Of a stretch of DNA of 64,000 bases, positions 1-64,000 are shown piece after piece; positions within the stretch are counted from its first letter, which is position 1, and each line of letters opens with the position of its first letter. Source of the DNA: an uncultured Oscillospiraceae bacterium (lineage in GTDB: Bacteria > Bacillota > Clostridia > Christensenellales > CAG-138). The notes under the pieces were generated by a model, which ran no database searches, was not told where the DNA came from, and worked only from the letters and a program-made list of their open reading frames with translations. The DNA is taken from the NCBI GenBank assembly GCA_964496795.1, contig CAZCAV010000004.1:4660-68659 (forward strand), in the 5' to 3' direction. The position numbers and the translations under genes were made by a program.

Positions 1-1335
1 AAGGAGAACGTAGCTGCGGTCTGCTTCAGCTGCCATGTACCGGTCGTTTTGCCGGTAGACGAGAACGGCAACGTGCTGCATCGCGCTATGTTTTGGGCGG
101 ATAATCGCGGGAAAAAGCAATGTATCCAGCAAAACCGGGATTTTTGCGAATACCTGCGCGATAAGAATCCCATTGGAATCCGAACGTATCATTACATTAC
201 GAAAATGGCCTGGTTCCAGGAAAATTGCCCGGATCTGTACGAAAAAGCGGACTGCTTTCTGCAGTGCAACGGGTACATTAATTTCCGCTTGACGGGTAAG
301 TATTCCATCGATCAGTCGGTGGCGCCGAGTCTTCATTACTACAATATCCATACCTACTCTTGGGATAAGGATATCTGCAGGACGTTGGGCATGGATATAA
401 ACAAGCTGCCGCCGCTGTACGATTGCGATCAGGTCGTCGGCACCATCCTCCCCTCCGTTGCCAGCGAGGTGGGGCTGCTGCCCGACACGCTCGTGATCGC
501 GGGCGCGGCCGACAGCTCCTCCGCGCCGCTCGGCATCGGCTGTCTGGATGACGGAGACGTTTGTATCTCCACGGGAACCGCCTCAAGCATCGTAGCGGTT
601 ACAGACTGTACCAAACGTGCTTTTCAGACCGATCCCCGGCTGATCGCCCTTGGCCACACACTGCCGAAACGGCTGCTGAACATTGCCGTCGTCGGCAATA
701 CCGGCGGATCTCTCAAATGGATGCGCGACGTTCTCTGCAAGGAGGATCGCATCGTAGCGGACGGATTGAAAAGAGACGTGTTTGACCTGATGTGCGAGCA
801 GGCGGCCCTGTCTGCGCCTACGGCGGACGGCCTGTTATATTTTCCCTATACCATGGGCGAGCTCTGTCCTTTCTGGAATCCGGACGCACGCGGCGTGTTT
901 TTCGGGCTGTCCAATACCACGCATAAGCGCGATATGATCCGTTCGGTTATTGAAGGAACGTGCTATTGTCTGAGGCAAAACATCGATATCCTGCGCTCTG
1001 TATGCAGGATAGCTGACGGTCAGGAGATCATGATTACCGGCGGGCCCGCCACAAGCCCCTTTTGGATGCAGACGCTTGCCGATGTGACCAATCTGCCGAT
1101 CACCGTGCTTGAAAATTCGCTTGGCGCGCCATATGGCGACGTTATTCTGGCAGGCGTAGGCGCGGGCATTTACCCCGATCAGTCGTCCGTTGCCAGAGAG
1201 CATGTAAAGCGGCGCTGCACCTATCAGCCGAATACAGCCTCTAAGGCGCAGTATGACAAAGCGTTTGCCGTATACGACGATATGTCGCAGATCATACAGG
1301 AATACTTTGTGCGTCTTGCGGGTGTGCGCGTCTGA
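1..1335 (+). CDS. FGGY-family carbohydrate kinase, 5' end outside the window
   Basis: The frame is open from nt 1 (KENVAAVCFSCHVPVVLPVDENG...) into track ORF 49..1335. It carries C-terminal FGGY signatures ITGGPATSPFWMQTLADV and GAPYGDVILAGVGAG. Confidence 0.85.
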   Translation, partial: KENVAAVCFSCHVPVVLPVDENGNVLHRAMFWADNRGKKQCIQQNRDFCEYLRDKNPIGIRTYHYITKMAWFQENCPDLYEKADCFLQCNGYINFRLTGKYSIDQSVAPSLHYYNIHTYSWDKDICRTLGMDINKLPPLYDCDQVVGTILPSVASEVGLLPDTLVIAGAADSSSAPLGIGCLDDGDVCISTGTASSIVAVTDCTKRAFQTDPRLIALGHTLPKRLLNIAVVGNTGGSLKWMRDVLCKEDRIVADGLKRDVFDLMCEQAALSAPTADGLLYFPYTMGELCPFWNPDARGVFFGLSNTTHKRDMIRSVIEGTCYCLRQNIDILRSVCRIADGQEIMITGGPATSPFWMQTLADVTNLPITVLENSLGAPYGDVILAGVGAGIYPDQSSVAREHVKRRCTYQPNTASKAQYDKAFAVYDDMSQIIQEYFVRLAGVRV

Positions 1336-1398
1336 GTTTGGCCCGCACGGAGCCGGTCGCGCTATTCGAATGATATTGTATGAAAGGAAACAAACAGT

Positions 1399-2481
1399 AT
1401 GAACCGCATTCCTGAGAAAATGAAAGCATTGGTAGCCTATGCGCCGGGCGATTACCGGTTGGAGACCGTGGATACGCCGCGCGCGGCAGGCGACGATCTG
1501 ATCGTAAAGGTCGAGGGCTGTGGCGTTTGCGCCGGCGATGTGAAAGCCTTTCACGGAGCGCCGTCCTTCTGGGGCGGTGACGGCAATCCCCCGTATATCA
1601 AAGCGCCCATGATCCCCGGGCATGAATTCTGCGGCGTGGTCGTCGAGATCGGCCCGGAGCAGAAGGAGTTTCAGGTCGGCGACCGCGTAGTTTCCGAGCA
1701 GATCGTTCCTTGCGGCAAGTGCCGTTTCTGCAAATCGGGCCGCTACTGGATGTGCCAAAAGCATGATCTGTACGGATTCCAGAACAACGTCAACGGCGGC
1801 ATGGCCGAATATATGCGCTTCCCTCACGAGGGCCTTAAGTATAAGATCCCCAAGGAGATGCCGCTTGAGCAGGCGCTCTTGATCGAGCCGTTCAGCTGTT
1901 CCAAGCATTGCGTGGATCGCGCTCAGATAGGAAACGAGGATTTTGTAGTGCTCTCGGGCGCAGGCACACTGGGCCTGGGTATGGTGGGAGCCGTGCGCAA
2001 GCATAACCCCGCGACCTTTATCGTGCTGGATATGAATGAGACGCGGCTTGCCAAGGCGAAGGAATTCGGCGCGGACATCGTCATGAATCCCGCCAAGGAG
2101 GACGTTGTCAAACGCATTCAGGAGATGACGGACGGCTATGGCTGCGATATCTACATTGAGGCGACCGGTCATCCCTCGAGCGTGCGCCAAGGGCTTGAAA
2201 TGATCCGAAAAATGGGCCGTTTTGTGGAATTCTCCGTGTTCGGCGATCTCGTTACGGTGGACTGGTCGATCATCTCCGACCGCAAGGAGCTGGATCTGCT
2301 GGGCGCGCATCTGAGCCCATATTCCTATCCATCCGTCATCAAGTGGATCCAGGACGGCTCCCTGCCGACGGCGGGCGTGGTTTCGCATAAGTTCAGTCTG
2401 GACGACTGGAAAACTGCTTTTGAGTATGCGGCCACCGGCAAGGACAATGCACTCAAGGTCGCCATCATACCGGAGATGTGA
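1399..2481 (+). CDS. Zn-dependent medium-chain (MDR) polyol/alcohol dehydrogenase
   Basis: The 360-aa product has the catalytic-Zn motif GHEFCGVVVEIG, the structural-Zn Cys cluster CGKCRFCKSGRYWMC and the Rossmann motif VLSGAGTLGLG. Confidence 0.85.
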   Translation: MNRIPEKMKALVAYAPGDYRLETVDTPRAAGDDLIVKVEGCGVCAGDVKAFHGAPSFWGGDGNPPYIKAPMIPGHEFCGVVVEIGPEQKEFQVGDRVVSEQIVPCGKCRFCKSGRYWMCQKHDLYGFQNNVNGGMAEYMRFPHEGLKYKIPKEMPLEQALLIEPFSCSKHCVDRAQIGNEDFVVLSGAGTLGLGMVGAVRKHNPATFIVLDMNETRLAKAKEFGADIVMNPAKEDVVKRIQEMTDGYGCDIYIEATGHPSSVRQGLEMIRKMGRFVEFSVFGDLVTVDWSIISDRKELDLLGAHLSPYSYPSVIKWIQDGSLPTAGVVSHKFSLDDWKTAFEYAATGKDNALKVAIIPEM

Positions 2482-2496
2482 CAAGGGGCGACAGCT

Positions 2497-2976
2497 ATGA
2501 AATCTATTGCCATTGGCTGCGATGAAGCTGCCTGTGCATTTCGGGACGCGCTGAAGGCGCATCTTGTTGGGCAAGGCTATCAGGTCGAGGATTACGGCAC
2601 GTTTCATGACGAGCCGGTGCTGTATCCGGATATTGCGTTCCGTGTGGCAAGCGCGGTTGCGGAGGGTCAGCACGAGCGCGGAATATTGATTTGCGGCACC
2701 GGCATCGGCATGGCCATATGCGCCAACAAGGTCCCCGGTATACGGGCGGCCGTCTGTCACGACCCCTTCTCTGCCGAGCGTTCGCGCAAGAGCAATGATG
2801 CGCAGATCCTTTGCATGGGTGCGCGCGTCATTGCCCCCCAGCTTGGCTGTATGCTTTTGGACGTCTGGATGCAGAGCGAGTTTTCCGGCGGCGGTTCGGC
2901 GGCAAAGGTCGCACGTATTTCAGAATACGAACGCGCAAAGCAAATCTCAGAAAATACGGAGGCGATTTCGAAATGA
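2497..2976 (+). CDS. RpiB/LacA/LacB-family sugar-phosphate isomerase
   Basis: The 159-aa product has the family motif ILICGTGIGMAICANKVPGIRAA. It lies 15 nt after the dehydrogenase stop. Confidence 0.9.
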   Translation: MKSIAIGCDEAACAFRDALKAHLVGQGYQVEDYGTFHDEPVLYPDIAFRVASAVAEGQHERGILICGTGIGMAICANKVPGIRAAVCHDPFSAERSRKSNDAQILCMGARVIAPQLGCMLLDVWMQSEFSGGGSAAKVARISEYERAKQISENTEAISK

Positions 2977-3974
2977 AGAGAATCATCAATGTTCCCGACA
3001 TGGTCGTCGAAGATATGCTCAAGGGCTTTCTGAAAGCCAATAAGGAAATCGTCGCGGCGACGGACGATCCCCGTGTTGTGAAACGGCTGAATGCGCCGCA
3101 GAAGGGAAAGGTCGGCGTCGTTACGGGCGGCGGCTCCGGACACAAGCCTGCGTTCGTCGGCTATGTGGGCGACGGCATGTGCGACGCGGTCGCCGTGGGC
3201 GAGGTATTCTCTTCTCCCACGGTGAAGGCATTCTACGACGCTTTTCACGCTGCGGACGGCGGCGCGGGCGTCGCCTGCCTGTACGGCAACTATGCCGGAG
3301 ACAATATGAATGTCAAAATGGCCGTCGAACTGGCAGAGGACGACAATCTGACGGTCAAGACCGTCGTCGCCAACGACGACGCTGCGTCCGCTTCCAGGGA
3401 TGAACGCGGCAAACGCAGGGGCGTCGCCGGCGAGGTATTCATGTGGAAGATTGGCGGAGCTGCCGCAGATCTTGGCTATTCGCTTGACGGCGTGATCGCC
3501 GCCGCCCAGAAGGCCATCGACAACACACGCTCCATCGGCATCGGTCTTACCCCATGCACAATCCCGGCGGTAGGGCATCCAAACTTCGAGATACCCGAAG
3601 GAAAAATGGAACTCGGCATCGGTCATCACGGCGAGCCGGGTACCAATGTATGCGACATGACGTCGGCGGATGAAATGGCGGCCATGATGGTCGAGACCGT
3701 TATACCCGATCTCCCCTTTGAAAAGGACGACGAGGTCGCCGTCATCGTCTCTGGTCTGGGCGCAACACCGGTGATGGAGCTGTACATTCTGTACGACCGC
3801 ATCGAAGAGCTGCTCGGCGAGCGCGGGATCCGCGTATACCGTTCCTTTGTGGGCAACTACTTTACGTCGCTGGAGATGATGGGCGCGACCTTCACCGCTA
3901 TGAAGCTCGACGATGAACTGAAGCGGCTGCTCGATCACGGCTGCCATACGGTCGGTCTGACGGTTATTGAGTGA
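2973..3974 (+). CDS. dhaK: Dihydroxyacetone-kinase family, DhaK-type substrate-binding subunit
   Basis: The track ORF 2811..3974 is trimmed to ATG 2973, giving an ATGA overlap with the upstream stop. The product starts MKRIINVPDMVVEDMLKGF and has the VVTGGGSGHKPAF motif. Confidence 0.85.
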   Translation: MKRIINVPDMVVEDMLKGFLKANKEIVAATDDPRVVKRLNAPQKGKVGVVTGGGSGHKPAFVGYVGDGMCDAVAVGEVFSSPTVKAFYDAFHAADGGAGVACLYGNYAGDNMNVKMAVELAEDDNLTVKTVVANDDAASASRDERGKRRGVAGEVFMWKIGGAAADLGYSLDGVIAAAQKAIDNTRSIGIGLTPCTIPAVGHPNFEIPEGKMELGIGHHGEPGTNVCDMTSADEMAAMMVETVIPDLPFEKDDEVAVIVSGLGATPVMELYILYDRIEELLGERGIRVYRSFVGNYFTSLEMMGATFTAMKLDDELKRLLDHGCHTVGLTVIE

Positions 3975-3987
3975 AGGAGGGTACGGA

Positions 3988-4632
3988 ATGTCATATTTCT
4001 TGAATGCGGACGGCAAGCAGATCGTTGAACGGATCATTGCAAGTATCCAGGAGAATAAAGTATACTTAAGCGACATCGACGGCCTGATCGGCGACGGCGA
4101 TCACGGGATCAACATGAACAAGGGCTTCACGATGTGCGCCGCCGAGATCGAGGGAAAGGATATCAGCTTCAGCGAGGCGCTCAGCACGCTTGGGCGCGTG
4201 CTGATGATGGAGATCGGCGGCTCCATGGGACCGCTGTACGGCAGCTTCTTCCGGAAGATGGGCCGCCGCTGCAAGGATCAGGAGAAAATCGACGCCGCAC
4301 TGTTCGCCGACATGATGAACGACGCCGTGGACGGCGTCGCCGGTATCGGGCATGCAGGGCTGGGTGACAAAACCCTGATGGACGTCCTGATCCCCGCCAA
4401 CGATGCCTGTCGGGCCGCGGCGGCAAGCGGCGCGCCGTTTGACCGCATGCTTCTGGATATGAAGTCAGCCGCAGAAACCGGTTGGGCGTCCACAAAGGAT
4501 ATGGTCGCAAAGGTTGGACGCGCCAGCCGCCTCGGCGAACGGTCGCGCGGCACGCTGGATGCAGGCGCGACCAGCTGTAACCTGATTTTACAGGCCATGG
4601 CGGATGCTATCGTGCCCCTGCTCGCCGAATAA
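3988..4632 (+). CDS. dhaL: Dihydroxyacetone-kinase family, DhaL-type nucleotide-binding subunit
   Basis: ATG 3988 is preceded by AAGGAGG. The product has the LIGDGDHGINMNKGF motif. The track start 3967 is a TTG without an RBS. Confidence 0.85.
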   Translation: MSYFLNADGKQIVERIIASIQENKVYLSDIDGLIGDGDHGINMNKGFTMCAAEIEGKDISFSEALSTLGRVLMMEIGGSMGPLYGSFFRKMGRRCKDQEKIDAALFADMMNDAVDGVAGIGHAGLGDKTLMDVLIPANDACRAAAASGAPFDRMLLDMKSAAETGWASTKDMVAKVGRASRLGERSRGTLDAGATSCNLILQAMADAIVPLLAE

Positions 4633-4674
4633 CGCAGCAGAGCGGCGCCGGCATCAAGAAGAAATAAGGAGGCG

Positions 4675-5331
4675 ATGAGCAAATTGGATAAAATACAGGA
4701 AGTCAAAGCAGCCGTATGCGAAATCGGCAAGAAAATGTATCACAGCGGATTGGTCGCAGGCACATGGGGCAACATCAGCGCCCGCATCGACAGCGACTAT
4801 ATGGTCGTCACGCCCTCGGGAATGAATTATGACAGTCTGAATGCGAACGATATGGTAGTCGTGAACATGAACGATCTCACGCACGAAGGCGTGCGCAAGC
4901 CCTCGGTGGAGGTGCCTATGCACGCGACGCTTCTAAAGGCCTATCCGGCCCTGAACGCCGTGGTGCACACTCACTCCTCGTATGCGCTGACGCTGGCCAC
5001 AGCAGGCAGAAGCATACCGGCTATCTGCGACGATCAGGTGCAGATACTCGGCGGCGATATCCGCGTTGCCCCGCATACGCCGCCGGGCACGCAGGAGATG
5101 GCGGACGCCATATTGAAGGCCATCGACGGACGTATGGGCGCTCTGATCGGGCAGCACGGCGCCGTAACCATGGGCCGAACGCTCAATGAGGCCTTTGTCG
5201 CCGCTCAGGTGTTGGAAAAAACATCCATGGTGTATTTGGGGGCGGAAATGCTCGGCGGCGCCATGATACTGGAGCAAAGCAGCATATCGGGCGAGCGCGA
5301 CTTTTTCCTGCATAAGTACGGGCAGGGCTGA
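4675..5331 (+). CDS. Class II aldolase/adducin-fold protein (aldolase, epimerase or isomerase)
   Basis: The 218-aa product has the motifs GTWGNISARID and VVHTHSSYA (His metal ligands). Confidence 0.85.
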   Translation: MSKLDKIQEVKAAVCEIGKKMYHSGLVAGTWGNISARIDSDYMVVTPSGMNYDSLNANDMVVVNMNDLTHEGVRKPSVEVPMHATLLKAYPALNAVVHTHSSYALTLATAGRSIPAICDDQVQILGGDIRVAPHTPPGTQEMADAILKAIDGRMGALIGQHGAVTMGRTLNEAFVAAQVLEKTSMVYLGAEMLGGAMILEQSSISGERDFFLHKYGQG

Positions 5332-5453
5332 TCGGGCTGTCTGTTCTAAGCAGGATATTGTTATTCGATCACAGAATATATACAGTAAGCCAGTAAGCGC
5401 GCAGCGGCCTGAACGCCCTGCGCGCACGAACATAAGAGGTTATAATACAGGGC

Positions 5454-6263
5454 ATGACAAACTTTTTAGTGGATTATCATCTTCATTCCCAGTTTTCTCA
5501 CGACAGCACCAATGACGCGGGAACGGTTGCCAAGCGCGCTGTCGAGCTGGGAATTTCCGAGATCTGTTTTACAGACCATGTTGAATTTGACGAATGCTAC
5601 GACCCTGAGCATCTGATTCATATGCCGGAATACTGCCAGGCGGTGCGCAGCGTCGCAGATGAATTTCAGGGCCGGCTGACCGTGCGGCTCGGAGCGGAAA
5701 TAGGCCTGCATCTTCCGGCAACCTTCGAAAAATCCATGTCGCATATCCAAGGCTGCGGGATAGATTATATCATCGGCTCCATCCACTACACAGACTGCGG
5801 CTTTGCCTATATCCCCTCCTACTTTGAGGAGCCGAAGGAAATCGTCTACACCAGATATCTCGAGCAGGCCGTATCGCGCTGCTGCAGCGCGGACTCCTAC
5901 CATGTGCTGGGCCACTTCGACTATGTAACCAAAAATGCGCCTTATACGGAGCGCTCGCTGCATTACAGCCAGAACGCAGAGGCGTTCGACGCCATCCTCT
6001 CGCATCTGGTGAAGCATGGAATAGGCATCGAGTTGAATACCGCCGTGTACCGCACCAGGGAAGAAGCCATGTGGGGATTGGACGTCTATAAACGCTATGC
6101 GGAAATGGGGGGCCAATTCGCCACGGTCGGCTCAGACGCGCATCGCCTCGACCGCGTCGGATTCCGTATCGGCGACGCCATTGAATACCTGCGCGCCTCC
6201 GGTATCCCGTATCTGGCGACCTTCCGCGCAGGCACGCCGATTTTGCACCCGCTGGGCCGCTAG
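5454..6263 (+). CDS. PHP-domain phosphatase (HisJ/histidinol-phosphatase family)
   Basis: The N-terminus has the metal-binding motif VDYHLHSQFSHDS. The 269-aa size is typical of the family. Confidence 0.8.
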   Translation: MTNFLVDYHLHSQFSHDSTNDAGTVAKRAVELGISEICFTDHVEFDECYDPEHLIHMPEYCQAVRSVADEFQGRLTVRLGAEIGLHLPATFEKSMSHIQGCGIDYIIGSIHYTDCGFAYIPSYFEEPKEIVYTRYLEQAVSRCCSADSYHVLGHFDYVTKNAPYTERSLHYSQNAEAFDAILSHLVKHGIGIELNTAVYRTREEAMWGLDVYKRYAEMGGQFATVGSDAHRLDRVGFRIGDAIEYLRASGIPYLATFRAGTPILHPLGR

Positions 6264-6318
6264 ACACACAAGCGCCGCAAACGGCGCGTCAAAATAAATG
6301 AAATGGAGAAAACGGAGC

Positions 6319-7380
6319 ATGAAAACATTCTTTGACGAATATAAGGAGAGTCTGGAGGCCTATACGGAAATGTCGCGGGCCATCGGCGCCCGCAACGACT
6401 ATGTGCAGGGCGGCGGCGGCAACACCTCCGCCAAGCTCAACGCCCGCCTGATGGCGATCAAGGCCTCCGGCTACTGCCTCTCGGACATATCGCCCGACGC
6501 TGCATACGCGGTGCTGGATTACGCCGCGCTGCGGGCTTTCTACCGCGATAACACGCCGGACGGCTTTGAAAACGTGGAGGCGGCGGGAGCGGAAAGAACG
6601 AAGGCTGCCATTCAGTCCGTGGAGGGTATGCCGTCGCTTCGGCCATCGGTGGAGGCCGGCTTTCACGCCATTCTCGATCGCTTTGTCATTCACAGCCACA
6701 GCGTCTATGCTAATCTGTGCACCTGCTCCAGAGAGATGCAGCAGATCGCCGCGCAGGCGTTCTCGGACGCGGACTACGCCTACGGCACGGTGCCGTATAC
6801 CGATCCCGGCTCCAAGCTGGCGTTCATCATTCAGGGAGAGCTGGAGCGCGTTTTGAAGGCGGAGGGCAAGCGGCCAAGCGTCATACTCATGCAGAATCAC
6901 GGGATCATCGTGCATGGTGAAGACGCCGGTGAGTGCGTGCGTCTTCACGCGGATGCCAATAAGCGTCTGGCCGGCGTCTTTGGCCTGCGCGGCGACGATT
7001 TCCCGCAGCCGGCCGTCAGCGAGCAGGCGGACGGCGTTTTTGCCTCCGCCACGCCGTATTTGCAGGCGCATCTAAAGGGCGGCGCGTATCCGGATGAAGC
7101 GCTTATAAGCGCGCCGCTGTATCCGGATCAGCTGGTGTTTCTGGGTGATGCGCTGGGAAACACCGCCTGCATATGCCGCGGGAACGGTACCGTGCAATAC
7201 CGCATGAGCCGCAGTCACGCGCAGGTGATCGAGGAAACGCTGACGGCCATCGTGTTCATCACGGAGACCATCCGCCAAAACGGATATACGCTGTCGGTTC
7301 TTGGAGAGAACGAAAAATCGGTCATTGCCAACTGGGAGAGTGAAAAATACCGCAAGCAGCTCGCCAAGGATCGGGCATAG
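6319..7380 (+). CDS. Large class II aldolase-fold protein (rhamnulose-1-phosphate-aldolase N-domain-like)
   Basis: The product has the motifs VQGGGGNTSAKL and VIHSHSVYAN. I prefer start 6319 (GGAG 10 nt upstream); ATG 6298 is an alternative. Confidence 0.7.
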   Translation: MKTFFDEYKESLEAYTEMSRAIGARNDYVQGGGGNTSAKLNARLMAIKASGYCLSDISPDAAYAVLDYAALRAFYRDNTPDGFENVEAAGAERTKAAIQSVEGMPSLRPSVEAGFHAILDRFVIHSHSVYANLCTCSREMQQIAAQAFSDADYAYGTVPYTDPGSKLAFIIQGELERVLKAEGKRPSVILMQNHGIIVHGEDAGECVRLHADANKRLAGVFGLRGDDFPQPAVSEQADGVFASATPYLQAHLKGGAYPDEALISAPLYPDQLVFLGDALGNTACICRGNGTVQYRMSRSHAQVIEETLTAIVFITETIRQNGYTLSVLGENEKSVIANWESEKYRKQLAKDRA

Positions 7381-7409
7381 TCGCAAACGACCCTCCCGCA
7401 GCTGCTCCT

Positions 7410-7446
7410 CAGTCCGCCAAAAAGCTTTTTGACGGACTGATTTTTG
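7410..7446 (+). terminator. Rho-independent terminator between convergent operons
   Basis: The arms cagtccgccaaaaag and ctttttgacggactg form a hairpin with one mismatch. The hairpin is followed by a-ttttt-gcg-tttt. Confidence 0.7.
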
Positions 7447-7511
7447 CGTTTTGCTCCTGCTTGGATCTTTCTATGCCCCGGGCTTGGCTGCGGGGCCGGC
7501 CCCGGTCGGAC

Positions 7512-8597
7512 TCAGATATGGGAGACGACGATCGGGTTTTCCTTATCGTAGGGAAAGGGCACGCTTGCACCCGCTCTGGCGGAAGCAAAGCAGGCCTCCA
7601 GCACGGCCAGCACGCGGCGCACCTGCGGCGGCTGTACGATAAACGCGGCCCGTCCGTTGATAACGTCAATATAGTTCTTATAGAAGTCCGTCCAGTCCGT
7701 CTGCACCTGCGGCAGATCGGAGATCAGTATCTTCCCCGGCGGCACCCGCAAAAACGACCGCGTCGGGCCGGCAGGGTTCTCCTCGATGCGCGGAGGGAGC
7801 TTGGTAACGAGCTCGCTGGTGGTATATACGTTCCCTGTGCAGGCGAAATCCTCAATGATCGCCGTGCCTTTATCGCCGCAGATCAGCCAACGCGGCGCCG
7901 GCTTGAGCACAAAGGTCGACTGCGACAGACAGGCGGATTCCCCGTCCTCGAATTTCAGTATGATCCGGAAAAAATCCTCCACAAGCGGATTGTGTACGCT
8001 TTTGGCGTCCGTATAAACGGAATGCAGGGGCTTGGGGATCAGCGTCAGTATCTGATCGACCAGATGCACGCCCCAGTCATAGATCATGCCGCCGCCGAAC
8101 TGCGGGAACTGATGCCAGTTATGCACCTTCCCGTTGGGTGAATGCAGCGTGGATTCGATATTGAACACCGTGCCAAGCGTGCCCTCGTTATACAGGCGGC
8201 GCACGATGTTGAAGTCCCGATCCCAACGCCGGTTCTGATGCACCGTAAACAGCACGCCGCATTTTTGCGCCTCCGCGGTCATCTCGTCAAAATCCGTCAC
8301 GGTCAGCGCGGCCGGTTTCTCGCAGAGCACGTTCTTGCCCGCTCGCGCAGCCTTGATCGCATACTCTTTGTGCAGATGGTTCGGCACTGTCAGAAGCACC
8401 GTGTTGACCCTTGGATCGGCAAACAGCGCTTCCTCTGACGCGTATACGGGTATCTCTAGGCTGTCGTAATAGGCGTTCGGGTTCACATCGTAGGAGCCTA
8501 TGAGGTTCACGCCGCTGACCTTGACCGCATTATGCGCATGCCAGTAGCCCATGCCGCCAAAGCCAAGTATAGCGAGATTCATTTCCTGTTCTTTCAT
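7512..8597 (-). CDS. Gfo/Idh/MocA-family NAD(P)-dependent oxidoreductase
   Basis: The product has the Rossmann start LAILGFGGMGYWH and the VLCEKPAA motif. The RBS AAGGTGA lies 5 nt upstream. This is the last gene of the long minus-strand operon. Confidence 0.85.
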   Translation of the reverse strand: MKEQEMNLAILGFGGMGYWHAHNAVKVSGVNLIGSYDVNPNAYYDSLEIPVYASEEALFADPRVNTVLLTVPNHLHKEYAIKAARAGKNVLCEKPAALTVTDFDEMTAEAQKCGVLFTVHQNRRWDRDFNIVRRLYNEGTLGTVFNIESTLHSPNGKVHNWHQFPQFGGGMIYDWGVHLVDQILTLIPKPLHSVYTDAKSVHNPLVEDFFRIILKFEDGESACLSQSTFVLKPAPRWLICGDKGTAIIEDFACTGNVYTTSELVTKLPPRIEENPAGPTRSFLRVPPGKILISDLPQVQTDWTDFYKNYIDVINGRAAFIVQPPQVRRVLAVLEACFASARAGASVPFPYDKENPIVVSHI

Positions 8598-8608
8598 ATC
8601 TTCACCTT

Positions 8609-9550
8609 CTATTTTCGTAACGGTTTTCTGCGCGGATGCTGCGGATGCGCCGCATAATACGGCGTTGTCACGCCCACCTCGTCCTCGGGGATCAGGCGGC
8701 GGAACGTACCGTCCGCCTCCGCCCTGCTAAGCGTCCGGCTAAACAGGGGCATATCATGGGAAACGCCGACGGGCGCCGCTTCCTCATACGGAACAGCGGG
8801 ATGGATGGCGCCGCTCGGGCAGATCAGCTCGCAATAGGTGCAGCCATGGCGGTCGTCGCAGGCGTCGCCGCAGGAGCCAAAGCGTCCTGCGGCCAAATCT
8901 ATATACTGCATGGGACAATTGTCCATGCAGATACGGCATTTGGGATACCGGCATTTCGAGGCGTCCCGCAGCAGCCGTCCATGTACGTTATGAAATCCGC
9001 CAAGATGCTCTATGGCTGCATTGGCATGCAGCGGCTGCATGTGCGGCGCAGGCGCTTCGGGAAGGCTCCTGTCCGCGCCGCTTAAAAACCGGAGCGCCTT
9101 TTCGCCCACCGACCGTCCAAAATCCTGCGCCTCGGATATATCCGACGCGTCAGGATGGCCCGCCGTATAATACGGAAACGGAAAAATCTGAATACAGCAG
9201 TCTCCATACCAGCTTTTCCAGTCCAGCACGGAAAAACCTTTTTTCTGCAAGCGCGGAATGACAAGCGGAAAATACAGATCGGGCAGCGTTCCGTGCGTGC
9301 AGAACGAAAAGCAGGGCTTTCCCGCCTGCTCCGGCAGCGCTTCAATAAACAGCCGCACGTTCGGCGGCATTTCATACCAGACCGGCGAACCAATGCCGAT
9401 AAGATCCGCGCTCTCCAGCATCGCCGCCGTCGTATCGGAAAGAAAAGAGAGACGGACTTCCCATCCGGCGCTCTCGAGACCGCTAAAAACAGCGCGCGCA
9501 ATCGACTGCGTATTGCCGGTCTGCGAGTAATATACGATGCAGGCCTTCAT
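8609..9550 (-). CDS. Flavodoxin-like domain fused to a 2x[4Fe-4S] ferredoxin domain (EFR1-type)
   Basis: The product starts MKACIVYYSQTGNT. Its C-terminal part has the Cys clusters CRICMDNCP and CTYCELICP. Confidence 0.75.
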   Translation of the reverse strand: MKACIVYYSQTGNTQSIARAVFSGLESAGWEVRLSFLSDTTAAMLESADLIGIGSPVWYEMPPNVRLFIEALPEQAGKPCFSFCTHGTLPDLYFPLVIPRLQKKGFSVLDWKSWYGDCCIQIFPFPYYTAGHPDASDISEAQDFGRSVGEKALRFLSGADRSLPEAPAPHMQPLHANAAIEHLGGFHNVHGRLLRDASKCRYPKCRICMDNCPMQYIDLAAGRFGSCGDACDDRHGCTYCELICPSGAIHPAVPYEEAAPVGVSHDMPLFSRTLSRAEADGTFRRLIPEDEVGVTTPYYAAHPQHPRRKPLRK

Positions 9551-9553
9551 ATC

Positions 9554-10372
9554 CTATATTCTCCTGTTGTCATATATCAGGTTTGCGGGCTCGCCGTCGG
9601 CGCGCCGCGCGCTGCGTGCATCCGCCGCTCTGGCCAGCCGCATATCACGGCCGAACGCTTTGACGGGGATATCGTCCGTATCGCCCGCCGCCACCTCGTC
9701 GCAGAGGCGGATCATGGAGGGAAGCATGTCCGCAGAGCCCAGCGCGCAGCGGTGCGAAAGCAGCACCGCGTCATAGCGTCCGCGGGTCTCCAGTTCAAGC
9801 CGCGCCATCGCGCCCCTGTACGCGGAAACGGACAGGTCGAACAGCAGCGTATAGGGATTGCAGGCGTCTCCGGTCATCAGGAGCCTTTCCTCCGGAATCA
9901 GAAACGCCATGGAGCCCGGCGTATGCCCGGGCGCAGAAAAGGTCTCCACGCTGACGCCGCCCAGCGCAAAGCGCATGCCCGCCTCCAGCGACAGAAAACG
10001 CGCCGGATCGGGCGCGGGCAGCAGCACGGACGCGTCAAGGGGGACGCCCATCGTCCCGGCCATCCATTTCAGATAATCCGCACGCACGCTTGCCCTGCTC
10101 TGCTCGATGTACACTCCATGATCCAACGGGCTCATATAGACGGTGGAAAACGCCGACGCGCCCATGGCATGATCCACATGTCCGTGCGAGATCAGCACAC
10201 GAACCGGCAGGCCGGTCAAATGCGCCGTCCATTCCTTGAGCTCCGGATGGCCCACGCCCGTGTCTATCAGCACCGCCTGTCCCGTGCCGCAAATCAGATA
10301 TTGGATATCCCCTGACGCGGCATAGAGCGCCGTAACGTGCTTCGATATCGTTTCACTGCGGTAAAAGCCCAT
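9554..10372 (-). CDS. MBL-fold metallo-hydrolase
   Basis: The product has the LISHGHVDHAMG (HxHxDH) motif. I moved the start from TTG 10390 to ATG 10372, which has AGGGG 6 nt upstream. Confidence 0.8.
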   Translation of the reverse strand: MGFYRSETISKHVTALYAASGDIQYLICGTGQAVLIDTGVGHPELKEWTAHLTGLPVRVLISHGHVDHAMGASAFSTVYMSPLDHGVYIEQSRASVRADYLKWMAGTMGVPLDASVLLPAPDPARFLSLEAGMRFALGGVSVETFSAPGHTPGSMAFLIPEERLLMTGDACNPYTLLFDLSVSAYRGAMARLELETRGRYDAVLLSHRCALGSADMLPSMIRLCDEVAAGDTDDIPVKAFGRDMRLARAADARSARRADGEPANLIYDNRRI

Positions 10373-10380
10373 TCGCGCCC

Positions 10381-11328
10381 CTATTCCCAACGATACGGTT
10401 TCAGCTTTTCATTCAGATCGGGGATCTGGCCCGGGCCGACGGCGCGGGTCTTGATCTCCGTGGAGTGCTCGAGCTTTCCGGCATAGGTCAGGCGTGAACG
10501 CGCCTGCTCCTGTTCGGAAAAACTGATCTCCAGCCTTCCGTCCGCAGCTTCAAAAGCGCCGCGGATACCGCAGACGGGGCATTCCACGCTCAAACGGTCG
10601 TCCGAGACCGTCAGCATGTCGCAGTGGCAGACGGGGCATACCCCTTCGTGATCGCCGCGCCACATCTTGCGTCCTGCTTCGTCCTCGCACGCGAGCGCCT
10701 CGATCACATGCTGCGCCAGAGCCGTTGTGCGCGCCATGATGCGTTCGTTGCCTATGACATGATTAAAGGCCATGGCGCCGTGATATTCAAAGGTGTCCAC
10801 AACGTCCATGCCGGTAGACATCGACAGTGCATACATGGTCGGCAGCATGAACGCGAGCCAGTTCTTCGTCATTGCGCCCCCGACGGAAAAGAAAGCGGCG
10901 ACACGCGGCTTGAGCGAGCGCAGGTCGGGAAGCTGCTCCGGCGGCTTTCCGGCGGCAAGGCCCTCTTCAATAGCGGTCTTCCGAAAGCTGATATCATGCG
11001 ACGGCCCCATGCGATCGCAGATAGTCTTAAAGCGTCCGGTCGGCGTCATCTCATAGGTCGGGCAGCCGTATATCACAGCATCGGCCTCCAGAAACGCCTC
11101 GTCCAGAATGGGAAAATCGTCCTTATGCACGCACTCGCCGCGGCCTCTTCCGGTCATCATGCCCACCGTACAGGCAATGCAGCCCGTGCAGTTATGGATG
11201 TTCAGATCGTCCGCACGGATGAAGCGCACCTCATAACCCGCCTTTTCGCACTCCATCAGCGCATGCTTGACCATGACGTCGCAGTTCATCATTTTCCTGC
11301 CGAATGATATGCCTAAAACCTTTTTCAT
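10381..11328 (-). CDS. NADPH-dependent FMN reductase / iron-sulfur flavoprotein-like protein
   Basis: The track ORF 10381..11526 is trimmed to ATG 11328 (MKKVLGISFGRK), 7 nt after the upstream stop. The product has a compact Cys cluster, NCTGCIACT, and a second CPVCHC..CPVC pair. Confidence 0.7.
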   Translation of the reverse strand: MKKVLGISFGRKMMNCDVMVKHALMECEKAGYEVRFIRADDLNIHNCTGCIACTVGMMTGRGRGECVHKDDFPILDEAFLEADAVIYGCPTYEMTPTGRFKTICDRMGPSHDISFRKTAIEEGLAAGKPPEQLPDLRSLKPRVAAFFSVGGAMTKNWLAFMLPTMYALSMSTGMDVVDTFEYHGAMAFNHVIGNERIMARTTALAQHVIEALACEDEAGRKMWRGDHEGVCPVCHCDMLTVSDDRLSVECPVCGIRGAFEAADGRLEISFSEQEQARSRLTYAGKLEHSTEIKTRAVGPGQIPDLNEKLKPYRWE

Positions 11329-11335
11329 AAATCTC

Positions 11336-12322
11336 TCACTTTCCGCCGAAGTATCGCTCGCTGTACCGGCGGCACTCATCGCTGGCCCAGTCCCGCCTAC
11401 GCTGGAAATTTTCGTCCGTCGGATCGCCGATGATGATGGGAAACAGCATGAAATGACCGTCTCCTGCGTAATCGTCGATGCAGCGGCGCACCTCGCCGCG
11501 TACCTGCTCCTCCGTGGCGTTCTCAAAGCCCTGAGGCCCGTAGGAATCCCAGCCGCCGTGGATCAACAGCCGATCGCCGTATTCGCGCTCGATGCGCTTG
11601 AGATCGTTCATGCTTTGCGCCGTCTGCCAGATGGTCGCGCCCGTTTCCAGTATGTCGGGGATGATGCTCTCGCACTGGCCGCAGACATGATGCTCCACAA
11701 GCATACCATGGGAAGCCGCCGCCTGTCCAAGCTGCATCTCAAAGGGCTTTATCAGCTCACGGTAAAGCTGCGGTGAAAAGAACAAGCCCGTGGAGGAGCA
11801 GACGTCGTCGCCGTTGACATAGATATCCGGCTTATAGTATTGCGCCAGTTTTTCAATAGTTTTTATTTTGAAAGCAGTATGTGCTTCAAAAAAGTCGTAC
11901 ACCGCGTCGGTATCGGTCAGCATGGCCATGAGCGCCTCGCACACGCCCATAAGCGATTGCAGACGATTGAAATTGCCCTCCATGCCGAAGCAGCATACCA
12001 CCTTGTTTTCTCTGTCGATATTGGCCAGATCTTTCTTGGCATAGGCTTCCCAGTCGATGGACTCCAGATCGGGAAAGCTTATGATCTCGCGCCAGTCGTT
12101 GACGTCCGCAAGGATATGTTCATAGGGATCGGGGATGGCCTGATAGCCTGTATCCGGCGTAACGAGCCAGTTGACGCCGAACATGTCGCGGCCGCCCTTG
12201 CCCATCTCGCCTTGATTGTTCAGCGCGGAGGAACCCATCGGCGCATAGGCGTCGTAAAAGCATGGCGTCCAGGCAGGCGTCTCGTGCCGCAGCACGCGCA
12301 AAAAGTTTTCGCGCTCTGTCAT
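11336..12322 (-). CDS. Uroporphyrinogen-decarboxylase (URO-D) fold protein, MtaA/CmuA-like methyltransferase family
   Basis: The call rests on overall resemblance by eye, with no decisive motif. I moved the start to ATG 12322 (MTERENFLRVL), which has AAGGAG 4 nt upstream. Confidence 0.6.
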   Translation of the reverse strand: MTERENFLRVLRHETPAWTPCFYDAYAPMGSSALNNQGEMGKGGRDMFGVNWLVTPDTGYQAIPDPYEHILADVNDWREIISFPDLESIDWEAYAKKDLANIDRENKVVCCFGMEGNFNRLQSLMGVCEALMAMLTDTDAVYDFFEAHTAFKIKTIEKLAQYYKPDIYVNGDDVCSSTGLFFSPQLYRELIKPFEMQLGQAAASHGMLVEHHVCGQCESIIPDILETGATIWQTAQSMNDLKRIEREYGDRLLIHGGWDSYGPQGFENATEEQVRGEVRRCIDDYAGDGHFMLFPIIIGDPTDENFQRRRDWASDECRRYSERYFGGK

Positions 12323-12381
12323 GTTGCTCCTTTTATAAGGGCGCGCCATTACCCGGCGCGCCCTTTACGGTTCGCTTGTTC

Positions 12382-13476
12382 TTAGAAATCGTCGCGGCTG
12401 ACCGAGGTCACATGACCGGTCTCGAGGTACTCATCCACGGTATCCGCATCGACAAAGGTCGTGCCCGCCATCTGAACGTGACCGCTCTCCACGGTGCCGT
12501 CATAGATGCCGGTGACCATCTGCATCAGCTCGGTTGCTGTATCGTCCACGCTGCCGGTAAGCACCATGCCGCGCAGCGGCGAATTGCCGTCGACGGAGCT
12601 CTTGATGGTCTCCGCCATGGCGTTGTCGCCGTTGATGCAGAAGATGCCCAGGTTGCTGTAATCGGTGACAGGCGAGCTCAGAGAGGTAAAGAAGCTGTTG
12701 ATGCCGTTGCCGAGGCCGCTATGCGCGGACAGGAACACCTGAATCTCCGGGTTGGTCGTATAGAGATTCTCCATCTTGGCAAGGCCGGTCTCCTGGGTCT
12801 CGTCCTCGCAGGCTACCTCGATGACAAACTTGGCCTTCTGAGAAAACTGCTCGATTTTCAGCAGCTCGTCAGCCTGCACCACGCCGGTGTCGGCGGTACG
12901 GCAGGAGAACACCGCAACGAGAACGGAATGATCCTCAGCATCCGCAAAGGTCGCGTCGATCCACTTTGCCGCGAGCTTGGCGCAGCAATCGGCCAGATCC
13001 GCGTTGTCGGAGAGCATGACCACGTCAAATTTTTCCGTCTGCGCCACAAAGGCAACGACCTTGATGTCGGCTGCGATCGCCTGATCGATGACAGCGCCCA
13101 TGGCTTCCGGCGCGACCGCCCAGAGCACCAGCACGTCTACGCCCATGGCGATATAGTTTTCACAGGCTTCGATCTGCGCGGTCGGATCGAACTTGCCGTC
13201 CGCATAGCTGGCTTCCCAGCCCGCTTCGTTCATCTTGACAACATAGGCATCGGCGAGCTGCTGGAAAAAGTCGCCGCCAAGGCCAAAGGTCACAAAGCCG
13301 ACGACCGGCTTTGCGCCGTCTGCCGCTTCCTCCGGCGCAGCTTCCACAGTCCCCTCGACGATGGCTTCCGCGGCTTCCGTGACAGCAGGCGCTTCCTGGG
13401 CTGCGGGTGCGGCGCATCCGATCATCGCCATAGCGACAAGCGCAAGCGTCAGCAGAATAGATATGGTTCTTTTCAT
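12382..13476 (-). CDS. Sugar ABC transporter substrate-binding lipoprotein (ribose/monosaccharide type)
   Basis: The start is at ATG 13476, preceded by GGAGG. The product has the lipoprotein signal MKRTISILLTLALVAMAMIGC followed by an Ala/Glu/Pro linker. Confidence 0.75.
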   Translation of the reverse strand: MKRTISILLTLALVAMAMIGCAAPAAQEAPAVTEAAEAIVEGTVEAAPEEAADGAKPVVGFVTFGLGGDFFQQLADAYVVKMNEAGWEASYADGKFDPTAQIEACENYIAMGVDVLVLWAVAPEAMGAVIDQAIAADIKVVAFVAQTEKFDVVMLSDNADLADCCAKLAAKWIDATFADAEDHSVLVAVFSCRTADTGVVQADELLKIEQFSQKAKFVIEVACEDETQETGLAKMENLYTTNPEIQVFLSAHSGLGNGINSFFTSLSSPVTDYSNLGIFCINGDNAMAETIKSSVDGNSPLRGMVLTGSVDDTATELMQMVTGIYDGTVESGHVQMAGTTFVDADTVDEYLETGHVTSVSRDDF

Positions 13477-13528
13477 GTTTGGTTTCCTCCTTTTTATTAT
13501 GTCATGCGGGATGATACCCGCTGGCATG

Positions 13529-14494
13529 TCACATGGATTTTGCGTTGCGGTTGCTAAGGTAGAGCGACACGAGCATGATCACGCCCTTGGCGATATACTG
13601 TGGATAGGCGCCAAGGTTGATGAGCTGCATACCGTTGCTGAGTACCCCGAGCACGAACACGGCAACGATCGCCTTCCAAAGGGTGCCTTCGCCGCCCTTG
13701 AGCGCAACGCCCGAAAGCACACAGGCAATGATGCCGGTAAACTCGATGCCCGTACCCGTGCCGGAATCGGCCGAGCCTGCGCGCGATGAGATCAATACCG
13801 CCGAGATGCCGACCAGTACGCCCGCCAGCGTAAAGGCCAGCACCTTGATGCGCGCTACATTGAGACCGGCCAGCCGCGCCGCTTCCGGGTTGTCGCCCGC
13901 GGCAAAGGCGCGTCTTCCGATAAATGTCTTGCCCATGACAACCCCAACGATCAATACGATAACGAGCATGATGACCACATTGAGCGGCAGCCAGCCAAAC
14001 AGGCGGCCCTGCCCGATATACATATAAGCCTTTGGCAGATTGTGAAAGGTCTTGGAGCCGCTGATCAAATAGGAAATGCCCTGAAAGATCGCCATGGTCG
14101 CCAGAGTCACGATCATGGGCTGACTCTTGAGCTTGATGGCCATCACGCCGTTGAAGGTGCCAAGCAGGCTGCACAGCATTATACCGAGAATGACCGCGAG
14201 CCACGCGGGCAGTATCCCTTCGCTGACGGTCTTGGCGATCAGCACCGCAGCCACCGACATCTGATAGCCGATCGACAGGTCGCAGCCGCCGCTGATCATG
14301 ATGATAAACACCGCCGAGGTACATACGGCCACATGCACGTTCTGCACCAAAATATTCGTGAGATTGACCTTGGTCAAAAACTTGTCCGACAGACAACTGA
14401 ATACGATCAGCAGCAGCAGCAGCAATATCGGCATGGACATATCCGCCAGCACCTGCCCGAAGGTCTTTTTTTGCTTTATCGTGATGCTTTCCAT
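13529..14494 (-). CDS. Sugar ABC transporter permease (RbsC-like)
   Basis: The product is multi-pass and hydrophobic. The start is ATG 14494 (MESITIKQ), preceded by GAGGGGG. Confidence 0.85.
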   Translation of the reverse strand: MESITIKQKKTFGQVLADMSMPILLLLLLIVFSCLSDKFLTKVNLTNILVQNVHVAVCTSAVFIIMISGGCDLSIGYQMSVAAVLIAKTVSEGILPAWLAVILGIMLCSLLGTFNGVMAIKLKSQPMIVTLATMAIFQGISYLISGSKTFHNLPKAYMYIGQGRLFGWLPLNVVIMLVIVLIVGVVMGKTFIGRRAFAAGDNPEAARLAGLNVARIKVLAFTLAGVLVGISAVLISSRAGSADSGTGTGIEFTGIIACVLSGVALKGGEGTLWKAIVAVFVLGVLSNGMQLINLGAYPQYIAKGVIMLVSLYLSNRNAKSM

Positions 14495-14505
14495 TTCGTT
14501 CCCCC

Positions 14506-15981
14506 TCATATTCCCGATGCAAGGGACAGTATTCGTTCCTGCTCAAATTCATCCTGCTGCAAGACGCCGGCCTGCCGACCCTCGTGCAGCACAACGATGC
14601 GCTCCGACATGCCAAGCAGCTCCTCCATATCCGACGAGACCATCAGTATGGATTTGCCCTGCTCCGTCAGTTCGATCATGAGCTGGTATATCTCCTGCCG
14701 CGCGCCCACGTCGATGCCGCGCGTCGGCTCGTCGAATATCAGGATGTCCGGCTCGATTGCCAGCACCTTCGCTACGACCACCTTCTGCTGATTGCCGCCT
14801 GAAAGGTACATTGCCTGCTGCCTGAGCGACGGCGTTTTGATGCGGAGCCTCTCACGGTATTCCTCCGCCTGCGCCATCTCGCGTTTGCGATCAATGATGA
14901 GTCCCTTGCTGAGCTTATAGATGTTGGATATCGTAATGTTCCAGTAGACCGGCTTTTCGATGAAGCAGCCTTGAAACTTCCGGTCCTCGGGGATCAGCCC
15001 GATGCCGGCCGCAAGCCCGTCGCTGGGATTTCTGGCATGCAGCGGCTTCCCGTGAAGAAGAATCTCGCCCGCGCTTCGCTTCGCCGCGCCAAACAGGAGG
15101 TGCATCAGCTCCGTGCGGCCTGCGCCCACGAGGCCCGCAAAGCCCAGTATCTCTCCTTTATGCAGTGTAAAGCTGATATCGCTGAGTCCGTTGCCGCAAA
15201 GCCCGCGCGCTTCCAGAACCGCCTCTTGGGAGGCGGCCGGCTTTTGAGGATAATTGGAGGAAAGCTCGCGGCCGACCATCAGCCGCACCATCTCCCCCTT
15301 GTCCAGCTCGTGGATAGGTCTTGTCGTCACAAATCTGCCGTCGCGCAGCACCGTCACGCGGTCGCATATCTCAAACAGCTCTTCAAGCCGGTGCGAAATA
15401 TAGATGATCGTAACGCCGCGCGCCTTGAGCTCGCGTATGATGCGGAACAGATTCTGCTGCTCCTCCACCGTGATGGCGGCGGTGGGCTCGTCCATAATGA
15501 CGATCTTTGCGTCCTTGACTATCGCCTTGGCCATCTCCACGATCTGCCGGTTCGCTACGGACAGCTCGCGCACAAGCGCCGCAGGCGATACCTGACAATG
15601 GAACTGATCCAGCAGCTCCCGCGTCCGTCTGGCCATCGCACGGTCGTCCGTGAACACGCCGCGTTTCTGCTTCATGCCCATGAATATATTGTCCGCCACA
15701 GTCATGGCGTCGAACTGGATCAGCTCCTGATATACCACCGCGATGCCCAGACCGATCGTGATCGCGGGCTCCAGACAGGCGTAGTCCCGCCCGCCGATCG
15801 TGATCGTACCGGAATCCGGCCGGATCGCGCCGGAGATCGTTTTGATAAAGGTAGATTTTCCTGCGCCGTTTTCGCCGATGATCGCATGCACCTCGCCCCT
15901 GTCAAACGAGATGGATACATCATCCAGCGCCTTTACGCCCGGATAGGTTTTCGTAATGTGTTTCAGCGACAGTACTTCCAT
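14506..15981 (-). CDS. Sugar ABC transporter ATP-binding protein with two ABC domains
   Basis: The product has Walker A GENGAGKST, a second P-loop GLVGAGRTEL, and the signature LSGGNQQK. Confidence 0.9.
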   Translation of the reverse strand: MEVLSLKHITKTYPGVKALDDVSISFDRGEVHAIIGENGAGKSTFIKTISGAIRPDSGTITIGGRDYACLEPAITIGLGIAVVYQELIQFDAMTVADNIFMGMKQKRGVFTDDRAMARRTRELLDQFHCQVSPAALVRELSVANRQIVEMAKAIVKDAKIVIMDEPTAAITVEEQQNLFRIIRELKARGVTIIYISHRLEELFEICDRVTVLRDGRFVTTRPIHELDKGEMVRLMVGRELSSNYPQKPAASQEAVLEARGLCGNGLSDISFTLHKGEILGFAGLVGAGRTELMHLLFGAAKRSAGEILLHGKPLHARNPSDGLAAGIGLIPEDRKFQGCFIEKPVYWNITISNIYKLSKGLIIDRKREMAQAEEYRERLRIKTPSLRQQAMYLSGGNQQKVVVAKVLAIEPDILIFDEPTRGIDVGARQEIYQLMIELTEQGKSILMVSSDMEELLGMSERIVVLHEGRQAGVLQQDEFEQERILSLASGI

Positions 15982-16002
15982 GCGGCTTCCTCTCCGGGGA
16001 GC

Positions 16003-16962
16003 TTACGCCCACCACATCTCGCCGGCGCGTTCGCGGATGATCACTCGTCTAAGAAGCGCGGCGGCTTTTTCAAGCCCTTCGTTAATGGACATCATGCCAT
16101 CCTCATGCTCAATGCTGATAGCGCCGTCATAGCCGACGGTCTGTAAAGCGGTCATCATCTCGCGCCACATCCGCTCGTCCATGCCGTAGCCCACCGTACG
16201 GAAGGACCATGCACGGGCTGCAAAATTCCCGTAATGCTTCGTATCCAGCACGCCGATCTTTGCCGTGTTTTCCGCATCGATGCGCGTGTCCTTGGCATGG
16301 AAATGATAGATGCTGCCGCCAAGATAGCGGATCGCCGCCACGGGGTCCATGCCCTGCCAGATCAGGTGCGACGGGTCGAAGTTCGCGCCGATGGTATCAC
16401 CCACCGCTGCACGCAGCTTCAGGCAGGTCTCCGTATTGTACACGCAGAAGCCCGGGTGCATCTCCAGCGCGATCTTTTTTACGCCATGATCGTTTGCAAA
16501 GGCGACGGCCTTTTCCCAGTACGGGATGAGTACCTCGTTCCATTGGTAATCCAGCACATGCAGGAAATCCTCCGGCCACGGGCATACGACCCAGTTGGGC
16601 GTCGCATCCGCGGGGCTTCCGCCCGGGCAGCCCGAAAACGTCACCAGCGTGTCCACGCCAAGCTTCTCGGCAAACAGCACGGCTGCTTCATAGTCCCGCT
16701 GGAATCTGTCCGCCTCGCTTTTATCGGGATGGACGCAGTTGCCGTGCACGGAGATGGCGGAGATGCTCATGCCGTACTTGTTCAGCAGCTCCAGCAGCTC
16801 CTCGGGTTTTTTCTCTCCGTCCATATACGCCCTTGTGTGCGTGTTTCCCGGGAACCCGCCCGCGCCGAGCTCCACCTGCTCGACGCCAAGACCATGCAGA
16901 TACTTGAGCGTATCCTCAAGGGGCATGCCGTAAAACGGAACCGTCAGTACGCTTAACTTCAT
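16003..16962 (-). CDS. Xylose-isomerase-like TIM-barrel protein (sugar phosphate isomerase/epimerase family)
   Basis: The track ORF 16003..17277 is trimmed to ATG 16962 (MKLSVLTVPFYG), preceded by GGAGGG. The discarded N-terminal extension is Arg/Gly-rich junk. Confidence 0.8.
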   Translation of the reverse strand: MKLSVLTVPFYGMPLEDTLKYLHGLGVEQVELGAGGFPGNTHTRAYMDGEKKPEELLELLNKYGMSISAISVHGNCVHPDKSEADRFQRDYEAAVLFAEKLGVDTLVTFSGCPGGSPADATPNWVVCPWPEDFLHVLDYQWNEVLIPYWEKAVAFANDHGVKKIALEMHPGFCVYNTETCLKLRAAVGDTIGANFDPSHLIWQGMDPVAAIRYLGGSIYHFHAKDTRIDAENTAKIGVLDTKHYGNFAARAWSFRTVGYGMDERMWREMMTALQTVGYDGAISIEHEDGMMSINEGLEKAAALLRRVIIRERAGEMWWA

Positions 16963-16973
16963 ATTTCCCTCCG

Positions 16974-18086
16974 TCACTGATTCAGCAGCACTTCGTGTCC
17001 GGTGCGCGCGGATTCGTATATGGCCTCCAGTATCTGCGTGACCACGAACGCCTGCTCCGGCTTGACCAGCGGCTCGGTATCGTTCCGTATCGCCTCCAGC
17101 CATTGTCTGGCTTCCACAAGACCCGGCTCCGCGCCCGCGCCTTCGAAGTAAGCGACGTTGCCGGCGCCGGTCAGGCGCTCCTCGGTCAGCATGCCGTTGT
17201 GGCCGCGGTTGATAATGAGCTCGTCTACGGGGTAGCTCATGCCGGAGCGTATCTCCGCGCCCGCCTTTGTGCCGCAAAGCGTGGTGGACGCCTCCCTGGA
17301 ATCGAGCACGTTCAGCGCCCAGGACGCCTCCAGATTGATGCAGGAACCGTCCTTCATTTTGATCATACCGAAAGCGGAGTCCTCCACCTCATAGGTCTCG
17401 GGATCCCACGGCCCGAACATATTGCCCTCGGTTGCCTGAGGCAGATGCCCCAGCTTATAGAACACGCTGCCAGAAACCGACGCCGGCTCATAATTGTTCA
17501 TCATCCACAGCGTGATGTCCAGCGCATGCGTGCCGATATCGATAAGCGGCCCGCCGCCCTGCAGGGCCTTGTTTGGAAACACGCCCCATGTGGGCACGGC
17601 ACGCCGCCGCAGCGCGTAGGCCTTGGCATAATATATCTCGCCCAGCTCGCCTGCCAGGCAGTTCCTGTGCAGCATCTGTACCTCGGGGCGAAACCGGTTT
17701 TGATAAGCGACGGTGAACTTCATGCCGCTTTTTCTCCATGCGTCCAGCATCTTTTGCGCGTCTGCGGTCGAATGCGCCATAGGCTTTTCGCACATGACAT
17801 GCTTCCCCGCTTCGAGCGCCGCGACAGTGGCTTCACAGTGCGCAACATTCGGCGTGAGCACATGCACTACGTCAATATCAGCCTCCCGATACATTTTCCG
17901 GTAATCCGTATATACCCTTGCGCCGTCCGCGCCGTGCTCCCTGGCCGCCGTTTCGGCGCGCTCGGGAATGATGTCGCAAAAGGCGGTCATCTCGCACAGC
18001 TCCGGAAGCTTTGACAGCGCCGCTATGTGCTTGTTATTGGCAATGCCGCCGCAGCCGACAAGGCCGATCCTCAGTTTCTTAGCCAT
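16974..18086 (-). CDS. Gfo/Idh/MocA-family oxidoreductase
   Basis: The product has the motifs RIGLVGCGGIANNKH and VMCEKPMA. Confidence 0.85.
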   Translation of the reverse strand: MAKKLRIGLVGCGGIANNKHIAALSKLPELCEMTAFCDIIPERAETAAREHGADGARVYTDYRKMYREADIDVVHVLTPNVAHCEATVAALEAGKHVMCEKPMAHSTADAQKMLDAWRKSGMKFTVAYQNRFRPEVQMLHRNCLAGELGEIYYAKAYALRRRAVPTWGVFPNKALQGGGPLIDIGTHALDITLWMMNNYEPASVSGSVFYKLGHLPQATEGNMFGPWDPETYEVEDSAFGMIKMKDGSCINLEASWALNVLDSREASTTLCGTKAGAEIRSGMSYPVDELIINRGHNGMLTEERLTGAGNVAYFEGAGAEPGLVEARQWLEAIRNDTEPLVKPEQAFVVTQILEAIYESARTGHEVLLNQ

Positions 18087-18103
18087 ATACCCCTCCGTCC
18101 TTT

Positions 18104-19858
18104 CTAGCGCAGTATGTAATCGAAGCTCTGATAGCGCGGCGGGATCACCGGAAGCTGCAGGCAGGAAGCATACTGTCCTCCCGTATGAACAACCGGCCGT
18201 CCCTGATTATCCGTCACCCATTTCAGACGCTCGAACCAACCCGCATCGCGCAGATACCTGCCCGCTATTTGCAGCCGTATGGTCTCTCCCTTGTGCCAGA
18301 TACGGCAATAGGGCACAAAGCAGACGTCGATAGGCACGATCTGGCCCGCCGAAAGCTTCTGCTCCTCGTCAAAGGACTGTACGGGCTTCTCGGGCCTGCT
18401 GTTTTTCGCCAGCTTGCGCATTGAGACGCGCAGCTTGCTCCATGCGCCCGGATGCGGCTCGTTCAGTACGGAGACGGGGATCTCCCGCCCGCCTTCGCCA
18501 AGCTTCTTGACCGTAAAGAACAGATCGGCGTCGTCGTATCCCTCGACGGACACAAACGCGTGCAGGCTCATGTAGCCCGTGATCTCCGTTTCCTCGGGCA
18601 CGGCATAGTCAAAATTGAGCGTGCCGTTTTCGGGATCGAAGGACGCGCTTGCCTCCTGTGCGGGCGCCTCGGGCGTCATAGCGCCGGAGGCGGCGTTCAG
18701 GTACAGCTTGCGGTACCGTGTGCGCGCCGGCGGAAATTCCTTTTCGGGGCGCGCGGCCTGATAATCGTAATCAAACGCGTCCATGACCTGCAAGCGAACG
18801 CGCGGCACAAACTCAAAGCCGTTATTGATATCCTTCAGGAACCGGTCGAAAAACCCTGTCAGCTCCTGAATATTGTAATAATCATAGGTGTCCGGCCACT
18901 CAAATTCGCGGTGCGTACGCATCCACTTGTTCCGCGATTTGATGCCGCGAAAGCCTTCAAACGAGCCAATGATATGAAAGTGATTCCAGCACGCGGTGTA
19001 ATAGGTCGGAATGCGAATGTTGGCGTATTGCGGGATCTTGTCCTGCCAATATGCGTTGCACAGCGGATACGCCTGCGCCATAGCCAGCGGATCCTCTATA
19101 TAGCCGTTGCCGGCGACCATGCCGATCACGCTCTCCGAATACAGGCCGAATATGCCGCCCTCGCGCAGGGATTCGCGGTACAGATCGCCTGTCGCCTCCC
19201 ATGGCGCAATGCAGACAAGATGCGGCGGGATCTCCGCCGCGATGCGAAGCTGCGCCATGCCGACGCCGGAATTGCCGAACATGCCAACGCGGCCGTCGCA
19301 CCACGGCTGCGCGGCGCACCACTCGATAAAGTCATACCCGTCGCGGCCCTCCTGCACGCCCATGAATACCGCATCGCCCTCGCTGTGGCCGATGCCGCGC
19401 GGATCGATGTTCGCAACGCCGTAGCCATGACGGCACCAGTAAGCGGGATCGGCGGATTCAAATTTAGCCATTTTTGACACCGTATGCGGGGGAACGCCCA
19501 TCAGCCGCCATTCGTCAAAGCCCTCGCCCGGACGCTTGCCAAACGGGCTCCACGAGCAGATGACCGGCACGGGGCCGCTCCCCGCGGGCAGGAAGACGTC
19601 CGCATAAATGATCGTTCCGTCACGCAGCGGCACCGCCATGTCCTGATGGCAGCAGACGTCCTTTGCCGCCATATAGCTGCGCTGGTTGAAATCCGCCACG
19701 AATGAGAACATGTCCCTCTTTTCCGGCGGCAGAGCGTCCTGCTCCGCACGCGAAAGCGGTTTGCGAAGCTTACGGTATATTACATCGACCGTTTCGTCGC
19801 CAAAGCGGGTCGGCACGATCTTGTATCGGGGGTCGTTTCTGAAATCGTTCAACGTCAT
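18104..19858 (-). CDS. CocE/NonD-family alpha/beta hydrolase (S15 X-Pro dipeptidyl-peptidase-like esterase)
   Basis: The 584-aa product has the nucleophile-elbow-like motif MFGNSGVGM and a long C-terminal extension typical of this family. Confidence 0.7.
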   Translation of the reverse strand: MTLNDFRNDPRYKIVPTRFGDETVDVIYRKLRKPLSRAEQDALPPEKRDMFSFVADFNQRSYMAAKDVCCHQDMAVPLRDGTIIYADVFLPAGSGPVPVICSWSPFGKRPGEGFDEWRLMGVPPHTVSKMAKFESADPAYWCRHGYGVANIDPRGIGHSEGDAVFMGVQEGRDGYDFIEWCAAQPWCDGRVGMFGNSGVGMAQLRIAAEIPPHLVCIAPWEATGDLYRESLREGGIFGLYSESVIGMVAGNGYIEDPLAMAQAYPLCNAYWQDKIPQYANIRIPTYYTACWNHFHIIGSFEGFRGIKSRNKWMRTHREFEWPDTYDYYNIQELTGFFDRFLKDINNGFEFVPRVRLQVMDAFDYDYQAARPEKEFPPARTRYRKLYLNAASGAMTPEAPAQEASASFDPENGTLNFDYAVPEETEITGYMSLHAFVSVEGYDDADLFFTVKKLGEGGREIPVSVLNEPHPGAWSKLRVSMRKLAKNSRPEKPVQSFDEEQKLSAGQIVPIDVCFVPYCRIWHKGETIRLQIAGRYLRDAGWFERLKWVTDNQGRPVVHTGGQYASCLQLPVIPPRYQSFDYILR

Positions 19859-19868
19859 ATTTCTTTCC

Positions 19869-20837
19869 TCAGCTCTCCAGAATTCCGGTGCACAGGGTCA
19901 CAAAGCGCGTCAGCTGCTCCTCGGAATCCACAGCGCTTGAAAAATGATGCCCTTCATATTCGCTCGCGATGTAGCCGCGATAGCCCAGGCCGCGTACGGT
20001 CCGGAGTATTTCCTCAAAGGGAATACAGGGATCGTGCCTGTCGTTTTCCAGATAATAGAACTTGCCGTGCATATAGAACGCACAGTCTATGATATCCTTC
20101 CACTGCTCCATACGCGCAGGCGCGGAAAACTTATGGAACATTTCCTCTGCGGTGCGCATTTCTATCTCGTTGAATCCCCGGCCCTCCAGCTCAGCCGCCG
20201 CCGCGCCGCGCGCGTGCATGGCGACGATCTCGTCGAGCTTGTCCCTGCGGCAGCCAAACTCTATCGCCTGATCCAGATACAGCTTGTGCGGCATGCGCTG
20301 GAAAATGGAAAAGTCGGGCACAAAGCCTAAAACGCCCTTTCCCTCGTGCTTCATAATGTCAAAGTATTCCTTCCAGACGGGCACCTCGGGATGATGGGGA
20401 TGGTGCATCTCGATGGTCAGCTTCATCCCAAGCTCCCTGCAGAAGGGAATCATCTTGCGAAAAATTGCCGGCGAGATCGCATGCTGCGTACGCACCATGG
20501 GAAATCCCGCGCGCTTGGCATACAATAGATCGTTGACTGTAAACTGTATGATCTCCTGCTCGGTCAGATCGCGGTCGGAGCGAATGCCCATATCGATGTA
20601 TGCGCTCCAGCAGACGGGCTCCAGCCCGTATTCCTCAAGCTTGCCGCGGAACCAGTCCAACCATGCGTCGGAGGGATACGGATATTCCGGAACCATCTGC
20701 GCCGCGACGATCTCTACGCCCTTATAGCCCATGCGGTGCGCCTTATCCAGCAGCTGCTCAAGATCCAGCCTTTCATGTATGTATTCTGTGGAAAAGCTGT
20801 ATAGCGACACGCCGAGCCTGATCTCTGTGTTTTCCAT
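19869..20837 (-). CDS. Xylose-isomerase-like TIM-barrel protein, candidate C-glycoside deglycosidase alpha subunit
   Basis: The 322-aa product starts MENTEIRLGVSLYSFSTEY. It lies 15 nt downstream of the 137-aa partner gene. The fold family is confident; the specific role is inferred from gene context. Confidence 0.7.
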   Translation of the reverse strand: MENTEIRLGVSLYSFSTEYIHERLDLEQLLDKAHRMGYKGVEIVAAQMVPEYPYPSDAWLDWFRGKLEEYGLEPVCWSAYIDMGIRSDRDLTEQEIIQFTVNDLLYAKRAGFPMVRTQHAISPAIFRKMIPFCRELGMKLTIEMHHPHHPEVPVWKEYFDIMKHEGKGVLGFVPDFSIFQRMPHKLYLDQAIEFGCRRDKLDEIVAMHARGAAAAELEGRGFNEIEMRTAEEMFHKFSAPARMEQWKDIIDCAFYMHGKFYYLENDRHDPCIPFEEILRTVRGLGYRGYIASEYEGHHFSSAVDSEEQLTRFVTLCTGILES

Positions 20838-20852
20838 GTTCCTTCCCTCCCC

Positions 20853-21266
20853 TTACGCGCGCAGCCTTTCGCTGCGATCGCTCTCCAGCACCAGGTATTC
20901 CCCGAAATAGCCGGTGTACGGTACGCGGTGACGCATCCTCACGCGCACCGTATGCTCTCCCGCGCTTAATGCGCCGCTGCTGCTCACGCGGATAACGGCG
21001 GGTGTGCGCACAAACCAGTATTCCTTAAAGCATTCCGGCAGCTCCGAGAGCAAAAACTGCTTCCCGTTCAGCACAAACGTCACGTCGCCGGCGTCTATGC
21101 CGTTTCCGTCCACCCAGATATCCAACGCTTCGATGCAGCTTAAAAAGGCGCCGCGATAGGACGGGTACTTGATCTGAAATTCATAGCCGACGCAGACGGA
21201 GCCCGCATAGACGTTTTGAATGTCCGTCGGACAGATCAATATCTCATTATAGGCTTGAAAATCCAT
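20853..21266 (-). CDS. 137-aa soluble protein, candidate C-glycoside deglycosidase beta subunit (DUF6379-like)
   Basis: The start is ATG 21266, preceded by GAGGGAGG at 6 nt. The product has no signal peptide or TM segment. Its size and its position directly upstream of a TIM-barrel gene match DgpB/CarC-type subunits; this is from recollection and is not aligned. Confidence 0.55.
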   Translation of the reverse strand: MDFQAYNEILICPTDIQNVYAGSVCVGYEFQIKYPSYRGAFLSCIEALDIWVDGNGIDAGDVTFVLNGKQFLLSELPECFKEYWFVRTPAVIRVSSSGALSAGEHTVRVRMRHRVPYTGYFGEYLVLESDRSERLRA

Positions 21267-21292
21267 AATCAGCCTCCCTCTCTTGTGACACA

Positions 21293-21444
21293 AGTATACT
21301 TCCTGCCGGCCAATATCACAGCTTGGTTTTTATCCATAATGAGCGTTAAATTCTATCCGCGTTTGGACAATTTGATTTTTTTGCTTCAAAAACTAAAATT
21401 CGGATAAAATTTATAGTGATATTTTTATCCTTCTATGATATACT
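21293..21444. promoter_or_regulatory. Divergent control region with three TTTTATCC boxes and two TATACT -10 elements
   Basis: The boxes are at 21327-21335 (+), 21402-21409 (reverse) and 21422-21430 (+). The palindromic AGTATACT at 21293-21300 could serve the minus operon. The extended -10 TGATATACT at 21436-21444 could serve the araC-type gene. Confidence 0.45.
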
Positions 21445-21467
21445 GCCGGCATGCGGGGAGGTGCGCC

Positions 21468-23903
21468 GTGGCGTCGCGTATTGAGGATTCGCCCATTGCA
21501 GAGATTCATATCGCATCCATTCAGGGCGCGCTTTCGCGCCGTACGCAGGACGTGTACTTTTTCCTTATCCTAAGCGGCGAGGCGGAGTTTCATTGCGGTG
21601 AGAGTATTTCGCACGCAACGCTGCACGACGTGCTGATGTTCCCCGCGGGCGAGCCGTTCAGCGCGCATGCGGCGGGCAGCAATCTGGCGCTGATCGTGGC
21701 TATGCGGGGCGATTTTTTTGCGCAGGGGCAGTCTGCGTTCCTTGGAACGTATATCTGTAATTCCGCGACCGACACGGAGCGCGATTACGCTATGCTGCGC
21801 AAGCTGCTTTCCCAGCTCGCGCTGACGCGCATCGAGCATGCCGACATTCACGGGATTCACGAGCGCGAGCTTGCTTACGCGCTGGTCTACTATATCAACC
21901 GCTATCACTATGTGCCGCATCCCTTTGCGTCAGAAGGAAGAGCCAGACAGAAATATGCCGCTCGCTATGCGGAGATCCGGTCCTATCTTGAACAAAACTA
22001 CCGGCAAACGGTCTCCCTGTCCGATCTGGCGGGACGCATGTATCTTTCGCCCGCATACCTGTCGCGTTTTATCAAGCAGTCGCTTGGCGCAAGCTTTATG
22101 GAAACGCTCAATCAGGTTCGGCTCCGGCATGCGGCGGAGGATCTGCTGCGCACGGCGCAGCCGTTGACCACCGTTGCCTACAATAACGGCTTTTCCAGCC
22201 TGAGCAGCTTTCACCGTCTTTTTACCGCGTTTTATTCGCTCACGCCGGCAGAATACCGCCGGCAGAACGAGCCGGCCGGCAGCCCCTCCGACGGTGCGGT
22301 CGTCGAGCAGCACGACTACGCGCTGGTCGAACGCACGTTATCCGAATTCGCCTCGCGCGGCGAGGGCGCGGCGACCGCCATTCGCTTCCCCGGGCAGGAG
22401 CTTTGCCGTGCGGAGGACGTTGGCGTCAGCGCGCCCGTTCTGCCGCTCTGGAATACGCTCATCAATATCGGTTACTCCGCATACCTGAACAATTCCAATC
22501 TGCAATCGCAGCTTGCCATGGCGCAGAGGGAAATCGGCTTTCGCTACGGGCGCATCCAGAGCGTGCTCAACGACGAGCTGCTCCCGCCGCTGTCCGGCGG
22601 AGGCTACAATTATTCGGATTTCGACCGTTTCATCGAATGGATGCTCTCCATCAATCTCACGCCCTTTCTGGATCTGACCTACAAGCCGAACTATTTGCTT
22701 CTGGACAGTCAAAGCGTGGTATATCCGTCCGCAGAACGCGACGCGGAGGGCTTCAATCGCTCGCAGCGCCGCTTTCTGGACAAGGTCTCCGCGCTGGTTC
22801 GCCACTGCATCAATACATTCGGAGCCTCCGAGGTCGAGCGCTGGGGCTTTGAGATCGGCTACATGCACGACGAGTACCTGTCGTTAACGGAAACGCCCGA
22901 CGCCTTTGTACAGCGGCTCTCCATCGCCTGCGCCTCCATCAAAAAGCTGCTGCCCGGCGCGATGGTGGGCGGCGTAAGCCATAACGTCGCCGTGTCTTCC
23001 AGCGTATTTGAACGCATCGTGAGCCGCATGGAGCACATGGGTTTCTCGCCCGACTTCATCTCCTTATGCTGCTTTCCCTATGAGCGCGCGTCGGGAAACG
23101 CGCAGCTGCCGCTCTATGTCTATTCCTCGGACCCCGATTACGCGCTGCACAAGGTGACCACCGTTAAGGATCTGCTTGCAGGTCATCCCTCCGTCACGCA
23201 GCGGCTGTACCTGACCGTGCTCGGCACGGACGTCAAGACCCGCAATCCGCTCAGCGACAGCTGCTTCCAGTCCGCGTTCATCGTCAAGAACACGATCGAT
23301 CTGTTGGGCATGGTGGAATTGATCGGGTACTGGCAGCTTTCGGATATCGGGACGGAATATGTGGACGCTGCGCGGCTGCTGTTCGGCGGCACGGGCATAC
23401 TCTCCAAGCACGGTCTGAAAAAACCCGGCTTTACGGCGCTCAAGCGTATGAATTATCTGCCCGCGCAGCTCATCAAAAAGGGCGACGGGTATTTGATCGC
23501 AACCAACACGCGCAATACCTACCATGCCGTTGTGTACAATTATGCGCATTGCTCGGACGTATTTTGCGTCGGCGACGCCTCCACGCTCCCTATCGAGGAG
23601 GTCTACTCCGTTTTCAACAACCCCTCCACCAAGGATGTGACCATCGAGCTTTGCCGCATGCCGGCGGGCCGCTACAAGGTCATCACCACCTCTCTCAACC
23701 GCGAAAACGGAAGCCTGCTGGACGAATGGCTGCGCTACGGCATACTGGACGATCTGCAGCCCCGCGACATCCACTATTTTCGCGACATCGTACATCCGCA
23801 GCGGCTGGCGCGCTATGTGGACTGCGCCGACGGCGTCTTGGCGCTGCACGCGCAGCTCCTGCCGCATGAGGTCAAGTTCTATGAGATTATCCGCGAGTTA
23901 TAG
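21468..23903 (+). CDS. AraC-family transcriptional regulator fused to a GH39-like TIM-barrel domain
   Basis: I prefer GTG 21468 as the start, with GGGGAGG 6 nt upstream. The product has an N-terminal cupin-like part and an AraC HTH (LSPAYLSRFIKQSLG ... YNNGFSSLSSFHRLF). The C-terminal ~500 aa include EVERWGFEIGYMHDEY, which resembles the GH39 strand-4 region. Confidence 0.75.
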   Translation: MASRIEDSPIAEIHIASIQGALSRRTQDVYFFLILSGEAEFHCGESISHATLHDVLMFPAGEPFSAHAAGSNLALIVAMRGDFFAQGQSAFLGTYICNSATDTERDYAMLRKLLSQLALTRIEHADIHGIHERELAYALVYYINRYHYVPHPFASEGRARQKYAARYAEIRSYLEQNYRQTVSLSDLAGRMYLSPAYLSRFIKQSLGASFMETLNQVRLRHAAEDLLRTAQPLTTVAYNNGFSSLSSFHRLFTAFYSLTPAEYRRQNEPAGSPSDGAVVEQHDYALVERTLSEFASRGEGAATAIRFPGQELCRAEDVGVSAPVLPLWNTLINIGYSAYLNNSNLQSQLAMAQREIGFRYGRIQSVLNDELLPPLSGGGYNYSDFDRFIEWMLSINLTPFLDLTYKPNYLLLDSQSVVYPSAERDAEGFNRSQRRFLDKVSALVRHCINTFGASEVERWGFEIGYMHDEYLSLTETPDAFVQRLSIACASIKKLLPGAMVGGVSHNVAVSSSVFERIVSRMEHMGFSPDFISLCCFPYERASGNAQLPLYVYSSDPDYALHKVTTVKDLLAGHPSVTQRLYLTVLGTDVKTRNPLSDSCFQSAFIVKNTIDLLGMVELIGYWQLSDIGTEYVDAARLLFGGTGILSKHGLKKPGFTALKRMNYLPAQLIKKGDGYLIATNTRNTYHAVVYNYAHCSDVFCVGDASTLPIEEVYSVFNNPSTKDVTIELCRMPAGRYKVITTSLNRENGSLLDEWLRYGILDDLQPRDIHYFRDIVHPQRLARYVDCADGVLALHAQLLPHEVKFYEIIREL

Positions 23904-23947
23904 CCCTCGGAAAGGTCGACGTATGGCTGTCAAAAAGCGTTTTTCGC

Positions 23948-24502
23948 ATGCGTAGAATTCAGACGCGAAGCATGATCCTTTGCGCATTGTTTGCCGCGCT
24001 GATCGCCGTGGGAGCGTTTATCCGCATCCCGCTCTCCGTTGTACCCTTTACCCTGCAAAGTCTATTTGTCCTGTTGGCCGGACTGCTGCTTGGAGGCAAT
24101 CTCGGCGCCGTTTCAGTCTGTTTGTATATTGCTATGGGTCTGCTGGGGCTGCCGGTGTTTGCCGAAGGCGGCGGCGTCGCCTATATCCTCAAGCCCAGCT
24201 TCGGTTATCTGATAGGCTTTGTCGCCGGCGCGTATACAGCGGGGCGCATCGCGCGCGCGGCCGTAAGCCCCGGATACGGACGGCTGCTGGCCGCAAGCTT
24301 CTCCGGTCTTGCCGTTATCTATCTGGTGGGCGTGACGTATTATTATCTTTTCAGCGCGCTGTATCTTCAAAACGCCGCCGGTCTGTGGCCGCTGCTGCTG
24401 TACAGCTCCGCGCTCACGATCCCGGGAGACGCCGTGCTGTGCATAGTCGCCGCGCTTCTCGGAAAACGGCTGAGCCCGATCCTAAGGAGGGGAGCCGTCT
24501 GA
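23948..24502 (+). CDS. bioY: Biotin transporter BioY (ECF S-component)
   Basis: The 184-aa polytopic product has the typical run FIRIPLSVVPFTLQSLFVLLAGLLLG ... PSFGYLIGF. Confidence 0.85.
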   Translation: MRRIQTRSMILCALFAALIAVGAFIRIPLSVVPFTLQSLFVLLAGLLLGGNLGAVSVCLYIAMGLLGLPVFAEGGGVAYILKPSFGYLIGFVAGAYTAGRIARAAVSPGYGRLLAASFSGLAVIYLVGVTYYYLFSALYLQNAAGLWPLLLYSSALTIPGDAVLCIVAALLGKRLSPILRRGAV

Positions 24503-24519
24503 ATCCTCCTGCGGCGCCC

Positions 24520-24858
24520 CTATTCCCTGATCCGCTGAAGCAGCTTGACCGCTTCGTCCGTTTTCAGAACCTTTCCGTATGAAACGACCCGACCGTCCAC
24601 AACGAGCGCGGGCGTCGTCATGACGCCATAGGCGGCGATCTGCGAAAAATCCGTAACATGGTCGATAGCCGTATCCATGCCAAGCTCCTGAAGCGCCTCG
24701 CGCACAGCCGTCTCCAGCGCGGCGCATTTGGCACAGCCGCCGCCAAGCACCTTGACGTGCGCGCCTCCGGCCTCGGCGGTTTCAGCGCTTTCCGCCTTCT
24801 CCGCCCCGCAGCGGCAGGCCGCGTCCCGTGTCTTGTTTCTCCCGAATAACGCCATCAT
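24520..24858 (-). CDS. Thioredoxin-fold small redox protein (redox-active disulfide protein 2 type) with N-terminal extension
   Basis: The product has the KVLGGGCAKC CxxC motif and TTPALVVDG. AGGAGG lies 5 nt upstream of ATG 24858. Confidence 0.8.
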   Translation of the reverse strand: MMALFGRNKTRDAACRCGAEKAESAETAEAGGAHVKVLGGGCAKCAALETAVREALQELGMDTAIDHVTDFSQIAAYGVMTTPALVVDGRVVSYGKVLKTDEAVKLLQRIRE

Positions 24859-24867
24859 CCGTTCCTC

Positions 24868-25866
24868 CTACAAAATCCATTTTTGAATCGCGCAAAAGAA
24901 GTATCCAACGCCGATAATGCCGCCCGCACAGATCCCGATGAACAGCGCCAGCAGCCTCGGCTTGACGGCCTTTCGGAGCATGATCAGGGAGGGCAGCGAA
25001 AGCGTTGTCACCGCCATCATGAAGGACAAAACGACGCCAAGCAGCGCCCCCTTGTCAAGCAGCGCCTCCGCGATAGGAACCGTACCGAAGATGTCCGCAT
25101 ACATGGGTATGCCGATGAGCGTCGCCAGTACTACGCCGAAGGGGTTGTTTCTGCCAAGCGCCCTCTCCACCCAGGACTCCGGAATCCAGTTGTGAATGGC
25201 CGCGCCGACGCCCACGCCGATTAGGATATATGGAAATACCTTTTTCCATGTGTCCAGCGCCCGTTCGCCGGCATATGCCAGCCGATCCCTCTGCGTCAGC
25301 ACGGGCGATTCGATATCCACGCAGCCGGCCGTCATAATAAAGCTCTCCACATATTTTTCCATGTGCAGGTTCTCGATCAGGGTCCCGCCGGCGATCGCGA
25401 TCAGCAAGCCCACGATCACATAAAGCGCCGCGACCTTCGCGCCAAAGACGCTCATAAGCAGCAGCAGCGAGCCGAGATCGACCATGGGCGAGGAAATCAG
25501 GAAGGAAAACGTAACGCCGACGGGCAGGCCTGCGCCGGTGAAGCCGATAAACAGCGGAATGGAGGAGCAGGAGCAGAACGGCGTTACCGTTCCAAGCAGG
25601 GCGGCGACACAGTTTGCGCCAAGGCCGTGAAAGCGTCCCAGTATCCTTTTGCTTCGCTCCGGCGGAAAATAACTCTGAATATAGCTGATAAGGAAAATCA
25701 ATATGCAGAGCAGTACCGATATCTTGACGCAGTCGTAAAGAAAAAAACGCAGGCTGCCAATCCACCGATCCGTCACGTCAAGCCCGAGCGACGACAGGCA
25801 TCGGCCGATCAGCGCGTTCAGCCATTCCATACCGAGAATTTCATTCTGAATAAAGCGCCAGATCAT
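24868..25866 (-). CDS. Permease of the COG0701/ArsP-like family
   Basis: The 332-aa polytopic product has the VTPFCSCSSIPLF motif. Its start overlaps the ArsR stop by 4 nt. Confidence 0.8.
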   Translation of the reverse strand: MIWRFIQNEILGMEWLNALIGRCLSSLGLDVTDRWIGSLRFFLYDCVKISVLLCILIFLISYIQSYFPPERSKRILGRFHGLGANCVAALLGTVTPFCSCSSIPLFIGFTGAGLPVGVTFSFLISSPMVDLGSLLLLMSVFGAKVAALYVIVGLLIAIAGGTLIENLHMEKYVESFIMTAGCVDIESPVLTQRDRLAYAGERALDTWKKVFPYILIGVGVGAAIHNWIPESWVERALGRNNPFGVVLATLIGIPMYADIFGTVPIAEALLDKGALLGVVLSFMMAVTTLSLPSLIMLRKAVKPRLLALFIGICAGGIIGVGYFFCAIQKWIL

Positions 25867-26159
25867 TCGCAGCCTCCGCTCCCCTGGTCGCAGCAGTTCA
25901 AATCCCCCATGAACTTCCGAAATGCGGCGAGCGTTTCACAGCGTATCGAATAATGACGCCATTTTCCCTCCCTGCGGGATGCAACCAGTCCGCATGCGCA
26001 AAGAATCCCCATGTGGTGGGACAGCGTAGGCTGCGTAATGGCAAACGCCTCCAGCAGCTTGCAGGCGCACAGCTCGCCTCCGGAAAGCATCCGCACGATT
26101 CTGAGACGGTTGGGGTCGCCTAAAGCCCTGCATATGCAGGCAACATGCGTCGGATCCAT
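25863..26159 (-). CDS. ArsR/SmtB-family metalloregulator
   Basis: The product has GDPNRLRIVRML, ELCACKL and the HTH ITQPTLSHHMGIL. I prefer ATG 26159 (GAGG upstream) over the track GTG 26171. Confidence 0.85.
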   Translation of the reverse strand: MDPTHVACICRALGDPNRLRIVRMLSGGELCACKLLEAFAITQPTLSHHMGILCACGLVASRREGKWRHYSIRCETLAAFRKFMGDLNCCDQGSGGCE

Positions 26160-26167
26160 AATGTACC

Positions 26168-26191
26168 TCACATTGATGAATGTCTATGTGA
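26168..26191. promoter_or_regulatory. Candidate ArsR operator (inverted repeat TCACAT-N12-ATGTGA)
   Basis: A perfect 6-bp inverted repeat lies immediately upstream of, and overlapping, the arsR-type 5' end. Confidence 0.4.
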
Positions 26192-26350
26192 TAGTGTAGA
26201 CCGGAGGCGTACGGATGTCAATATGAAATTGGAATGATTTGCGGGCTGCGCGGCAGGGCTTTTCGTCCGTCCTTCAGGCAGAGCCATATATCGTTGAAAG
26301 CATGATTTCCCCTCCCCGCACAGACCCGTACGGCGATCAAGAAAGCCGTT

Positions 26351-26882
26351 TTACCGTGATAGATATATCCAGTATCGTCGCAGTATGTGATCCCCCTCGC
26401 AGCCGTCGTTTACGCGTATCCGGTCCATCAGCCGGCCGCCGAGCTTTTCGCAGATATGAGCCGAAACCGTATTGGCGTCATGGATATTCAGCAGGACGCG
26501 ATCCATGCCGTGCTTTTTTTGCCGTCTCCAGTCCCTGTCTCAGTATCTCCGTGCCATAGCCCATTCCCTGCAGCGAAACGCGCACCGCATAGCCAACGCT
26601 CCCGATGCCCGTCACAATCTCTTCCGTGAGCGCTGTTCGCAGCTGGAATTCCTCGATAAACTGCGGCCCGTCCACCGCCCAATAGTGGAAGCCGGTCGGC
26701 TGCCCGGGCGTCAGGCCGCTTTCCTTGCCGTCGTACCAGGCCTTGGTCCTATAAAACCAGTCCCGATCTATTCCGGCCGGATCGCTTGGAACGAAGTAAA
26801 GCGCATGATGGTCGTATGCTTCCTGGCAATACGTCCTGTATCCGTCAACATATTCCGGACTTCTTTTCACAAGCTCAAGCAC
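26351..26882 (-). pseudogene. GNAT-family N-acetyltransferase interrupted by a +1 frameshift in an A7 run
   Basis: The N-terminal frame (GTG 26882 ... ETAKKARHGSRPAEYP*) stops at 26478. The next frame continues as KHGMDRVLLNIHDANTVSAHICEKLGGRLMDRIRVNDGCEGDHILRRYWIYLSR*, a normal GNAT C-terminus. The switch sits at the T7 run 26514-26520 (A7 on the coding strand). Confidence 0.75.
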
Positions 26883-27042
26883 AGACCGTCACCTCGCCCG
26901 TTTTCTTTTTATCCTGCGCAAATTCAAGCGTTCCGTCTCGATCAGTATTCTTTTCCCGATCAAGTATCATCGAAGCAGTTTTTATTTTACCACACTTGCC
27001 AGAAACGAGGAATAGGCGCCCGCATGACACAGCCGGCGTACA

Positions 27043-28449
27043 TCAGCCAAATTGTGCGTAGAGCTTTTCAAACAGATCGTCGCCAAAGCCGTCAAGTCCC
27101 GCATATACGGCGTTCAGGCGGCGATAGACGGCTGCGTTTGCGGGGTCAGGCAAAAAGGACGTCCCCGGGCGCGCCATGTTTTTGACAGCCGCGTCGAAAT
27201 CGGGCCACAGTCCAAGGCCGACCGCCGCGCAAACGGCGGCGCCAAGGCCGGCGCTCGCGTTTTCACCCGGCCGCGTCACGGGCCTGTTCAATACGTCGGC
27301 AAATATCTGCATAAACACGTCGCTTTTGGAACCGCCGCCGGAAATGCAGAAGCTTTCCACGCCCGCGTCGGCCGCGTCGATATGGTTTTTCATCGTCAGC
27401 GCGATGCCCTCCAGAATGGCGCGGTAAATGTGCGCGCGCCCGTGACGGCCGTCAAAGCCAAGCATCATGCCCTTTCGGCAGGGCTTATCCACCCCCGCCA
27501 GCCAGTGTGGAATGACGATCAGGCCGTCGCTGCCCGCAGGGACTCCCTCCGCCTCACGGTTGAGGTATTCCTCCGGACTGAGTCCCGAAGCGGCCGCGTT
27601 TTGGCGGAAGCCCGTCCCCAGTACGTCCGTCCACCACGAGAGCATCCACATGCCGCGCCGGATACCGTTCGTTTCATATAGATAGCGGCCGGGCACACAG
27701 GCCAGATTTGTCCAAAATGTATCGCAGTCGCCCGCGTTCATATCCGCGCAGGTCATCGCCGCGATATAGGTACCCAGCGAGATCAGCGCCATGCCGCTTT
27801 GAATGCAGCCTACGCCCAGCGCCTCGACGGCCTTGTCGTTGGCGGTGGCAAATACGGGAAGTCCCTCCGGCAGGCCGGTCGCTTTCGCCGCCTCCGCCGT
27901 CACCGCGCCCAGCTTATCGCCGGGCATGACCAGTTCAAACAGCATGGAGCGATCCGTACCGAAATCACGTATACCCTCCCCGTTCCAGCTCCATGTATCC
28001 CGATCGAGCGGCCAGGCGCCCAGATAGTTCGCCGCCGTATCGCGGTTTTCTCCCGTAAGGCGTTTGGTGATATAGCCGGAAGACGTCGTCACATACGCCG
28101 TGGAGGGATTGTCGTGCACATAGGGTCTTGACACGCGCGCATCCATCCAGCTCATAGCCGGCTGCGAAAGCGTCCCGTCCTTTTTTAGCAGGCAGCGGCA
28201 GAAGCGGATCGTACACAGTCCAAGACCCGCAATATCCGCGGGATCTCCGCTGAAATCGCGCATCAGGGCCTTGAGACCCGCGCACAGCGAATCCCAGAGG
28301 TCATCGTCCGGATGCTCCGCTGTACCGTCCGGCCCCAGGAGCATGGGTCTCAAGCGCACGCTGCTTGAGCACAGGATACTCCCCCGCTCGTCATATACGG
28401 CCGTCTTAACGCTCTGCGTTCCTTCGTCTACTCCGATAATCAGGCTCAC
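27043..28449 (-). CDS. FGGY-family carbohydrate kinase
   Basis: I moved the start to GTG 28449 (GTGA overlap with the SDR stop), which gives VSLIIGVDEGTQSVK. The C-terminal part has ISGGGSKSDVFMQIFADV. Confidence 0.85.
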   Translation of the reverse strand: MSLIIGVDEGTQSVKTAVYDERGSILCSSSVRLRPMLLGPDGTAEHPDDDLWDSLCAGLKALMRDFSGDPADIAGLGLCTIRFCRCLLKKDGTLSQPAMSWMDARVSRPYVHDNPSTAYVTTSSGYITKRLTGENRDTAANYLGAWPLDRDTWSWNGEGIRDFGTDRSMLFELVMPGDKLGAVTAEAAKATGLPEGLPVFATANDKAVEALGVGCIQSGMALISLGTYIAAMTCADMNAGDCDTFWTNLACVPGRYLYETNGIRRGMWMLSWWTDVLGTGFRQNAAASGLSPEEYLNREAEGVPAGSDGLIVIPHWLAGVDKPCRKGMMLGFDGRHGRAHIYRAILEGIALTMKNHIDAADAGVESFCISGGGSKSDVFMQIFADVLNRPVTRPGENASAGLGAAVCAAVGLGLWPDFDAAVKNMARPGTSFLPDPANAAVYRRLNAVYAGLDGFGDDLFEKLYAQFG

Positions 28450-29225
28450 CGCACCAAATACCCTCCATCCACCACCAGCAGCGTACCGTTGATATAATCG
28501 GAAGCGTGGGAAGCCAGGAACACCATCGCTCCCATAAGATCCAGGCGTTCGCCCCACCGGTCGGCCGGGATGTGCTCGCGAATGCGGCGGTCCTTGTCGG
28601 TGTCGCTGCTCGTCTGCTTTGTCAGCGCCGTCTTGAAATAGCCCGGCGCAAGCCCGTTGACCTGAATATTGTAGGCGCCAAGCTCGTCGGCATAGGCTTT
28701 TGTCAGGCCCATGAGTCCGGCCTTCATCGCCGCATAGGCCGGCGAGCCAAGACCGCCAAGAAACGAAAACAGCGAGCAGATATTGATGATCTTGCCGCTG
28801 CGCCGCGGCATCATATGCAGCGCGGCCTCATGCGAAAGCTCAAAGGCGCAATTCAGGTTGAGGTCGATCATGGGGTCCCACTCCCTGCGGGTAAAGCTTT
28901 CGACGTCCTTAATGATGCAGATGCCGGCGCAATTGACCAGTATATCCAGACTGCCGCAGTCGCCCGCGCAGCGATCCACGATCTGCCGGCATACGCCCTC
29001 TTTGGTGATGTCCGCCTGCATAAACGTATAGCGCACGCCCTCCGCCTCGACGAGCCGCCGCGTCGTACCGTCGTCGTCAACGATGCTTGGGCAGAAAATA
29101 TTGGCGCCCCCCTTGGCCAGCGCAAGCGCAAACGCCTGCCCCAGGCCAGAATTTCCGCCGGTAACGACCGCGTTTTTACCCTTTAGGGAAAAGAAGTCCA
29201 TATTGAAATCGGTAATGTTCGTCAT
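28446..29225 (-). CDS. Short-chain dehydrogenase/reductase (KduD / gluconate-5-dehydrogenase-like)
   Basis: The product has the cofactor motif VVTGGNSGLGQA and the catalytic YAAMK. Confidence 0.9.
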   Translation of the reverse strand: MTNITDFNMDFFSLKGKNAVVTGGNSGLGQAFALALAKGGANIFCPSIVDDDGTTRRLVEAEGVRYTFMQADITKEGVCRQIVDRCAGDCGSLDILVNCAGICIIKDVESFTRREWDPMIDLNLNCAFELSHEAALHMMPRRSGKIINICSLFSFLGGLGSPAYAAMKAGLMGLTKAYADELGAYNIQVNGLAPGYFKTALTKQTSSDTDKDRRIREHIPADRWGERLDLMGAMVFLASHASDYINGTLLVVDGGYLVR

Positions 29226-29240
29226 GATGCACGCCTCGCT

Positions 29241-30506
29241 TTATATGATTTTTTCCAATTCCTTCAGTATTTTTTCACAGTCGGATACGATCCCGTAATC
29301 TGCGCTGGCGAATATGGGAGCGTTTCGATCCGTATTCACAGCGATGACACGCGTGCAGCCGCCAAGCGCCGCCGCAAAGGCCGGAGCGCCGGACGCGCCG
29401 AATACGACGGCGGCGGCAGCCTCGGGCATAACGCCCGACACGCCCACCTGCGAGCTGACGCGGTACCATCCCTGCATCACGGCGGCGCGCGTAGCGCCAA
29501 GACCCGCGTCGAGCCGCGCGGCGATATTCGCGAGACTGGCGCGCGCGGCCGCGCCGCTCACGCCACGGCCGGCAATCAACAGTCTTTTTGCGCGGGCGAG
29601 CGTATGCGCCTGTATATCCGGCTTGGCATAATGCCCTGAGAGCCAGTCGCCCCGCTCAGAAAACGGTGCCAGCGAGGCGATCGGCTCGCGAAACACGGCT
29701 TTCATCGCGCCGCCATAGCATGGCCGTACGCAGGCGTTTTCAGCGGTCGCTCCCGTCTCGCCGCCGGCTTCATAAACAAGGCGCAAAAGCGTTTTTGCCT
29801 GCTGGCAGGCGTCGCCCTCCACCCATCGGCAGGGATCGCGCGGCGGCGGGGAGAGCAGCTTTTCCGGCTTGACGTCCTCCGCCCCGGGCAGGTCGCAGTC
29901 TATGACCGCGGCTTTTTTTCCGGCGGCGGCAAGCCTTGCGCGCAATGTCGGGATGCGCAGCCATCCGCCGTCTCCAACAAGCAGCACCGCTCTGCCGGAT
30001 ATAACGCCGCCAAGGATCGCGCCGTCTCCCGCCGCCTCAAAGCGTATACCCTCGGGCGCCGGCTCCAATCGATATGTCTTGTCCACATAGGGCGCGCCGA
30101 GCAAGTCGGCCAGATATCTTCCCGTCAACCGGCTGCCCGACAGTCCGCTTTGACATCCGATCAGCACCAGATCGGCGTCCTTCACGGCGGCGGAGAGAAG
30201 CTGAGCCTTTGCGCGGGGTGAAAATGGCGGCACGGCGCAGCTTAGCCGCGTTACCGTATCAAAGCCCAACGCAAACAGGCCGTCGTATATCCTGCCGTCG
30301 TCCACGCCCGAAACGGTGACCCCGTGCAGCCGCACCGAGCCCGCAGCGTCCTTTAACCGCAGCGCCAGCTCCAGAGCGCTTTCATCATAGGCGTCTATTA
30401 TACGGGAAAACAGGCCGGCCGGCTCCTCCTCTGGCTTTTGCGGCCAGCGAACCGTCCATGCGCCGGAAAGATCGGGCACGATTTGAAAGCAAACGTATAC
30501 ATCCAT
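29241..30506 (-). CDS. Single-chain ETF-like flavoprotein (ETF-beta-like N-half fused to the ETF-alpha FAD-binding C-domain)
   Basis: The N-half has ETF-beta-like motifs (VCFQIVPDL, DAYDESALELALRLKD, ADLVLIGCQS, LRIPTLRARLAAAGKK). The C-terminus has the ETF-alpha FAD domain (LGATRAAVMQGW ... VIAVNTDRNAPIFASADYGIV). Confidence 0.7.
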   Translation of the reverse strand: MDVYVCFQIVPDLSGAWTVRWPQKPEEEPAGLFSRIIDAYDESALELALRLKDAAGSVRLHGVTVSGVDDGRIYDGLFALGFDTVTRLSCAVPPFSPRAKAQLLSAAVKDADLVLIGCQSGLSGSRLTGRYLADLLGAPYVDKTYRLEPAPEGIRFEAAGDGAILGGVISGRAVLLVGDGGWLRIPTLRARLAAAGKKAAVIDCDLPGAEDVKPEKLLSPPPRDPCRWVEGDACQQAKTLLRLVYEAGGETGATAENACVRPCYGGAMKAVFREPIASLAPFSERGDWLSGHYAKPDIQAHTLARAKRLLIAGRGVSGAAARASLANIAARLDAGLGATRAAVMQGWYRVSSQVGVSGVMPEAAAAVVFGASGAPAFAAALGGCTRVIAVNTDRNAPIFASADYGIVSDCEKILKELEKII

Positions 30507-30515
30507 GACCGTATA

Positions 30516-31949
30516 TTACAGCAGCTTCTTCAGCTCCGCAATCTTTGCCTCTTCCTCTTCGCCGACTGTCTCGCCCGCACGCTTTTTGTCAAGATACGTC
30601 ATCAGTACCTCGTGACGCGCCCTGGTCAGCTGAAAGCGGCGCGCGACGACGATCGTCGGCACAAGCAGCACCAGCGCCGACAGGGCAATGATGCAGCGTA
30701 TGCCCATCAGCGCCGAAGCGGGCTGCGATACCCCCTCGGCGATCTGCTCGATATAGCCCGCCCAGCCCAATATCCAGCCGATCAGGAGACTGGCAAGCGC
30801 CGAGCAGAGCTTATACAAAAGCTGATTCACGCCGGAGAGCGTGCCCTCGGCGCGTTCTCCCGTAAACAGCTCGTTCGCATCCGTGGCTTCTCCGAACACG
30901 GATATACTCCCGATCAGCGCGAAGCTGATCGAAAAGCCCATGCAGGCGCCCAGGGCATACAGCAGCCAGGTCGGCGAGGCGGGCTGAATAACAAAGGTCA
31001 GCAGGCAGAATACGATCCACAGCACGCTGCCAAGCGCCACGCTGTCCGTCTTGCCCCGTCGGTTGCACACGCGCGTGGCCAGCGGTATGCCGGCGATCTC
31101 CGCAAGCAGCAGTACCCCCAGCACGATCGTCCCGTCCGCACGGCCCAGATAATCCTGCGTAAAATAGATAAACACCGTGGATACCACCGCCATTGTGATA
31201 TACACGCCAAGGTACATCCAGTTATACTGGCGAAAAGTCTTGACCCGCAGCGTAGCCCACATTTTCTTAAGAAGATCCCGGCCGTGCGCGTCGTAGGTGG
31301 AAACAAAATTTTCTGTTTCGCGCACATTGCGAAACGTTATGATATACGGCAGCGCAAAGAGCAGGCTGAACAAAACGCCCATGACAAAGTAGCCCATCCG
31401 GATATCCTTGAAGGCGGAATAAATGTAGTATGGCACCACTGCGCAGATCATTGAGGAAAACAGGCTGACAACCATTTCTACCGCAGTCAGTGAGTTGCGC
31501 TCGTTATAATCTGTCGTCAGCTCCGCGCGCATGGCCATAAACGGCACCTGCACCATCGTGGTCACCGTGTAGCAGAACATAAACGCCAGCGTGAAGTAGA
31601 CCGTTTTCCAGAGCTCGCTGTCTGCCTTCAGCGGAAACCATATCGCTGAAAATGAAAGTATGATCAGCGGAATGCCCAGCAAAAAGTACGGCCGCCGCCG
31701 GCCCCAGCGGCTGCGCGTTCTATCCGAGAGCATGCCCATCAGTGGGTCGGATACGGCGTCCCATACCTTCCCGATCGCCATGATGAGTCCCGCCTTAAAG
31801 GGGTTTATTCCCACGACAGAGGTCAAAAAATACAGATAAAAGAAAGCGATAACATTGTAGCAGCCGCCCGCATAGAAATCGCCCATCGCAAAGGACAGCT
31901 TAGTAGAAAGCTTTAACCCGGGAGAAGCTGTTTCCGTGTTTTTTTCCAT
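30516..31949 (-). CDS. Glycoside-pentoside-hexuronide (GPH) family cation symporter
   Basis: The 477-aa, ~12-TM product has the motif DAVSDPLMGMLSDRTRSRWGRRRPY. Confidence 0.85.
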   Translation of the reverse strand: MEKNTETASPGLKLSTKLSFAMGDFYAGGCYNVIAFFYLYFLTSVVGINPFKAGLIMAIGKVWDAVSDPLMGMLSDRTRSRWGRRRPYFLLGIPLIILSFSAIWFPLKADSELWKTVYFTLAFMFCYTVTTMVQVPFMAMRAELTTDYNERNSLTAVEMVVSLFSSMICAVVPYYIYSAFKDIRMGYFVMGVLFSLLFALPYIITFRNVRETENFVSTYDAHGRDLLKKMWATLRVKTFRQYNWMYLGVYITMAVVSTVFIYFTQDYLGRADGTIVLGVLLLAEIAGIPLATRVCNRRGKTDSVALGSVLWIVFCLLTFVIQPASPTWLLYALGACMGFSISFALIGSISVFGEATDANELFTGERAEGTLSGVNQLLYKLCSALASLLIGWILGWAGYIEQIAEGVSQPASALMGIRCIIALSALVLLVPTIVVARRFQLTRARHEVLMTYLDKKRAGETVGEEEEAKIAELKKLL

Positions 31950-31964
31950 GCTGTTCCCTCCCTT

Positions 31965-32010
31965 AATAAATGGAAAGCGCGGGAATCGGCCAAGGCCGAT
32001 TCCCGTGCGC
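31965..32010 (-). terminator. Strong hairpin plus T-rich tract after the opu-type operon
   Basis: On the minus strand, gcgcacgggaatcggcc-tt-ggccgattcccgcgc forms a stem of about 15 bp with one G-U pair. It is followed by tttccatttatt. Confidence 0.7.
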
Positions 32011-32030
32011 AGCAGTACAGCGTCATGTCA

Positions 32031-33023
32031 TCAGGGAACGAGGCCGACCTCCTTGAGCCAGGCGGCAGCCACATCCTCGGGCTCCTCTTCCTCAACGTCC
32101 ACCTTGTAGTTGAGCGCCATCATGACCTCGTCGTTAATCAGCGGTGCAATGTCGTTCATCAGCTTCACGACCTCGGGATACTGTGCGGCAAAGTCCGCGC
32201 GGAAGCAGGAAACGGCATTATATGCAGGGAAATAGCTGAGGTCGTCCACCAGCAGCACCAGATCGAAGGCTTTGATGCGGGAGTCGGTGGCGAACACCAT
32301 GCCGACGTCGCCCTGCCCGTCCTTCAGCGCCTGGAACACAAGTCCCATATCCATCACGTTCAGATCCTCGCCAAAATCAATGCCATAGGCGTCGGAAAGG
32401 CCAAGCAGACCGTCCTCGCGGATCGTGAACTCATGGTCGCCGCAGAATATCAGCTCGCCCGGATGCTCGGTCATATAGGCGCCCAGCTCCGAATAGCTGG
32501 TAATGCCCAGCGTGGCAACCTCCTGCGTGACGACGAGGCCATAGGTATCGTTCATGGTCATCATGTCGCCCACGGTATACTTGCCCTCGGCCGCAAGCGC
32601 CTCCGCAACGGAGGTATAGAGCGCATCCTTGCCTCCCTCCGGGAACGCCGAATTGCCTAAAAAGGAGCCCCAGATGGTGCCGGTGTAATCCCAGTACACG
32701 TCAAAATCGCCCGAACCAAGCGCGTTCCAGCAAACGTCAGAGCCGGATACGTTGGTTTTATCCTCGCAGACATAGCCCTTGGATTCAAGATACTGGATCG
32801 TGATCTGTCCAAGAAGCAGCTGTTCCGTGAAGTCCTTGGAGCCGACCTTGATGACGTCCGGCTTGGCGACCTCTTCCTCGGCGGCGGGTTCTTCCGTAGC
32901 AGGCTCGGTCGCGGGCGCTTCCGCAGCAGGCTCGGCGGCGGGCGCTTCGACAGTCTTGGCGCATCCTGCGATGCAGGCCATGAGCAGCAGTACGCTCAGC
33001 AGAATAGTGAAAGTCTTTTTCAT
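32031..33023 (-). CDS. Quaternary-amine (glycine betaine/choline/carnitine type) ABC transporter substrate-binding lipoprotein
   Basis: The product has the lipoprotein signal LLLMACIAGC. It has OpuBC/OpuCC-like sequence KVGSKDFTEQLLLGQITIQYLESKGY. Confidence 0.8.
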   Translation of the reverse strand: MKKTFTILLSVLLLMACIAGCAKTVEAPAAEPAAEAPATEPATEEPAAEEEVAKPDVIKVGSKDFTEQLLLGQITIQYLESKGYVCEDKTNVSGSDVCWNALGSGDFDVYWDYTGTIWGSFLGNSAFPEGGKDALYTSVAEALAAEGKYTVGDMMTMNDTYGLVVTQEVATLGITSYSELGAYMTEHPGELIFCGDHEFTIREDGLLGLSDAYGIDFGEDLNVMDMGLVFQALKDGQGDVGMVFATDSRIKAFDLVLLVDDLSYFPAYNAVSCFRADFAAQYPEVVKLMNDIAPLINDEVMMALNYKVDVEEEEPEDVAAAWLKEVGLVP

Positions 33024-33086
33024 GGGTTCCCTCCTAATTTTAATTTGGCTGTATATTATGGGCGACGACGCCCATGGGCCACAGAT

Positions 33087-33815
33087 TCATTGGATGAGCT
33101 TTTTTTCCGCCATGCCCAGCAGGCTGTCAAGCACGAGGGCTAAAATCGTAGCGTATCCCGCGCCGAGCAGCATGATCTGATAGCGCATATAGTTCTTGCC
33201 CGCGATAATAAAATCGCCAAGTCCGCCCGCGCCGACAAAAGCCGCGATGATGGCGGTAGCCACATTGATGACGACCGCTGTGCGTATGCCGGCAAAAATG
33301 ACCGGCATGGCCAACGGGACCTCCACCCGAAACAGCAGCTGCAGCTTCGTCATGCCCATGCCGCGGCCGGCGTCGATGATGAAGGGGTCTACGCCGCGTA
33401 TGCCCGCGATCGTGTTGTTCAAGATCGGCAGCAGCGAATAGATCCACAGTGCAAATATCGCGGTTTTTGCGCCGATACCAAGCACCGAGAACATGATGGC
33501 TACGACCGCGAAGCTCGGAATGGTCTGTAATATGCTCACAAGCCCCACGACAGGCCCGCAAAGCGGTTTGAACAGCGGGCGCGTGAGCAGCAGTCCAAGC
33601 GGCACCGCCGTCACCACGGCCAGCGACGCGGAGATCACGATGATGTAGATGTGCTGCCACAGAGCATGCAGGAGCTTCTTCGTGCTGATGTATCTTGCGA
33701 CCGTTTGATCCATCGGATGGTTGATGACCCACCAGCCCCAGATAATGGCGATCACAACGAGCACAATCGGCAGACACCATTCATACCATGCGATTTTCTT
33801 GTTATTCTGCAACAT
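33087..33815 (-). CDS. Quaternary-amine ABC transporter permease
   Basis: The start is ATG 33815 (MLQNNKKIAWYEW), which overlaps the ATPase 3' end by 14 nt. The product is polytopic. Confidence 0.8.
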   Translation of the reverse strand: MLQNNKKIAWYEWCLPIVLVVIAIIWGWWVINHPMDQTVARYISTKKLLHALWQHIYIIVISASLAVVTAVPLGLLLTRPLFKPLCGPVVGLVSILQTIPSFAVVAIMFSVLGIGAKTAIFALWIYSLLPILNNTIAGIRGVDPFIIDAGRGMGMTKLQLLFRVEVPLAMPVIFAGIRTAVVINVATAIIAAFVGAGGLGDFIIAGKNYMRYQIMLLGAGYATILALVLDSLLGMAEKKLIQ

Positions 33816-34908
33816 GGCTGGCCCCCGTATCAAACAGCTCTGCCATGCCGATGAGCCGTTTCGCCTTCTTCTCCGCATCCACGATGAACACGACCTTTTC
33901 GTTGCGGGCGAACATCAGGCTCATGGCGTCGTACAGCGTCTGGTCCTCCTGTATCATGGCGTCCGTGTGCGTCAGGGCGGCGTCCACGTCCGCAGCGCTG
34001 CCAGGATGCGTACAGCCGGTCTCAATATAGCCAAGGGGATGGCCGTCGGCGTCCGTCACGCCGACAAAGGTATTCGTTTCGGCGGCCTTGAGTATCCGCT
34101 CCGTTTCCGCAATGCAAAAGAAGGGTTCGGAGCCGTTAGCCTCCGCGCAGGACATCAGAGAAAAGCGCTTGATGATGCGGTTCTGGCCGACAAGGCTTTC
34201 CACAAATTCGTTGGCTGGGTGCGTCAGTATCTCGTGCGGCGATCCGACCTGCGCAAGCCGTCCATACTGCATCACGGCGATCTTGTCGCCCATCTTGACC
34301 GCCTCGTCCATGTCGTGCGTGACAAAGACGATGGTCTTGTGCAGCTTTGCCTGGATATTGTTCAGAAACTCGCTCTGGAGGCGGCTTCTTGTGATCGGGT
34401 CCAGCGCGCCGAAGGGCTCGTCCATCAGCATGATCGGCGGATCGCCCGCCAGCGCGCGCGCAACGCCTACGCGCTGCTTCTGACCGCCGGAAAGCGACGA
34501 CGGCTTCTTTTTTGCATAGGCAGGGTCCAGATCCACCAGCCGCATCATCTCCGCGACCCGCGCGGCAATGCGCGCCTTGTCCCATTTCTTTTCGATCGGA
34601 ACCGTCGCGATGTTCTTCTCGATCGTATAATGGGGGAACAGGCCCGTCTCCTGGATCACATAACCGATATTGCGCCGAAGCTCAATGGGATCAAGAGCCA
34701 TGATATCCTGCCGGTTGACAAAAATCTTTCCGTCCGTAATGGGCACCAGCCGGTTGATCATGCGCATCGTGGTCGTCTTGCCGCAGCCAGACGCGCCGAT
34801 CAGCACGCATATCTCGCCTTCGTTGATGGTCAGATTCAAGTCGTTCACGACAGGCTTGTCGCTGCCCGGATAGGTTTTGACCAGATGCTCCATGCGAATC
34901 ATTTCCAT
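33802..34908 (-). CDS. Quaternary-amine ABC transporter ATP-binding protein with C-terminal CBS pair
   Basis: The product has Walker A GASGCGKTT, the signature LSGGQKQR, and a C-terminal ~120 aa CBS-like region, as in OpuA/OpuC ATPases. Confidence 0.9.
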   Translation of the reverse strand: MEMIRMEHLVKTYPGSDKPVVNDLNLTINEGEICVLIGASGCGKTTTMRMINRLVPITDGKIFVNRQDIMALDPIELRRNIGYVIQETGLFPHYTIEKNIATVPIEKKWDKARIAARVAEMMRLVDLDPAYAKKKPSSLSGGQKQRVGVARALAGDPPIMLMDEPFGALDPITRSRLQSEFLNNIQAKLHKTIVFVTHDMDEAVKMGDKIAVMQYGRLAQVGSPHEILTHPANEFVESLVGQNRIIKRFSLMSCAEANGSEPFFCIAETERILKAAETNTFVGVTDADGHPLGYIETGCTHPGSAADVDAALTHTDAMIQEDQTLYDAMSLMFARNEKVVFIVDAEKKAKRLIGMAELFDTGASHVAE

Positions 34909-34923
34909 AGCTATTTCGCCTCC

Positions 34924-35565
34924 TCAGGATATCCGTTTTTCAGATGCGCGCTGCACGATCTGCAGCAGCTTATCCACAATGATGGTCAGCAGCGCGATGA
35001 GTATGCCGGCCACCGCTACCATTTTCATATTGCCGCGGTTGATGCCCTGAAAGATGTACACGCCGAGCCCGCCCGCGCCGACGTACGCCGCGATGGCGCC
35101 TATGCCTATGCACAGCACGACGGCCGAGCGAATGCCCGCAAAAACGACCGGCAGCGCCAGCGGAAAGCGAACCCGCAGATTGATCTCCATTTCCGTCAGG
35201 CCCATCCCGCGCGCCGAATCGATCACTGCCGGATCGATGTTCGTCAGGCCCACATAGGTATTGCGTATGATCGGCAGCAATGAATAGATGACAAGGCCGA
35301 ATATAACGGGAGATTTATTCAGTCCCATGATCGGAACCAGGAACGAGAACAGCGCCAGGCTCGGCACCGTCATAAATATACTGGCAATGTACAGCACGAT
35401 GGTCGCGACCGCCTTATTGTAGGTGATCAGAAATCCGACGATCAGTCCGATCGCAATGGATATGGCCAGCGCGATGAGCACCAGCTCGCAATGCTCCCTG
35501 AGCATCATGAGTATCTTGTCGGATTTCTTCACAACAAAAGCGAAAAACTCCTGTATCTTTTCCAA
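34924..35565 (-). CDS. Quaternary-amine ABC transporter permease
   Basis: The product is 213 aa, polytopic, and paralogous to 33087..33815. Confidence 0.85.
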   Translation of the reverse strand: MEKIQEFFAFVVKKSDKILMMLREHCELVLIALAISIAIGLIVGFLITYNKAVATIVLYIASIFMTVPSLALFSFLVPIMGLNKSPVIFGLVIYSLLPIIRNTYVGLTNIDPAVIDSARGMGLTEMEINLRVRFPLALPVVFAGIRSAVVLCIGIGAIAAYVGAGGLGVYIFQGINRGNMKMVAVAGILIALLTIIVDKLLQIVQRASEKRIS

Positions 35566-35598
35566 CAGCTCACCCCCTGCCTGTGTTCAGGCGTCGCT

Positions 35599-37038
35599 TC
35601 AATACCGCTTGCTTGGGAATATGACGCCTTCGTTCATGATCCCGTTCGGATCGAATTGCCGTTTGAGCCCCTCAAGCAGCATATAGGCGCTGCCATGCTC
35701 CTGCGCCGTCCATTCCGCCCGCGCCTTGCCGATGCCGTGATGGTGCACCATGGAGCCGCCGCGCTTGAGCGTTTCCTCCACAATGATGCGGTTGATTGGC
35801 TCATGATACTTATGGATCTCCTCGGTAACGGACGCGTTGACATTGTAATAGTAGACGAAATACATGTTCGTGCCGTTGATATAGCTATGTGAGGAATGGC
35901 CCCCGCAGAGCGTGATATCCGGCACCTCCTCCGGTATGCGCTTCACGCAGGCCCTGTATATATTGGCGATTTCCGACCATCCGGCCGATATCTCCGTTGT
36001 AAAGCCCATGTTGTTCGTTTCCTTGATCTCTTCGATCTCCTCGGCGATCTTGGCGGGGTCCCAGTTGAGATTGTTGAACCAATGCTCGATATATTCCGCC
36101 TCCACCGGCCGCCCGCCGCCGGAAAGGACAATATCGTCTATGGCGCGTATGGTGGCCTCGGAGATCGGCATGGGGCCCTCGGTCACGAATATCAGCACGC
36201 AGTTTCCCGTTTCAAAATTCGAGAAATGATAATCGCCGTCCTGCACGTCGTAAAGTCTGGCCACGGAGGGGCGATACCCGTTTACCATGACCTCCCTGAG
36301 CATACGAAAGCCCGTTTCCATATCGTCTATCAGATACCCGCGCGTACGGTAGCTCTCCGGAAAGAAGCGATGGATCTTGAGCGTGACCTCGGTGATAAAG
36401 CACAGCGCGCCCTCGCTGCCGATGATGATATGCCGGATATCCGGCCCCGCCGCCCGGCGCGGCACGCTCTTGATGCGCGCGACCTCCCCGTTTGGGAACA
36501 CTGCCTCAAGGCCGGCGACCATGTCCTCTATGCCCCCGTACAGCGTGGAAAACTGTCCAATGCTGCGTGTGGCCACAAGTCCGCCAAGCTGCGCAAGCGG
36601 CTTGGACTGCGGCGAATGGCCCGTGGTATAGCCATGCTCCCGCAAAAAATCCTCCAGCGTTTCAAGCGGGCAGCCGCACTGCGCCGTCACCTGCATATTC
36701 TCCGGATCAAACAGGAGTATGCGGTTCATATCGGAGCCGTCCAGCACCACGCTGTCGGGCGCAAGCGTTTCCAGCCCGCCCTCGGTGGCGGACGCGCCCG
36801 TGCGCGGCACGCAATTGATCCCGTTTTTGTTCAGGTACCGCAGGATCGCGGACACCTGTTCCACAGAATCCGGACGCACCAGACAGGCGGGAACGGGGCG
36901 CGTGTATACGCCGTGTATCCACTGATACTTTCTGAAGCGATCCACGCTCGCCTGCCTGAGCACCTCTTCATCCGTTACGACCCGATCCTCCCCCACGAGG
37001 GCGACAAGGTCGACGACAATCTGTTCATGCTTTGTCAT
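35599..37038 (-). CDS. FAD-binding (PCMH-type) oxidoreductase, GlcD / alkyl-DHAP-synthase-like
   Basis: The track ORF is trimmed to ATG 37038 (MTKHEQIVVDLVALVG), preceded by AGGAG. The FAD-binding N-domain has PRTGASATEGG. Confidence 0.8.
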   Translation of the reverse strand: MTKHEQIVVDLVALVGEDRVVTDEEVLRQASVDRFRKYQWIHGVYTRPVPACLVRPDSVEQVSAILRYLNKNGINCVPRTGASATEGGLETLAPDSVVLDGSDMNRILLFDPENMQVTAQCGCPLETLEDFLREHGYTTGHSPQSKPLAQLGGLVATRSIGQFSTLYGGIEDMVAGLEAVFPNGEVARIKSVPRRAAGPDIRHIIIGSEGALCFITEVTLKIHRFFPESYRTRGYLIDDMETGFRMLREVMVNGYRPSVARLYDVQDGDYHFSNFETGNCVLIFVTEGPMPISEATIRAIDDIVLSGGGRPVEAEYIEHWFNNLNWDPAKIAEEIEEIKETNNMGFTTEISAGWSEIANIYRACVKRIPEEVPDITLCGGHSSHSYINGTNMYFVYYYNVNASVTEEIHKYHEPINRIIVEETLKRGGSMVHHHGIGKARAEWTAQEHGSAYMLLEGLKRQFDPNGIMNEGVIFPSKRY

Positions 37039-37073
37039 ACTGCATCTCCTGAATTTCATGATGGCGCCGGAGT

Positions 37074-37862
37074 TTATACATGGCCGTAATAATCCCTGTG
37101 ATTGACTGCAGAATACGCGTAATCCAGCAGCGTCCCCCAGCTGAATACGGGAAGCTCCACCGCGCGCTGCACCGCGCGCGCAAAGGGCTGCATGCCGGTA
37201 CATTCGAGCATGATGGCGCCGATATCCCGCTCTTTTTCCACAAAGCGGCGCGCACAGCTTACCATCTGCTCCTCCGCCCTGTCGTAATAGGCCTCCGGAC
37301 ACGCCGGACGTTTCTCCGGATTCCACAGGTTGTCAAATTCCGTTACGCCGTATTCGTCCTGCGCGCCGGCGATCACATACCGGCTCTTAGGATCGATCCC
37401 GACGTTTATCAGGTGCTGCGCGCTTAAAAACTGCTTCTGCGCGCAGATGATGCCCACGCGTTTTTCGGGGCCGATGACCTGCTGGATAAACGGCACCTGC
37501 AAAAGACTGGACATGAAAACCGGAACGTTCACCGCCGCCGCCACGTCCTTCTGAAAAAAGGCGAAATACCCGCATTCGGCGGCGACGGCACGGCAGCCCA
37601 GCCGTTCAAGCTTTCTGGCCGCGCGGACGACGGCCTCGCGGCACTGCGCGGGGTTCTTATCATACACAAGCGTCTGGTTCGTTACGCCCTCGGCAATTTC
37701 ATATTGTATCGGATAGGGAAAGGCGCTTGGGTTCCGTACATCGCCCGGAAAGCCCGGGTAGGCGTCGTTGAGTAAAATAATGCCCAGGCCCATGCCATAA
37801 CAAACATGATCCCCTCTGGTTCTGATATAGTTGATGCTGCGATCCCTGTCCTGCCAGTACAT
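37074..37862 (-). CDS. Asp/Glu/hydantoin-racemase superfamily protein
   Basis: The start is ATG 37862, preceded by GGAGG. The product has GIILLNDAYPGFPGDVRNPSAFPYPIQY and AIMLECTGM, recognised from memory of this family and not aligned. Confidence 0.6.
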   Translation of the reverse strand: MYWQDRDRSINYIRTRGDHVCYGMGLGIILLNDAYPGFPGDVRNPSAFPYPIQYEIAEGVTNQTLVYDKNPAQCREAVVRAARKLERLGCRAVAAECGYFAFFQKDVAAAVNVPVFMSSLLQVPFIQQVIGPEKRVGIICAQKQFLSAQHLINVGIDPKSRYVIAGAQDEYGVTEFDNLWNPEKRPACPEAYYDRAEEQMVSCARRFVEKERDIGAIMLECTGMQPFARAVQRAVELPVFSWGTLLDYAYSAVNHRDYYGHV

Positions 37863-37863
37863 G

Positions 37864-37913
37864 ATTGCCGACCTCCATATTATATTGCCGACCCGATGTC
37901 TTGATTGCCGAAC
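37864..37913. repeat. Three direct repeats ATTGCCGA(C/A)C phased exactly 20 bp apart in the divergent promoter region
   Basis: The copies are at 37864-37873 and 37884-37893 (both attgccgacc) and at 37904-37913 (attgccgaac). Confidence 0.9.
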
Positions 37914-37972
37914 ATTGTTGTGGTATACTGTCATCAAGCTTATAAATATTAATAGGAAACGGATGCGATACA

Positions 37973-38761
37973 ATGGATACTAAGGATACCGTCGTCACCG
38001 GCAGGAGCGCCGGCACTGAGCCTTCCGTGCAGTCCATCGAGCGGGCGGTCGCCATACTGCGCTGCTTCGAAAAGGGTTCCAAGCTTACGCTGACCGAGAT
38101 CTGCGCTGCGGTGGGTCTGCACAAATCCACCACCTACGGGATCGTTACGACGCTGAAAAACAGCGGTCTGCTGGATAAAAACGAGGAAACCGGCAAATAT
38201 CAGCTTGGAGTCGGCCTGTACAGGCTGGTAGCCAACGTGGAGCTGGATCTGCGCGACGTCTGCGTCCCGCATATTCGCAGTCTCTGTGAAACCACCGGCG
38301 AAACCGTGAATATGGTCGTTCCGGACGGAACGCATGTGATCTATATCGAAAAGCGCGAAAGCGCGCATTCGGTACGCATCAGTACCAGCATCGGAAAAAG
38401 ACTGCCCATGTACTGCACGGCGGTCGGCAAAGCCATACTTTCGTGCATGTCGCCCGAGGAGGCGTCCCTGCTGCTGGATCGAACCAGCCTTGTCCCCCAG
38501 ACGCGGTTTACGCTGACCGGAAAAGACGATATTCTGCGTCAGCTTGTCGAAGTACGGGAACGTGGCTATGCTTTGGATAGTGAAGAATTGGAATATGGCC
38601 TGGTATGCGTAGCCGTTCCCATTGTCAATGCGCACGGCGTTCCGATCGCCGCCTTGAGCTGCTCCGGCCCCATACAGCGGATGAGCGAGGAAAGGATCAA
38701 CGTCATTTCGCAGGAGCTGCTTGCGCACGCGCATGCCGTTTCCGCAGTGTTGCTGCATTGA
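37973..38761 (+). CDS. IclR-family transcriptional regulator
   Basis: The product has the HTH region LTLTEICAAVGLHKSTTYGIVTTL and a C-terminal effector domain. Confidence 0.85.
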   Translation: MDTKDTVVTGRSAGTEPSVQSIERAVAILRCFEKGSKLTLTEICAAVGLHKSTTYGIVTTLKNSGLLDKNEETGKYQLGVGLYRLVANVELDLRDVCVPHIRSLCETTGETVNMVVPDGTHVIYIEKRESAHSVRISTSIGKRLPMYCTAVGKAILSCMSPEEASLLLDRTSLVPQTRFTLTGKDDILRQLVEVRERGYALDSEELEYGLVCVAVPIVNAHGVPIAALSCSGPIQRMSEERINVISQELLAHAHAVSAVLLH

Positions 38762-38773
38762 CCGGCCCGCGCT

Positions 38774-38790
38774 GTTCTGCATTATAGAAC
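38774..38790. promoter_or_regulatory. 17-bp palindrome GTTCTGCATTATAGAAC (operator candidate, copy 1)
   Basis: The sequence is read directly. It lies 13 nt after the iclR stop. Confidence 0.5.
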
Positions 38791-38925
38791 AATGTGCTGT
38801 TATATTTGAACAAATATTGCCGTCGCGCGGGGGCGCTGTTTCTTAAGTCGTTTTTATTATAAAGCGTCAAAGCGCGTTTGTAAAGCAAAACAAAAGTATT
38901 TTATTGGATTTTTTTCATTTTCCTC

Positions 38926-38954
38926 TTGAACTGGCCGTCGGCACGCGCTATAAT
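38926..38954 (+). promoter_or_regulatory. Sigma-A-type promoter for the panB-mttB arm
   Basis: The elements are TTGAAC, a 17-nt spacer and TATAAT. Confidence 0.55.
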
Positions 38955-38977
38955 TGCCTTGTCAATTATCGTACATC

Positions 38978-38994
38978 GTTCTGCATTACAGAAC
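38978..38994. promoter_or_regulatory. 17-bp palindrome GTTCTGCATTACAGAAC (operator candidate, copy 2)
   Basis: This copy matches copy 1 at 16 of 17 positions. It lies 24 nt downstream of the predicted -10. Confidence 0.5.
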
Positions 38995-39053
38995 TTCCAG
39001 CCGTGTCACAAGTATCCTCGCGCCCCATGCAAATCTATCAGGAGGATGAACCC

Positions 39054-39899
39054 ATGAAAAAATCAATTCTCGACTTCAATAAGATGAAGACCGCCGGAGA
39101 AAAGCTTACATGGATTACCGCCTATGACGCGCCCTTTGCTTCCTTCGCGGAGCAGGCCGGCATGGACATGATTCTTGTGGGCGATTCGCTCGGCATGGTG
39201 GTGCTTGGTTACGAAAGCACCATTCCCGTGACCATGGACGACTGCATCGCTCACTGCAAGGCGGTGCGCAGGGGCGCGCCCGGCACCTTTGTCGTAGGCG
39301 ATATGCCCTTTGGCTCCTATCAGGAATCCAGGGAGAGCGCGGTGCACAACGCCGTACGGTTTTTAAAGGAGGGCGGCTCGGACGCCGTCAAGCTTGAGGG
39401 AGGTGTGCGCGTGGCCGAGCAGATCCGCGCCATACGCGACGCCGGCGTGCTCGTCTGCGGGCACATCGGCTTAACGCCGCAAAGTTCGGGCGTGCTCGGC
39501 GGTCATAAAGCGCAGGGCCGCACCCTAGAAAGCGCGCGTGCCGTGATCGAGGACGCTCTGGCCGTAGAGAACGCCGGCGCCAATTTCCTGCTTGTGGAGG
39601 CTGTGCCGCCGGAGGTCGCCGGATTCATAACCAGAAAGCTGAAAATCCCCGTGTATTCCATCGGCGCCGGTGCGGAATGCGACGGCCAGCTGACCATTTT
39701 CGCGGACACGATCGGTCTGTTCCAGGCGTTTACCCCCAAATTCGTCAAAAAGTACTGCGAGATCGCGCCCATCGTGATCGACGCTTACAAGCAATACATT
39801 CGCGATATCCGCGAAGGAAGCTTTCCCGGCGAAGACAACGTCTATCATATCATAGGCGAGCGCGCCCCCTTTGAAGAGCTGTTTCGCGAGTACGAATAA
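39054..39899 (+). CDS. panB: 3-methyl-2-oxobutanoate hydroxymethyltransferase (PanB) homologue
   Basis: The start is ATG 39054, after CAGGAGG. The product has LTWITAYDAPFASFAEQAGMDMILVGDSLGMVVLGY and VVGDMPFGSYQ, typical of PanB. Confidence 0.8.
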   Translation: MKKSILDFNKMKTAGEKLTWITAYDAPFASFAEQAGMDMILVGDSLGMVVLGYESTIPVTMDDCIAHCKAVRRGAPGTFVVGDMPFGSYQESRESAVHNAVRFLKEGGSDAVKLEGGVRVAEQIRAIRDAGVLVCGHIGLTPQSSGVLGGHKAQGRTLESARAVIEDALAVENAGANFLLVEAVPPEVAGFITRKLKIPVYSIGAGAECDGQLTIFADTIGLFQAFTPKFVKKYCEIAPIVIDAYKQYIRDIREGSFPGEDNVYHIIGERAPFEELFREYE

Positions 39900-39931
39900 T
39901 TTTCAATAATATATTCAGGAGGAAAGCAATC

Positions 39932-41143
39932 ATGACCAACATGGAATATCTCAAGGATAAGCCCATCGCCGTGCTTGGCGGAGGCAACGTGGCCAAGGCG
40001 ATCGCCGGCGACTGCGCGCTCGGCGGCGCGCGGGTCCGTATCTGCGACCTCATGCCCTTTGCAGCGAACTCGCTGCGTAACCTTGACAAGGCGGGCATTC
40101 GCTTCTACGGGGAGCAGATGAACCTCTACGGCTTCCAGCGCGAGGGCGTCGCTATGATGGACAAGGTGACCACGGAGGTTTCCGAAGCCGTCAAGGGCGC
40201 GGGCATCATCATCATTGGCACGCCCGTGTTCGGGCACCGTCCGTTCTTTGAAAGGCTTATTCCGCTGCTCGAGGACGGGCAGGTCGTTATGATATTCCCC
40301 GATAATTTTGGATCGCTGCTGCTGCATAAAATGATGCGCGAGGCGGGCTGCACCAAAAAAGTCATTATCGGCGGATGGTCCAGCTCCACCTACGGCAGCC
40401 GCATCGACATGGCCGGAAAGCTGCCCACCAACCGCGTCAAGGTCTATTACCGCGCCATCACGCTGCGCGGCGCGGCCATGCCCGCCTCCGATACGCCCGC
40501 TTTCATCGAAGCGTCCAGATATCTGCCCTCCTTCGACGCGGTCACCTTCGGCAACGGCCCCGTTGCGGCGGATACGGCGCTGGATACCGCGCTTTCCAAC
40601 GTCAATCCCGTGCTGCATTGCCCCGGCACCATACTCGGCATCTCCACGATGCAAAACTATGGCCGGATATTCGGCGACGACAAGAAAAAATTCTCCATCT
40701 ATTCCCACGCCTACTGCGAGGGGATTTCACAGGTGCAGTTCAGTTTCTATCAGGAGGAATGCGCGCTGGCCAAGGCTATGGGCGTCGGCATTCAGCCCTA
40801 TGAAAAGGAGCATTTCTTCTCTCGCGAAAACGTTCTTGGGCAGGAGTATATGGGTCTGGATTACGTCATTCCGTTCGACGAGCAGGATCCCATTCAGTAC
40901 GGTACGGGCCCGTTCACCATGGAAAACCGCTACATCACCGAGGATATCCCCACGGGCTGCAATCTGTACAGTCAGCTCGGCCGTCAATACGGCGTGAGGA
41001 CGCCCGTCATCGACTGCATGATCACGCTCGCGGAAGCGATACTGGATCGCGATCTGGTCAGCACGGGCTATACGCTCAAGGATCTCGGCATCGACAATAT
41101 GAGCAAGGACCGTTTGAACGAATATCTGCGCACGGGCAAATAA
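39932..41143 (+). CDS. NAD(P)-dependent opine (octopine/nopaline) dehydrogenase-family protein
   Basis: The 403-aa product has the Rossmann start KPIAVLGGGNVAKAIAGDCALGG. Its overall layout resembles the opine-DH family by eye. Confidence 0.6.
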   Translation: MTNMEYLKDKPIAVLGGGNVAKAIAGDCALGGARVRICDLMPFAANSLRNLDKAGIRFYGEQMNLYGFQREGVAMMDKVTTEVSEAVKGAGIIIIGTPVFGHRPFFERLIPLLEDGQVVMIFPDNFGSLLLHKMMREAGCTKKVIIGGWSSSTYGSRIDMAGKLPTNRVKVYYRAITLRGAAMPASDTPAFIEASRYLPSFDAVTFGNGPVAADTALDTALSNVNPVLHCPGTILGISTMQNYGRIFGDDKKKFSIYSHAYCEGISQVQFSFYQEECALAKAMGVGIQPYEKEHFFSRENVLGQEYMGLDYVIPFDEQDPIQYGTGPFTMENRYITEDIPTGCNLYSQLGRQYGVRTPVIDCMITLAEAILDRDLVSTGYTLKDLGIDNMSKDRLNEYLRTGK

Positions 41144-41153
41144 GGAGGCCGCT

Positions 41154-42587
41154 ATGAAGGATCGCAAGGAATATGACGTCGAACGCAATATCGAATTCAA
41201 TATCCTCACGCCGGACATGAAGGAAAAGATCCATCAGGGCGCGCTGCAGATACTGGAAGAGATCGGCATGAAGATCTCCGGCGACAGAACGCTCCAAAAG
41301 CTAAGAGAGCGGGGCGTAACGCCCGACGCCGACGGACTCGTGCACATTCCCCGTTCCCTGTTCTTCTGGGCGCTTGAAAAGGCGCCCAAGGAGCTGACCC
41401 TGTATGACATGGACGGCAAGCCGCGTATGCAGATCGACAGCCGAAACCGGGTATATTTCGGCACCCATAACGATATGGCCGAGATCCTCGACTATAAAAC
41501 CAATACGGCCAGGCCGATGCTGCTGTCCGATATCCAGACCATGTGCAAGGTGGCCAGCAACTGCGAGAATATCGATTTTGTTCTCTCCGTCGGACTGGTC
41601 CAGGACGTGGACCCGAAGATCCAATCCCAGATGTGCTTTATCGAGTCCTGCAAATATATGGAGAAGGTCATCAACTTCTCCACCAACGACGTGGACGCTC
41701 TGCAGGAGATCATCGACATCGCGGCCGTGCTCGCAGGCGGGCATGACAAGCTGGCTCAAAAACCGTTCATCTTCAACTATTGCGAGCCGATCCCGCCGCT
41801 CACGCATCCCTTTGAGAGCACGGAAAAGCTGTTCGTCGCGTCCTCGAACGGAATCCCCTCCGTCTACATGCCCTACTGCATGATGGGCGGCACTTCGCCG
41901 CTCGACCGGCCTACGACGCTGGCGCAGTGCTTTGCGGAGATCCTCTGCGGCGTGGTCATCTCCCAGCTTGCCCGCGAGGGCGCGCCCTTCATCGCCGGCT
42001 CCATGCCGTCGGTCATCGACATGAAAACCACTGTGGCCAGCTATGCCGCTCCGGAATTCCATCTCATGGTCGCCGCCTCCTCGGAGATGGCGGATTTCTA
42101 CGGCCTGCCGTTTTACGGAACCTGCGGCTGCAGCGACGTGCGCACCTTCGATCAGCAATCCGCCGGAGAGATATCCTATCAGATCCTGTCCACGCTTCTG
42201 AGCAAGGCCAACATCATTCACGATATGGGCCTGCACGATCATTGTATCAACGTCAGCCCCGCGGCGGTCGTCTGGGCCAACGATCTGATCAACGGCTATA
42301 AAAGCTATGTACGCGGCGTGCAGGGCGAGGTGGACATATCTCTGATCAAGGACGTAGGGCCTGCGGGAAACTATCTGTCGGAGGATAACACGCTGGAACG
42401 GTTCCGCGAGGTATGGTATCCCGAGCTGGAAACGCGCCGCCGGCAAAACCTCAACTTCTCCGACCTGTGCGATCGGATCGGCGCGCGCATCGACCGGATG
42501 CTGGAGGAGAATCCCGGTTCCGGCCTCAGCGCAGATCAGCTCGCCTTCCTGGATCAAAAAGCGAAAGAATTCTTATCGCGCGTATAG
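41154..42587 (+). CDS. MttB-superfamily (trimethylamine-methyltransferase-like) protein, non-pyrrolysine
   Basis: The 477-aa frame is uninterrupted. The N-terminus (ILTPDMKEKIHQGALQILEEIGMKI) is typical of the family. The RBS is AAGGAGG. Confidence 0.8.
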   Translation: MKDRKEYDVERNIEFNILTPDMKEKIHQGALQILEEIGMKISGDRTLQKLRERGVTPDADGLVHIPRSLFFWALEKAPKELTLYDMDGKPRMQIDSRNRVYFGTHNDMAEILDYKTNTARPMLLSDIQTMCKVASNCENIDFVLSVGLVQDVDPKIQSQMCFIESCKYMEKVINFSTNDVDALQEIIDIAAVLAGGHDKLAQKPFIFNYCEPIPPLTHPFESTEKLFVASSNGIPSVYMPYCMMGGTSPLDRPTTLAQCFAEILCGVVISQLAREGAPFIAGSMPSVIDMKTTVASYAAPEFHLMVAASSEMADFYGLPFYGTCGCSDVRTFDQQSAGEISYQILSTLLSKANIIHDMGLHDHCINVSPAAVVWANDLINGYKSYVRGVQGEVDISLIKDVGPAGNYLSEDNTLERFREVWYPELETRRRQNLNFSDLCDRIGARIDRMLEENPGSGLSADQLAFLDQKAKEFLSRV

Positions 42588-42597
42588 GGAGCAGCTC

Positions 42598-44025
42598 ATG
42601 GTATGCGATGAAAAAGCCATAGACCTCATACACGAAAACAGCCTTCGCCTGCTCAGCGGGATCGGGATGGCCTTTCAGGCGGAATCCGCGCTGGATACCC
42701 TGCGTGCAGGCGGCGTGGAGGTGCGTGGAAACCGTGCATTCTTTACGGAAAAACAGGTCATGGACGCCGTGAACGCCGCAAAAAAGGCGTTCACGGTGTA
42801 CGCGCGCAACCCCGCATATAACGTGCGCGTCAATACGGAGGAGCTTTACGTTATGCCCGGTTACGGCAGTCCAAGCATCTGCGAACCGGACGGGACGCTC
42901 CGTCCGTCCGGCTTTGACGATTTTCTGAAGCTGGCCACCATCGTGCAGCAGAGCGACGTCTTTTCCATCAACGGCGGCATTCTGGCGCAGCCCAACGATA
43001 TCGAAGCGACCATAGCGGCCGAAGCGATGGTGTACGCCACGCTGAAGATGTCCGACAAGGCGCTGTTCTCCGTTTGCGGAGGCAGGCTGCAGGCAGAGCG
43101 CATTATGGAGCTGATGAAGATCGTTTTCGGCGGCTCCATTCAGGAGCTGCCATGCTCGTTCAATCTGATTTCCACGCTCAGCCCCATGGCACTGGCAAGA
43201 AACGCGATCGAGACCATGGAGGTGTGCGCCCGAAACGGCCAGCCTCTGGTGCTTGCGCCCGGGCCCATGGCCGGCGGCACGGGCCCCGTTTCTCTTGCCG
43301 GCAACGTATCGCTCTGCAACGCGGAGATACTGGGCGCCAACGTATACGCGCAGCTGATCCGGCCGGAAACGCCCATAATATACGGATTTGCAGCGACAGT
43401 GAGCAATATGCGGGATATGAGCTGCTCCAACGCCTGTCCCGGCTTTGTCAAGGAATCGCGCTTCGGCGCGCTGCTGGCCAAAAAATACGGCTTTGCGTGC
43501 CGTAGCGGCGGCGGCATGTCCGACGCCGGCGGCCTTACGGCGCAGGCCGGCGTAGAATCCGCGATGAGTCTGTTTGAGTCGTTCAGCATGAAAGCCAACT
43601 TTATCATGCACGCGGCCGGTTCCATGAGCTCCTTCAACAGCGTCAGCTTTGAAAAGCTCATTCTGGATATCGAGACCATCGGGCGCATGCGCTACTATTT
43701 CAGCGAGCTGCCTGTGGACGAGGAAGCGCTGGGCTTCGACGCCATCCGCGAGGCCGTTGAGGGCGACGGCACCTTCATGCTGCTTGAGCATACGCTCGAT
43801 CGCTGCCGCAAGGATCCCTGGCAGGCCGAGGTATCGCAGCACGGCCGCTGCAAGGGCGATCCGAATCAGGAGCTGTACGGCTCCATCCGCAGGAAGCTGG
43901 ACGAATTGCTGGGGAGCTATCGCCGCCCGCCCATGGACGCGGCGGTCGAAGGCGCGCTCGACGCATATATGCTCTCGATCGGCATGAAGCAGACCGATAT
44001 GGCAAAATGTGATATACTGATGTAA
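42598..44025 (+). CDS. Second MttB-superfamily protein, non-pyrrolysine paralogue
   Basis: The 475-aa frame is uninterrupted. The product starts KAIDLIHENSLRLLSGIGMAF. Confidence 0.8.
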   Translation: MVCDEKAIDLIHENSLRLLSGIGMAFQAESALDTLRAGGVEVRGNRAFFTEKQVMDAVNAAKKAFTVYARNPAYNVRVNTEELYVMPGYGSPSICEPDGTLRPSGFDDFLKLATIVQQSDVFSINGGILAQPNDIEATIAAEAMVYATLKMSDKALFSVCGGRLQAERIMELMKIVFGGSIQELPCSFNLISTLSPMALARNAIETMEVCARNGQPLVLAPGPMAGGTGPVSLAGNVSLCNAEILGANVYAQLIRPETPIIYGFAATVSNMRDMSCSNACPGFVKESRFGALLAKKYGFACRSGGGMSDAGGLTAQAGVESAMSLFESFSMKANFIMHAAGSMSSFNSVSFEKLILDIETIGRMRYYFSELPVDEEALGFDAIREAVEGDGTFMLLEHTLDRCRKDPWQAEVSQHGRCKGDPNQELYGSIRRKLDELLGSYRRPPMDAAVEGALDAYMLSIGMKQTDMAKCDILM

Positions 44026-44049
44026 AGTATGCGATAAAGAGGGCTCTGC

Positions 44050-45450
44050 ATGGAACCGCTTCGCCCCATACCCGCGCCCGTTCTTACCCTGCTTGACGCC
44101 GCCGTTTCGGGAAAGCTGCTGTGCGGCGAAAGCATTCAGGACGATTATTCTCACGACGAAATGCCGCTGTACGGCTCGTACCGGCCCGACGCGCTTGTGT
44201 TTCCGCAAAGCACCGCCGAGGTCGCCGCCGTTATGCGCGTCTGCTCTGAGGCAAACATTCCGGTTACGCCGCGCGGCGCGGGCACCGGCCTTGCCGGCGG
44301 CGCCGCGCCCGTCCGCGGGGGCGTCGTGCTTTCCCTTGAGCGCATGAACGCCGCGCCCGTGCTGGATGAAGCCAAGCTCTCCGTTCGTGTGCAGGCCGGC
44401 GTGCTTTTGAAGGACATCCAAAGCGTCTGCGCGCAGAAGGGCCTGTTCTATCCTCCCGATCCCGGCGAAAAAAACGCCACGATCGGCGGCAATGCGGCCA
44501 CAAACGCCGGCGGCATGCGCGCTCTGACATACGGGAGCACCCGCAGCTATATTCGGGCGATGACCGTTGTGCTACCGGACGGTCGGATATTGCAGCTTGG
44601 CGCCGACACTAAGAAAAACAGCACCGGCTATAATCTGCTGCAGCTCATCGTCGGCTCCGAGGGCACGCTGGGAATCATCACTGAGCTTACGCTTGCGCTC
44701 CTTCCGCAGCCCGGGAACGCAGTATGGCTCATAGCGCCCTTCGCCACCGACGCGGACTGCTTCGCAGCAGCCCTCAAGCTGCTTCACACAGCGCCCCAGC
44801 CGGAAACGCTCGAATACGCGGAAGCCGGCATCCTGCGTTCCGCCGAAAAACGGTTGGGACAAAGCATAGTGGATTCAAGCGCCGCCGCCTGCCTCATGGT
44901 CGGATACAGGGAATGCGGCTGCGTTCTATCCCCTTTTTTAGCTAAGACCGGGGAAACGCTCCTGTCCATGGGCGCCACAGATGTTCTATTGGCGGACGCC
45001 CCGCAGAGCGCGGCCCGTTTGCAAACCTTGCGGGACGGCTTTTTGGACGCTCTTCGAGCGGAAGCCGTCTGGATCGATGAAGCAGACGTCGCCATGCCGC
45101 TCGACAAGACCGGAGAGCTTCTTTCTCTGGCGCGCCGGCTTGGACGGGATCGTGCGCTGAGCGTTCGCGCATTCGGCCATATCGGCGACGGCAATCTGCA
45201 TATCTATCTGTGCGGAGACGGCGAGCGCGCTGATTTTCTTGCGCGCACGCAAAGCGTGATGCAGGCGCTTTATGCCGAGGCTGCAAAGCGCGGCGGGCTC
45301 GTTTCCGGCGAACACGGCGTCGGCTTTATCAAGCGGCCTTCTTTCCTCGCGCATACCGATCCCACCGCCCTGGAATTCATGCGCGCCGTCAAAGCCGTCT
45401 TTGACCCCGGCGGTATACTCAACCCCGGAAAAATCATCAGCAAAGAATAG
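44050..45450 (+). CDS. FAD-linked oxidase (GlcD / D-lactate-dehydrogenase-like)
   Basis: The product has VTPRGAGTGLAGGA and [24 protein letters not shown], plus the C-terminal SGEHGVG. Confidence 0.85.
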   Translation: MEPLRPIPAPVLTLLDAAVSGKLLCGESIQDDYSHDEMPLYGSYRPDALVFPQSTAEVAAVMRVCSEANIPVTPRGAGTGLAGGAAPVRGGVVLSLERMNAAPVLDEAKLSVRVQAGVLLKDIQSVCAQKGLFYPPDPGEKNATIGGNAATNAGGMRALTYGSTRSYIRAMTVVLPDGRILQLGADTKKNSTGYNLLQLIVGSEGTLGIITELTLALLPQPGNAVWLIAPFATDADCFAAALKLLHTAPQPETLEYAEAGILRSAEKRLGQSIVDSSAAACLMVGYRECGCVLSPFLAKTGETLLSMGATDVLLADAPQSAARLQTLRDGFLDALRAEAVWIDEADVAMPLDKTGELLSLARRLGRDRALSVRAFGHIGDGNLHIYLCGDGERADFLARTQSVMQALYAEAAKRGGLVSGEHGVGFIKRPSFLAHTDPTALEFMRAVKAVFDPGGILNPGKIISKE

Positions 45451-45537
45451 CCCCCCGCAGCGCACGCCGGAAGCGCAGCCGGCTGCGTCTGTTCTTTCCC
45501 TTCGCCGCCGTACACGGGCAGTTGCCAAGCGTGTTGG

Positions 45538-46559
45538 TTATCTCTGAACCCTTCCGCTGGCATTGCCGTTCACCAACGCCATGACCTCGTCCACGCTGAC
45601 CATATTAAAGTCGTGCTCAATGGAATGCTTCAGGCAGCTGGCTGCAACAGCGTAGTGGATCGCTTTCATGTCCTCCATTTCCATAAGCTGGGAATAGATC
45701 AGCCCTCCGCCAAAGGAATCTCCGCCGCCAACACGATCTACGATATGGACCCTGTATGTCGGTGAAAACAGAGCCTCTCCGTTCGTATACAGCATCGCCG
45801 CCCAGTCATTATCATTGGCGCTGATACTGCCGCGAAGCGTGATCGCTACCTTGCGAAATCCAAACCTGTCTACCAGTTTTTTCGCAACCGAGATATATCC
45901 TTTTTGATCCAGCCGTCCAACGCAGATATCGCTGTTATCTGCTTCGATGCCAAATACGTCTTTTGCATCCTCTTCATTTCCGATACAAATATCCACATAA
46001 GGCATAAGCTTCGTAAGAACTTCGTTTGCCTTGCTTTTTGGCCACAACTTATTGCGATAATTCAGGTCGCATGACACTGTTGCATGGTGCTTCCTGGCCG
46101 CTTTGCAAGCTTCCAGTAATATATCCGGCAGATGCCCGCCCAATGCAGGCGTAATACCCGTCCAGTGAAACCAATCTGCGCCTTCGAAAATCGCGTCCCA
46201 GTCAAAATCGTCCGGTTCGGCTTGTGCAATTGCCGAATCTGCCCGATCATAAATCACTTTGGAAGCGCGCTGGGACGCGCCTTTTTCTACAAAAATACAC
46301 CCAGTCGTTTGCCTCCGCGCACCATGTAATTCGTATCAACGCCGTTCTTGCGCATTTCGTTTACTGCGCACTGCCCTATTTCAGTTGCAGGCACCTTTGT
46401 GACAAACGCGGCATTGATGCCGAAGTTTGCAAGGGAAACAGCGACATTTGCTTCGCCGCCTGCATATGAAACCTCAAATCTGTCGGCCTGTACAAATCTT
46501 TGATAACCCTCCGGATTCAGCCGCATCATGATCTCGCCAAATGTTACAACCTTTTTCAT
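45538..46559 (-). pseudogene. kdgK: PfkB-family 2-dehydro-3-deoxygluconokinase (KdgK-like) with a -1 frameshift
   Basis: The N-terminal part (ATG 46559, MKKVVTFGEIMMRLNP ... GKRLGVFL*) stops at 46287. The adjacent frame reads ..FVEKGASQRASKVIYDRADS.. and runs to 45538. The junction is at the A5 run 46291-46295 (T5 on the coding strand). Confidence 0.75.
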
Positions 46560-46592
46560 TAGAACCTCCATTGCCAGTTTGATATTCTCTTG

Positions 46593-47852
46593 TTATGAAA
46601 GCAGGTATTGCTCAGCGAAGGCCTTCAACGCTTTCTCAAAGCACAGGTTGGGAACTCTGGACATGCCTGCGCCGATCAGACCGCCCTGCCAGTTGAACAT
46701 TCCCCCGTGAATGGCCGGACATATCCCTGTTTTAAGCACTCTGCGTATATCGATCCCCACAGGTAAAAAGTCGAAATCCAGATTGGGAATCGGAAAATTA
46801 TAGTTTTTCTCTATGCTGATATCATGCATCTCTTTCGTCTGTCGAATGCTTTCCAAAAGTGTCATACCCCTTAAGCTGCATACGATCGGGCTCGCCGCCG
46901 CGGCAAATCCGCCCATACCATAGCATTCTACAACGCAGGAGTCGCCCATCCATGGCAGTTGGTCCTTCTCCGTGAATTCCGATGAAGTGTATCGTCCCTG
47001 CATCATGGGCGCGGGCGCAGTAAACCATTGTCCTGGCAGACCGGCAATTTTTATGCCGAACTCTTTCCCGTTTCCGCACAGCGCCGTAACCATCGTCGAA
47101 TATGGCGTGCCATCCGCCGCAACAAGCGCCGCTCTTGCCGCTGCCTGGCCATAGCAATGGAAAAAGCGAGGCGTATCGACAATATATCTGACCGCCTTCA
47201 TGATCCTGCTCTTGGAGCAATTCAGTTCAAACAACGTCGGAAGCATTATCTTGTCATATATATAATCGCATGCCGTCTGGCGCGTATGGTTTTCATCGCC
47301 CATCTGCATGCTTTCCGCAAGGATCGGCTTGATCGGCAGCCCTCCGATAGTATGCAGCGCTTCCACCATGAGCGGGAACAGCTCTTCACGCATGTACCGC
47401 AAATTATCCGCAATGCCTTTGGAATACAGCCCCCAGCCGCAGAAGCCGCCCTGAAACGGCCCCTCAGCCGGAAATGTGGCGGCGGTTGTTTGATTGAACC
47501 TGTCCTGCACGACGTTCATTACGACAGATTTTGTAATGATGCCCGTACCCGCGCCTACCGTATTGTGGTCGAGTGCGCTCGAAATCTTGATCTCTCCCGC
47601 CGCGATGCGTTCGACAGCTTCCTTTTCATCCTGAGCCCATCCCTCAAACAGCATCGCGCTGACCATGCCGCGCTTATGCAGCATGACCATATCTTTGTAG
47701 TCGATGGGCGGGCCCGAATGAATAATCATGTGATCCTCAAGGCCATCCACGCACTCGATCGCCGGCTTCATATCTGTCCAGACGGGATCGCTGTCCAGCA
47801 GCATGTGAACCGTTTTGTTGTTGGCTTCAGCTATTTTTTCTTTAATATCCAT
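46593..47852 (-). CDS. DUF1116 (YlbE-like) protein
   Basis: The 419-aa product resembles E. coli YlbE-type proteins by eye and is adjacent to fdrA. Confidence 0.7.
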   Translation of the reverse strand: MDIKEKIAEANNKTVHMLLDSDPVWTDMKPAIECVDGLEDHMIIHSGPPIDYKDMVMLHKRGMVSAMLFEGWAQDEKEAVERIAAGEIKISSALDHNTVGAGTGIITKSVVMNVVQDRFNQTTAATFPAEGPFQGGFCGWGLYSKGIADNLRYMREELFPLMVEALHTIGGLPIKPILAESMQMGDENHTRQTACDYIYDKIMLPTLFELNCSKSRIMKAVRYIVDTPRFFHCYGQAAARAALVAADGTPYSTMVTALCGNGKEFGIKIAGLPGQWFTAPAPMMQGRYTSSEFTEKDQLPWMGDSCVVECYGMGGFAAAASPIVCSLRGMTLLESIRQTKEMHDISIEKNYNFPIPNLDFDFLPVGIDIRRVLKTGICPAIHGGMFNWQGGLIGAGMSRVPNLCFEKALKAFAEQYLLS

Positions 47853-47872
47853 AATATGCGTCCCCGCCGCCT

Positions 47873-48034
47873 TTACAACAGTTTATCCAGCAAAGCTTGT
47901 ATCTCAGGATTGATCTCTACAGGCGGCATCCATGCAAGCTGGACGACTTTGCATGATTGCGACTCGATCGCATCAAAAAAACTTTGCAATCCAATGTTTA
48001 TTACCCTTAGCTTTGTATTGTCGCATTCCTTCAT
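47873..48034 (-). other. 53-codon ORF equivalent to the detached C-terminal tail of FdrA
   Basis: The ORF is below the track cutoff. It reads MKECDNTKLRVINIGLQSFFDAIESQSCKVVQLAWMPPVEINPEIQALLDKLL*. It starts 4 nt after the fdrA stop in another frame, and the frame stays open back to ATG 48052. Confidence 0.45.
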
Positions 48035-48038
48035 GTGC

Positions 48039-49574
48039 TCATCTCCCTTCATTCAGCGCCGTCATCAGCGCCGCGGCCAAGCGAGTGCTCTGATAATTAC
48101 TGTCGGTTACTATTACGCCTGCATCCTTCAGCTTTTCTGCCTGCAGGTATATACCCTGCGGATCTTCTGCCGAGCCGCAAATACTGGATATAACGGTTAT
48201 ATGCCTCTCGCGGATCGCAGCCTTGGCTTCTTTGGCAAATTCACCGGCAGGGTCCTTGGCAACGCCGGGACCCGTTATAAAATCCAGCAGGATAACAGCA
48301 ACGCTTTCATCCTGAATCTCTTCCCTGAATCTTTTCAATCTGATCTCCGGATCAAATACCGGATGAGGGGAGCTTTTGGTGAATTCCTCACTGCCAAGAT
48401 CCAAAACTGAGTGCCCTTCCGATTTCAGAGACGATAACAGCTTATCTGCATACGCCGTATTCAGGTTGCTGTGCAATTTTACGTTCGCAACATTGCGGCT
48501 GAAGAAAATGAGGCCTTCCTCTGCAAACGTGCCACCGCAATACAGCCCCCGGAAATATTTTTGTTTTTTGCTGTATCCTGACATTTGCTTATGTACTATG
48601 GAAGCGATTTCCTCTTCCGAAAAGCCTAAGCCGTCTGTATTTCCGCCCAATAACTGCACCGCAGTTTTTGCGGCTTCTTCAAGGCTGAACGCACTGTATA
48701 CCGTGTGGCCAGCAAACATATCCTCTTCTGCGCCCAAAAATACCGCAACCACAGGCTTGCATGCGTGATCTGCAAAACAAAGCACATCGTTCATAACGTT
48801 TTGGTCGGCCAGCTTGGAAACCAGAACTATAACTTCTGTCTCCCGATCTTTTTCCAGTCTCCTGATTCCTTCACGCATCATCATGCCCCGAACGTCTCGA
48901 TAAAGATCGCGCCCCCCCGTGCCAATCAGCGATGAAAGGCCATAGCCCAGTCTTTCGAGAATACAGCCGACTTCCTGTGCGCCGCTGCCTGACGCTCCGA
49001 CAATGCCTACCGGCCCCTTTTTATAAGTGCTGCCAACCGCCAAAGCCACGCCTTTGATAAAGGCTACTCCGCAATCCGGGCCCATCATAAGACGTCCTTT
49101 GGAGAGCGCCAACTCTTTAAGGCGTATTTCATCCTCAATCGATACATTATCGCTGAACATAAAAACATCCAGATTTTTGTTCAGCGCTTTTTCCGCCTCT
49201 GCCGCGGCATACTCGCCCGGCAAAGAAATCTGAACCAAATCGAAGGCATCCGCTTCCATATCTATATCGTCAAGGCTATGATACTCCTTCTCTGCTCCCG
49301 TCTTTTTTCCATGATTGAGCATCTCCTGTATTTGGTGAATTGCTTGTTCCACCAGCGAAGCTTCCTCTCCGGCAATCGCTATGATCAGGTCGTTAGCGCT
49401 TGTATCCTCGGGAACAGTAAATCCCAGCTTGGCGGCAATTTCTCTGTTGGCCGCCGTACCCATACTGACGTTACTGCTTTCTACCCCCAGCATGGCTTTG
49501 GCTGTGTCGGTAGCAGACATAAGAGAAACGGAATCAATATACCGATTTTTAATGATAACAACTTCCTGAATCAA
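48039..49574 (-). CDS. fdrA: FdrA-family protein (succinyl-CoA-synthetase-alpha-like), probably C-terminally truncated
   Basis: The product has IIKNRYIDSVSLMS, MFSDNVSIEDEIRLKELA, MGPDCG and GIVGASGSGAQE, closely paralleling E. coli FdrA. It is 511 aa versus about 555 aa for FdrA. Confidence 0.8.
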   Translation of the reverse strand: MIQEVVIIKNRYIDSVSLMSATDTAKAMLGVESSNVSMGTAANREIAAKLGFTVPEDTSANDLIIAIAGEEASLVEQAIHQIQEMLNHGKKTGAEKEYHSLDDIDMEADAFDLVQISLPGEYAAAEAEKALNKNLDVFMFSDNVSIEDEIRLKELALSKGRLMMGPDCGVAFIKGVALAVGSTYKKGPVGIVGASGSGAQEVGCILERLGYGLSSLIGTGGRDLYRDVRGMMMREGIRRLEKDRETEVIVLVSKLADQNVMNDVLCFADHACKPVVAVFLGAEEDMFAGHTVYSAFSLEEAAKTAVQLLGGNTDGLGFSEEEIASIVHKQMSGYSKKQKYFRGLYCGGTFAEEGLIFFSRNVANVKLHSNLNTAYADKLLSSLKSEGHSVLDLGSEEFTKSSPHPVFDPEIRLKRFREEIQDESVAVILLDFITGPGVAKDPAGEFAKEAKAAIRERHITVISSICGSAEDPQGIYLQAEKLKDAGVIVTDSNYQSTRLAAALMTALNEGR

Positions 49575-49597
49575 GGAATTCCCCTCCTTCTGCGCAT

Positions 49598-51178
49598 CTA
49601 CAGTTTCTCACGCCGGATTTCCGGCGTCTGTCGGTTTCCTTTCGTAATAACAATGCGATATTTGCCCTCTTCTTCTGCGGAATCCGATCGATAATGGCAT
49701 CCTATGCTCTCCTTTCTTTCATAGGCAGACAGAACTACCAAATATGCTGTTAAGACGTCGTTGCGTAATCGTCTGGCTTGGTATGAATACGTTACACCGT
49801 CCAATTCATCGTAAATCGCCTGCAGATTGTGCAGGCCGGCTGCCATTGCCGTGCCGCAGCGTATCGCACCGGCGGCTTTTTCCGTTTCGTAAGCCATTTG
49901 TTCCCGCATTTTCCGTATGTTTCGTGTAGGTGGATTGTCCTGATCCTTTTTTTCATAAACCTGCGGCATGTTTCTGGCATGACGATGCTCTGTCGCATAT
50001 GCTGCGGCACTATTTCCGGCAATAGCGCCAAAAACCATCGTTTCCAAGCCGGCATTTCCGCCAATACGATTGGCGCCGTGAAGGCCGCCAAGTGCCTCGC
50101 CGCAGACAAACAAGCCGTCCAAATTGGTACGGCAATCTGGGTCGCAGAACACGCCGCCCAACGAGGTATGCGGCGCAGGCGCGATTTCCATCGGAGAAAC
50201 GCTTATATCAACGTTGATATTTAGATAGCGCTGATAGTAATCATGATATACTTCCTTAAGCTTTTTGGCGCCGACTCCGGTGGCGTCCAAATAAACGCCT
50301 CCATGTTCTGTTCCGTTTCCGTCATGCAGCTCCTTGGCAATGTATCGCGCCATGATATCTTTTCCAACCCGTTCAGCCCGGTCGTCATACCGCAGCATGA
50401 ATCGCTCGCCGCGATTATTTCTGAGAACTGCGCCATCATAGAACATGGTTGTAATAACACTTTTCCCTGCCAGTTTTTTGGGCCATACCGCCACGCTGGG
50501 TTCGAATTGCACAAATTCCATGTCCGTGAGTTCAGCACCCGCGTCATACGCCATAGCAACCGCATCCCCCGCTGTATCCCGTGCATTGGTTGTAAACGGA
50601 TAAATGTTGGAATAGCCGCCGGCAGCCACAATCACCGCCTTTGCCAAAATCGGCAGCCAAACGTTGTCCCGCCTGCTATAACACAACGCTCCGCACACGC
50701 CGTCCTCATCGTTTTTGATCAATTCCATGGCCCGCAGATCGAGCCAGGAAATATTCCCGCGCGCTGTAAGCTTTGCTCTTAGTTTTGAAAGTATTGCTCC
50801 GCCTGCATCGTTTCCCACGCTGACGACGCGGGGAAAGGTAGCGCCGAGAGGGCGAAGCAGCTGATAGGAACCGTCGGGATTCGTGTTGAAGCGAATCCCG
50901 AGCCGCTCCAGTGCCGGCATAAGAGTCAAGCTGTTTTGGCATAGCGTTCTGACCAGCGCCACATCTCCCTGTCCGCATCCGGATTCCAGGGTATCCTTTT
51001 CAAAGCATTCTACGCTATCGTCAGGATGCAAGGGCATGTTGAACCCATGGACAAAGGGGCTGTTGCCTCCGCCAGCCGACAATACCGTGATTCTTAGCGT
51101 CGGATTCTGTGTCGAACAGGCGTCGGCAGCCGTGAGTCCCGCAAGACCGCCGCCAATGATCAAAACGTCGCTTTCCAA
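49598..51178 (-). CDS. FAD-dependent flavoprotein of the L-aspartate-oxidase / fumarate-reductase family
   Basis: The product has the dinucleotide fold DVLIIGGGLAGL, the motif DMEFVQFEP, and GGLHGANRIGGN. Confidence 0.75.
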   Translation of the reverse strand: MESDVLIIGGGLAGLTAADACSTQNPTLRITVLSAGGGNSPFVHGFNMPLHPDDSVECFEKDTLESGCGQGDVALVRTLCQNSLTLMPALERLGIRFNTNPDGSYQLLRPLGATFPRVVSVGNDAGGAILSKLRAKLTARGNISWLDLRAMELIKNDEDGVCGALCYSRRDNVWLPILAKAVIVAAGGYSNIYPFTTNARDTAGDAVAMAYDAGAELTDMEFVQFEPSVAVWPKKLAGKSVITTMFYDGAVLRNNRGERFMLRYDDRAERVGKDIMARYIAKELHDGNGTEHGGVYLDATGVGAKKLKEVYHDYYQRYLNINVDISVSPMEIAPAPHTSLGGVFCDPDCRTNLDGLFVCGEALGGLHGANRIGGNAGLETMVFGAIAGNSAAAYATEHRHARNMPQVYEKKDQDNPPTRNIRKMREQMAYETEKAAGAIRCGTAMAAGLHNLQAIYDELDGVTYSYQARRLRNDVLTAYLVVLSAYERKESIGCHYRSDSAEEEGKYRIVITKGNRQTPEIRREKL

Positions 51179-51179
51179 A

Positions 51180-52859
51180 TCACTTTACCCAAATTCCGCC
51201 CTTAGCCATGGAACCCACGTTCCTTACAAACAGATTCAGATACGCAGGATATTGATCGCTTGGAAACTCCCAGTGGAATTCCGCCATCCTTTTCTCCATT
51301 TCTTCGTCGCTGATGCACAGCGTCAACCTTCTGCCCGGGATATCGATATCTACTTCATCCCCCTCTGCTATCACGCCCAGCGGACTGCCAAGCGCCGCTT
51401 CGGGAGAAACATATCCTATGGACAGTCCGGATGTACCGCCGGAAAAGCGTCCGTCCGTGATAATCGCGCAGGAATTATACAGTTCGGGTTCTCCCTTGAG
51501 CTCTTCCTGGAAAGTAAAAGCCGTTGTACCAAATCGCCCGCGAAGGCCCATAAACCGCAGCACGCAGCAGTCACCCGGATGGATTCGACCGGCGCGCAAG
51601 GCTTGGATACCCTCTTCCAGAGAATCGAACACGCGCGCACGTCCCTTGTATTTCATAAGATGCGGCTGAACGCCTGCAATTTTGATTATCGCTCCTTCCG
51701 GGGCCAAATTCCCATACAATACGCCAATGCCGGGCTCTGACATAACGGGCTTATCCAGCGTATGAATAACGTCCCTGTCGTAAACAACGGCATCTTCCAC
51801 GTTTTCTTCTATGGTATGTCCTGTAACAGTCAGGCAGTCTTTGTTCAGTTTCGGCATAAGCTCCTTGAGCATCGCGCGCATACCGCCTGCCAAGTCGAAG
51901 TCTTTAACGCTATAAGGTCCGCTGGGTGCAAGATGCGAGAGCAGCGGGATATCGTTCGATGCTTCGTCAAAGCACTTCCACCAAGGCAGGTCATAGCCAG
52001 CCTCGTTTGCGATCGCGGGAATATGCAGTATCAAGTTCGACGACGCAGCAACAGCCATGTCCAGCATAATTGCGTTCTTGATAGACTTCTCCGTAATGAT
52101 GCGCCGCGCAGTGATCCCTTCATAAACCAGATTCATAATCTGCTTTCCTGCCAGATAAGCCACTTTATAGATGGCAGAACTGGTCGCGCACATTGTGGAG
52201 TTTCCCGGAAGCGTCATGCCAAGGGCTTCAGCGATCATGCACATGGAATTTGCGGTTGTCATGGATGTACAGGCGCCGCAGATTCCCCATGAGTTTTCGA
52301 TCAACCCATTATATACATCCATATCCATTTTCCCGGCCTTGGCTGTCCCGACCTTATCCTGCGCATGAATATGCAGGACCTCCTGTCCCCGGAACGTGCC
52401 CAAAGGCATGTATCCGCCGGTTACAAGCACCGTAGGAATATCCAATCTCGCCGCGCCCATTAAATGACCCGGAACAATAGAATCACAGGCGGAAAGCATG
52501 ACCATGCCGTCAAAGAAATTGCCATCCACCGTTAATTCCACCTGATCGGCTATGGAATTGCGGCTTGGCACCTCAATATACTTTGGATCTTTGAGAACCA
52601 TACCGTCACATATGCCGGTAGTCATTACCTCCAGGGGAAGTCCGCCGGCCTCGCGCACGCCCTGCTTGACGCGGGCCGCCAATTTATCCAGATGAACATG
52701 CCCGGGATTGTATTCATTCCAGCTGTTGACAATGGCGATAAGAGGGCGTTTTTGCTCTTCTTCCGTATATCCCATGCCACACATCAATCCGCGTCTGCAT
52801 TCGGACGCCTCGCCGAATTCCCAGCAGCTGCGCATCTCTTCATACTTAACTTTTGTCAT
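51180..52859 (-). CDS. IlvD/Edd-family dehydratase (dihydroxy-acid or sugar-acid dehydratase)
   Basis: I prefer ATG 52859 (MTKVKYEEM) as the start, with a GAGG-type RBS. The product has PLIAIVNSWNE, TTGICDGM and SACDSIVPG. Confidence 0.85.
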   Translation of the reverse strand: MTKVKYEEMRSCWEFGEASECRRGLMCGMGYTEEEQKRPLIAIVNSWNEYNPGHVHLDKLAARVKQGVREAGGLPLEVMTTGICDGMVLKDPKYIEVPSRNSIADQVELTVDGNFFDGMVMLSACDSIVPGHLMGAARLDIPTVLVTGGYMPLGTFRGQEVLHIHAQDKVGTAKAGKMDMDVYNGLIENSWGICGACTSMTTANSMCMIAEALGMTLPGNSTMCATSSAIYKVAYLAGKQIMNLVYEGITARRIITEKSIKNAIMLDMAVAASSNLILHIPAIANEAGYDLPWWKCFDEASNDIPLLSHLAPSGPYSVKDFDLAGGMRAMLKELMPKLNKDCLTVTGHTIEENVEDAVVYDRDVIHTLDKPVMSEPGIGVLYGNLAPEGAIIKIAGVQPHLMKYKGRARVFDSLEEGIQALRAGRIHPGDCCVLRFMGLRGRFGTTAFTFQEELKGEPELYNSCAIITDGRFSGGTSGLSIGYVSPEAALGSPLGVIAEGDEVDIDIPGRRLTLCISDEEMEKRMAEFHWEFPSDQYPAYLNLFVRNVGSMAKGGIWVK

Positions 52860-52948
52860 ACCTACTTGCCTCATTTCTTTTTTTGTTTTTATATCATGAT
52901 CTGTATCGGATCAAAACGCATCATCTACCATGCAATCAATTGCGCCGT

Positions 52949-53848
52949 CTATGCTTTGGCCGCCGTCAATTGTAATGGTTTGCCCGACAATATATGTTCA
53001 TCCGCCGAGTACATCGCCAGAAACAAAGCCGCAGGTGTTCCACAGCCTTTTTCGTTTACCAGCGAGGTGGCAATGGTTGCTGTATCGGTAATTCCTTGCT
53101 CGATCATTTTGTCCACAAGGCTTTGATACCCCATGGTTATCTCCATACAGGCATCCAACGCGCCTGCCGCTTTGTCCGCGCCTTGTACCAGATACCCCAG
53201 CACGTCGTAGTCGTGACCCATCAAAAGGTCCTGCGGCTTCAGAGCACGAATTTTTGCAAGCGAGGCCTGATAGTCCCTAAGGTATTGATAAAAGGCTATT
53301 CCCTGCGTGACCGTTCCGTTGCCCTGCAAGGAATCTCCACAAATCACCGCATGTGTTTTATCGTCGACCCAAGCGACGCAGTCGCTGTCATGACCCGGCG
53401 TGTAAATAACGGACAGCCGATCCGTCAGCCGTTCTCCGTCTTTCAAAATGCGATCCGCCTCTACTCCTCTTAAATATAGCTGTGGTTTTGGACTGTTCTT
53501 GGGATATTGAGAGCGAATCCTTTTTGCGACGGCCGCAGGCTTATTCAGTGCTTCCTGCCCCTGTTCGATCGTCGCGATCCGTATCTGAGGCTGCAATTCT
53601 TTGATTTTTGCGTGTCCTCCAATGTGGTCTCCATGGCTGTGGGTATGGAGCAGCCATGAGATATCGCTCAACGCAAGTCCTTCTGTCCGCAATGCAGGCA
53701 GAATGACGTTCACAACTATGTCGTCATTTGCGCCGCTGTCAATCAGGCAGGGTTCCTCCCCTTTTACCAGCACGCAGCCGCTCCAAATTGACGAAAACGG
53801 CGTTTTTAACAGGTAAATACCGTCAACAACTTCCGTAAAATGTTCCAT
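52949..53848 (-). CDS. MBL-fold metallo-hydrolase
   Basis: The product has the LLHTHSHGDHIGG motif. Confidence 0.8.
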   Translation of the reverse strand: MEHFTEVVDGIYLLKTPFSSIWSGCVLVKGEEPCLIDSGANDDIVVNVILPALRTEGLALSDISWLLHTHSHGDHIGGHAKIKELQPQIRIATIEQGQEALNKPAAVAKRIRSQYPKNSPKPQLYLRGVEADRILKDGERLTDRLSVIYTPGHDSDCVAWVDDKTHAVICGDSLQGNGTVTQGIAFYQYLRDYQASLAKIRALKPQDLLMGHDYDVLGYLVQGADKAAGALDACMEITMGYQSLVDKMIEQGITDTATIATSLVNEKGCGTPAALFLAMYSADEHILSGKPLQLTAAKA

Positions 53849-53852
53849 GCGC

Positions 53853-55043
53853 TCACACTGCCCCTCTGATTCTCAATATCTCCCGATAGGCCTGTCGGGC
53901 TACGCCTAATTCTTCATTGGCCGCAACGATTGATACAACAACTTTGGAAGTATCCGTCGAAATAACGCCCTCTCTCAGAGAACAGTTTTTGTCCTGGCTG
54001 ATAGCGACGTCGAGAAAGCTGAGCCTGCTGCATACCATTTCTCTGATTTCTGCGGAATTTTCGCCAATTCCTCCTGTGAACACCAATTGATCTAATCCTC
54101 CAAGCTCCACATAAAAGGCGCCGATATATCGCAGAACATCTGTTACAAAAACATCTACCGCCAGCTTGGCAAGATCGTTGCCCGACTGCGCCTCCCGCAT
54201 GACTTCCCGCAGATCGTTGGATACCTGTGACAAGCCCTTCAGACCTCCGTTTTGAGAGAGGCCATCCGTAATTTCATTCAGGGGCATGCCTTCGTTCAGC
54301 AGGAACGGGACGATATACGGATCCACCGTCCCGCAACGATTTGCGTGCATAACACCGGTCTGCAGGGAAAAGCCAAAGCTGCTGTCTGTGCTTTTTCCAT
54401 CTCTGATAGCGCAAACGGAGCAGCTTCCCCCAAGATGGCAGGAGATAATGCGATCGGATTTCCCGTATTCCCGGGCCTTCGATGCAACATAACTGTGTGA
54501 AGCGCCATGATACCCCATCTTTTCTATCCCATATTTCTTATACCATGTATACGGGATGGAGTACATCCGCCGTTCCTGGGGAATGGTCTTGTGAAAGGCG
54601 GTTTCAAACACGCCCACCATAGGCACGCTCCGGATAATTTCCTGGAACTGGGAAATGGCTTCGATATATGCCGCATTGTGAACCGGCGCAATGAACAAAT
54701 ACTCCCGCATGCCATTTATTACTTCATCCGTTAGTAAATGAACGCCAGTATATCCTTTCGAAAGAACTGACTTAAAGCCAATGGCTTCGATTGCCTGAAC
54801 GGATATTTTTGCGGATTCAGCCAATTCGTTCAAAAACAGTCTGATGCCGCTGGAATAATCTGGTATGCACAAGCCATCCCGATACACATGGTTGCCAAAG
54901 ACGGTATCATGATAATTCAAAATGGCCGAATCCGTGCTGCCAACCCGTTCGATTTTCACATCGCTAAGCACCGTTTCTGACGGCATGCTGTAAAGCTTAA
55001 ACTTCAGCGAAGTACTGCCAACGTTACAAATCAGCAAGTTCAT
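53853..55043 (-). CDS. Acetate/propionate/butyrate-kinase-family protein (divergent paralogue)
   Basis: The start is ATG 55043 ([15 protein letters not shown]), preceded by GAGGGAG. The product has HLGGSCSV and GGIGENS. The usual HRVVHGG region is divergent (FKSVLSKG). Confidence 0.75.
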
Positions 55044-55097
55044 ATTCGACGTCTCCCTCTCCAGTTCGTTATCTGTCATCGTGTTATCCGGACCTGC

Positions 55098-55307
55098 TCA
55101 CCGCTCTCGGGTGATGCCAAGTCCATCCATGGACGTCAGAATGTTCTGGATATGGAGCTTGGTCTGCAGCTGCCGCACATTGATTTTCTCGATATCAGTC
55201 GACAGGGAAAAGGCTGTGCCCGCAGCTTCTCCGCTTACTGCGCAGACAGGAATCGCCCGCGTGACATTCCACATATCATCCGATGCGCTGATACATCGTC
55301 CTGCTAT
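55098..55307 (-). pseudogene. C-terminal remnant (~70 aa) of an FAD-dependent oxidoreductase (FAD_oxidored family)
   Basis: The remnant reads ..[45 protein letters not shown].., the typical C-terminus of roughly 430-460-aa enzymes. There is no upstream coding continuation. Confidence 0.6.
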
Positions 55308-56204
55308 GTGCGGGCGTTGACCGTTGTGCTTCCGTCTGGTGAAATCGTTCATTTGGGCGGAAAGGTTGTGAAAAACAGCACAGGCTATTCTCTTAAGGAT
55401 TTAATCATTGGTTCTGAAGGAACGCTGGGTATCATTACGGAAGCTGTATTAAAGCTGATCCCGCTTCCCCGGATCGCGATATCATTGCTGATTCCTTTTG
55501 CAACCATTTCTCAAGCAATAGAATGCGTGCCCAAATTGATTAAGAGCCATGTTGCCTTGACCGCTGTCGAATTCATGGAGCGCTCAACGATTCTGTTCAG
55601 CGAAGAATACCTTGGCAAGCGATTCCCGGGCACCAAAGACCCCGCTTACCTTTTGCTGACTGTTGACGGTGACAGCTTGCAGATGGTGAATGAAGGTCTG
55701 GATCATCTGGCGGACATCTGCCTGACATGCGGCGCAACAGACGTTCTCATTGTCGACACCGTTGAAAGAAAAGAATCCGTCTGGTCAGCACGCGGCGCTT
55801 TTCTGGAGGCCATCAAGGCCTCCACCACCGAAATCGACGAGTGTGATGTAGTCGTCCCTCGAAACAAAATAGCCGATTTCGTCAATTACACTCAAGCAGT
55901 TGCCGGTCAGTTCAAGGTGCGAATTCATACTTTTGGGCATGCAGGGGACGGAAATCTTCACATATACATATGCCGTGATCATTTATCCAAGAAGGAATGG
56001 ACAGCCATACGAGATGGCGTGTTCAAGCTGCTGTATGCCGAAACATGCCGGATTAAGGGGCTCGTATCCGGTGAACATGGAATTGGATATGCCAAAAAAG
56101 AGTATTTACTGGATTGCTGCGGGGCCGTACAGGTACAGCTCATGAGAGGGATCAAGGCTGCTTTTGATCCAAATTGTATCCTTAATCCGGAAAAAATAAT
56201 GTAA
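55305..56204 (+). pseudogene. C-terminal two-thirds of a GlcD-like FAD-linked oxidase; the FAD-binding N-domain is missing
   Basis: From [46 protein letters not shown] onward it is colinear with residues ~170-466 of the 44050..45450 product. Upstream of ~55305 the frame is merely antisense to the other remnant. Confidence 0.7.
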
Positions 56205-56262
56205 TATGCGGCTGACGCCAGCACGTTACATGTGCAATTTGTATATCATATAAAATTTTTTA

Positions 56263-56291
56263 TTGACAAGCGGATGCGTGCGCGCTATAAT
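56263..56291 (+). promoter_or_regulatory. Perfect consensus sigma-A promoter
   Basis: The elements are TTGACA (56263-56268), a 17-nt spacer and TATAAT (56286-56291). An A/T-rich tract, atataaaattttttat, lies immediately upstream. Confidence 0.75.
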
Positions 56292-56329
56292 GCCACACAT
56301 GCAACAGATAAGGAAAGGAGATAGCAGCC

Positions 56330-56488
56330 ATGATACGCAGTCATTGTAAAGCCCTTCGCGCCGTGGCGGCTGTTTCCGCTTTCGCCTTTACCGGTCTGGC
56401 TCGATTTTTTGCGGGCCTGTTTTGCTATTACCGCTATTATTGCGGCATATGTGCATCCGACCGGTTAGGCTGTCCGTTTATGGCATAG
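56330..56488 (+). CDS. 52-codon leader/small ORF rich in Cys and Tyr
   Basis: AAGGAAAGGAG lies 9 nt upstream of ATG 56330. The product is MIRSHCKALRAVAAVSAFAFTGLARFFAGLFCYYRYYCGICASDRLGCPFMA*. The ORF is below the track length cutoff. Confidence 0.45.
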   Translation: MIRSHCKALRAVAAVSAFAFTGLARFFAGLFCYYRYYCGICASDRLGCPFMA

Positions 56489-56515
56489 CGCGCGGCGCTG
56501 TTTCTTCGTGATTAC

Positions 56516-56551
56516 GGCAGTTCCGATTGGTCGGAACTGCCTTTTATTTTT
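56516..56551 (+). terminator. Intrinsic terminator/attenuator upstream of the ABC operon
   Basis: The perfect 11-bp stem ggcagttccga/tcggaactgcc has a ttgg loop and is followed by ttttattttt. It ends 35 nt before the SBP start. Confidence 0.8.
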
Positions 56552-56586
56552 CCGGAAAGACAATAACAATGCTAAGGAGAAAAACA

Positions 56587-57627
56587 ATGAAAAGACTCGT
56601 ATGTATGATTCTGGCGCTCGTCATGATGGGCGCGCTCCTCGGCTGCGCAGGCGCCTCCGCGCCCGCCGAAGCCACCGCTGCTTCCACGCCCGCCGAAGCA
56701 GCGGAGCCCGCTGAAACAGCCGCGGCCGAAGAGTCCGCCGCAGAAACCAAGGTATATGTCGTCGGCATTTTGCAGCAGCTTGAGCATCAGGCGCTGGACG
56801 CCGCCACGGAGGGCTTCAAGGCCGCGCTGATCGACCTGCTGGGCGAGGACGGCGTAGAATTCGATTATCAAAACGCACAGAACGATCCCACCAACTGCGC
56901 CACGATCGCCACCAAGTTCGTCAATGAGGGCGTCGATCTCATCATGGCGAACGCCACCACCGCCCTGCAGGCCGCGGCGGCCGCAACGGGCGATATCCCG
57001 ATCGTCGGCACCTCCATTACGGACTATGTTTCCGCGGGCGTTATCGATTCCAACGACGCGCCCGGCCGCAACGTGACAGGCGCTTCGGACCTTGCGCCCA
57101 TCGGTGAGCAGGTCGATCTGCTGGCGGCTCTCTGCCCCGGCGCCAAGACCGTGGGCATCGTCTACTGCTCGGCGGAGGCCAACTCCGTATTTCAGGCCGA
57201 GGCTGCTCAGACCGCGCTGGAAGCCCTGGGCATGAGCGTAAACATCTATACCGTATCCGATTCCAACGACATTCAGGCGGTCGTTACCAAGGCCGTGTCC
57301 GAGGTGGACGCCATCTATATCCCCACCGACAACACCATGGCGGACAACATGGAGATCGTCAAGAACCTGACCGTTCCCGCCAAGCTTCCCGTGATCGCGG
57401 GCGAGGAGAACATGTGCGCGGCAGGCGGACTGGCGACGCTGTCCATCAGCTACTACTCCATGGGCTACTCCGCAGGCCAAATGGCCTATGAAATACTCGT
57501 AAACGGCGCGGATCCCGCGACAATGCCCATCCGCTATGCCGAGGAGGTCACGCTGAAGTACAACAGCGAGATCGCCGCGCTCATCGGCTGGACGATTCCA
57601 GAGGACATGGTCGCCATAGGCGAATAA
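56587..57627 (+). CDS. ABC transporter substrate-binding lipoprotein (ABC_sub_bind / TrpX-like family)
   Basis: The start is ATG 56587, after AAGGAGA. The product has the signal MKRLVCMILALVMMGALLGC and an Ala/Glu-rich linker. Confidence 0.75.
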   Translation: MKRLVCMILALVMMGALLGCAGASAPAEATAASTPAEAAEPAETAAAEESAAETKVYVVGILQQLEHQALDAATEGFKAALIDLLGEDGVEFDYQNAQNDPTNCATIATKFVNEGVDLIMANATTALQAAAAATGDIPIVGTSITDYVSAGVIDSNDAPGRNVTGASDLAPIGEQVDLLAALCPGAKTVGIVYCSAEANSVFQAEAAQTALEALGMSVNIYTVSDSNDIQAVVTKAVSEVDAIYIPTDNTMADNMEIVKNLTVPAKLPVIAGEENMCAAGGLATLSISYYSMGYSAGQMAYEILVNGADPATMPIRYAEEVTLKYNSEIAALIGWTIPEDMVAIGE

Positions 57628-57649
57628 CACAAACGGGAGAAACGCAACG

Positions 57650-58555
57650 ATGAATCTTACCGCGCTTATCGCCGCCCTGCCGGGTTCGGTCGCTCAGGGT
57701 CTGATCTGGGGCGTCATGGCCATCGGCGTATACATCACCTACAAGGTGCTGGACTACGCCGACCTGACGGTGGACGGCAGCCTTGCCACCGGCGGCGCCG
57801 TCGCCGTGATGCTGATGCTTGGCGGCATGCCGCCGTATGCGGCGCTGCTGGCAGCCATGCTTGCGGGCATGGCGGCCGGACTGGCGACAGGGCTGCTGCA
57901 CACCGCGCTCGGCATCCCCTCCATACTCTCGGGCATACTGACGCAGCTTGCGCTCTACTCGATCAATATGCGCATCATGGGCAAGTCGAATCAGGCCGTG
58001 AGCGTGGATAAGCTCAAGCTGATCGTGAGCATGCGCTATGTCCCAAGAACGATACTGGTGACCGCCATATTCATCGTTGCGTTGATTGCTCTGCTGTACT
58101 GGTTTTTCGGAACCGAACGAGGCTGCTCCATCCGCGCTACCGGCTGCAATCCGGGCATGGCGCGCGCGCAGGGCATAAACACCTCCTTGAACAAGGTGAT
58201 CGCGTTGGTGATCTCAAACGGACTCGTCGCGCTTTCGGGCGCGCTGTACGCCCAATATCAGGGCAGCGCGGACGTGAAAATGGGTCAGGGCGCGATCGTC
58301 ATCGGCCTTGCGGCGGTCATCATCGGAGAGGTGCTCTTTGGCAGGCGGGCAAAGAATTTTGCGCTCAAGCTGTTAAGCGCGGTAGCGGGCGCGATCGTGT
58401 ATTTCATCGTGATCGCCCTGGTCCTGCAGCTCGGTCTGAGCACGACCGACCTGAAGCTGTTCTCCGCCTGCACCGTCGCCGTGTTCCTCGCGATCCCCTA
58501 TCTTGGCCGCACATATGGCCATAAGACGCAGAAAGGACGTAACGCGCATGCTTAA
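57650..58555 (+). CDS. ABC transporter permease
   Basis: The 301-aa product is polytopic. Confidence 0.85.
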   Translation: MNLTALIAALPGSVAQGLIWGVMAIGVYITYKVLDYADLTVDGSLATGGAVAVMLMLGGMPPYAALLAAMLAGMAAGLATGLLHTALGIPSILSGILTQLALYSINMRIMGKSNQAVSVDKLKLIVSMRYVPRTILVTAIFIVALIALLYWFFGTERGCSIRATGCNPGMARAQGINTSLNKVIALVISNGLVALSGALYAQYQGSADVKMGQGAIVIGLAAVIIGEVLFGRRAKNFALKLLSAVAGAIVYFIVIALVLQLGLSTTDLKLFSACTVAVFLAIPYLGRTYGHKTQKGRNAHA

Positions 58556-59342
58556 GCTCGATCATATCTGTAAGACCTTCAACGCCGGAACCGTGAACGA
58601 GAAGGTCGCTCTGAACGATTTCTCGCTCACGCTCAGGGAGGGCGAGTTTGTCACCGTGATAGGCGGCAACGGCGCCGGAAAGTCCACCATGCTCAACGCG
58701 GTGGCCGGCGTCTGGCCGCTGGATTCCGGCAGCGTCGTGATCGACGGAGCGGACGTTACCCGCCTTTCGGAATACCGGCGGGCCGCATACCTTGGCCGCG
58801 TCTTTCAGGATCCCATGACCGGCACGGCCGCCTCCATGGGCATCGACGAAAACCTTGCGCTCGCCTACCGGCGGGGACGAAACCGCGGCCTTCGCTGGGG
58901 CATCTCCGGCAGGGAGCGCGCGATGTATCGCGATCTCCTTGCATCTCTGGAGCTCGGCCTCGAGGATCGGCTTTCCACCAAGGTCGGGCTGCTCTCCGGC
59001 GGCCAGAGGCAGGCGCTGACGCTGCTGATGGCGACGCTGCAAAAGCCCAAGCTCCTGCTGCTCGACGAGCATACCGCAGCGCTCGATCCGAAAACGGCGG
59101 GCAAGGTGCTGACGCTCTCGGATCAGATCATCGCCAGAAATAAGCTCACGGCCATGATGGTGACCCATAATATGCGCGACGCCATCGCCTACGGCAGCCG
59201 GCTCATCATGATGTACGAGGGCGGAATAGCGCTGGACATTTCGGGCGAGGCCAAAAAGCGCCTGACGGTGGAGGGCCTGCTCTGGCAGTTTGAAAAGGCG
59301 AGCGGCACGCAGTTTGCCAACGACCGCGCCCTGCTTGCCTGA
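58548..59342 (+). CDS. ABC transporter ATP-binding protein
   Basis: The start is ATG 58548 (MLKLDHICKTF), which overlaps the permease stop by 8 nt. The product has Walker A GGNGAGKST and the signature LSGGQRQA. Confidence 0.9.
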   Translation: MLKLDHICKTFNAGTVNEKVALNDFSLTLREGEFVTVIGGNGAGKSTMLNAVAGVWPLDSGSVVIDGADVTRLSEYRRAAYLGRVFQDPMTGTAASMGIDENLALAYRRGRNRGLRWGISGRERAMYRDLLASLELGLEDRLSTKVGLLSGGQRQALTLLMATLQKPKLLLLDEHTAALDPKTAGKVLTLSDQIIARNKLTAMMVTHNMRDAIAYGSRLIMMYEGGIALDISGEAKKRLTVEGLLWQFEKASGTQFANDRALLA

Positions 59343-59379
59343 GCGCGCGGAACCGTCAAAAGCTGGTTTTAGTGAATAA

Positions 59380-59419
59380 GGGCGCAAGCAGGACGTGATC
59401 GTCCCGTTTGCGCCCCTTT
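59380..59419 (+). terminator. Possible terminator after the ABC operon
   Basis: The long hairpin is gggcgcaa..ggacg-tgat-cgtcc..ttgcgccc. The trailing U-tract is weak (cttt). Confidence 0.4.
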
Positions 59420-59479
59420 CGCGCTTATGATATACTGACTACTGCATATCCGGACATATTTTTGGGGAGGTATCGTTAT

Positions 59480-60115
59480 ATGCTGTTTGGAGACCCGTCG
59501 GGCGCGTCCCAGGCGGACGCCGCCATTGCCGCCGTTCGAGATCCCAGCCGTTTCAACTGGACCACCATTTTCTTTCTGGCCGTCGTCGTCATACTGTATA
59601 TCGACGAGTATAAAAAAGGAAACTATAAGGCCATCGCGGCCGCGCTCGCGCTGTACAGCGTGCACTGGCTGTATGAGATCGCAAACGCTGTGATCTGCCA
59701 TTTTACAGGCTACGCGCTCTGGACCGTTTCGCCGGAAAGCACATCGTTCATACTGCTCATCGGCGTCAGCGTGGAGCTTTCGTTCATGTTCTCGATCGCC
59801 GGCTTTACCAGTAAGCTACTGCCCAAGGACAAGGACATGAAGATCCTCGGCGTCAACAATCGCATCGTATTTGCCATTGGCTCCGCGCTGCTGTTCTCTC
59901 TGATCGAGATCTTCCTCGCCTGGACGCCCGCGTTCATATGGGTCTATAAGTGGTGGGGCGCGATCCCCGTATTCATCACGACCTATATCCCCTTCTTCCT
60001 GGCCAGCTACCTGATCTATGACAAGCCGCCCAAAACGCAGAAACGGTTTATCATTACGCTGTGCGCCGTCAATATCGTGCTGCTTGCCGTTCTCATTCCC
60101 CTCGGGATCATCTAG
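59480..60115 (+). CDS. Hypothetical polytopic membrane protein
   Basis: The start is ATG 59480, after GGGGAGG. The extended -10 TGATATACT is at 59428-59436. The product has about 6 hydrophobic segments. I do not recognise a family. Confidence 0.6.
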   Translation: MLFGDPSGASQADAAIAAVRDPSRFNWTTIFFLAVVVILYIDEYKKGNYKAIAAALALYSVHWLYEIANAVICHFTGYALWTVSPESTSFILLIGVSVELSFMFSIAGFTSKLLPKDKDMKILGVNNRIVFAIGSALLFSLIEIFLAWTPAFIWVYKWWGAIPVFITTYIPFFLASYLIYDKPPKTQKRFIITLCAVNIVLLAVLIPLGII

Positions 60116-60127
60116 GCGGCGACCGGC

Positions 60128-60808
60128 TTATTCCGTTCGTTTTTCCGGATCCGCGATCCTGTCCGCATACTGCGGATAGTCCTTGATAAACCGCCGTATG
60201 ACCCCATGCTTCTTCCAGTAGTGCATCGGGTAGACGCGCTTTGCGCGGGCAGCGGCAAGGAAATACGCCAGCCCGTCCGCATAATGCGCCTCCAGGCGCG
60301 GGTCCAGCGGCACGAAAGCGATATCGATCTCCCGCCCCCTGAGCTTATCGATCTCATGGCGGTAGTTGCCGCGCATCTGGCGGTTTTCTTCGTCGCTTTC
60401 GCCCTCCCAGCACCAGTCGTTGAGGTCGCCCGCGTGATAGATCACGCCCTCGCTGCATGTAAGCAGAAAGGCTACGCCGCTGTCGGTGGACCGGAGCGTT
60501 TCGAGCGTTTCGCCGCCGCTGAGCGTGTAGCTTTTTCCTGCGCGCACGGGCAGGACCTCAACGTTCTTCGGGTATTTCTTTTCAGGGATATCGCAGGCGA
60601 GCACGGCGGATATGCCGCGCATGCCCATCGTCTCAAGCAGTCCGAACTGAGCGGGATTGTAGTGATCCGCATGCGCATGGCTGCTAAACACGACGATGGG
60701 CTTGTTGGCGTCAAGCGGCGGGATATCTCCCTTGTAATAATCGAACAGATAGTAGCTCTGCTCCGTTTCGAGCAGGAATCCGCTATGCTGGATATAGCGT
60801 ACACGCAT
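60128..60808 (-). CDS. MBL-fold metallo-hydrolase
   Basis: The start is ATG 60808 (MRVRYIQHSGFLLE). The product has the SSHAHADH motif. Confidence 0.75.
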   Translation of the reverse strand: MRVRYIQHSGFLLETEQSYYLFDYYKGDIPPLDANKPIVVFSSHAHADHYNPAQFGLLETMGMRGISAVLACDIPEKKYPKNVEVLPVRAGKSYTLSGGETLETLRSTDSGVAFLLTCSEGVIYHAGDLNDWCWEGESDEENRQMRGNYRHEIDKLRGREIDIAFVPLDPRLEAHYADGLAYFLAAARAKRVYPMHYWKKHGVIRRFIKDYPQYADRIADPEKRTE

Positions 60809-60922
60809 AGTATCTCTCTCCCTTCCCATAGGGTGCGCCTATGGATATATACAGTGTAGCAGCCATTCGGGCAAATATCCAGCACGTGCGATCCGCTTTC
60901 CGTTCGGGCGCGCAAGGCAGGC

Positions 60923-63376
60923 TCAGATGAACAGATTGACGTTGGATTCCTCGGCGTCGCCAAGATAAGCGCCCACGCCGCCAAGCTCCACGCCGTCGAT
61001 CAGCTCCTCCGGCTTTATGCCCATAACGTCCATGCTCATGGTGCAGGCGACGATCCTTACGCCCTGCTTCAGCGCCTTTTGAATCAGCGTTTCCAGCGAA
61101 TCCACGTTCTTGTCGTTCATGATCTTTTTCATCATTGCGGTTCCCATGCCGCCCATATTCATTTTGGAAAGCCCCAGCTTGCGGCTTCCGCGCGGCAGCA
61201 TGGCGCCGAACATGGCTTCCATGAAGGTCTTTTGAACGGGCTGCTTTTCAGCCTTTCGAAGTGCGCTCAGGCCCCAGAAGGTGAAAAACATCGTTACCGG
61301 CCGGCCCATAGCGGCAGCGCCGTTGGCGATGATGAAGCCGGCCAGCACCTTGTCGAGGTCGCCGGAAAACACGATGATCGTCTTGCCCTCGGCGACAGCG
61401 CCGGAACCCGCTGCGACGGTCTGTCCGCCCTTTTGCACGACGGCCACATAGTCGTTTCCGCGCTTTTCATTGGCCACGAGCGTATTGCCGGTGCGGCGGC
61501 ACCATGCGCCGATATCCTTGGCAAAGCCGGGATCGGAGGCCGACACTTCCATACAGGCGCCGTCCTGCATACCCTGCATGGTCTCAAACACCTTCATGAT
61601 CGGGCCGGGACACTGCATGCCGCTGCAATCAAGGCGCATGGACGCCGTGGGAATCACGCCGCCCTCCACATGCCCGCTGTCCGCGACAGGCAGGCTGACC
61701 GTGTTTTCCATAGCCGTCTCCTTATAATGTGTAGATTGATAGAAGCGGACGCCGGCCGGATAGATCCGCACATCCGAAAAGCCGTTTTGCATCAGTATAC
61801 GCGCGGCGTTGTAGGCGCGCACGCCGATGGGGCAGAATACGATGATCCGCGCACCCCTGTCAAGCTCGTCAAGCCTTTCGCGAAGCTGGCCGAGCGGAAT
61901 ATGCCTGGCGTTTGGCAGAGAAAAGGCCATGAGCTCCGCGTCTTCGCGCACATCGAGCAGCACAGCGTCGGGCTCCTTTTCTGCGGCGTCCCATGCGGCA
62001 AAGCGAACCATGCCGCTGAGGACGTTTTCCGCCACAAAGCCCGCCATGTTCACGGGGTCCTTGGCCGAGGAGAACGGCGGCGCGTAGGCCAGCTCCAGTG
62101 ACTTGAGCTCCTCGACGCCCCCGCCAAGCCGGAGCACGGCGGAGATAACGTCGATGCGCTTATCCACGCCATCCCTTCCCACGATCTGCGCGCCGAACAG
62201 CTTCTTTCCGTCCATCGAAAAGAGCAGCTTGAGCGTCATCGGCGCCGCGCCGGGATAGTAGCCCGCATGAGAATTCTGTGCGATAACAGCGCTTTGATAG
62301 TCTCTGCCCTTTTGCAGTCCGCGCTTCATAAGCGTTTTTTCGCTTGCGCCGGTCGCGGCGGCGCACAGATCGAACACCTTGGCTATGGACGTTCCCTGCG
62401 TTCCGCGGTAGCTCTCACGGCCGCCGGCGATATTGTCCGCGGCAATACGCCCCTGCTTGTTGGCGGGCCCGGCCAGCGGGATCATCGTGCGATCCTTCCA
62501 TATAAAATCCTCCACCTCCGTCACGTCGCCGACGGCATAGATGCTCGGATCGGAGCTAAGCATGTGCTCGTCGACGACAACGCCGCCCCGTGCGTTGACC
62601 TCGAGCCCGCAGGCCCTGGCCAGTTCGCCGTTTGGACGCACGCCGATGGAGAGCAGCACAAGCTCCGCGCTGATAGTCTTACCGCTTTTGAGAGTGATCG
62701 CTACGCCGTCGCCCGTATCGGCAAACGAGGTGACGCCGTCGCCCAGATACAGTTTCACGCCGTTTTGTTCGATGTTTTCATGCAGAAGCTGCGCCATTTC
62801 ATAATCCAGCGGCGCCATGACCTGATCGAGCATCTCAACGATGGAGACCGCGATCCCCCCGCGGCGCAGGTTCTCGGCCATCTCCAGTCCGATAAAGCCG
62901 CCGCCGACGACCGCCGCGGTCTTTACGCCGCCGGCGCGTATCAGTGAGCGGATATCGTCCGTATCCGGCACGGTCCACAGCGTCCGGATGCGCGGCGAGT
63001 CCATGCCCGGAATCGGCGGCTTCATGGGCGATGAGCCGGAGGCGAGCACAAGCGTATCGTAGTCCTCCCCGTACGTTTCGCCCGTGACGCGGTTTTTCAC
63101 CGTCACGGTCTTTCGGGCGCGGTCAATGGACGCCACCTCGCTCTGAACGCGCACGTCCACGCGGAAGTTCTGCCGCATGGCCTCAGGCGTTTGCAGCAAA
63201 AGGGCGCTGCGCGACTTGATAACGTCGCCCACATGATAGGGCAGGCCGCAGTTGGCGTAGGAAATGTATTCCCCGCGTTCCAAAAGCACGATCTCGGCGG
63301 CTTCGTCAAGCCTTCTGAGGCGGGCGGCGCAGCTTGCTCCGCCTGCAACGCCGCCGATAATGACTGTTTTACTCAT
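60923..63376 (-). CDS. CoA-disulfide-reductase-type pyridine-nucleotide-disulfide oxidoreductase fused to rhodanese, TusA/SirA-like and DsrE/DrsE-like domains
   Basis: The start is ATG 63376 (MSKTVIIGGVAGGASCAARL). The redox Cys is in YANCGLPY. The rhodanese part has VLLDVRE..IIVFCPIGVRA, the TusA-like part has GMQCPGP, and the DsrE-like C-terminus has IIVFSGDLDKVLAGFIIANGAAAMG. Confidence 0.85.
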   Translation of the reverse strand: MSKTVIIGGVAGGASCAARLRRLDEAAEIVLLERGEYISYANCGLPYHVGDVIKSRSALLLQTPEAMRQNFRVDVRVQSEVASIDRARKTVTVKNRVTGETYGEDYDTLVLASGSSPMKPPIPGMDSPRIRTLWTVPDTDDIRSLIRAGGVKTAAVVGGGFIGLEMAENLRRGGIAVSIVEMLDQVMAPLDYEMAQLLHENIEQNGVKLYLGDGVTSFADTGDGVAITLKSGKTISAELVLLSIGVRPNGELARACGLEVNARGGVVVDEHMLSSDPSIYAVGDVTEVEDFIWKDRTMIPLAGPANKQGRIAADNIAGGRESYRGTQGTSIAKVFDLCAAATGASEKTLMKRGLQKGRDYQSAVIAQNSHAGYYPGAAPMTLKLLFSMDGKKLFGAQIVGRDGVDKRIDVISAVLRLGGGVEELKSLELAYAPPFSSAKDPVNMAGFVAENVLSGMVRFAAWDAAEKEPDAVLLDVREDAELMAFSLPNARHIPLGQLRERLDELDRGARIIVFCPIGVRAYNAARILMQNGFSDVRIYPAGVRFYQSTHYKETAMENTVSLPVADSGHVEGGVIPTASMRLDCSGMQCPGPIMKVFETMQGMQDGACMEVSASDPGFAKDIGAWCRRTGNTLVANEKRGNDYVAVVQKGGQTVAAGSGAVAEGKTIIVFSGDLDKVLAGFIIANGAAAMGRPVTMFFTFWGLSALRKAEKQPVQKTFMEAMFGAMLPRGSRKLGLSKMNMGGMGTAMMKKIMNDKNVDSLETLIQKALKQGVRIVACTMSMDVMGIKPEELIDGVELGGVGAYLGDAEESNVNLFI

Positions 63377-63620
63377 GATGCTCCTCCTCCTGCCGGACGG
63401 CCGCGCACGCGCAGCCGCTGTCGGGCGCAAGCACAAAGCCCAGCAATGCGCCTATCGTTCCCCCATAGATGGCGGAAATATACGGATCAGAGGCGATCAT
63501 GCAGCTTCCGCCCGCGCAGCCGGCCGATCGATAGTACAGATATCCGCCAAGGGCTCCGGCGATTGTTCCTATTATAATGGGAAGATACCTCCGTAAAGCC
63601 GTCCTTCTATCCTGTTTCAC
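63369..63620 (-). CDS. Small membrane protein with a GCxGGxC motif (DUF6132-like)
   Basis: The 83-aa product has IIGTIAGALGGYLYYRSAGCAGGSCMIASDPYISAIYGG. Its stop overlaps the CoADR start by 8 nt. Confidence 0.6.
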   Translation of the reverse strand: MKQDRRTALRRYLPIIIGTIAGALGGYLYYRSAGCAGGSCMIASDPYISAIYGGTIGALLGFVLAPDSGCACAAVRQEEEHHE

Positions 63621-63622
63621 AG

Positions 63623-63665
63623 AAAAAAGCGCCCCCTTTCATTTGCTTCATTATAGCGGGGGCGC
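63623..63665 (-). terminator. Possible terminator of the upstream glnN-like gene
   Basis: On the minus strand, gcgccccc, a 21-nt loop and gggggcgc are followed by tttttt. The large loop lowers confidence. Confidence 0.4.
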
Positions 63666-63731
63666 GGGCATTTGACTGTGAGTTTGTCACGATGGCTCTG
63701 CGGCCGGTCTTAGGGCAGATTCAAGCGGTCT

Positions 63732-64000
63732 TTATCGGACGCCGAACAGGAGCTCGCCGTAGGTCGGGAATGGCCAGCAGCTTTCCGCAGTGAGCGTCTC
63801 CAGCTCGTCCGCGCAGAGCCTCAGCTCGTTCATGGCCGGCAGCACATGATCGCGAAACAGGCAGGCCTGCGCGCCAAAGTCCGTCTCGCCGCCGGAGACG
63901 ATCAGCACGGACTCCAGCGCGCCCGCCTTATCGAGCAGCGTGTCCGTGAGCTTGGATAGGCGCTCGACCAGCGCAGCCTCCGCGCCGCATGCCAGCTCCG
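63732..64000 (-). CDS. 3' end of a larger gene, resembling the type III glutamine synthetase C-terminus
   Basis: My own translation of the minus strand gives ..FRDHVLPAMNELRLCADELETLTAESCWPFPTYGELLFGVR*. The WPFPTYxxLLF ending is remembered from GSIII proteins. The frame is open to the window edge. Confidence 0.5.
   Translation of the reverse strand, partial: ELACGAEAALVERLSKLTDTLLDKAGALESVLIVSGGETDFGAQACLFRDHVLPAMNELRLCADELETLTAESCWPFPTYGELLFGVR

Follow-up and report, generated by a model that had tools for sequence, protein, structure and literature searches.

Candidate aglycone-processing accessory genes in a C-glycoside deglycosidase operon of an uncultured Oscillospiraceae bacterium

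Four Genes Embedded in a Dgp-Type Operon

The stretch of DNA analyzed here (the window; 64,000 nucleotides) carries a C-glycoside deglycosidase operon in which four consecutive minus-strand ORFs exactly fill positions 8609 through 12322. On balance, we favor the reading that these genes encode accessory enzymes for aglycone processing in an operon for C-glycosyl flavonoid catabolism, and not a single enzyme system; between them, their products probably act on the released flavonoid by methyl removal and ring reduction. The reading draws on domain identities, conserved residues, partners encoded in trans and recurrent gene neighborhoods, from which we infer the substrates and the electron route. 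Most of the biochemistry is known and the arrangement is new, because the B12 partner is encoded elsewhere and the probable role is flavonoid processing. No description of the recurrent accessory set (URO-D, flavone reductase [FLR]-like and flavodoxin-ferredoxin [Fld-Fd] genes with Dgp genes) was found in the literature searched.

Table 1. Predicted features of the operon (window coordinates)
Feature	Position	Strand	Details
Gfo/Idh/MocA oxidoreductase (Gfo1), last gene of the operon	7512-8597	-	Pfam and NCBIfam matches
Flavodoxin domain fused to two four-Cys ([4Fe-4S]-type) motifs (Fld-Fd)	8609-9550	-	313 aa; Flavodoxin_1/3/5 (Pfam)
MBL-fold metallo-hydrolase	9554-10390	-	272-278 aa; PF00753 (Pfam)
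FLR-type flavin ene-reductase (FMN_red-type flavoprotein)	10381-11328	-	315 aa; PF03358; 7D38 match
URO-D family protein, MtaA/MT-I-type	11336-12322	-	328 aa; PF01208
Sugar ABC transporter: ATPase, permease, substrate-binding protein	12382-15981	-	Peripla_BP_4 match; directly upstream of the four genes
C-glycoside deglycosidase core, five genes	16003-21293	-	Profile and PDB sequence matches
TIM-barrel hydratase-like protein	16003-16953	-
DgpA	16974-18086	-	7XR9, E 2.4e-164
CocE/NonD hydrolase	18104-19858	-
DgpC-type alpha subunit	19869-20837	-	7BVR, E 2.7e-59
CGDB/DgpB beta subunit	20853-21293	-	PF19906

The spacing among the four genes and on to Gfo1 is 3 to 11 nt, and 59 nt separate the block from the upstream gene for the substrate-binding protein; no intergenic terminator-like site was found. 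With its DgpB, DgpC and DgpA genes, the operon that holds the block is a true cluster for C-glycoside deglycosylation, of the gut type that acts on plant C-glycosides, and the initial annotation had placed the four genes correctly. DgpA, the DgpC-type alpha subunit, the CGDB beta subunit and a second Gfo enzyme are shared with the dgpA-H puerarin operon of strain PUE (7XR9, 7BVR/7EXZ), to which the window adds the ABC importer and the CocE/NonD hydrolase, URO-D, FLR-like, MBL and Fld-Fd genes; the literature searched mentions none of these additions in connection with dgp clusters. Gfo1, which has an 80% identical paralogue in a cluster on contig C16 of the same genome, is likely a keto-sugar reductase with a DgpF-like role. 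The G094 cluster is syntenic, with the same three ABC transporter genes (66 to 78% identity) and then, without an intervening gene, the FLR-like gene.

The URO-D Protein Resembles Methyltransferase I

The URO-D protein scores 42.8 bits against PF01208 (cut-off 23.9). Its best NCBIfam matches are to MtaA/MtbA/CmuA models only, all far under cut-off (NF040654 MtaA, 43.9 bits against 400; TIGR01463 MtaA/CmuA, 35.5 bits against 235), and it is a distant family member, not an MtaA equivalog. The best PDB match by sequence is MtaA, the methylcobalamin:coenzyme M methyltransferase of Methanosarcina mazei (4AY7), although the similarity is marginal (E 0.52; 0.0015 in a profile search). Foldseek comparison of the AF2 model (pLDDT 94.7) also gives MtaA the best TM-score (0.70 to 4AY7/4AY8; 0.64 to 0.67 to URO-D). 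H212-x-C214-G215 (HHVCGQC) aligns to the HICG zinc motif of 4AY7 (LHICGNV), and these three residues are invariant in 29 homologues, whose alignment has 21 invariant columns.

MtaA has a third, C-terminal Cys zinc ligand. Here the His-x-Cys pair is present, whereas no conserved Cys lies downstream of C214 in the alignment. The third Cys is likewise missing from URO-D relatives linked to corrinoid proteins, and E316, the only conserved candidate ligand beyond C214 in the family, could possibly substitute for it.

Gene context points to corrinoid chemistry. A corrinoid protein is encoded within 7 kb in 6 of 11 loci of relatives with 33 to 40% identity; in four of the six it lies directly upstream of the URO-D gene, and three of these four have the order MTII-CP-UROD. 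All 12 relatives compared, the corrinoid-protein-linked ones among them, keep DD172-173, H212-x-C214-G215, N239 and E316, and 11 of the 12 keep D240. In the tree, the clade of the window protein (support 100/99) is nested in a 28-row clade (100/98) that contains every corrinoid-protein-linked row, far from the best URO-D-model match of the genome, on contig C35. The protein thus appears, from motif, profile and tree, to be of the MtaA/MT-I methyltransferase type, as initially annotated, and not of the HemE type; it is a candidate substrate-specific methyltransferase I (MT-I) of a corrinoid-dependent O-demethylase. Action as a HemE-type, cofactor-free decarboxylase on a carboxylated aglycone is very improbable: Foldseek scores the protein as highly against human and bacterial URO-D as against MtaA, but the invariant H-x-C-G motif, the restriction of NCBIfam matches to MtaA/MtbA/CmuA and the position among corrinoid-protein-linked genes all speak against it.

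Corrinoid Partners Are Encoded on Another Contig

Profile searches of the window's contig found neither a B12-binding domain nor a RACo-type activase, in agreement with the initial annotation, which had allowed that the partners might be encoded elsewhere. They are: on contig C2 (54020-57299), genes for a corrinoid protein (PF02607 and PF02310), a pterin-binding MT-II and a RACo activator (PF17651, PF14574 and Fer2) lie side by side and adjoin acs-type genes. Matches to PF14574, the RACo ASKHA domain, are restricted to C2:45070-45843 and C2:54023-54754, and the PF14574 search found none in the four-gene block. The genome has 13 MT-I paralogues against few corrinoid proteins; since it is only 74% complete, partner counts are floors. 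Each of the five other genomes that carry a URO-D orthologue has one to five B12-cap domain matches, at least one of them in an MtaC-size ORF (215 to 263 aa), alongside 4 to 13 URO-D genes.

O-demethylases of the acetogen type, such as those of Acetobacterium dehalogenans, Desulfitobacterium hafniense and Eubacterium limosum/callanderi, comprise four components: MT-I, corrinoid protein, MT-II and activating enzyme (PMC12915777). The window protein resembles their MT-I in its URO-D fold and H-x-C-G motif and in its 33 to 40% identity to URO-D relatives whose genes come immediately after those for MT-II and a corrinoid protein; the genome supplies the other three components. It differs in that the MT-I gene lies apart from the corrinoid gene, embedded in a C-glycoside deglycosidase operon. 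In our reading, this MT-I would use the C2 corrinoid protein.

The close URO-D orthologues (54 to 68% identity) are found near a Crp regulator or after DgpBC, none with an adjoining corrinoid protein. This counts against our reading and would suit a corrinoid-free module, in which the three proteins (URO-D-like, FLR-like and Fld-Fd) catalyze a reaction not yet described, with the C-glycoside, its aglycone or the sugar-derived enone as substrate, as would the presence of MetE, a zinc methyltransferase independent of corrinoid, among the structural matches. Locus L168, in a distant genome of another lineage, moreover shares the order URO-D, FLR-like, Fld-Fd, Gfo at 32 to 48% identity. We nevertheless consider such a module unlikely: the invariant residues are the same in URO-D proteins encoded directly after corrinoid proteins, every genome with an orthologue encodes MtaC-type corrinoid proteins, and FLR-like and Fld-Fd genes also occur in Dgp clusters that lack URO-D.

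A Flavoprotein Homologous to Flavone Reductase

The second protein of the block matches 7D38, the FLR of Flavonifractor plautii (PMC7862272), with E 7.8e-39 (phmmer; residues 3 through 295 against 2 through 278). The alignment covers 93% of the query, with an identity of about 32% (26% in the Foldseek alignment), a borderline value for the homologue screen of the FLR paper, which used at least 30% identity and at least 80% coverage. Foldseek with the model likewise ranks 7D38 first, as its one strong fold match (E 1.5e-18; next match, 6.5e-07). The FLR residues D103, G106, V144, G146, W149, H271 and I275 are all matched; D103, G106, W149, H271 and I275 were implicated in FMN or substrate binding by mutagenesis or structure (PMC7862272). 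Across 11 homologues, the FLR-type His, Trp and Gly do not vary, and neither do two four-Cys motifs (C47/50/53/66 and C231/234/250/253), laid out as an N-terminal CxxCxxC..C and a C-terminal CPxCH..CxxCG ribbon through which the 7D38 alignment continues. Both motifs are shared with FLR (7D38-7D3B), as are the WrbA-like FMN domain and a C-terminal β-subdomain with helix tail that is not in WrbA (strands 247 through 269 and helices 282 through 312 in our model). Unlike FLR, the window gene is part of a deglycosidase operon with an Fld-Fd gene two genes downstream, and the Dgp-linked subclade has a three-residue insertion beside W149, so the substrate may differ from that of FLR.

Besides the window and a paralogue on C16, five FLR-like relatives, spread over four other genomes, lie in Dgp-type clusters (G229, G094, G395, G841 and G804), and in three of these (G094, G229 and G395) the fetched regions have no URO-D gene. 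What is conserved for the FLR-like protein is its association with Dgp clusters and not one with URO-D genes. The initial annotation of an iron-sulfur flavoprotein is borne out by the two Cys motifs, but the role in reductive activation gives way to homology with an ene-reductase. Its suggestion that the aglycone undergoes a redox reaction not yet described came close in kind, but the C2=C3 reduction of flavones by FLR was described in 2021 (Yang et al. 2021, PMC7862272).

The nearest relative of DgpA in this operon is the puerarin (isoflavone) enzyme, whereas FLR is reported to be specific to flavones and flavonols; this counts against an FLR-type role.

A Flavodoxin-Ferredoxin Fusion as Candidate Electron Donor

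The Fld-Fd protein resembles EFR1-family ferredoxins (NF038196) in joining a flavodoxin-like domain to a 4Fe-4S dicluster; the match, over residues 5 through 250, scores 56.1 bits, under the cut-off of 75. It differs in the unusual spacing of the first Cys of each cluster (Cx4Cx2Cx3C and Cx5Cx2Cx3CP) and in the extra invariant motifs T85-H86 and G131-H132-P133-D134. Across 26 homologues, the FMN loop (S9/G12/N13/T14) and the eight Cys show complete or near-complete conservation, which upholds the fusion as first annotated; the protein is a candidate low-potential electron carrier. Full-length orthologues form about 50 clusters (55 to 66% identity), and six of eight homologue loci are part of a Dgp-type cluster or close to one. 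For G229 and G094, no Fld-Fd match was found in the 20-kb regions around the FLR-like gene or in a class-wide genome search, so the FLR-like and Fld-Fd genes need not go together.

NAD(P)H does not serve FLR as electron donor, and no physiological donor is reported for it; Fld-Fd, we infer, feeds electrons to the FLR-like protein. Another outlet for the two redox proteins would be DgpA, which binds NAD(H) tightly and requires an external hydride acceptor in vitro: FLR-like protein and Fld-Fd, which recur beside DgpA-like genes, would reoxidize the bound NADH and free sugar oxidation from dependence on 3-oxo-glucose. This is less probable still than a corrinoid-free module, given that NAD(P)H is not a substrate of FLR, that 3-oxo-glucose and the second Gfo enzyme already balance the dgp pathway, and that the flavone-contacting His and Ile of FLR are conserved.

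Fld-Fd could also serve as reductant for corrinoid reactivation. In Escherichia coli, flavodoxin is the reductant that reactivates cobalamin-dependent methionine synthase. With this precedent and an MT-I-type URO-D protein, the four genes might form a self-contained O-demethylase, as initially proposed, in which FLR-like protein and Fld-Fd provide reductive activation for a corrinoid carrier encoded in trans. Fld-Fd and URO-D genes share an operon in two loci, the window and L168, and are close in a third (L167), where, however, an opposite-strand ORF splits them. The proposal is unlikely, if the least so of the alternatives. The flavoprotein has the substrate-binding residues of FLR and occurs in Dgp clusters whose fetched regions show no URO-D gene; the C2 corrinoid protein already has a dedicated RACo activator beside it; and the canonical MTII-CP-UROD operons of relatives contain neither an Fld-Fd nor an FLR-like gene.

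Proposed Pathway

If the four genes are aglycone-processing accessories, the ABC transporter would import the glycoside, DgpA would oxidize the sugar at C3'', DgpB/DgpC would cleave the C-C bond, and Gfo1, together with the TIM-barrel protein, would salvage the keto-sugar. The freed aglycone would then be tailored. The URO-D protein would move the methyl of a methoxy group onto the MtaC-type corrinoid protein of C2, from which the adjacent MT-II would pass it to tetrahydrofolate and on to the neighboring Wood-Ljungdahl genes, with the RACo-type activator keeping the cobalt reduced. The FLR-type flavoprotein would reduce the C2=C3 double bond of a flavone or flavonol, most likely with low-potential electrons delivered by Fld-Fd via the conserved four-Cys motif of the reductase; Fld-Fd might also supply RACo. 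The MBL hydrolase may remove an ester or lactone decoration or perform another hydrolytic step.

Relatives of the MBL Hydrolase Recur in Glycoside-Uptake Loci

The MBL-fold assignment holds: 31 sequences all share H69-x-H71-x-D73-H74, H156, D175 and H213, a predicted complete binuclear zinc site, and the nearest PDB relatives are glyoxalase-II-like. Among 80 loci of closer relatives, none has a URO-D, FLR-like, Fld-Fd or corrinoid-protein neighbor, which, like the nature of the flavoprotein, argues against the four genes being one O-demethylase. Homologues recur instead in glycoside-uptake loci, beside sugar ABC transporters, GH78/GH106 rhamnosidases and ROK kinases.

A C-glycoside deglycosidase operon and its block of four genes

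The four genes at 8609-12322, which the initial annotation had placed inside a sugar/C-glycoside operon, were located accurately: they are four minus-strand open reading frames (ORFs) with the corresponding family hits, accompanied by C-glycoside deglycosidase (Dgp) genes. Intervals of 7, about 8 and 3 nt separate them, the gene that follows is 11 nt away, and no terminator-like sites were seen between genes within the operon; terminator-like matches number 19 against a shuffled background of 12.9 ± 4.4, an excess that is not clear. The operon extends from 21293 down to 7512 and is a genuine C-glycoside deglycosidase cluster. A divergent gene for a fusion of an AraC regulator with a GH39-like domain is found again in a syntenic cluster of genome G094 (locus L131 6399-8873; 824 aa, Pfam-confirmed), and an 851-aa ORF occupies the equivalent place in genome G229 (locus L130 16184-18739), the likeness there being one of position. 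The AraC-GH39-like protein looks like a conserved sensor-regulator of these operons. A distant URO-D family gene (26% identity) lies outside the window on the same contig (C4:3714-4322, locus L028), about 350-950 bp before the window start.

Genes of the operon and its divergent regulator (window coordinates)
Feature	Position	Strand	Family or structural match
URO-D family protein	11336-12322	minus	Pfam, NCBIfam
FMN_red-type flavoprotein (FLR-like)	10381-11328	minus	Pfam, NCBIfam
Lactamase_B-type hydrolase (MBL)	9554-10390	minus	Pfam, NCBIfam
Flavodoxin + cysteine-rich domain fusion (Fld-Fd)	8609-9550	minus	Pfam, NCBIfam
CGDB beta subunit	in operon		PF19906
DgpC-type alpha subunit	in operon		7BVR, E 2.7e-59
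CocE/NonD hydrolase	in operon		
DgpA	in operon		7XR9, E 2.4e-164
TIM-barrel protein	in operon		distant likeness to 2-hydroxy-3-keto-glucal hydratase
Sugar ABC transporter	in operon, ahead of four genes		
Second Gfo/Idh/MocA enzyme	in operon, after four genes		
AraC regulator, GH39-like fusion	21435-23903	plus	

The URO-D protein as a putative methyltransferase I

The sole PDB relative of the URO-D protein found by sequence is MtaA (4AY7), with the HICG zinc motif of which its HHVCGQC aligns. H212, C214, G215, D172, D173, Q236, N239, D240 and E316 are invariant in 29 homologues; the third Cys ligand of MtaA is absent. The AF2 model (pLDDT 94.7) gives a TM score of 0.70 against MtaA versus 0.64-0.67 against decarboxylases, with MetE zinc methyltransferases ranking below, and the NCBIfam matches are to MtaA/MtbA/CmuA models only, every one far under the cut-off.

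Comparative evidence is decisive. In 6 of 11 loci from other Clostridia genomes, a corrinoid protein lies within 7 kb of URO-D relatives (33-40% identity); it is directly upstream in four of those six, three of which have the order MT-II (pterin-binding methyltransferase), corrinoid protein, URO-D. Relatives drawn from the corrinoid-protein comparison keep DD172-173, H-x-C-G, N239 and E316 in 12/12 cases and D240 in 11/12. In a maximum-likelihood tree, the window's URO-D clade (8 rows, 100/99) is nested in a 28-row clade (100/98) that takes in all corrinoid-protein-linked rows, and the genome's best match to the URO-D model stands well apart. The initial annotation had read the fold as MtaA-type and considered the converse, a missing metal site with HemE clustering; H-x-C-G is invariant and the clade is corrinoid-linked. 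The motif, the linked relatives and the tree thus support assignment of the protein as a putative MT-I, the substrate-specific methyltransferase.

Close orthologues (54-68% identity) are always orphans, i.e., they have no adjoining corrinoid protein. Two stand with a Crp/Fnr regulator, one (Saccharofermentans) directly follows CGDB and its alpha subunit, and an 88% identical paralogue sits in a second Dgp-type cluster on contig C16 of the same genome. The reported lack of a B12-binding protein and a RamA-type activase in the window holds for its whole contig, on which a domain search found neither a B12-binding domain nor a RACo-type corrinoid activator. That the partners are encoded elsewhere, one of the options raised earlier, agrees with the genome search, which found a corrinoid protein, an MT-II and a RACo on contig C2; this set, encoded in trans, accounts for the corrinoid protein missing from the window. 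The genome, an incomplete MAG (74% complete), holds 13 URO-D family genes and three B12-binding matches, two of which, judging from sequence starts, we take to resemble aminomutase B12-binding subunits. The third (C2:55793-56428) combines a B12-binding_2 cap with a B12-binding domain, as in an MtaC-type corrinoid protein, and is flanked on one side by a 2Fe-2S/RACo-middle/ASKHA activator and on the other by a pterin-binding methyltransferase. A second RACo gene lies 9 kb from the first, and genes that we assume from their sequence starts to be acs-type follow a few kb beyond the activator.

All five other genomes with URO-D orthologues have 1-5 B12-cap domain matches, with at least one ORF of MtaC size (215-263 aa) each, and 4-13 URO-D genes each. 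Such an abundance of dispersed MT-I genes beside few corrinoid proteins agrees with the description of acetogen O-demethylases, whose substrate specificity is set by MT-I (PMC12915777). A URO-D or MttB gene without an adjoining corrinoid protein is, as this locus shows, normal in such acetogen-like genomes, and a single corrinoid protein/MT-II/activator set beside Wood-Ljungdahl genes plausibly serves many scattered MT-I. Some Clostridia genomes hold 13-42 first-look URO-D candidates and a handful of corrinoid proteins; putative MT-I genes have expanded greatly there, and most of them are uncharacterised.

An FLR-like flavoprotein linked to Dgp clusters

By phmmer, the sole PDB relative of the flavoprotein is 7D38 "Cd1" (E 7.8e-39; residues 3-295 against 2-278); 7D38-7D3B are structures of the flavone reductase FLR of Flavonifractor plautii (Yang et al. 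2021, PMC7862272, data-availability statement). When the alignment is read against the structure section of that paper, FLR residues D103, G106, V144, G146, W149, H271 and I275 are all matched, and S147 is replaced by Ala, a change with which FLR itself is fully active (S147A; PMC7862272). The His, Trp and Gly-Gly together with both four-Cys motifs are invariant in 11 FLR-like homologues. For the AF2 model (pLDDT 81.9), the best Foldseek match is again 7D38 (E 1.5e-18; next, 6.5e-07). The protein first described as an iron-sulfur flavoprotein is therefore an FLR homologue. Its identity to FLR is modest (about 32% by our own count, 26% structure-based) and its Dgp-linked subclade carries a three-residue insertion beside W149, so its substrate range may differ from that of FLR. 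The FLR family has eight invariant Cys, four close to the FMN domain (CxxCxxC..C) and four in the C-terminal subdomain (CPxCH..CxxCG), which may represent a lost [4Fe-4S] cluster and a zinc ribbon; the FLR paper makes no mention of cysteines, metals or ferredoxin (PMC7862272).

The neighbourhood conserved around FLR-like genes is the Dgp cluster and not a URO-D gene. Three other genomes contain relatives (61%, 61% and 47% identity), each among DgpA-like (61-70%), DgpC-like and Gfo genes, and additional FLR-like genes lie in Dgp clusters on C16 and in genomes G841 and G804. The cluster in G094 shows synteny with the window (DgpB, DgpC, DgpA, ABC transporter, FLR-like); it lacks a URO-D gene and has an esterase in the place of the window's MBL gene. 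No mention of this linkage was found in the Dgp and Catenibacillus literature searched.

The second Dgp-type cluster of the window's genome (C16:14000-33000, locus L027) comprises an ABC permease, the URO-D paralogue (88%), an 840-aa protein without a Pfam hit, DgpC-like, DgpA-like (71%), Gfo (80%), FLR-like (36%), TIM-barrel (84%) and GH43 genes; identities as uneven as these speak against a simple, recent duplication. At the G094 cluster, a FAD_binding_2 (fumarate-reductase-like) protein at the end (L131 2168-3694) and a PF00756 esterase directly after the FLR-like gene (L131 8905-9693) hint at further aglycone or de-acylation steps. Contig C7 of the window's genome (C7:33000-39200; L026 5151-11142) holds three further FLR-like paralogues, 28-31% identical to the window's, with two LysR regulators, an MFS transporter and a SnoaL-like protein interspersed. 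Of the three, one lacks the three-residue insertion and so is nearer canonical FLR; a 53% paralogue of the CocE/NonD hydrolase is also on C7.

The MBL hydrolase and the composition of the block

All ligands of a binuclear zinc site are present in the MBL hydrolase, and the solved structures closest to it are glyoxalase-II-like. Among 80 metagenome loci of its relatives (31-42% identity), there was no URO-D, Fld-Fd or corrinoid-protein neighbour and a single weak FLR-like match; the usual neighbours are sugar ABC transporters, GH78 and GH106 rhamnosidases, an MFS glycoside carrier and ROK kinases. A Catenibacillus contig has a related MBL gene 9 kb from an Fld-Fd gene, with a DgpC-like gene also present. 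We read the protein as a predicted glycoside-associated hydrolase; de-acylation or lactone opening would be a guess at its reaction. A bergenin-type pathway (lactone opening, deglycosylation, demethylation) was considered to account for the hydrolases and is speculation, the literature searched giving no gene-level support.

The proposal that the methyltransferase and its adjoining redox set form one O-demethylase-like unit was not supported. URO-D orthologues at 54-68% identity do not have the other three genes nearby, and the 80 MBL loci likewise argue against a conserved four-gene unit. The best view of the block is one of aglycone-processing genes that were recruited separately to an operon for C-glycosyl flavonoids; homology to FLR accounts for its redox flavoprotein. 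All components belong to known families, and the functional assignments are all inferred from sequence, structure prediction and gene context. The literature searched describes neither the repeated association of Dgp clusters with FLR-like, Fld-Fd and orphan MT-I genes nor the FLR electron-donor candidate to which it points.

A candidate electron donor

In 26 homologues, Fld-Fd keeps the flavodoxin phosphate loop and eight Cys in the groups Cx4Cx2Cx3C and Cx5Cx2Cx3CP; F81-x-F83-x-T85-H86 and T129-x-G131-H132-P133-D134 are invariant motifs of no assigned role. A disguised B12-binding domain is ruled out by the invariant canonical loop S-x-T-G-N-T, and nothing informative was found in the literature under the name EFR1. 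The protein is rare: at E ≤ 1e-20 it was matched in one other genome among 399 of the class (distant, 35%, flavodoxin half only) and at E ≤ 1e-40 in none among 400 of the order; a large protein collection holds about 50 orthologue clusters at 55-66% identity. Among contexts obtained only from genomes with URO-D orthologues and their relatives, Dgp-type genes lie within 10 kb of an Fld-Fd homologue (40-63% identity) in six of eight loci. Locus L168 (Saccharofermentans MAG) reads URO-D, URO-D, FLR-like, Fld-Fd, Gfo and then ABC transporter, the window order at only 32-48% identity; at locus L167, a URO-D-like gene neighbours a 63% Fld-Fd orthologue, with an opposite-strand ORF in between.

FLR cannot use NAD(P)H, and its discoverers left its in vivo reductant open, the electron chain one that "remains to be explored" (PMC7862272); no link of FLR to ferredoxin was found in the literature searched. 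We therefore infer that Fld-Fd reduces the FLR-like enzyme; it may have a part in reactivating the corrinoid protein. The pairing is not obligatory, since G229 and G094 have an FLR-like gene in a Dgp cluster without an Fld-Fd match in the regions fetched or the class-wide genome search. A broader proposal, which we consider rather unlikely as it stands, is that Fld-Fd is the missing physiological reductant of FLR-type enzymes, passing on ferredoxin-level electrons via the eight-Cys motifs invariant in the FLR family, and forms with the orphan MT-I a recurrent "aglycone module" on Clostridia deglycosidase clusters. If true, methoxylated C-glycosyl flavonoids would be taken up, cleaved at the C-C bond, O-demethylated and reduced in the ring by a single operon.

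Food and herbal medicines commonly contain C-glycosyl and methoxylated flavonoids (vitexin, orientin, puerarin and their methyl ethers), whose bioactive aglycones are freed and transformed by a few gut anaerobes. To judge from this locus, some Clostridia may combine deglycosylation and the initial steps on the aglycone in a single regulated unit; the locus also offers concrete candidates for which of the many orphan URO-D-type methyltransferases act on flavonoids and for the in vivo reductant of FLR. At loci L135 and L136 of genome G395, longer relatives of Fld-Fd (398-428 aa) accompany LysR regulators, 474-aa proteins without a Pfam hit, a Zn-ADH and a hotdog-fold protein; the loci resemble further catabolic modules that employ the same kind of electron carrier.

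Follow-up and report, generated by a model that had tools for sequence, protein, structure and literature searches.

A rare single-chain electron-transfer flavoprotein (ETF), P0001, encoded in a 64,000-nucleotide stretch of DNA from an uncultured Oscillospiraceae bacterium (the window), consists of a whole EtfB fused to the FAD-binding domain of EtfA, with domain I of EtfA absent, an architecture on which sequence, profile, tree, and predicted structure agree. The explanation that best accounts for the evidence as a whole, to which we assign a probability of about two in three, is that P0001 belongs to the YgcR/YgcQ-type ETF lineage and serves as a two-domain, single-FAD, non-bifurcating carrier that is the dedicated one-electron acceptor of a YgcU-type dehydrogenase. 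Fused ETFs of three domains have already been published (SaETF, 2025); of the form lacking domain I, a literature search returned no description.

Domain architecture of the single-chain ETF

The open reading frame contains no internal stops and specifies a 46 kDa protein whose AlphaFold2 model has a mean pLDDT of 95.8 and a pTM of 0.93. The initial annotation, made from the DNA letters, had proposed an ETF-beta-like half followed by the ETF-alpha FAD domain without domain I, and the domain annotation and structure prediction that it recommended bear this out. Pfam assigns PF01012 (ETF) to residues 36-159 (E 1.5e-10; 41.7 bits versus a curated cut-off of 26.7) and PF00766 (ETF_alpha) to residues 303-380 (E 1.4e-13; 51 bits versus a curated cut-off of 27), and the five motifs originally quoted are present at residues 38-53, 111-120, 183-198, 336-347, and 387-407. 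The coordinates of these parts and of the neighbouring genes are collected in Table 1.

Table 1. Parts of the P0001 gene and features surrounding it, in window coordinates
Feature	Coordinates	Strand	Description and basis
P0001 single-chain ETF gene	29241..30506	minus	421 aa, stop codon included; ORF list and translation
EtfB equivalent, complete (domain III and C-terminal arm)	29760..30506	minus	P0001 residues 1-249; VIA-align, Foldseek, tree
EtfA domain I remnant, hairpin	29691..29732	minus	P0001 residues 259-272 (VRPCYGG); hhalign, EtfA consensus
EtfA domain II (FAD-binding head domain)	29244..29639	minus	P0001 residues 290-421; PF00766, phmmer, hhalign
YgcE orthologue (FGGY kinase)	27043..28449	minus	48% identity to E. 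coli YgcE over 468 aa
YgcW orthologue (KduD-like SDR)	28446..29225	minus	63% identity to E. coli YgcW over 259 aa
GPH/MFS_2 cation symporter	30516..31949	minus	PF13347 E 2e-74, TIGR00792
Hairpin, T-rich tract, then GPH ribosome-binding site	31950..32030	minus	Intergenic; direct sequence reading
OpuA-type ABC importer (binding protein, two permeases, ATPase)	32031..35565	minus	Pfam OpuAC, BPD_transp_1, ABC_tran
YgcU orthologue (AGPS-like FAD-linked dehydrogenase, 479 aa)	35599..37038	minus	64% identity to E. coli YgcU over 477 aa
GlcD-like FAD oxidase (second FAD_binding_4 oxidase of the window)	44050-45450	opposite	About 14 kb off; betaine/MttB module

The N-terminal part is a complete EtfB rather than an EtfA domain I: residues 1-249 of the model superpose on residues 1-250 (of 251) of 5ow0_B (VIA-align Z 25.6, rmsd 2.7 Å, 244 residues), the Foldseek target-normalised TM-score is 0.82, and phmmer matches this half to the EtfB chains 5ow0_B and 4kpu_B. 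The C-terminal part derives from EtfA, its domain II matching human and Paracoccus EtfA in phmmer searches (E 5e-16 to 7e-15). When the family of P0001 is aligned with EtfA by hhalign, only columns 125-319 (of 335) take part (probability 100%, E 3.4e-46), the alignment starting exactly at a short hairpin; by this alignment and an EtfA profile scan, the rest of the Rossmann-like domain I (~190 aa) is absent from P0001. The hairpin fits the EtfA consensus tRkvYGGnleaeF as well as LctC (IRPAFGGNIMAQI), and its residues R261, Y264, G265, and G266 are invariant in the four aligned family members. The ~85-aa linker of the initial annotation thus largely dissolves into recognisable structure, namely the C-terminal arm of EtfB (residues ~200-249), the hairpin (260-272), and domain II from residue ~290 onwards.

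Canonical heterodimers, such as human ETFA/ETFB (1EFV) and the Geobacter metallireducens ETF (5OW0), share with P0001 the folds of domains III and II, the Arg, Ser/Thr, and N-x-D motifs of the FAD site, and the recognition loop. P0001 departs from them in being one chain, in the reduction of domain I to a 14-residue hairpin, in the replacement of the flavin-site Q-H by A-F, and in a diverged AMP loop. The SaETF of Sulfolobus acidocaldarius likewise carries EtfB then EtfA in a single polypeptide, but it has three domains and two FADs, is reduced by NADH, and bifurcates, whereas P0001, at 421 aa, has neither domain I nor a Bf-type loop; the accompanying survey of fused ETFs comprises proteins of 592-656 aa only (PMC12042025, 2025).

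Family, descent, and the ygc-type neighbourhood

Five other protein clusters share the build of P0001 (P0002, P0003, P0004, P0028, and P0029; 41-47% identity, 422-431 aa), and the mini-ETF homologues, which together occupy about 25 contigs, show conservation over their full length, with R261, Y264-G266, and W288 of the junction region among the conserved residues. P0028 is encoded on 14 contigs, the longest of 52.9 kb. All members, at 421-431 aa, match the EtfA profile at positions 166-322 only. As six clusters possess this architecture, an origin of P0001 by misassembly or frameshift is ruled out. No further copy turned up in 845 related genomes. Other mini-ETFs were likewise absent from 40 relatives and from the genomes searched at the levels of class (399) and order (400), and scans of genome and metagenome contigs yielded split etfB and etfA relatives only, with no second mini form. 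A tree of EtfB sequences unites the six mini-ETFs in a single clade (SH-aLRT 98), nested within a clade of standalone EtfBs (99), which in turn joins, with moderate support (SH-aLRT 88), the EtfBs of ygc operons, including E. coli YgcR. Within this YgcR/Q-type lineage, standalone EtfAs measure 224-272 aa and fusions 437-532 aa, compared with the 421 aa of P0001.

The initial annotation correctly recognised a GPH symporter, a KduD-like SDR, and an FGGY kinase as neighbours (Pfam, TIGR00792), yet regarded an ETF in such a sugar context as unexpected. The SDR, the kinase, and an upstream dehydrogenase match E. coli YgcW, YgcE, and YgcU at the orthologue level, and the E. coli K-12 ygc cluster (ygcNOP, ygcQRSUW, yqcE-ygcE) presents the same gene set, with ygcU, ygcW, and ygcE beside the ETF pair ygcR/ygcQ on the E. 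coli gene map. The N-terminal half of P0001 is 29% identical to YgcR and the C-terminal half 35% to YgcQ. The setting of P0001 is therefore not odd but that of a ygc-type cluster, the counterpart in anaerobes of the E. coli cluster, which is itself uncharacterised and on whose gene functions the literature offers promoter and regulon surveys only. Moreover, given that ygcW, ygcE, ygcU, etfB, and etfA share one operon on about 40 metagenome contigs, an ETF in the ygc gene set is the rule. In these contigs the ETF genes are always split, and etfB-etfA come directly after ygcU, in many cases with codons that overlap; for the mini form itself, the linkage to ygcU is drawn from the one gene context analysed, that of the window.

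The two systems also differ. E. coli has two ETF genes, and YgcQ (286 aa) keeps domain I, whereas P0001 is one chain without it; the transporters are of the GPH and OpuA ABC types here and of the MFS type in E. coli. The FixCX-like YgcN and YgcO and the GlpP-like antiterminator YgcP of E. coli were not found in the 74%-complete genome of P0001, YgcP having been searched for with the E. coli protein as query. YgcP is present in most metagenome ygc-ETF loci, but these loci yielded no YgcN or YgcO, and the latter pair may therefore not be a core component outside Enterobacteria.

The genes for the YgcU, YgcW, and YgcE orthologues and the ETF gene share the same strand and fit within 10.3 kb. The GPH symporter gene, of which a homologue also lies 3' of etfA in locus L023, ends 9 nt ahead of the ETF start codon, which lacks a clear Shine-Dalgarno sequence, and the likely GTG start of ygcE (28449) overlaps the SDR stop (GTGA). 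The ygcU gene, with an ATG at 37038 preceded by what reads as a ribosome-binding site, does not adjoin the ETF gene but lies ~5 kb upstream, beyond four transporter genes and a hairpin; the OpuA importer occupies the space between ygcU and the GPH-ETF genes. The hairpin is possibly a leaky terminator or attenuator, in which case transcription of the ygcU-opu unit may continue into GPH-ETF-ygcW-ygcE. Opu transporters homologous to that of the window adjoin ygc-ETF clusters in 14 loci, and the vicinity of such clusters repeatedly holds Opu/BCCT, MttB, PanB-like, and opine-DH-like genes.

Flavin site, electron flow, and competing explanations

The FAD motifs of domain II are conserved: R340, S357, N391, D393, and D403-Y404-G405 are kept, with N391/D393 and D403-Y404-G405 invariant in the family alignment. 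In the comparison with human EtfA, T339-R340 fall on S248-R249, and S357 falls on T266. At the positions of human Q285-H286, P0001 has A376-F377. This substitution characterises the subfamily as a whole, the motif GASGA-A-(L/F) being common to P0001 and YgcQ (GASGAAAL in E. coli), so the flavin environment differs from that of characterised ETFs. The partner-recognition loop, L183-R-I-P-T-L188, is of the P-R-x-x-T-L type, does not vary within the family, and lines up with the corresponding loop of FixA, YdiQ, and YgcR; we take it to be equivalent to human Leu195. The domain III nucleotide loop (QSGLSGSRLTG) fits neither the AMP-type nor the Bf-FAD-type (DGDTAQVG) motif. In Rhodopseudomonas palustris EtfA, the conserved domain I residue R165 links domain I to the FAD/AMP phosphate of domain III and is required for nucleotide binding and folding (PMC8958531). 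Motif alignment and spacing suggest that R261 of P0001 corresponds to R165, and the retained Arg hairpin would probably still clamp an AMP-like nucleotide in domain III.

The analyses above establish the homology, architecture, fold, conservation, and gene linkage of P0001, from which we infer its flavin content, partner, direction of electron flow, and acceptor. Its gene would form part of a ygc-type catabolic island comprising a transporter, the YgcW dehydrogenase, the YgcE kinase, the YgcU oxidase, and the ETF; this gene set supplies YgcU as the likely dehydrogenase partner, for which the initial annotation had offered no candidate. The AGPS-like FAD dehydrogenase ~5 kb upstream would pass electrons to P0001, the EtfB-derived loop LRIPTL (183-188) docking on it, while a mobile EtfA domain II, predicted to carry the electron-transfer FAD, would swing that flavin first towards the flavin of the donor and afterwards towards an acceptor. 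The solved structures nearest to the YgcU orthologue are AGPS (5e-44), LctD (4e-24), and D2HGDH. In the Ldh-EtfAB complex (LctBCD) of Acetobacterium woodii (7QH2), the YgcU-related VAO/PCMH-type FAD dehydrogenase LctD works with its own ETF; unlike P0001, however, this ETF, LctBC, is a three-domain heterodimer that bifurcates/confurcates and carries an extra ferredoxin domain, and the YgcU orthologue is nearer AGPS than LctD. The recognised classes of ETF donor in the 74%-complete genome amount to three FAD_binding_4 genes, and as acceptors no FixC/YgcN, CCG-domain protein, or acyl-CoA dehydrogenase was found in it.

Several other explanations were weighed against this one. The most serious, still unlikely, is that the GlcD-like FAD oxidase of the window acts as physiological donor instead of or besides YgcU. 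It is the second FAD_binding_4 oxidase in the window, a second FAD-linked oxidase lies directly 3' of etfA in typical ygc clusters, and its betaine/MttB surroundings recall the genes that recur near such clusters; yet it sits on the other strand ~14 kb away, the most constant link seen is the adjacency of ygcU and etfB, and at only 28-31% identity to the etfA-following oxidases it was set aside as their orthologue. Somewhat less probable again is that P0001 works as a homodimer in which domain III of a second chain replaces the lost domain I, placing two FAD head domains on a pseudo-symmetric base. Domains I and III belong to one Pfam family (PF01012) and jointly form the base of canonical ETFs (PMC12042025), loss of domain I would expose the domain III surface normally packed against it, and EtfA domain I structures still superpose on the N-terminal half of P0001 (3ih5_B, Z 17.6). 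The monomer model is, however, already very confident, and to judge by the retained hairpin, part of the exposed surface is covered in cis. A broader proposal, which we hold tentatively and at slightly under even odds, is that domain I is dispensable, such that domains III and II plus the Arg hairpin make a fully functional single-FAD carrier, that the YgcR/Q-type lineage has lost it repeatedly, with its short standalone EtfAs, its fusions, and P0001 as the end point, and that a homodimeric base may form.

The remaining readings are far weaker. That P0001 is what remains of a fused etfBA gene which has lost its function and is decaying would agree with the loss of ~125 residues from a domain found in all characterised ETFs and with the poor Shine-Dalgarno region, but is very improbable: the six clusters hold their length at 41-47% identity with FAD-site, recognition-loop, and hairpin residues invariant, the frame is intact and the predicted fold confident, and tight packing between intact genes suggests translational coupling. 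There is even less to recommend an electron-bifurcating ETF with two FADs. The N-terminal VCFQIVPD does resemble VCxKQVPD, a motif of FixA-type and bifurcating EtfBs, and P0001 keeps the Arg hairpin, which makes contact with the Bf-flavin. With domain I missing and the DGDTAQVG loop (seen in a second EtfB of locus L037) replaced by SGLSGSRLTG, P0001 should nevertheless not bifurcate; the second FAD site of bifurcating ETFs is at the domain I/III interface (PMC12042025, PMC8958531). Least credible of all, to the point of being negligible, is an ordinary EtfA with an EtfB-like N-terminus and a true etfB elsewhere. The pair of Pfam domains is that of a normal EtfA and the genome is incomplete; the N-terminal half, however, covers an EtfB from end to end, its C-terminal arm and recognition loop included, and nests inside EtfB sequences in the tree, and the EtfA-derived part begins at column 125. 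The absence of a second ETF gene and of an acyl-CoA dehydrogenase, first reported for the window, extends to the whole 74%-complete genome, in which there is no other PF01012 gene either. An ordinary EtfA with etfB nearby was looked for and not found, and the fusion therefore stands.

Implications for ETFs and the ygc pathway

To our knowledge, all ETFs characterised so far have three domains, and the base formed by domains I and III is regarded as necessary for folding and for binding nucleotides, as well as for the second flavin where an ETF bifurcates. The smallest ETF that works would thus be defined by a conserved natural protein with nothing left of domain I but its Arg hairpin, and P0001 offers a small monomeric scaffold (46 kDa) for studies of head-domain motion and partner docking. 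Likewise, P0001 ties the orphan ygc pathway, shared by E. coli with many anaerobes of gut and sediment, to a redox pair of AGPS-like dehydrogenase and ETF, and the recurrence of Opu/BCCT importers and MttB methyltransferases near ygc-ETF clusters narrows the search for the substrate of this pathway.

Domain content of the single-chain ETF

The occurrence of a single-chain ETF in the window, as proposed in the initial annotation, is confirmed, and the five motifs quoted for this 421-aa protein (P0001) are all present (residues 38-53, 111-120, 183-198, 336-347, and 387-407). Its N-terminal half constitutes an entire EtfB, and domain I of EtfA is missing. PF01012 (ETF, residues 36-159) and PF00766 (ETF_alpha, residues 303-380) match above the curated Pfam cut-offs; because EtfB and EtfA domain I both fall under PF01012, this pair is unable to tell a fusion from a normal EtfA. 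The proposed architecture, an ETF-beta-like half joined to the EtfA FAD domain, is instead upheld and refined by four further comparisons. In phmmer searches of PDB sequences, residues 32-231 and 3-192 match the EtfB chains 5ow0_B and 4kpu_B, respectively, residues 274-420 match EtfA chains in their C-terminal part (human 1efv_A 168-311), and the EtfA N-domain finds no match; NCBIfam divides the protein in the same manner. The AlphaFold2 model, built on an alignment of 110 sequences (mean pLDDT 95.8, pTM 0.93, no segment below pLDDT 50), superposes over residues 1-249 on the complete Geobacter metallireducens EtfB (5ow0_B 1-250/251; VIA-align Z 25.6, rmsd 2.7 A, 244 aligned), with similar values for the EtfBs of human, A. 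fermentans, and others and a target-normalised Foldseek TM-score of 0.82. Lastly, profile-profile comparison (hhalign) of the mini family, P0001 and its 422-431-aa relatives, with 30 standalone EtfAs pairs mini-family columns 256-426 with EtfA columns 125-319/335 (probability 100%, E 3.4e-46), leaving EtfA columns 1-124, most of domain I, without a counterpart. Residues 230-421 of the model also resemble the FAD-binding middle domain of ThDP enzymes by VIA-align, a fold likeness to ETF domain II that has already been described.

The hhalign match opens exactly at V260-R-P-C-Y-G-G-A-M-K-A-V-F272, which corresponds to the EtfA consensus tRkvYGGnleaeF and to IRPAFGGNIMAQI of A. woodii LctC, and within which the four aligned mini-family members share R261, Y264, G265, and G266 without exception. 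Judged by this motif, the hairpin 260-272 is one piece of EtfA domain I that survives in P0001. A conserved domain-I arginine of EtfA, R165 in R. palustris, reaches across to the FAD/AMP phosphate in domain III and is needed for nucleotide binding and folding (PMC8958531); motif and spacing point to R261 as its most likely counterpart. Since an EtfB arm (to ~249) and this hairpin are identified within it, the supposed ~85-aa linker resolves into three parts, of which only a short connector, ahead of domain II from ~290, answers to that description.

The ygc-type setting

In E. coli K-12, the annotated record gives the order ygcN-ygcO-ygcP / ygcQ-ygcR-ygcS-ygcU-ygcW / yqcE-ygcE, and the products matched in the window are listed in the table.

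Coordinates and matches of P0001, its neighbours, and related metagenome features
Feature	Coordinates	Strand	Match or remark
P0001 gene	29241-30506	minus	single ORF, 421 aa
P0001, N-terminal half			E. coli YgcR, 29% identity
P0001, C-terminal half			E. coli YgcQ, 35% identity
SDR	28446-29225		E. coli YgcW, 63% identity
FGGY kinase	likely start GTG 28449		E. coli YgcE, 48% identity
FAD-linked oxidase	likely start ATG 37038		E. coli YgcU, 64% identity
GlcD-like oxidase	44050-45450		
Second FAD-linked oxidase after etfA, L016	11775-13220		
Second FAD-linked oxidase after etfA, L017	11748-13196		
Second FAD-linked oxidase after etfA, L037	11681-12889		
Second FAD-linked oxidase after etfA, L062	11749-13152		
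Second FAD-linked oxidase after etfA, L029	11777-13333		
Second ETF gene or pair, L037	2428-4328		
Second ETF gene or pair, L025	2502-3524		
Second ETF gene or pair, L032	8094-9095		
Second ETF gene or pair, L059	9347-10396		

A metagenome scan returned 53 loci (L numbers), in ~40 of which BLAST of the ORFs revealed the order (ygcP)-ygcW-ygcE-ygcU-etfB-etfA, with ygcU often overlapping etfB by a few bases and with the ETF genes split in every case (EtfB ~260-275 aa, EtfA ~315-332 aa). Likewise, the nearest named genomes, two Clostridia MAGs, carry a YgcU homologue adjoining or near split etfBA. The reading of the sugar context as unexpected for an ETF is therefore not borne out, the neighbours being orthologues of YgcW, YgcE, and YgcU and ETF genes being present in both the E. 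coli cluster and the ~40 loci; on gene content, the setting of P0001 is a ygc cluster and no anomaly. A second, divergent FAD_binding_4/FAD-oxidase_C protein is commonly encoded directly 3' of etfA in ygc-ETF operons, and the GlcD-like oxidase of the window shares just 28-31% identity with these oxidases. A further ETF gene or pair is present at several ygc-type loci.

The betaine genes of the window show a wider linkage to such clusters, with relatives of the OpuA-type ABC importer at 14 loci, BCCT transporters at 11, MttB-family methyltransferases at 7, the PanB-like gene (64% identity) at 4, the opine-dehydrogenase-like gene (62%) at 3, and the racemase (80%) at 1. These loci include L016, L017, L020, L024, L031, L034, L037, L044, L062, and L065, among others; many of them are near-duplicates, and the independent counts are lower. 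As importer relatives recur beside ygc-ETF clusters, the Opu genes that separate ygcU from the ETF gene are regular companions rather than an insertion, and the betaine/MttB module (32031-45450) seems to form one catabolic island with the ygc module.

Locally, the GPH stop lies 9 nt ahead of the ETF ATG, the ETF stop 15 nt ahead of the SDR ATG (ribosome-binding site GCGAGG), and the SDR stop overlaps the GTG of the FGGY kinase (GTGA, 28446-28449). Longest-ORF calls over-extend both the kinase and ygcU genes, whose starts are most likely this GTG and, for the YgcU orthologue, the ATG preceded by AGGAG rather than the head of the 575-aa ORF (37038-37326). Given that a hairpin with an 11-bp stem and a T-rich tract directly precede the GPH ribosome-binding site, transcription of the ygcU-opu unit may run on into the GPH-ETF-SDR-FGGY genes.

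Proposed electron path

The redox partner, initially regarded as unknown, now has a candidate in the YgcU orthologue encoded nearby, the proposed donor. The solved structures nearest to YgcU are those of alkyl-DHAP synthase (5e-44) and LctD (4e-24), the latter serving as dehydrogenase in the Ldh-EtfAB complex 7QH2, together with those of a glycolate oxidase, D-2-hydroxyglutarate dehydrogenase, and D-lactate dehydrogenase. Several of these enzymes pass electrons to ETFs. The earlier observation that the window holds neither a second ETF gene nor an acyl-CoA dehydrogenase extends across the 74%-complete genome, which contains one ETF gene, three FAD_binding_4 genes (two within the window), and no detected acyl-CoA dehydrogenase.

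The mini-family alignment shows no variation at the domain II FAD-site residues (T339-R340, S357, G370-A374, N391/D393, and D403-Y404-G405), and the LRIPTL recognition loop (183-188) is conserved. The canonical DGDTAQVGP loop in the second EtfB of L037 points to a bifurcating type, and the DGDTAQVG of this probably bifurcating EtfB is replaced by SGLSGSRLTG in P0001. The bifurcating flavin of ETFs sits at the domain I/III interface (PMC12042025, PMC8958531). Because that interface is no longer present in P0001 and the loop is replaced, P0001 is proposed to be a non-bifurcating, single-FAD carrier, to which YgcU would hand electrons. Searches of the 74%-complete genome for the candidate acceptors FixC/YgcN and CCG-domain proteins, and for the antiterminator YgcP, were negative.

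Rarity and graded loss of domain I

The mini architecture is real and conserved, yet rare. Among 1.84 billion cluster representatives, full-length relatives of 422-431 aa occur in four clusters (P0002, P0003, P0028, and P0029), plus one fragment, and a 90%-identity collection contributed P0004; the relatives share 41-47% identity with P0001, the four aligned members are conserved end to end, junction included, and the clusters together occur on ~25 contigs. The other genomes searched, 40 relatives plus 399 from the class and 400 from the order, yielded no further copy. In the relatives, open frames of 604-665 aa with an EtfA C-terminal domain (G004:C9, G007:C3, G015:C36, G016:C20, and G035:C243, as genome:contig) possibly represent EtfAs joined to some other protein; the one in G004 comes after a separate EtfB-like frame of 274 aa.

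When a 322-position EtfA profile was used to score all fused hits, several fusions of 570-650 aa matched it over its full length (position 2-3 to ~320), the rest beginning at ~16-70; those of 500-532 aa match mostly from ~15-86 and hence lack part of domain I; most of 437-484 aa keep a fragment within ~65-156 together with domain II; and those of 421-431 aa cover positions 166-322 only. In an EtfB tree of 96 rows rooted on FixA/YdiQ, the six mini sequences cluster as a single clade (SH-aLRT 98) within a 14-row clade (99) whose other members are standalone EtfBs and a 484-aa fusion; this larger clade joins the ygc-operon EtfBs, including E. coli YgcR, with moderate support (88); 20 of the 23 fusions of 500-535 aa form a clade apart from the mini family (99), and several of 596-638 aa fall among ygc-operon EtfBs. 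As fusions of different lengths sit in separate places, fusion and domain-I loss occurred more than once in the YgcR/Q-type lineage, and the mini form is, judging from profile and tree, the furthest stage in a broader trend of domain-I loss. The fusions of 500-532 aa (P0034-P0066 and P0005), whose domain I is without its first ~15-85 residues, constitute a bigger, apparently undescribed EtfB-EtfA class. Standalone EtfA-like proteins of 224-272 aa that start with Met (P0057, P0068, P0061, P0096, P0103, P0092, and P0072) have only ~70-130 residues before domain II, a truncated domain I without fusion, and some could have miscalled starts; E. coli YgcQ is merely 286 aa.

SaETF, the first biochemically characterised monomeric ETF, was reported in 2025 with a survey of sequences of 592-656 aa only, in a paper stating that ETFs had previously been known solely as heterodimers (PMC12042025). 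SaETF possesses all three domains and two FADs, whereas P0001 has 421 aa and is without domain I. A literature search found neither other single-chain or truncated ETFs besides SaETF nor a functional study of the ygc genes. P0001 matters because an ETF domain presumed to be essential has been lost in nature and because it gives a handle on the orphan ygc pathway.

Follow-up and report, generated by a model that had tools for sequence, protein, structure and literature searches.

A conserved module of MttB-superfamily methyltransferases, an opine-dehydrogenase-family enzyme, a racemase and a PanB-type enzyme in anaerobes, with a possible role in betaine degradation

Five genes in the 64-kb stretch of DNA that we analyzed (the window) form an undescribed module present in ~200 anaerobe species. 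They encode an opine-dehydrogenase-family protein (OpDH), a two-cysteine racemase/epimerase (RacL), a PanB-type enzyme (PanBL), and two MttB-superfamily proteins (MttBa and MttBb). The module probably takes the degradation of a methylated amino acid (betaine) far past the one demethylation known to date. Based on observed gene content, conserved linkage, residue patterns, folds, and operator sites, the locus may be one instance of a widespread catabolic module, so far undescribed, with which strict anaerobes break down a chiral N-methylated amino-acid betaine, a reading to which we assign a probability of roughly 45%.

The original prediction had described a set of 12 genes, and all of them were found with the coordinates and spacing that it gave:

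32031–33023, minus strand: OpuAC-type substrate-binding lipoprotein of the ABC importer (PF04069, 204 bits; lipobox IAGC)
33087–33815, minus strand: ABC permease 2 (PF00528, 77 bits)
33802–34908, minus strand: ABC ATPase, ProV/OpuCA type, with a degenerate CBS-like tail (PF00005)
34924–35565, minus strand: ABC permease 1 (PF00528, 84.5 bits)
35599–37038, minus strand: FADox1, FAD-linked oxidase/dehydrogenase (PF01565 and PF02913, FAD_binding_4/FAD-oxidase_C)
37074–37862, minus strand: RacL, two-cysteine racemase/epimerase of the Asp/Glu/hydantoin racemase superfamily, core gene
37863–37972: divergent racL/iclR spacer, 110 nt, with three direct repeats
37973–38761, plus strand: IclR-family regulator (PF09339 and PF01614)
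38774–38790: predicted operator 1, 17-bp palindrome GTTCTGCATTATAGAAC
38926–38954, plus strand: sigma-70-like promoter of the panB operon (TTGAAC-N17-TATAAT)
38978–38994: predicted operator 2, GTTCTGCATTACAGAAC
39054–39899, plus strand: PanBL, PanB-type (ketopantoate hydroxymethyltransferase) enzyme, core gene (PF02548, 351 bits)
39932–41143, plus strand: OpDH, opine-dehydrogenase-family, putative NAD-dependent imine-forming dehydrogenase, anchor gene of the module (PF02317, Octopine_DH)
41154–42587, plus strand: MttBa, member of a new MttB-superfamily clade, core gene (PF06253, 204 bits)
42598–44025, plus strand: MttBb, MtgB-like, predicted quaternary-amine:corrinoid methyltransferase, variable front-end gene (PF06253, 326 bits)
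44050–45450, plus strand: GlcDL, LctD-like, predicted FAD-dependent 2-hydroxy-acid dehydrogenase, last gene of the operon (PF01565, PF02913)

The tight spacing noted for the plus arm (10 to 35 nt after panB) was measured as 32, 10, 10, and 24 nt, and a terminator-like hairpin lies 3' of GlcDL at 45473–45488. On the minus arm, the first 14 nt of permease 2 (start MLQNNKK) lie within the end of the ATPase gene, and FADox1 has an alternative start at 37059. The importer had been called a complete OpuC-type system; its permeases, ATPase, and lipoprotein are all present, but the ATPase has no more than a weak CBS-domain match (E = 0.007; 17 bits, cut-off 24). Against TIGR01186 (proV), the ATPase scores 320.5 bits, slightly below the cut-off of 326.6. 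Among solved structures, the lipoprotein comes closest to ProX of Archaeoglobus fulgidus (126 bits), a protein with glycine betaine and proline betaine as ligands (PMC13080624). The 64-kb window encodes no corrinoid protein, MT2, or activase. The non-pyrrolysine MttB proteins of Eubacterium limosum (MtpB, MtcB, MtyB, and MthB) lie beside a transporter and a regulator, the same layout as in the window, and are encoded apart from MtqC, MtqA, and RamQ (PMC8604678); the absence of a corrinoid protein gene is thus not anomalous.

OpDH relatives that are 62–88% identical give 199 genome hits in Firmicutes, Synergistales, Deltaproteobacteria, and spirochaetes. Over the 45 loci with full flanks (complete loci), an MttBa ortholog lies beside OpDH in 41, RacL accompanies it in 38, a second, Arg-keeping MttB in 36, and PanBL, mostly adjacent, in 35–36; a transporter is nearby in 42. 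A corrinoid protein gene occurs in 26 of the 45 and a pterin-type MT2 gene in 15. Because it recurs across phyla, this gene combination is far beyond chance. The accessory genes are not bystanders: OpDH, RacL, and PanBL co-occur with the MttBa ortholog in 78–91% of complete loci from several phyla, and sigma-54 promoters are shared: in Acetobacterium and Eubacterium loci, exact matches (TGGCAC-N5-TTGC) stand 5' of OpDH-PanBL, racL-MttB, and BCCT. The two FAD oxidases, which had been counted as part of the set, are lineage-specific extras outside it. GlcD-like genes occur in 3 of the 45 loci, as weak paralogs only, and FADox1 recurs once among 82 related loci (L086; 61% identity), where it likewise adjoins an OpuC-type importer. 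The accessory set had been thought to have no published precedent, and our literature search returned no match combining MttB with an opine dehydrogenase.

The original prediction had asked where the two MttB proteins fall among characterized members; they are not equivalent, as MttBb is MtgB-like and MttBa represents a new clade in which the acid-binding arginine is missing. Both open reading frames are uninterrupted, with no in-frame UAG. The best PDB match of MttBb is Desulfitobacterium hafniense MtgB (277 bits), and all four glycine-betaine-binding residues of MtgB (Y97, R312, H348, and F356) are retained. MttBb shares fold, family, and betaine-binding residues with the MtgB/MtgC/MtgA systems of D. 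hafniense and Acetobacterium woodii; it also adjoins a betaine importer, and genes for a corrinoid protein and a pterin-type MT2 occur in many related loci. However, MttBb and MtgB are only 34% identical, the known Mtg system removes one methyl and ends at dimethylglycine, and it lacks counterparts of the opine dehydrogenase, the racemase, PanB, and the second, divergent MttB, whereas the window has no corrinoid protein or MT2. Across lineages, the pocket signature of this partner MttB varies (YRHF, SRQF, VRHF, SRQY, or YRHW), which is awkward if one substrate feeds a conserved core.

AlphaFold2 modeled MttBa with a pLDDT of 89 and a TM-score of 0.87–0.89 to MtgB and pyrrolysine (Pyl)-dependent MttB. 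At the positions of MtgB Y97/R312/H348/F356, MttBa has N/Y/H/C; throughout its clade, Tyr or Phe takes the place of R312, Y97 is not kept, and Cys invariably replaces F356. R312 is kept in every characterized non-Pyl member (PMC13080624), including the four E. limosum proteins, each of which acts once on an acidic quaternary amine, whereas MttBa lacks both the Arg and the cage. Residues H105, C210, E211, H218, H303, T323, H356, D357, D362, H363, and C364 are invariant in MttBa and D107 nearly so; clade-invariant residues map to MtgB glycine-betaine contact positions and to the C-termini of barrel strands. Of 57 clade members, 45 have Cys at the pyrrolysine position, and the remainder have Thr, Ser, or Ala. 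Methanosarcina barkeri Pyl-dependent MttB (7xcl) resembles MttBa in fold (TM 0.89) and in its Tyr at the MtgB Arg312 position, and both proteins would use amines without a permanent charge; MttBa differs in having no UAG codon and its own invariant His/Asp/Cys set. Judged by these residues, MttBa is a member of a new MttB clade that combines the MttB fold with a remodeled His/Asp/Cys pocket without Arg or aromatic cage, unlike the pocket of any characterized member. The residue pattern suggests a putative metal site. Known zinc sites in corrinoid methyltransferases serve O- or S-linked substrates, and we know of no corrinoid methyltransferase that activates an amine by means of a metal.

The structure closest to OpDH is N-(1-D-carboxyethyl)-L-norvaline dehydrogenase (CENDH, 1bg6; 89 bits). 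OpDH residues His229, Arg333, and Asp338 are invariant and align with the 1bg6 motifs NAVMH and RYFFED, so that the opine-dehydrogenase His-Arg-Asp triad is retained, together with Asp39 following strand beta-2. OpDH shares Pfam family and triad with CENDH and octopine dehydrogenase; opine-type chemistry would reversibly form or cleave, with NAD(P), a secondary amine on the alpha-carbon of a 2-oxo acid, and the resulting center would be D-configured. It differs from these enzymes in its low score, its tight, separate anaerobe clade, and its catabolic corrinoid-methyltransferase context. Clustering at 50% reduces this clade to about one representative, and the next relatives are at 39–45%.

RacL matches PRK07475 (NCBIfam, 274 bits) and Asp_Glu_race (32.5 bits), with invariant Cys97 (AAECGYF) and Cys221 (LECTGMQPF). 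Its AlphaFold2 model (pLDDT 77) most resembles hydantoin, aspartate, and allantoin racemases in the PDB; orthologs are 66–88% identical and adjoin MttBa in 37 of the 45 complete loci. In Thermacetogenium-type loci, an OCD/mu-crystallin protein, which may be an L-specific imine reductase, takes the place of RacL next to OpDH; this swap is in line with a need for both enantiomers to arrive at the imine. GlcDL is closest to A. woodii LctD (7qh2, 341 bits).

PanBL scores 317 bits against TIGR00222 (cut-off 208), is 46% identical to Burkholderia PanB, and retains every PanB motif (GDSLG, DxPF, VKLEGG, HxGLTPQ, E181, and IGAG). It differs from PanB in its regulated catabolic operon and, in relatives, its FTHFS neighbor: 8 nt separate FTHFS from PanBL in locus L057. 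In MttB-free relatives, OpDH adjoins FTHFS-FchA-FolD-FocA, formate channel included (L030), and the OpDH/PanBL pair occurs with TRAP importers and formate-forming folate enzymes. No panC, panD, or panE was found in any locus with annotated neighbor genes. The missing pan genes, the catabolic operon, and the FTHFS adjacency suggest that PanBL runs in reverse and releases a C1 unit from a related 2-oxo acid.

The 110-nt control region between racL and iclR had been predicted with its exact length and position. It contains three direct repeats, ATTGCCGA(C/A), 20 bp apart (37864, 37884, and 37904), and a promoter-like TTGATT-17-TATACT with an extended -10 at 37901–37929, pointing to iclR. It is not the sole control region, because the 292-nt gap between iclR and panB contains a promoter and both predicted operators. 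The promoter matches 10 of 12 consensus positions, a consensus match only. The operator motif, GTTCT-N7-AGAAC, is paired here and also 5' of panB in loci L006–L011 and L013; the arms of operator 1 are perfectly palindromic, and the observed motif count was reached in 0 of 100 shuffles. Operator 2 starts 24 nt 3' of the -10 box, a position that would fit repression by transcription block. IclR, whose best NCBIfam match is BhcR (below its cut-off), may be pictured as a repressor of the panB-OpDH-MttBa-MttBb-GlcDL operon acting through both palindromes. Its proposed control of both arms was not supported: no copy of the motif was found in the 110-nt spacer on the racL arm.

We propose the following substrate class, reactions, step order, and metal site for the module. 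The OpuC-type importer would bring in an alpha-betaine, and MttBb, with its MtgB cation-pi cage and carboxylate-binding Arg, would move the first methyl to a Co(I) corrinoid protein encoded elsewhere. MttBa would take the next methyl off the resulting tertiary amine; its putative metal site could chelate the amino acid and polarize the nitrogen, substituting for a permanent charge or pyrrolysine. RacL would then turn the alpha-carbon from L to D, and OpDH would use NAD+ to oxidize the D-configured secondary amine at the C-alpha-N bond, giving an imine that would hydrolyze to a 2-oxo acid and methylamine or, from a cyclic imino acid, to an amino-oxo acid. On the 2-oxo acid, PanBL would apply Mg-enolate and folate chemistry, most likely releasing a terminal hydroxymethyl as 5,10-methylene-THF; a homoserine-betaine-type substrate would pass through 4-hydroxy-2-oxobutanoate to pyruvate. 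In the source lineage only, GlcDL and FADox1 could interconvert the resulting 2-oxo and 2-hydroxy acids. E. limosum MthK, which prepares choline, is a precedent for an accessory substrate-preparing enzyme, although the E. limosum MttB loci are not described with OpDH, RacL, or PanB. The pathway sketched in the original prediction thus survives in its betaine import, N-demethylation, racemization, and C-N cleavage; its FAD oxidases fall outside the conserved set, and its dual-arm IclR control is not supported.

Several observations count against this pathway. PanBL is so canonical that it could simply synthesize ketopantoate, and E. coli PanB has been reported not to accept pyruvate. PanBL is missing within 10 kb in ~20% of complete loci, and the racL arm has no IclR operator. 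A. woodii and E. limosum, though carriers of the module, reportedly stop at dimethylglycine (from glycine betaine) and N-methylproline (from proline betaine).

The strongest alternative, though still unlikely, is an imino-acid substrate: proline betaine, or a betaine of hydroxyproline or pipecolate. Its two N-methyls would be removed by the two MttB proteins, RacL would be a proline or hydroxyproline 2-epimerase, and OpDH would be a D-proline/D-hydroxyproline dehydrogenase or pyrroline-2-carboxylate reductase. This would mirror the aerobic proline- and hydroxyproline-betaine pathway, which uses the HpbD epimerase, Rieske and flavin demethylases, and D-hydroxyproline dehydrogenase. The shared logic is import, two N-demethylations, 2-epimerization, and D-imino acid dehydrogenation to a cyclic imine; however, every aerobic enzyme is from another family, and the module needs no oxygen. 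Corrinoid methyl transfer would stand in for the oxygenase and flavin steps; the enolase-type epimerase and the flavoenzyme would give way to a two-Cys racemase and an NAD-dependent opine-type dehydrogenase, respectively, and a PanB-type step would be added. Proline betaine has exactly two N-methyls and the module two MttB genes, the importer's binding protein is closest to the proline-betaine-binding ProX, OCD/mu-crystallin genes adjoin OpDH, and in A. woodii and Adiutrix the module is flanked by HcnBC-type or proline-dehydrogenase-like genes. A heterodimeric AcnX dehydratase shares operons with OpDH and a RacL paralog in three MttB-free loci; this may point to an imino acid of the hydroxyproline type and away from a homoserine-type chain. 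Characterized bacterial AcnX types dehydrate cis-3-hydroxy-L-proline to pyrroline-2-carboxylate, but subclasses IIc–IIf have no known function, so the 3-hydroxyproline link is insecure (PMC8184944). An imino-acid substrate would also leave PanBL without a role and the FTHFS-FolD-FocA linkage unexplained, and MttBb has the glycine-betaine-type aromatic pair that is reportedly missing from MtpB.

It is less probable again that the His/Cys site of MttBa works like the zinc sites of MtaB, MT2, and MetH on an S- or O-linked methyl or a methyl acceptor. Candidates would be S-methylmethionine or methionine (to homocysteine), a DMSP-type sulfonium, or a thiol for methylation, and a homocysteine- or homoserine-like skeleton would then go to RacL, OpDH, and PanBL. 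The invariant C210-E211, H363-C364, and H356-D357 pairs speak for this, and the corrinoid methyltransferases known to have His/Cys/Glu-rich pockets all act on O- or S-substrates. Sulfonium osmolytes are also among the cargo of BCCT and OpuC transporters, and PanB-type C3-C4 cleavage would fit a C4 amino-acid skeleton bearing a heteroatom at C4. However, the OpDH triad speaks for a secondary amine and not a primary amino acid, sulfur-metabolism genes were not seen in the loci, and the partner MttB and binding protein resemble N-betaine types.

We consider it improbable that PanBL and OpDH, the latter as a non-orthologous ketopantoate reductase, make pantoate for vitamin B5 and merely hitchhike with an ordinary betaine methyltransferase operon. 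PanBL does exceed the equivalog cut-off with all catalytic residues retained, and OpDH belongs to the broad fold class of ketopantoate reductase, with weak ApbA matches in some orthologs. Yet OpDH carries the opine triad instead of reductase-type residues, the pair is controlled, along with transporters, by catabolic sigma-54 or IclR systems, the other pan genes are missing from annotated neighborhoods, and the MttB-free loci place the pair with TRAP importers and formate-forming enzymes. Least probable is an ordinary MtgB-type glycine-betaine demethylation locus with unrelated neighbors: the full MtgB binding motif of MttBb and the glycine-betaine-type importer would fit, but as a full account it is refuted by the linkage statistics over complete loci, glycine betaine is achiral and so gives RacL no task, and A. 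woodii has a separate glycine-betaine locus.

ORF listing and profile searches identified every gene that the original prediction had named, on a minus arm running from racL to an importer and a plus arm running from iclR to a GlcD-like oxidase gene.

Genes of the two arms, each identified as an ORF and by profile search, with domains and scores in brackets
37074-37862, minus strand, two-cysteine racemase-like protein RacL
35599-37038, minus strand, FAD-linked oxidase FADox1
34924-35565, minus strand, permease
33802-34908, minus strand, ProV-type ATPase
33087-33815, minus strand, permease
32031-33023, minus strand, OpuAC lipoprotein
37973-38761, plus strand, IclR (HTH_IclR and IclR_C domains)
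39054-39899, plus strand, PanB homologue PanBL
39932-41143, plus strand, Octopine_DH family protein OpDH (PF02317, 101 bits)
41154-42587, plus strand, MttB-superfamily protein MttBa (PF06253, 204 bits)
42598-44025, plus strand, MttB-superfamily protein MttBb (PF06253, 326 bits)
44050-45450, plus strand, GlcD-like oxidase GlcDL

The racL-iclR spacer is 110 nt long, and the gaps on the plus arm 3' of panB are 32, 10, 10, and 24 nt. An Rfam scan of the whole window detected no element, including no cobalamin or THF riboswitch. The locus has one other recorded copy, on a 15-kb contig from run SRR8925725. The window DNA is 57% G+C, compared with 34-52% in the Lachnospiraceae loci that carry the closest proteins, and the DNA therefore comes from a different member of the Clostridia.

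Both mttB ORFs are uninterrupted, with no in-frame UAG or other stop codon, and their products are 24% identical to each other. A pyrrolysine-type MttB (TMA methyltransferase) was ruled out: in addition to the lack of UAG, MttBa has Cys and MttBb has Met at the position aligned with pyrrolysine, and the two proteins scored 249 and 174 bits against TIGR02369, the only MttB model in NCBIfam, which has a cut-off of 525. In MtgB, glycine betaine is gripped by Y97 and F356 via cation-pi contacts, and its carboxylate is held by R312 and H348 (PMC13080624). R312 is kept in all characterized non-pyrrolysine members (MtgB, MtpB, MtcB, MtyB, and MthB), whose substrates are acidic quaternary amines and in which this residue salt-bridges the acid group; the aromatic pair Y97/F356 is MtgB-specific, and the four residues together are a minimum set that is insufficient for specificity (PMC13080624). 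Like MtgB, to which it aligned with 34% identity (277 bits), MttBb keeps all four residues based on alignment to 9yce. The partner MttB proteins of other lineages keep R312, and the remaining positions vary (SRQF, VRHF, SRQY, YRHW, and others).

MttBa is an MttB-fold protein that stands outside this acidic quaternary-amine group, with neither Arg312 nor the aromatic pair. Its AF2 model (pLDDT 89) superimposes on MtgB and on the pyrrolysine-type MttB, with TM scores of 0.87-0.89 to 2qne, 9yce, and 7xcl. At the MtgB positions Y97/R312/H348/F356, the signature is (N/S/A)-(Y/F)-H-C in MttBa and in its 56 orthologues, which are 44-80% identical: Asn, Ser, or Ala at the first; Tyr (51/57) or Phe (6/57) at the second, where Tyr is shared with the pyrrolysine-type MttB; and an invariant Cys at the fourth. 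Residues that are specific to the clade and invariant or nearly so are H105 and D107, which flank the Y97 position, and C210-E211, H218, H303, T323, H356-D357, and D362-H363-C364. In the model, these residues are placed at the C-terminal ends of the barrel strands, the catalytic face. The pattern suggests that the aromatic cage and Arg were rebuilt into a His/Asp/Cys pocket in MttBa that may form a metal site. The Cys at the pyrrolysine position was rejected as an essential catalytic substitute, as it is found in only 45 of the 57 clade members.

A third MttB clade (28-32% identical to MttBa; signature P-W/F-H-G, read as PWHG or PFHG) adjoins OpDH in eight of the OpDH-bearing loci that we fetched from other genomes (L055, L056, L066, L079, L083, L084, L086, and L088). 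These loci come from Thermacetogenium, Syntrophomonadaceae, and related Bacillota; they often lack RacL and sometimes have an OCD/mu-crystallin gene. In Thermacetogenium and Syntrophomonadaceae, the clade replaces or accompanies MttBa. The arrangement appears to be a further version of the module.

The 64-kb window lacks genes for a corrinoid protein, MT2, and activase; when the A. woodii corrinoid protein, URO-D-type MT2, and CobW served as tblastn queries, the window gave no match. A RACo-type activase is encoded in one related locus (L089). In E. limosum, MtqC, MtqA, and RamQ are encoded apart from the MttB genes (PMC8604678); the window is similar in having no corrinoid protein gene.

OpDH aligns over its full length with N-(1-D-carboxyethyl)-L-norvaline dehydrogenase (CENDH, 1bg6), in which the NAVMH and RYFFED motifs are the counterparts of its His229 (NPVLH), Arg333, and Asp338 (RY..ED). 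The His-Arg-Asp triad, catalytic in CENDH and octopine dehydrogenase, is invariant in 18 orthologues, and this triad and the PF02317 match place OpDH, as judged from sequence, in the opine dehydrogenase family. When sequences are clustered at 50% identity, about one representative of its clade is left, and the nearest proteins beyond it are 39-45% identical; OpDH therefore belongs to a tight, isolated clade.

RacL scored 32.5 bits against PF01177 (cut-off 31). A Foldseek search matched its model to hydantoin, aspartate, and allantoin racemases with probability 1.0 and TM scores of about 0.6; there was no solved structure among its sequence relatives. Cys97 and Cys221 are invariant and lie in EC(G/T) motifs, and two such cysteines are the mark of two-thiol racemases. 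The predicted fold and the two cysteines fit the Asp/Glu/hydantoin racemase superfamily. In Thermacetogenium-type loci, an OCD/mu-crystallin protein takes the place of RacL and adjoins OpDH. We read this protein as an L-specific imine reductase that would pair with a D-specific opine-type enzyme much as a racemase does, which suggests that both enantiomers are funneled to the imine or 2-oxo acid.

PanBL scored 317 bits against TIGR00222 (equivalog cut-off 208) and is 46% identical to Burkholderia PanB. The PanB catalytic residues D45, S46, D84, K112, E114, H136, and E181 (E. coli numbering) are invariant in 50 module copies, and the only clade-specific changes relative to canonical PanB (A83G, L85M, F97V, V152A, and V179L) are conservative. 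Based on these residues, its chemistry is almost certainly that of a Mg-enolate and methylene-THF on a small 2-oxo acid. A substrate call from sequence was ruled out by the conservative nature of all clade-specific changes.

The OpDH search returned 1480 relatives, and the best 120 were all at least 64% identical. Those among the best 120 with an organism name came from Lachnospiraceae, Acetobacterium, Eubacteriaceae, Negativicutes, Dehalobacterium, Ca. Formimonas, Syntrophaceticus, Synergistales, and Deltaproteobacteria, and Sporomusa was among the carriers in later searches. Carriers of the module include acetogens, sulfate reducers, syntrophs, Synergistales, and termite-gut and mouse-gut bacteria; the neighborhoods in A. 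woodii, Ca. Formimonas warabiya, and mouse-gut Lachnospiraceae combine OpDH, a PanB homologue, two MTTB proteins, and a racemase-like gene. We then scanned genomes with OpDH, one genome per species, which gave 199 matches; the best 80 loci were fetched, and their ORFs were labeled by BLAST and unsupervised clustering.

Components were counted in the 45 loci with at least 7 kb on each side of OpDH. An MttBa orthologue was present in 41/45, RacL in 38/45, an Arg-type second MttB in 36/45, and PanBL in 35-36/45; OpDH-MttBa-RacL therefore forms the conserved core, which PanBL usually joins. A transporter of any kind occurred in 42 of the 45 (BCCT 23, LIV-type ABC 14, OpuC-type 4, TRAP 1), and the front end of transporter plus quaternary-amine-type MttB varies between loci. 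Corrinoid protein (26/45), pterin-type MT2 (15/45), sigma-54 activator (33/45), and IclR (6/45) made up the other counts. The two FAD oxidases had been proposed as pathway members; a GlcD-like oxidase occurred in 3/45 loci and FADox1 was found again only in L086, and both are local additions. In the Eubacterium callanderi locus L033, two corrinoid proteins and two MttB proteins of the Arg type (signature YRHY) accompany RacL, OpDH, and PanBL; it is the sole complete locus having RacL without MttBa.

That the locus type is unmatched in the literature held up in full-text searches, in which we found no paper linking MttB with an opine dehydrogenase, PanB, or a RacL-type racemase. An octopine dehydrogenase entry was not found in the proteome tables of E. 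limosum grown on gamma-butyrobetaine and lactate. NCBIfam has no model for OpDH and labels RacL only as "hypothetical protein PRK07475." The parts of the module come from known families, and we found no published description of the combination.

The importer had been predicted as a complete OpuC-type system with a CBS-domain ATPase; the binding protein, two permeases, and ATPase core were identified, and the CBS match was weak (E 0.007). The ATPase scored 320.5 bits against TIGR01186 (cut-off 326.6). The closest relative of the OpuAC binding protein is A. fulgidus ProX, which binds glycine betaine and proline betaine (PMC13080624), and the window protein points only to ligands of the glycine betaine/proline betaine type. 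For GlcDL, the nearest match is LctD from the lactate dehydrogenase/Etf complex of A. woodii, a likeness that suggests a possible 2-hydroxy/2-oxo acid interconversion at the end of the route. Directly 3' of the importer arm (27043-31949, minus strand) are genes for an MFS_2 transporter, a short-chain dehydrogenase, an FGGY kinase, and a 421-residue ETF-like protein in which the ETF domain is combined with ETF_alpha; this last protein could be a partner of the LctD-like GlcDL.

Exactly two copies of the 17-bp palindrome GTTCTGCATTAYAGAAC occur in the window, at 38774 and 38978, a result reached by 0/100 shuffles, and they bracket a TTGAAC-N17-TATAAT promoter 5' of panB. The same motif, GTTCT-N7-AGAAC, recurs as a pair 5' of panB in L006-L011 and L013, all of which have IclR; it is absent from the other loci, and in L006 it additionally lies 5' of an extra BCCT-MttB operon. 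In these IclR-bearing relatives, racL and iclR are co-transcribed from the GTTCT-N7-AGAAC region; in the window, iclR is inverted relative to them. Control of the plus operon by IclR via putative palindromic operators is well supported by these motifs. A single IclR control region for both arms, as originally proposed, is contradicted by the 110-nt spacer, which contains no copy of the palindrome even at two mismatches, and IclR control of the importer arm is thus not supported. The spacer instead contains three direct repeats, ATTGCCGA(C/A), exactly 20 bp apart (37864-37912), of which one overlaps the -35 box of a putative iclR promoter and one stops four bases from the racL start codon; a second regulator may bind at these repeats. 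The motif ATTGCCGAC was not enriched across the window (31 observed vs 22 expected). Sequences that match the sigma-54 promoter exactly lie 5' of three units in the Acetobacterium and Eubacterium loci, namely OpDH-PanBL, the racL-MttB operon, and the BCCT gene, which supports co-regulation of the module parts in these species.

The strongest clue to the back end of the pathway comes from relatives that have no MttB. Seven such loci contain OpDH, then a RacL paralogue (33-37% identical), then a TRAP transporter; TRAP transporters import carboxylates. In Synergistales locus L057, the order is RpiR-OpDH-Rac2-DctPQM, a 167-codon ORF, and FTHFS-PanBL, with a gap of only 8 nt between FTHFS and PanBL, and the PDB relatives of its TRAP binding protein are weak (70 bits or less). 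In L030, OpDH-TRAP lies directly 3' of genes for FTHFS, a cyclohydrolase, FolD, and a formate channel. The presence of FTHFS, FolD, and a formate channel in MttB-free loci therefore ties the OpDH/PanBL pathway to folate-bound C1 that is oxidized to formate, which fits PanBL working in the C1-releasing direction. A heterodimeric AcnX dehydratase is encoded in three MttB-free loci and an OCD/mu-crystallin protein in some. The AcnX large- and small-subunit genes (L036/L090, 11346-13837; L043, 4738-7226; L058, 141-1879) are, in three lineages, in the same operon as the RacL paralogue and beside OpDH. We did not accept these neighbors as proof of a 3-hydroxyproline pathway, as several bacterial heterodimeric AcnX subclasses are without known function (PMC8184944).

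The most far-reaching reading, at a probability of about 0.3, is that MttBa founds a pyrrolysine-independent class of corrinoid methyltransferases that demethylates non-quaternary N-methyl amino acids via a His/Asp/Cys metal site and, with RacL, OpDH, and PanBL, allows complete anaerobic degradation of a betaine. The account that we favor is a sequence of steps. After betaine import, MttBb would demethylate the quaternary amine and MttBa the resulting tertiary amine; RacL would epimerize the product, OpDH would carry out an opine-type oxidation to a 2-oxo acid (plus methylamine), and PanBL would release methylene-THF in a PanB-type reaction. A homoserine-betaine-type substrate would use every enzyme, with N-methylhomoserine converted to 4-hydroxy-2-oxobutanoate and then to pyruvate plus C1, and our proposal of such a compound is a guess.

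The main rival is an imino-acid version with proline, hydroxyproline, or pipecolate betaine as the substrate, which accounts for the two methyl groups and for the AcnX, OCD, and HcnBC-like neighbors; however, it leaves PanBL and the folate genes unexplained. A sulfur or oxygen substrate, for which the putative metal site of MttBa offers a place, is less likely: the opine-type triad of OpDH points to a secondary amine, genes of sulfur metabolism were absent from the loci, and the partner MttB and the binding protein resemble those for N-betaines. It is also less likely that PanBL and OpDH serve vitamin B5 synthesis; PanBL passes the PanB equivalog cut-off, but there is no panC, panD, or panE in the window or in related loci with annotated genes, where the context is catabolic. 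A plain glycine-betaine locus would suit MttBb and the importer and is less likely, as the neighboring genes are conserved with MttBa across phyla.

If complete degradation with the help of an MttBa metal site is correct, a betaine would yield two methyl-THF and one methylene-THF along with methylamine and a central 2-oxo acid, in contrast to the single demethylation of every characterized MttB system. To our knowledge, the characterized non-pyrrolysine systems all take off one methyl group and excrete the tertiary amine; we know of no enzymology for anaerobic steps beyond, for example, dimethylglycine or N-methylproline, or of uncharged-amine demethylation other than by pyrrolysine enzymes. 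MttBa may be a new catalytic solution for uncharged-amine demethylation, and the module is a testable candidate both for the missing tertiary-amine chemistry in anaerobes and for a new route by which betaines would enter central metabolism through NAD- and folate-linked steps. It bears on the gut turnover of dietary betaines that compete with trimethylamine formation, on methylamine supply to methanogens, and on the annotation of hundreds of proteins as "trimethylamine methyltransferase family," "octopine dehydrogenase," or "PanB."

Four other regions of the window deserve mention. A PfkB/KdgK-like sugar kinase gene (45538-46559, minus strand) is broken into two ORFs that lie in different frames, an N-terminal one of 90 codons and a C-terminal one of 239; the same split was called on the independent contig L001, and its cause is probably either a frameshift that made the gene a pseudogene or an error in sequencing. 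An ORF at 55152-56204 (plus strand) has FAD-oxidase_C only, without FAD_binding_4, and shares 38% identity with GlcDL across 303 residues; with a stop codon just 5' and the ackA start 73 nt off, it is probably a truncated GlcDL paralogue. An 822-residue ORF (21435-23903, plus strand) joins AraC-type ligand-binding and HTH domains to a full glycoside hydrolase family 39 domain, an unusual fusion of regulator and enzyme. Between 46000 and 56000, G+C content is 49-53%, compared with 57-61% in the rest of the window, and this stretch may have been acquired separately as a block; it has genes for acetate kinase, an AllG/AllF-like oxamate carbamoyltransferase, an IlvD/EDD-family dehydratase, and proteins of the FAD_binding_2 family and the metallo-beta-lactamase fold.
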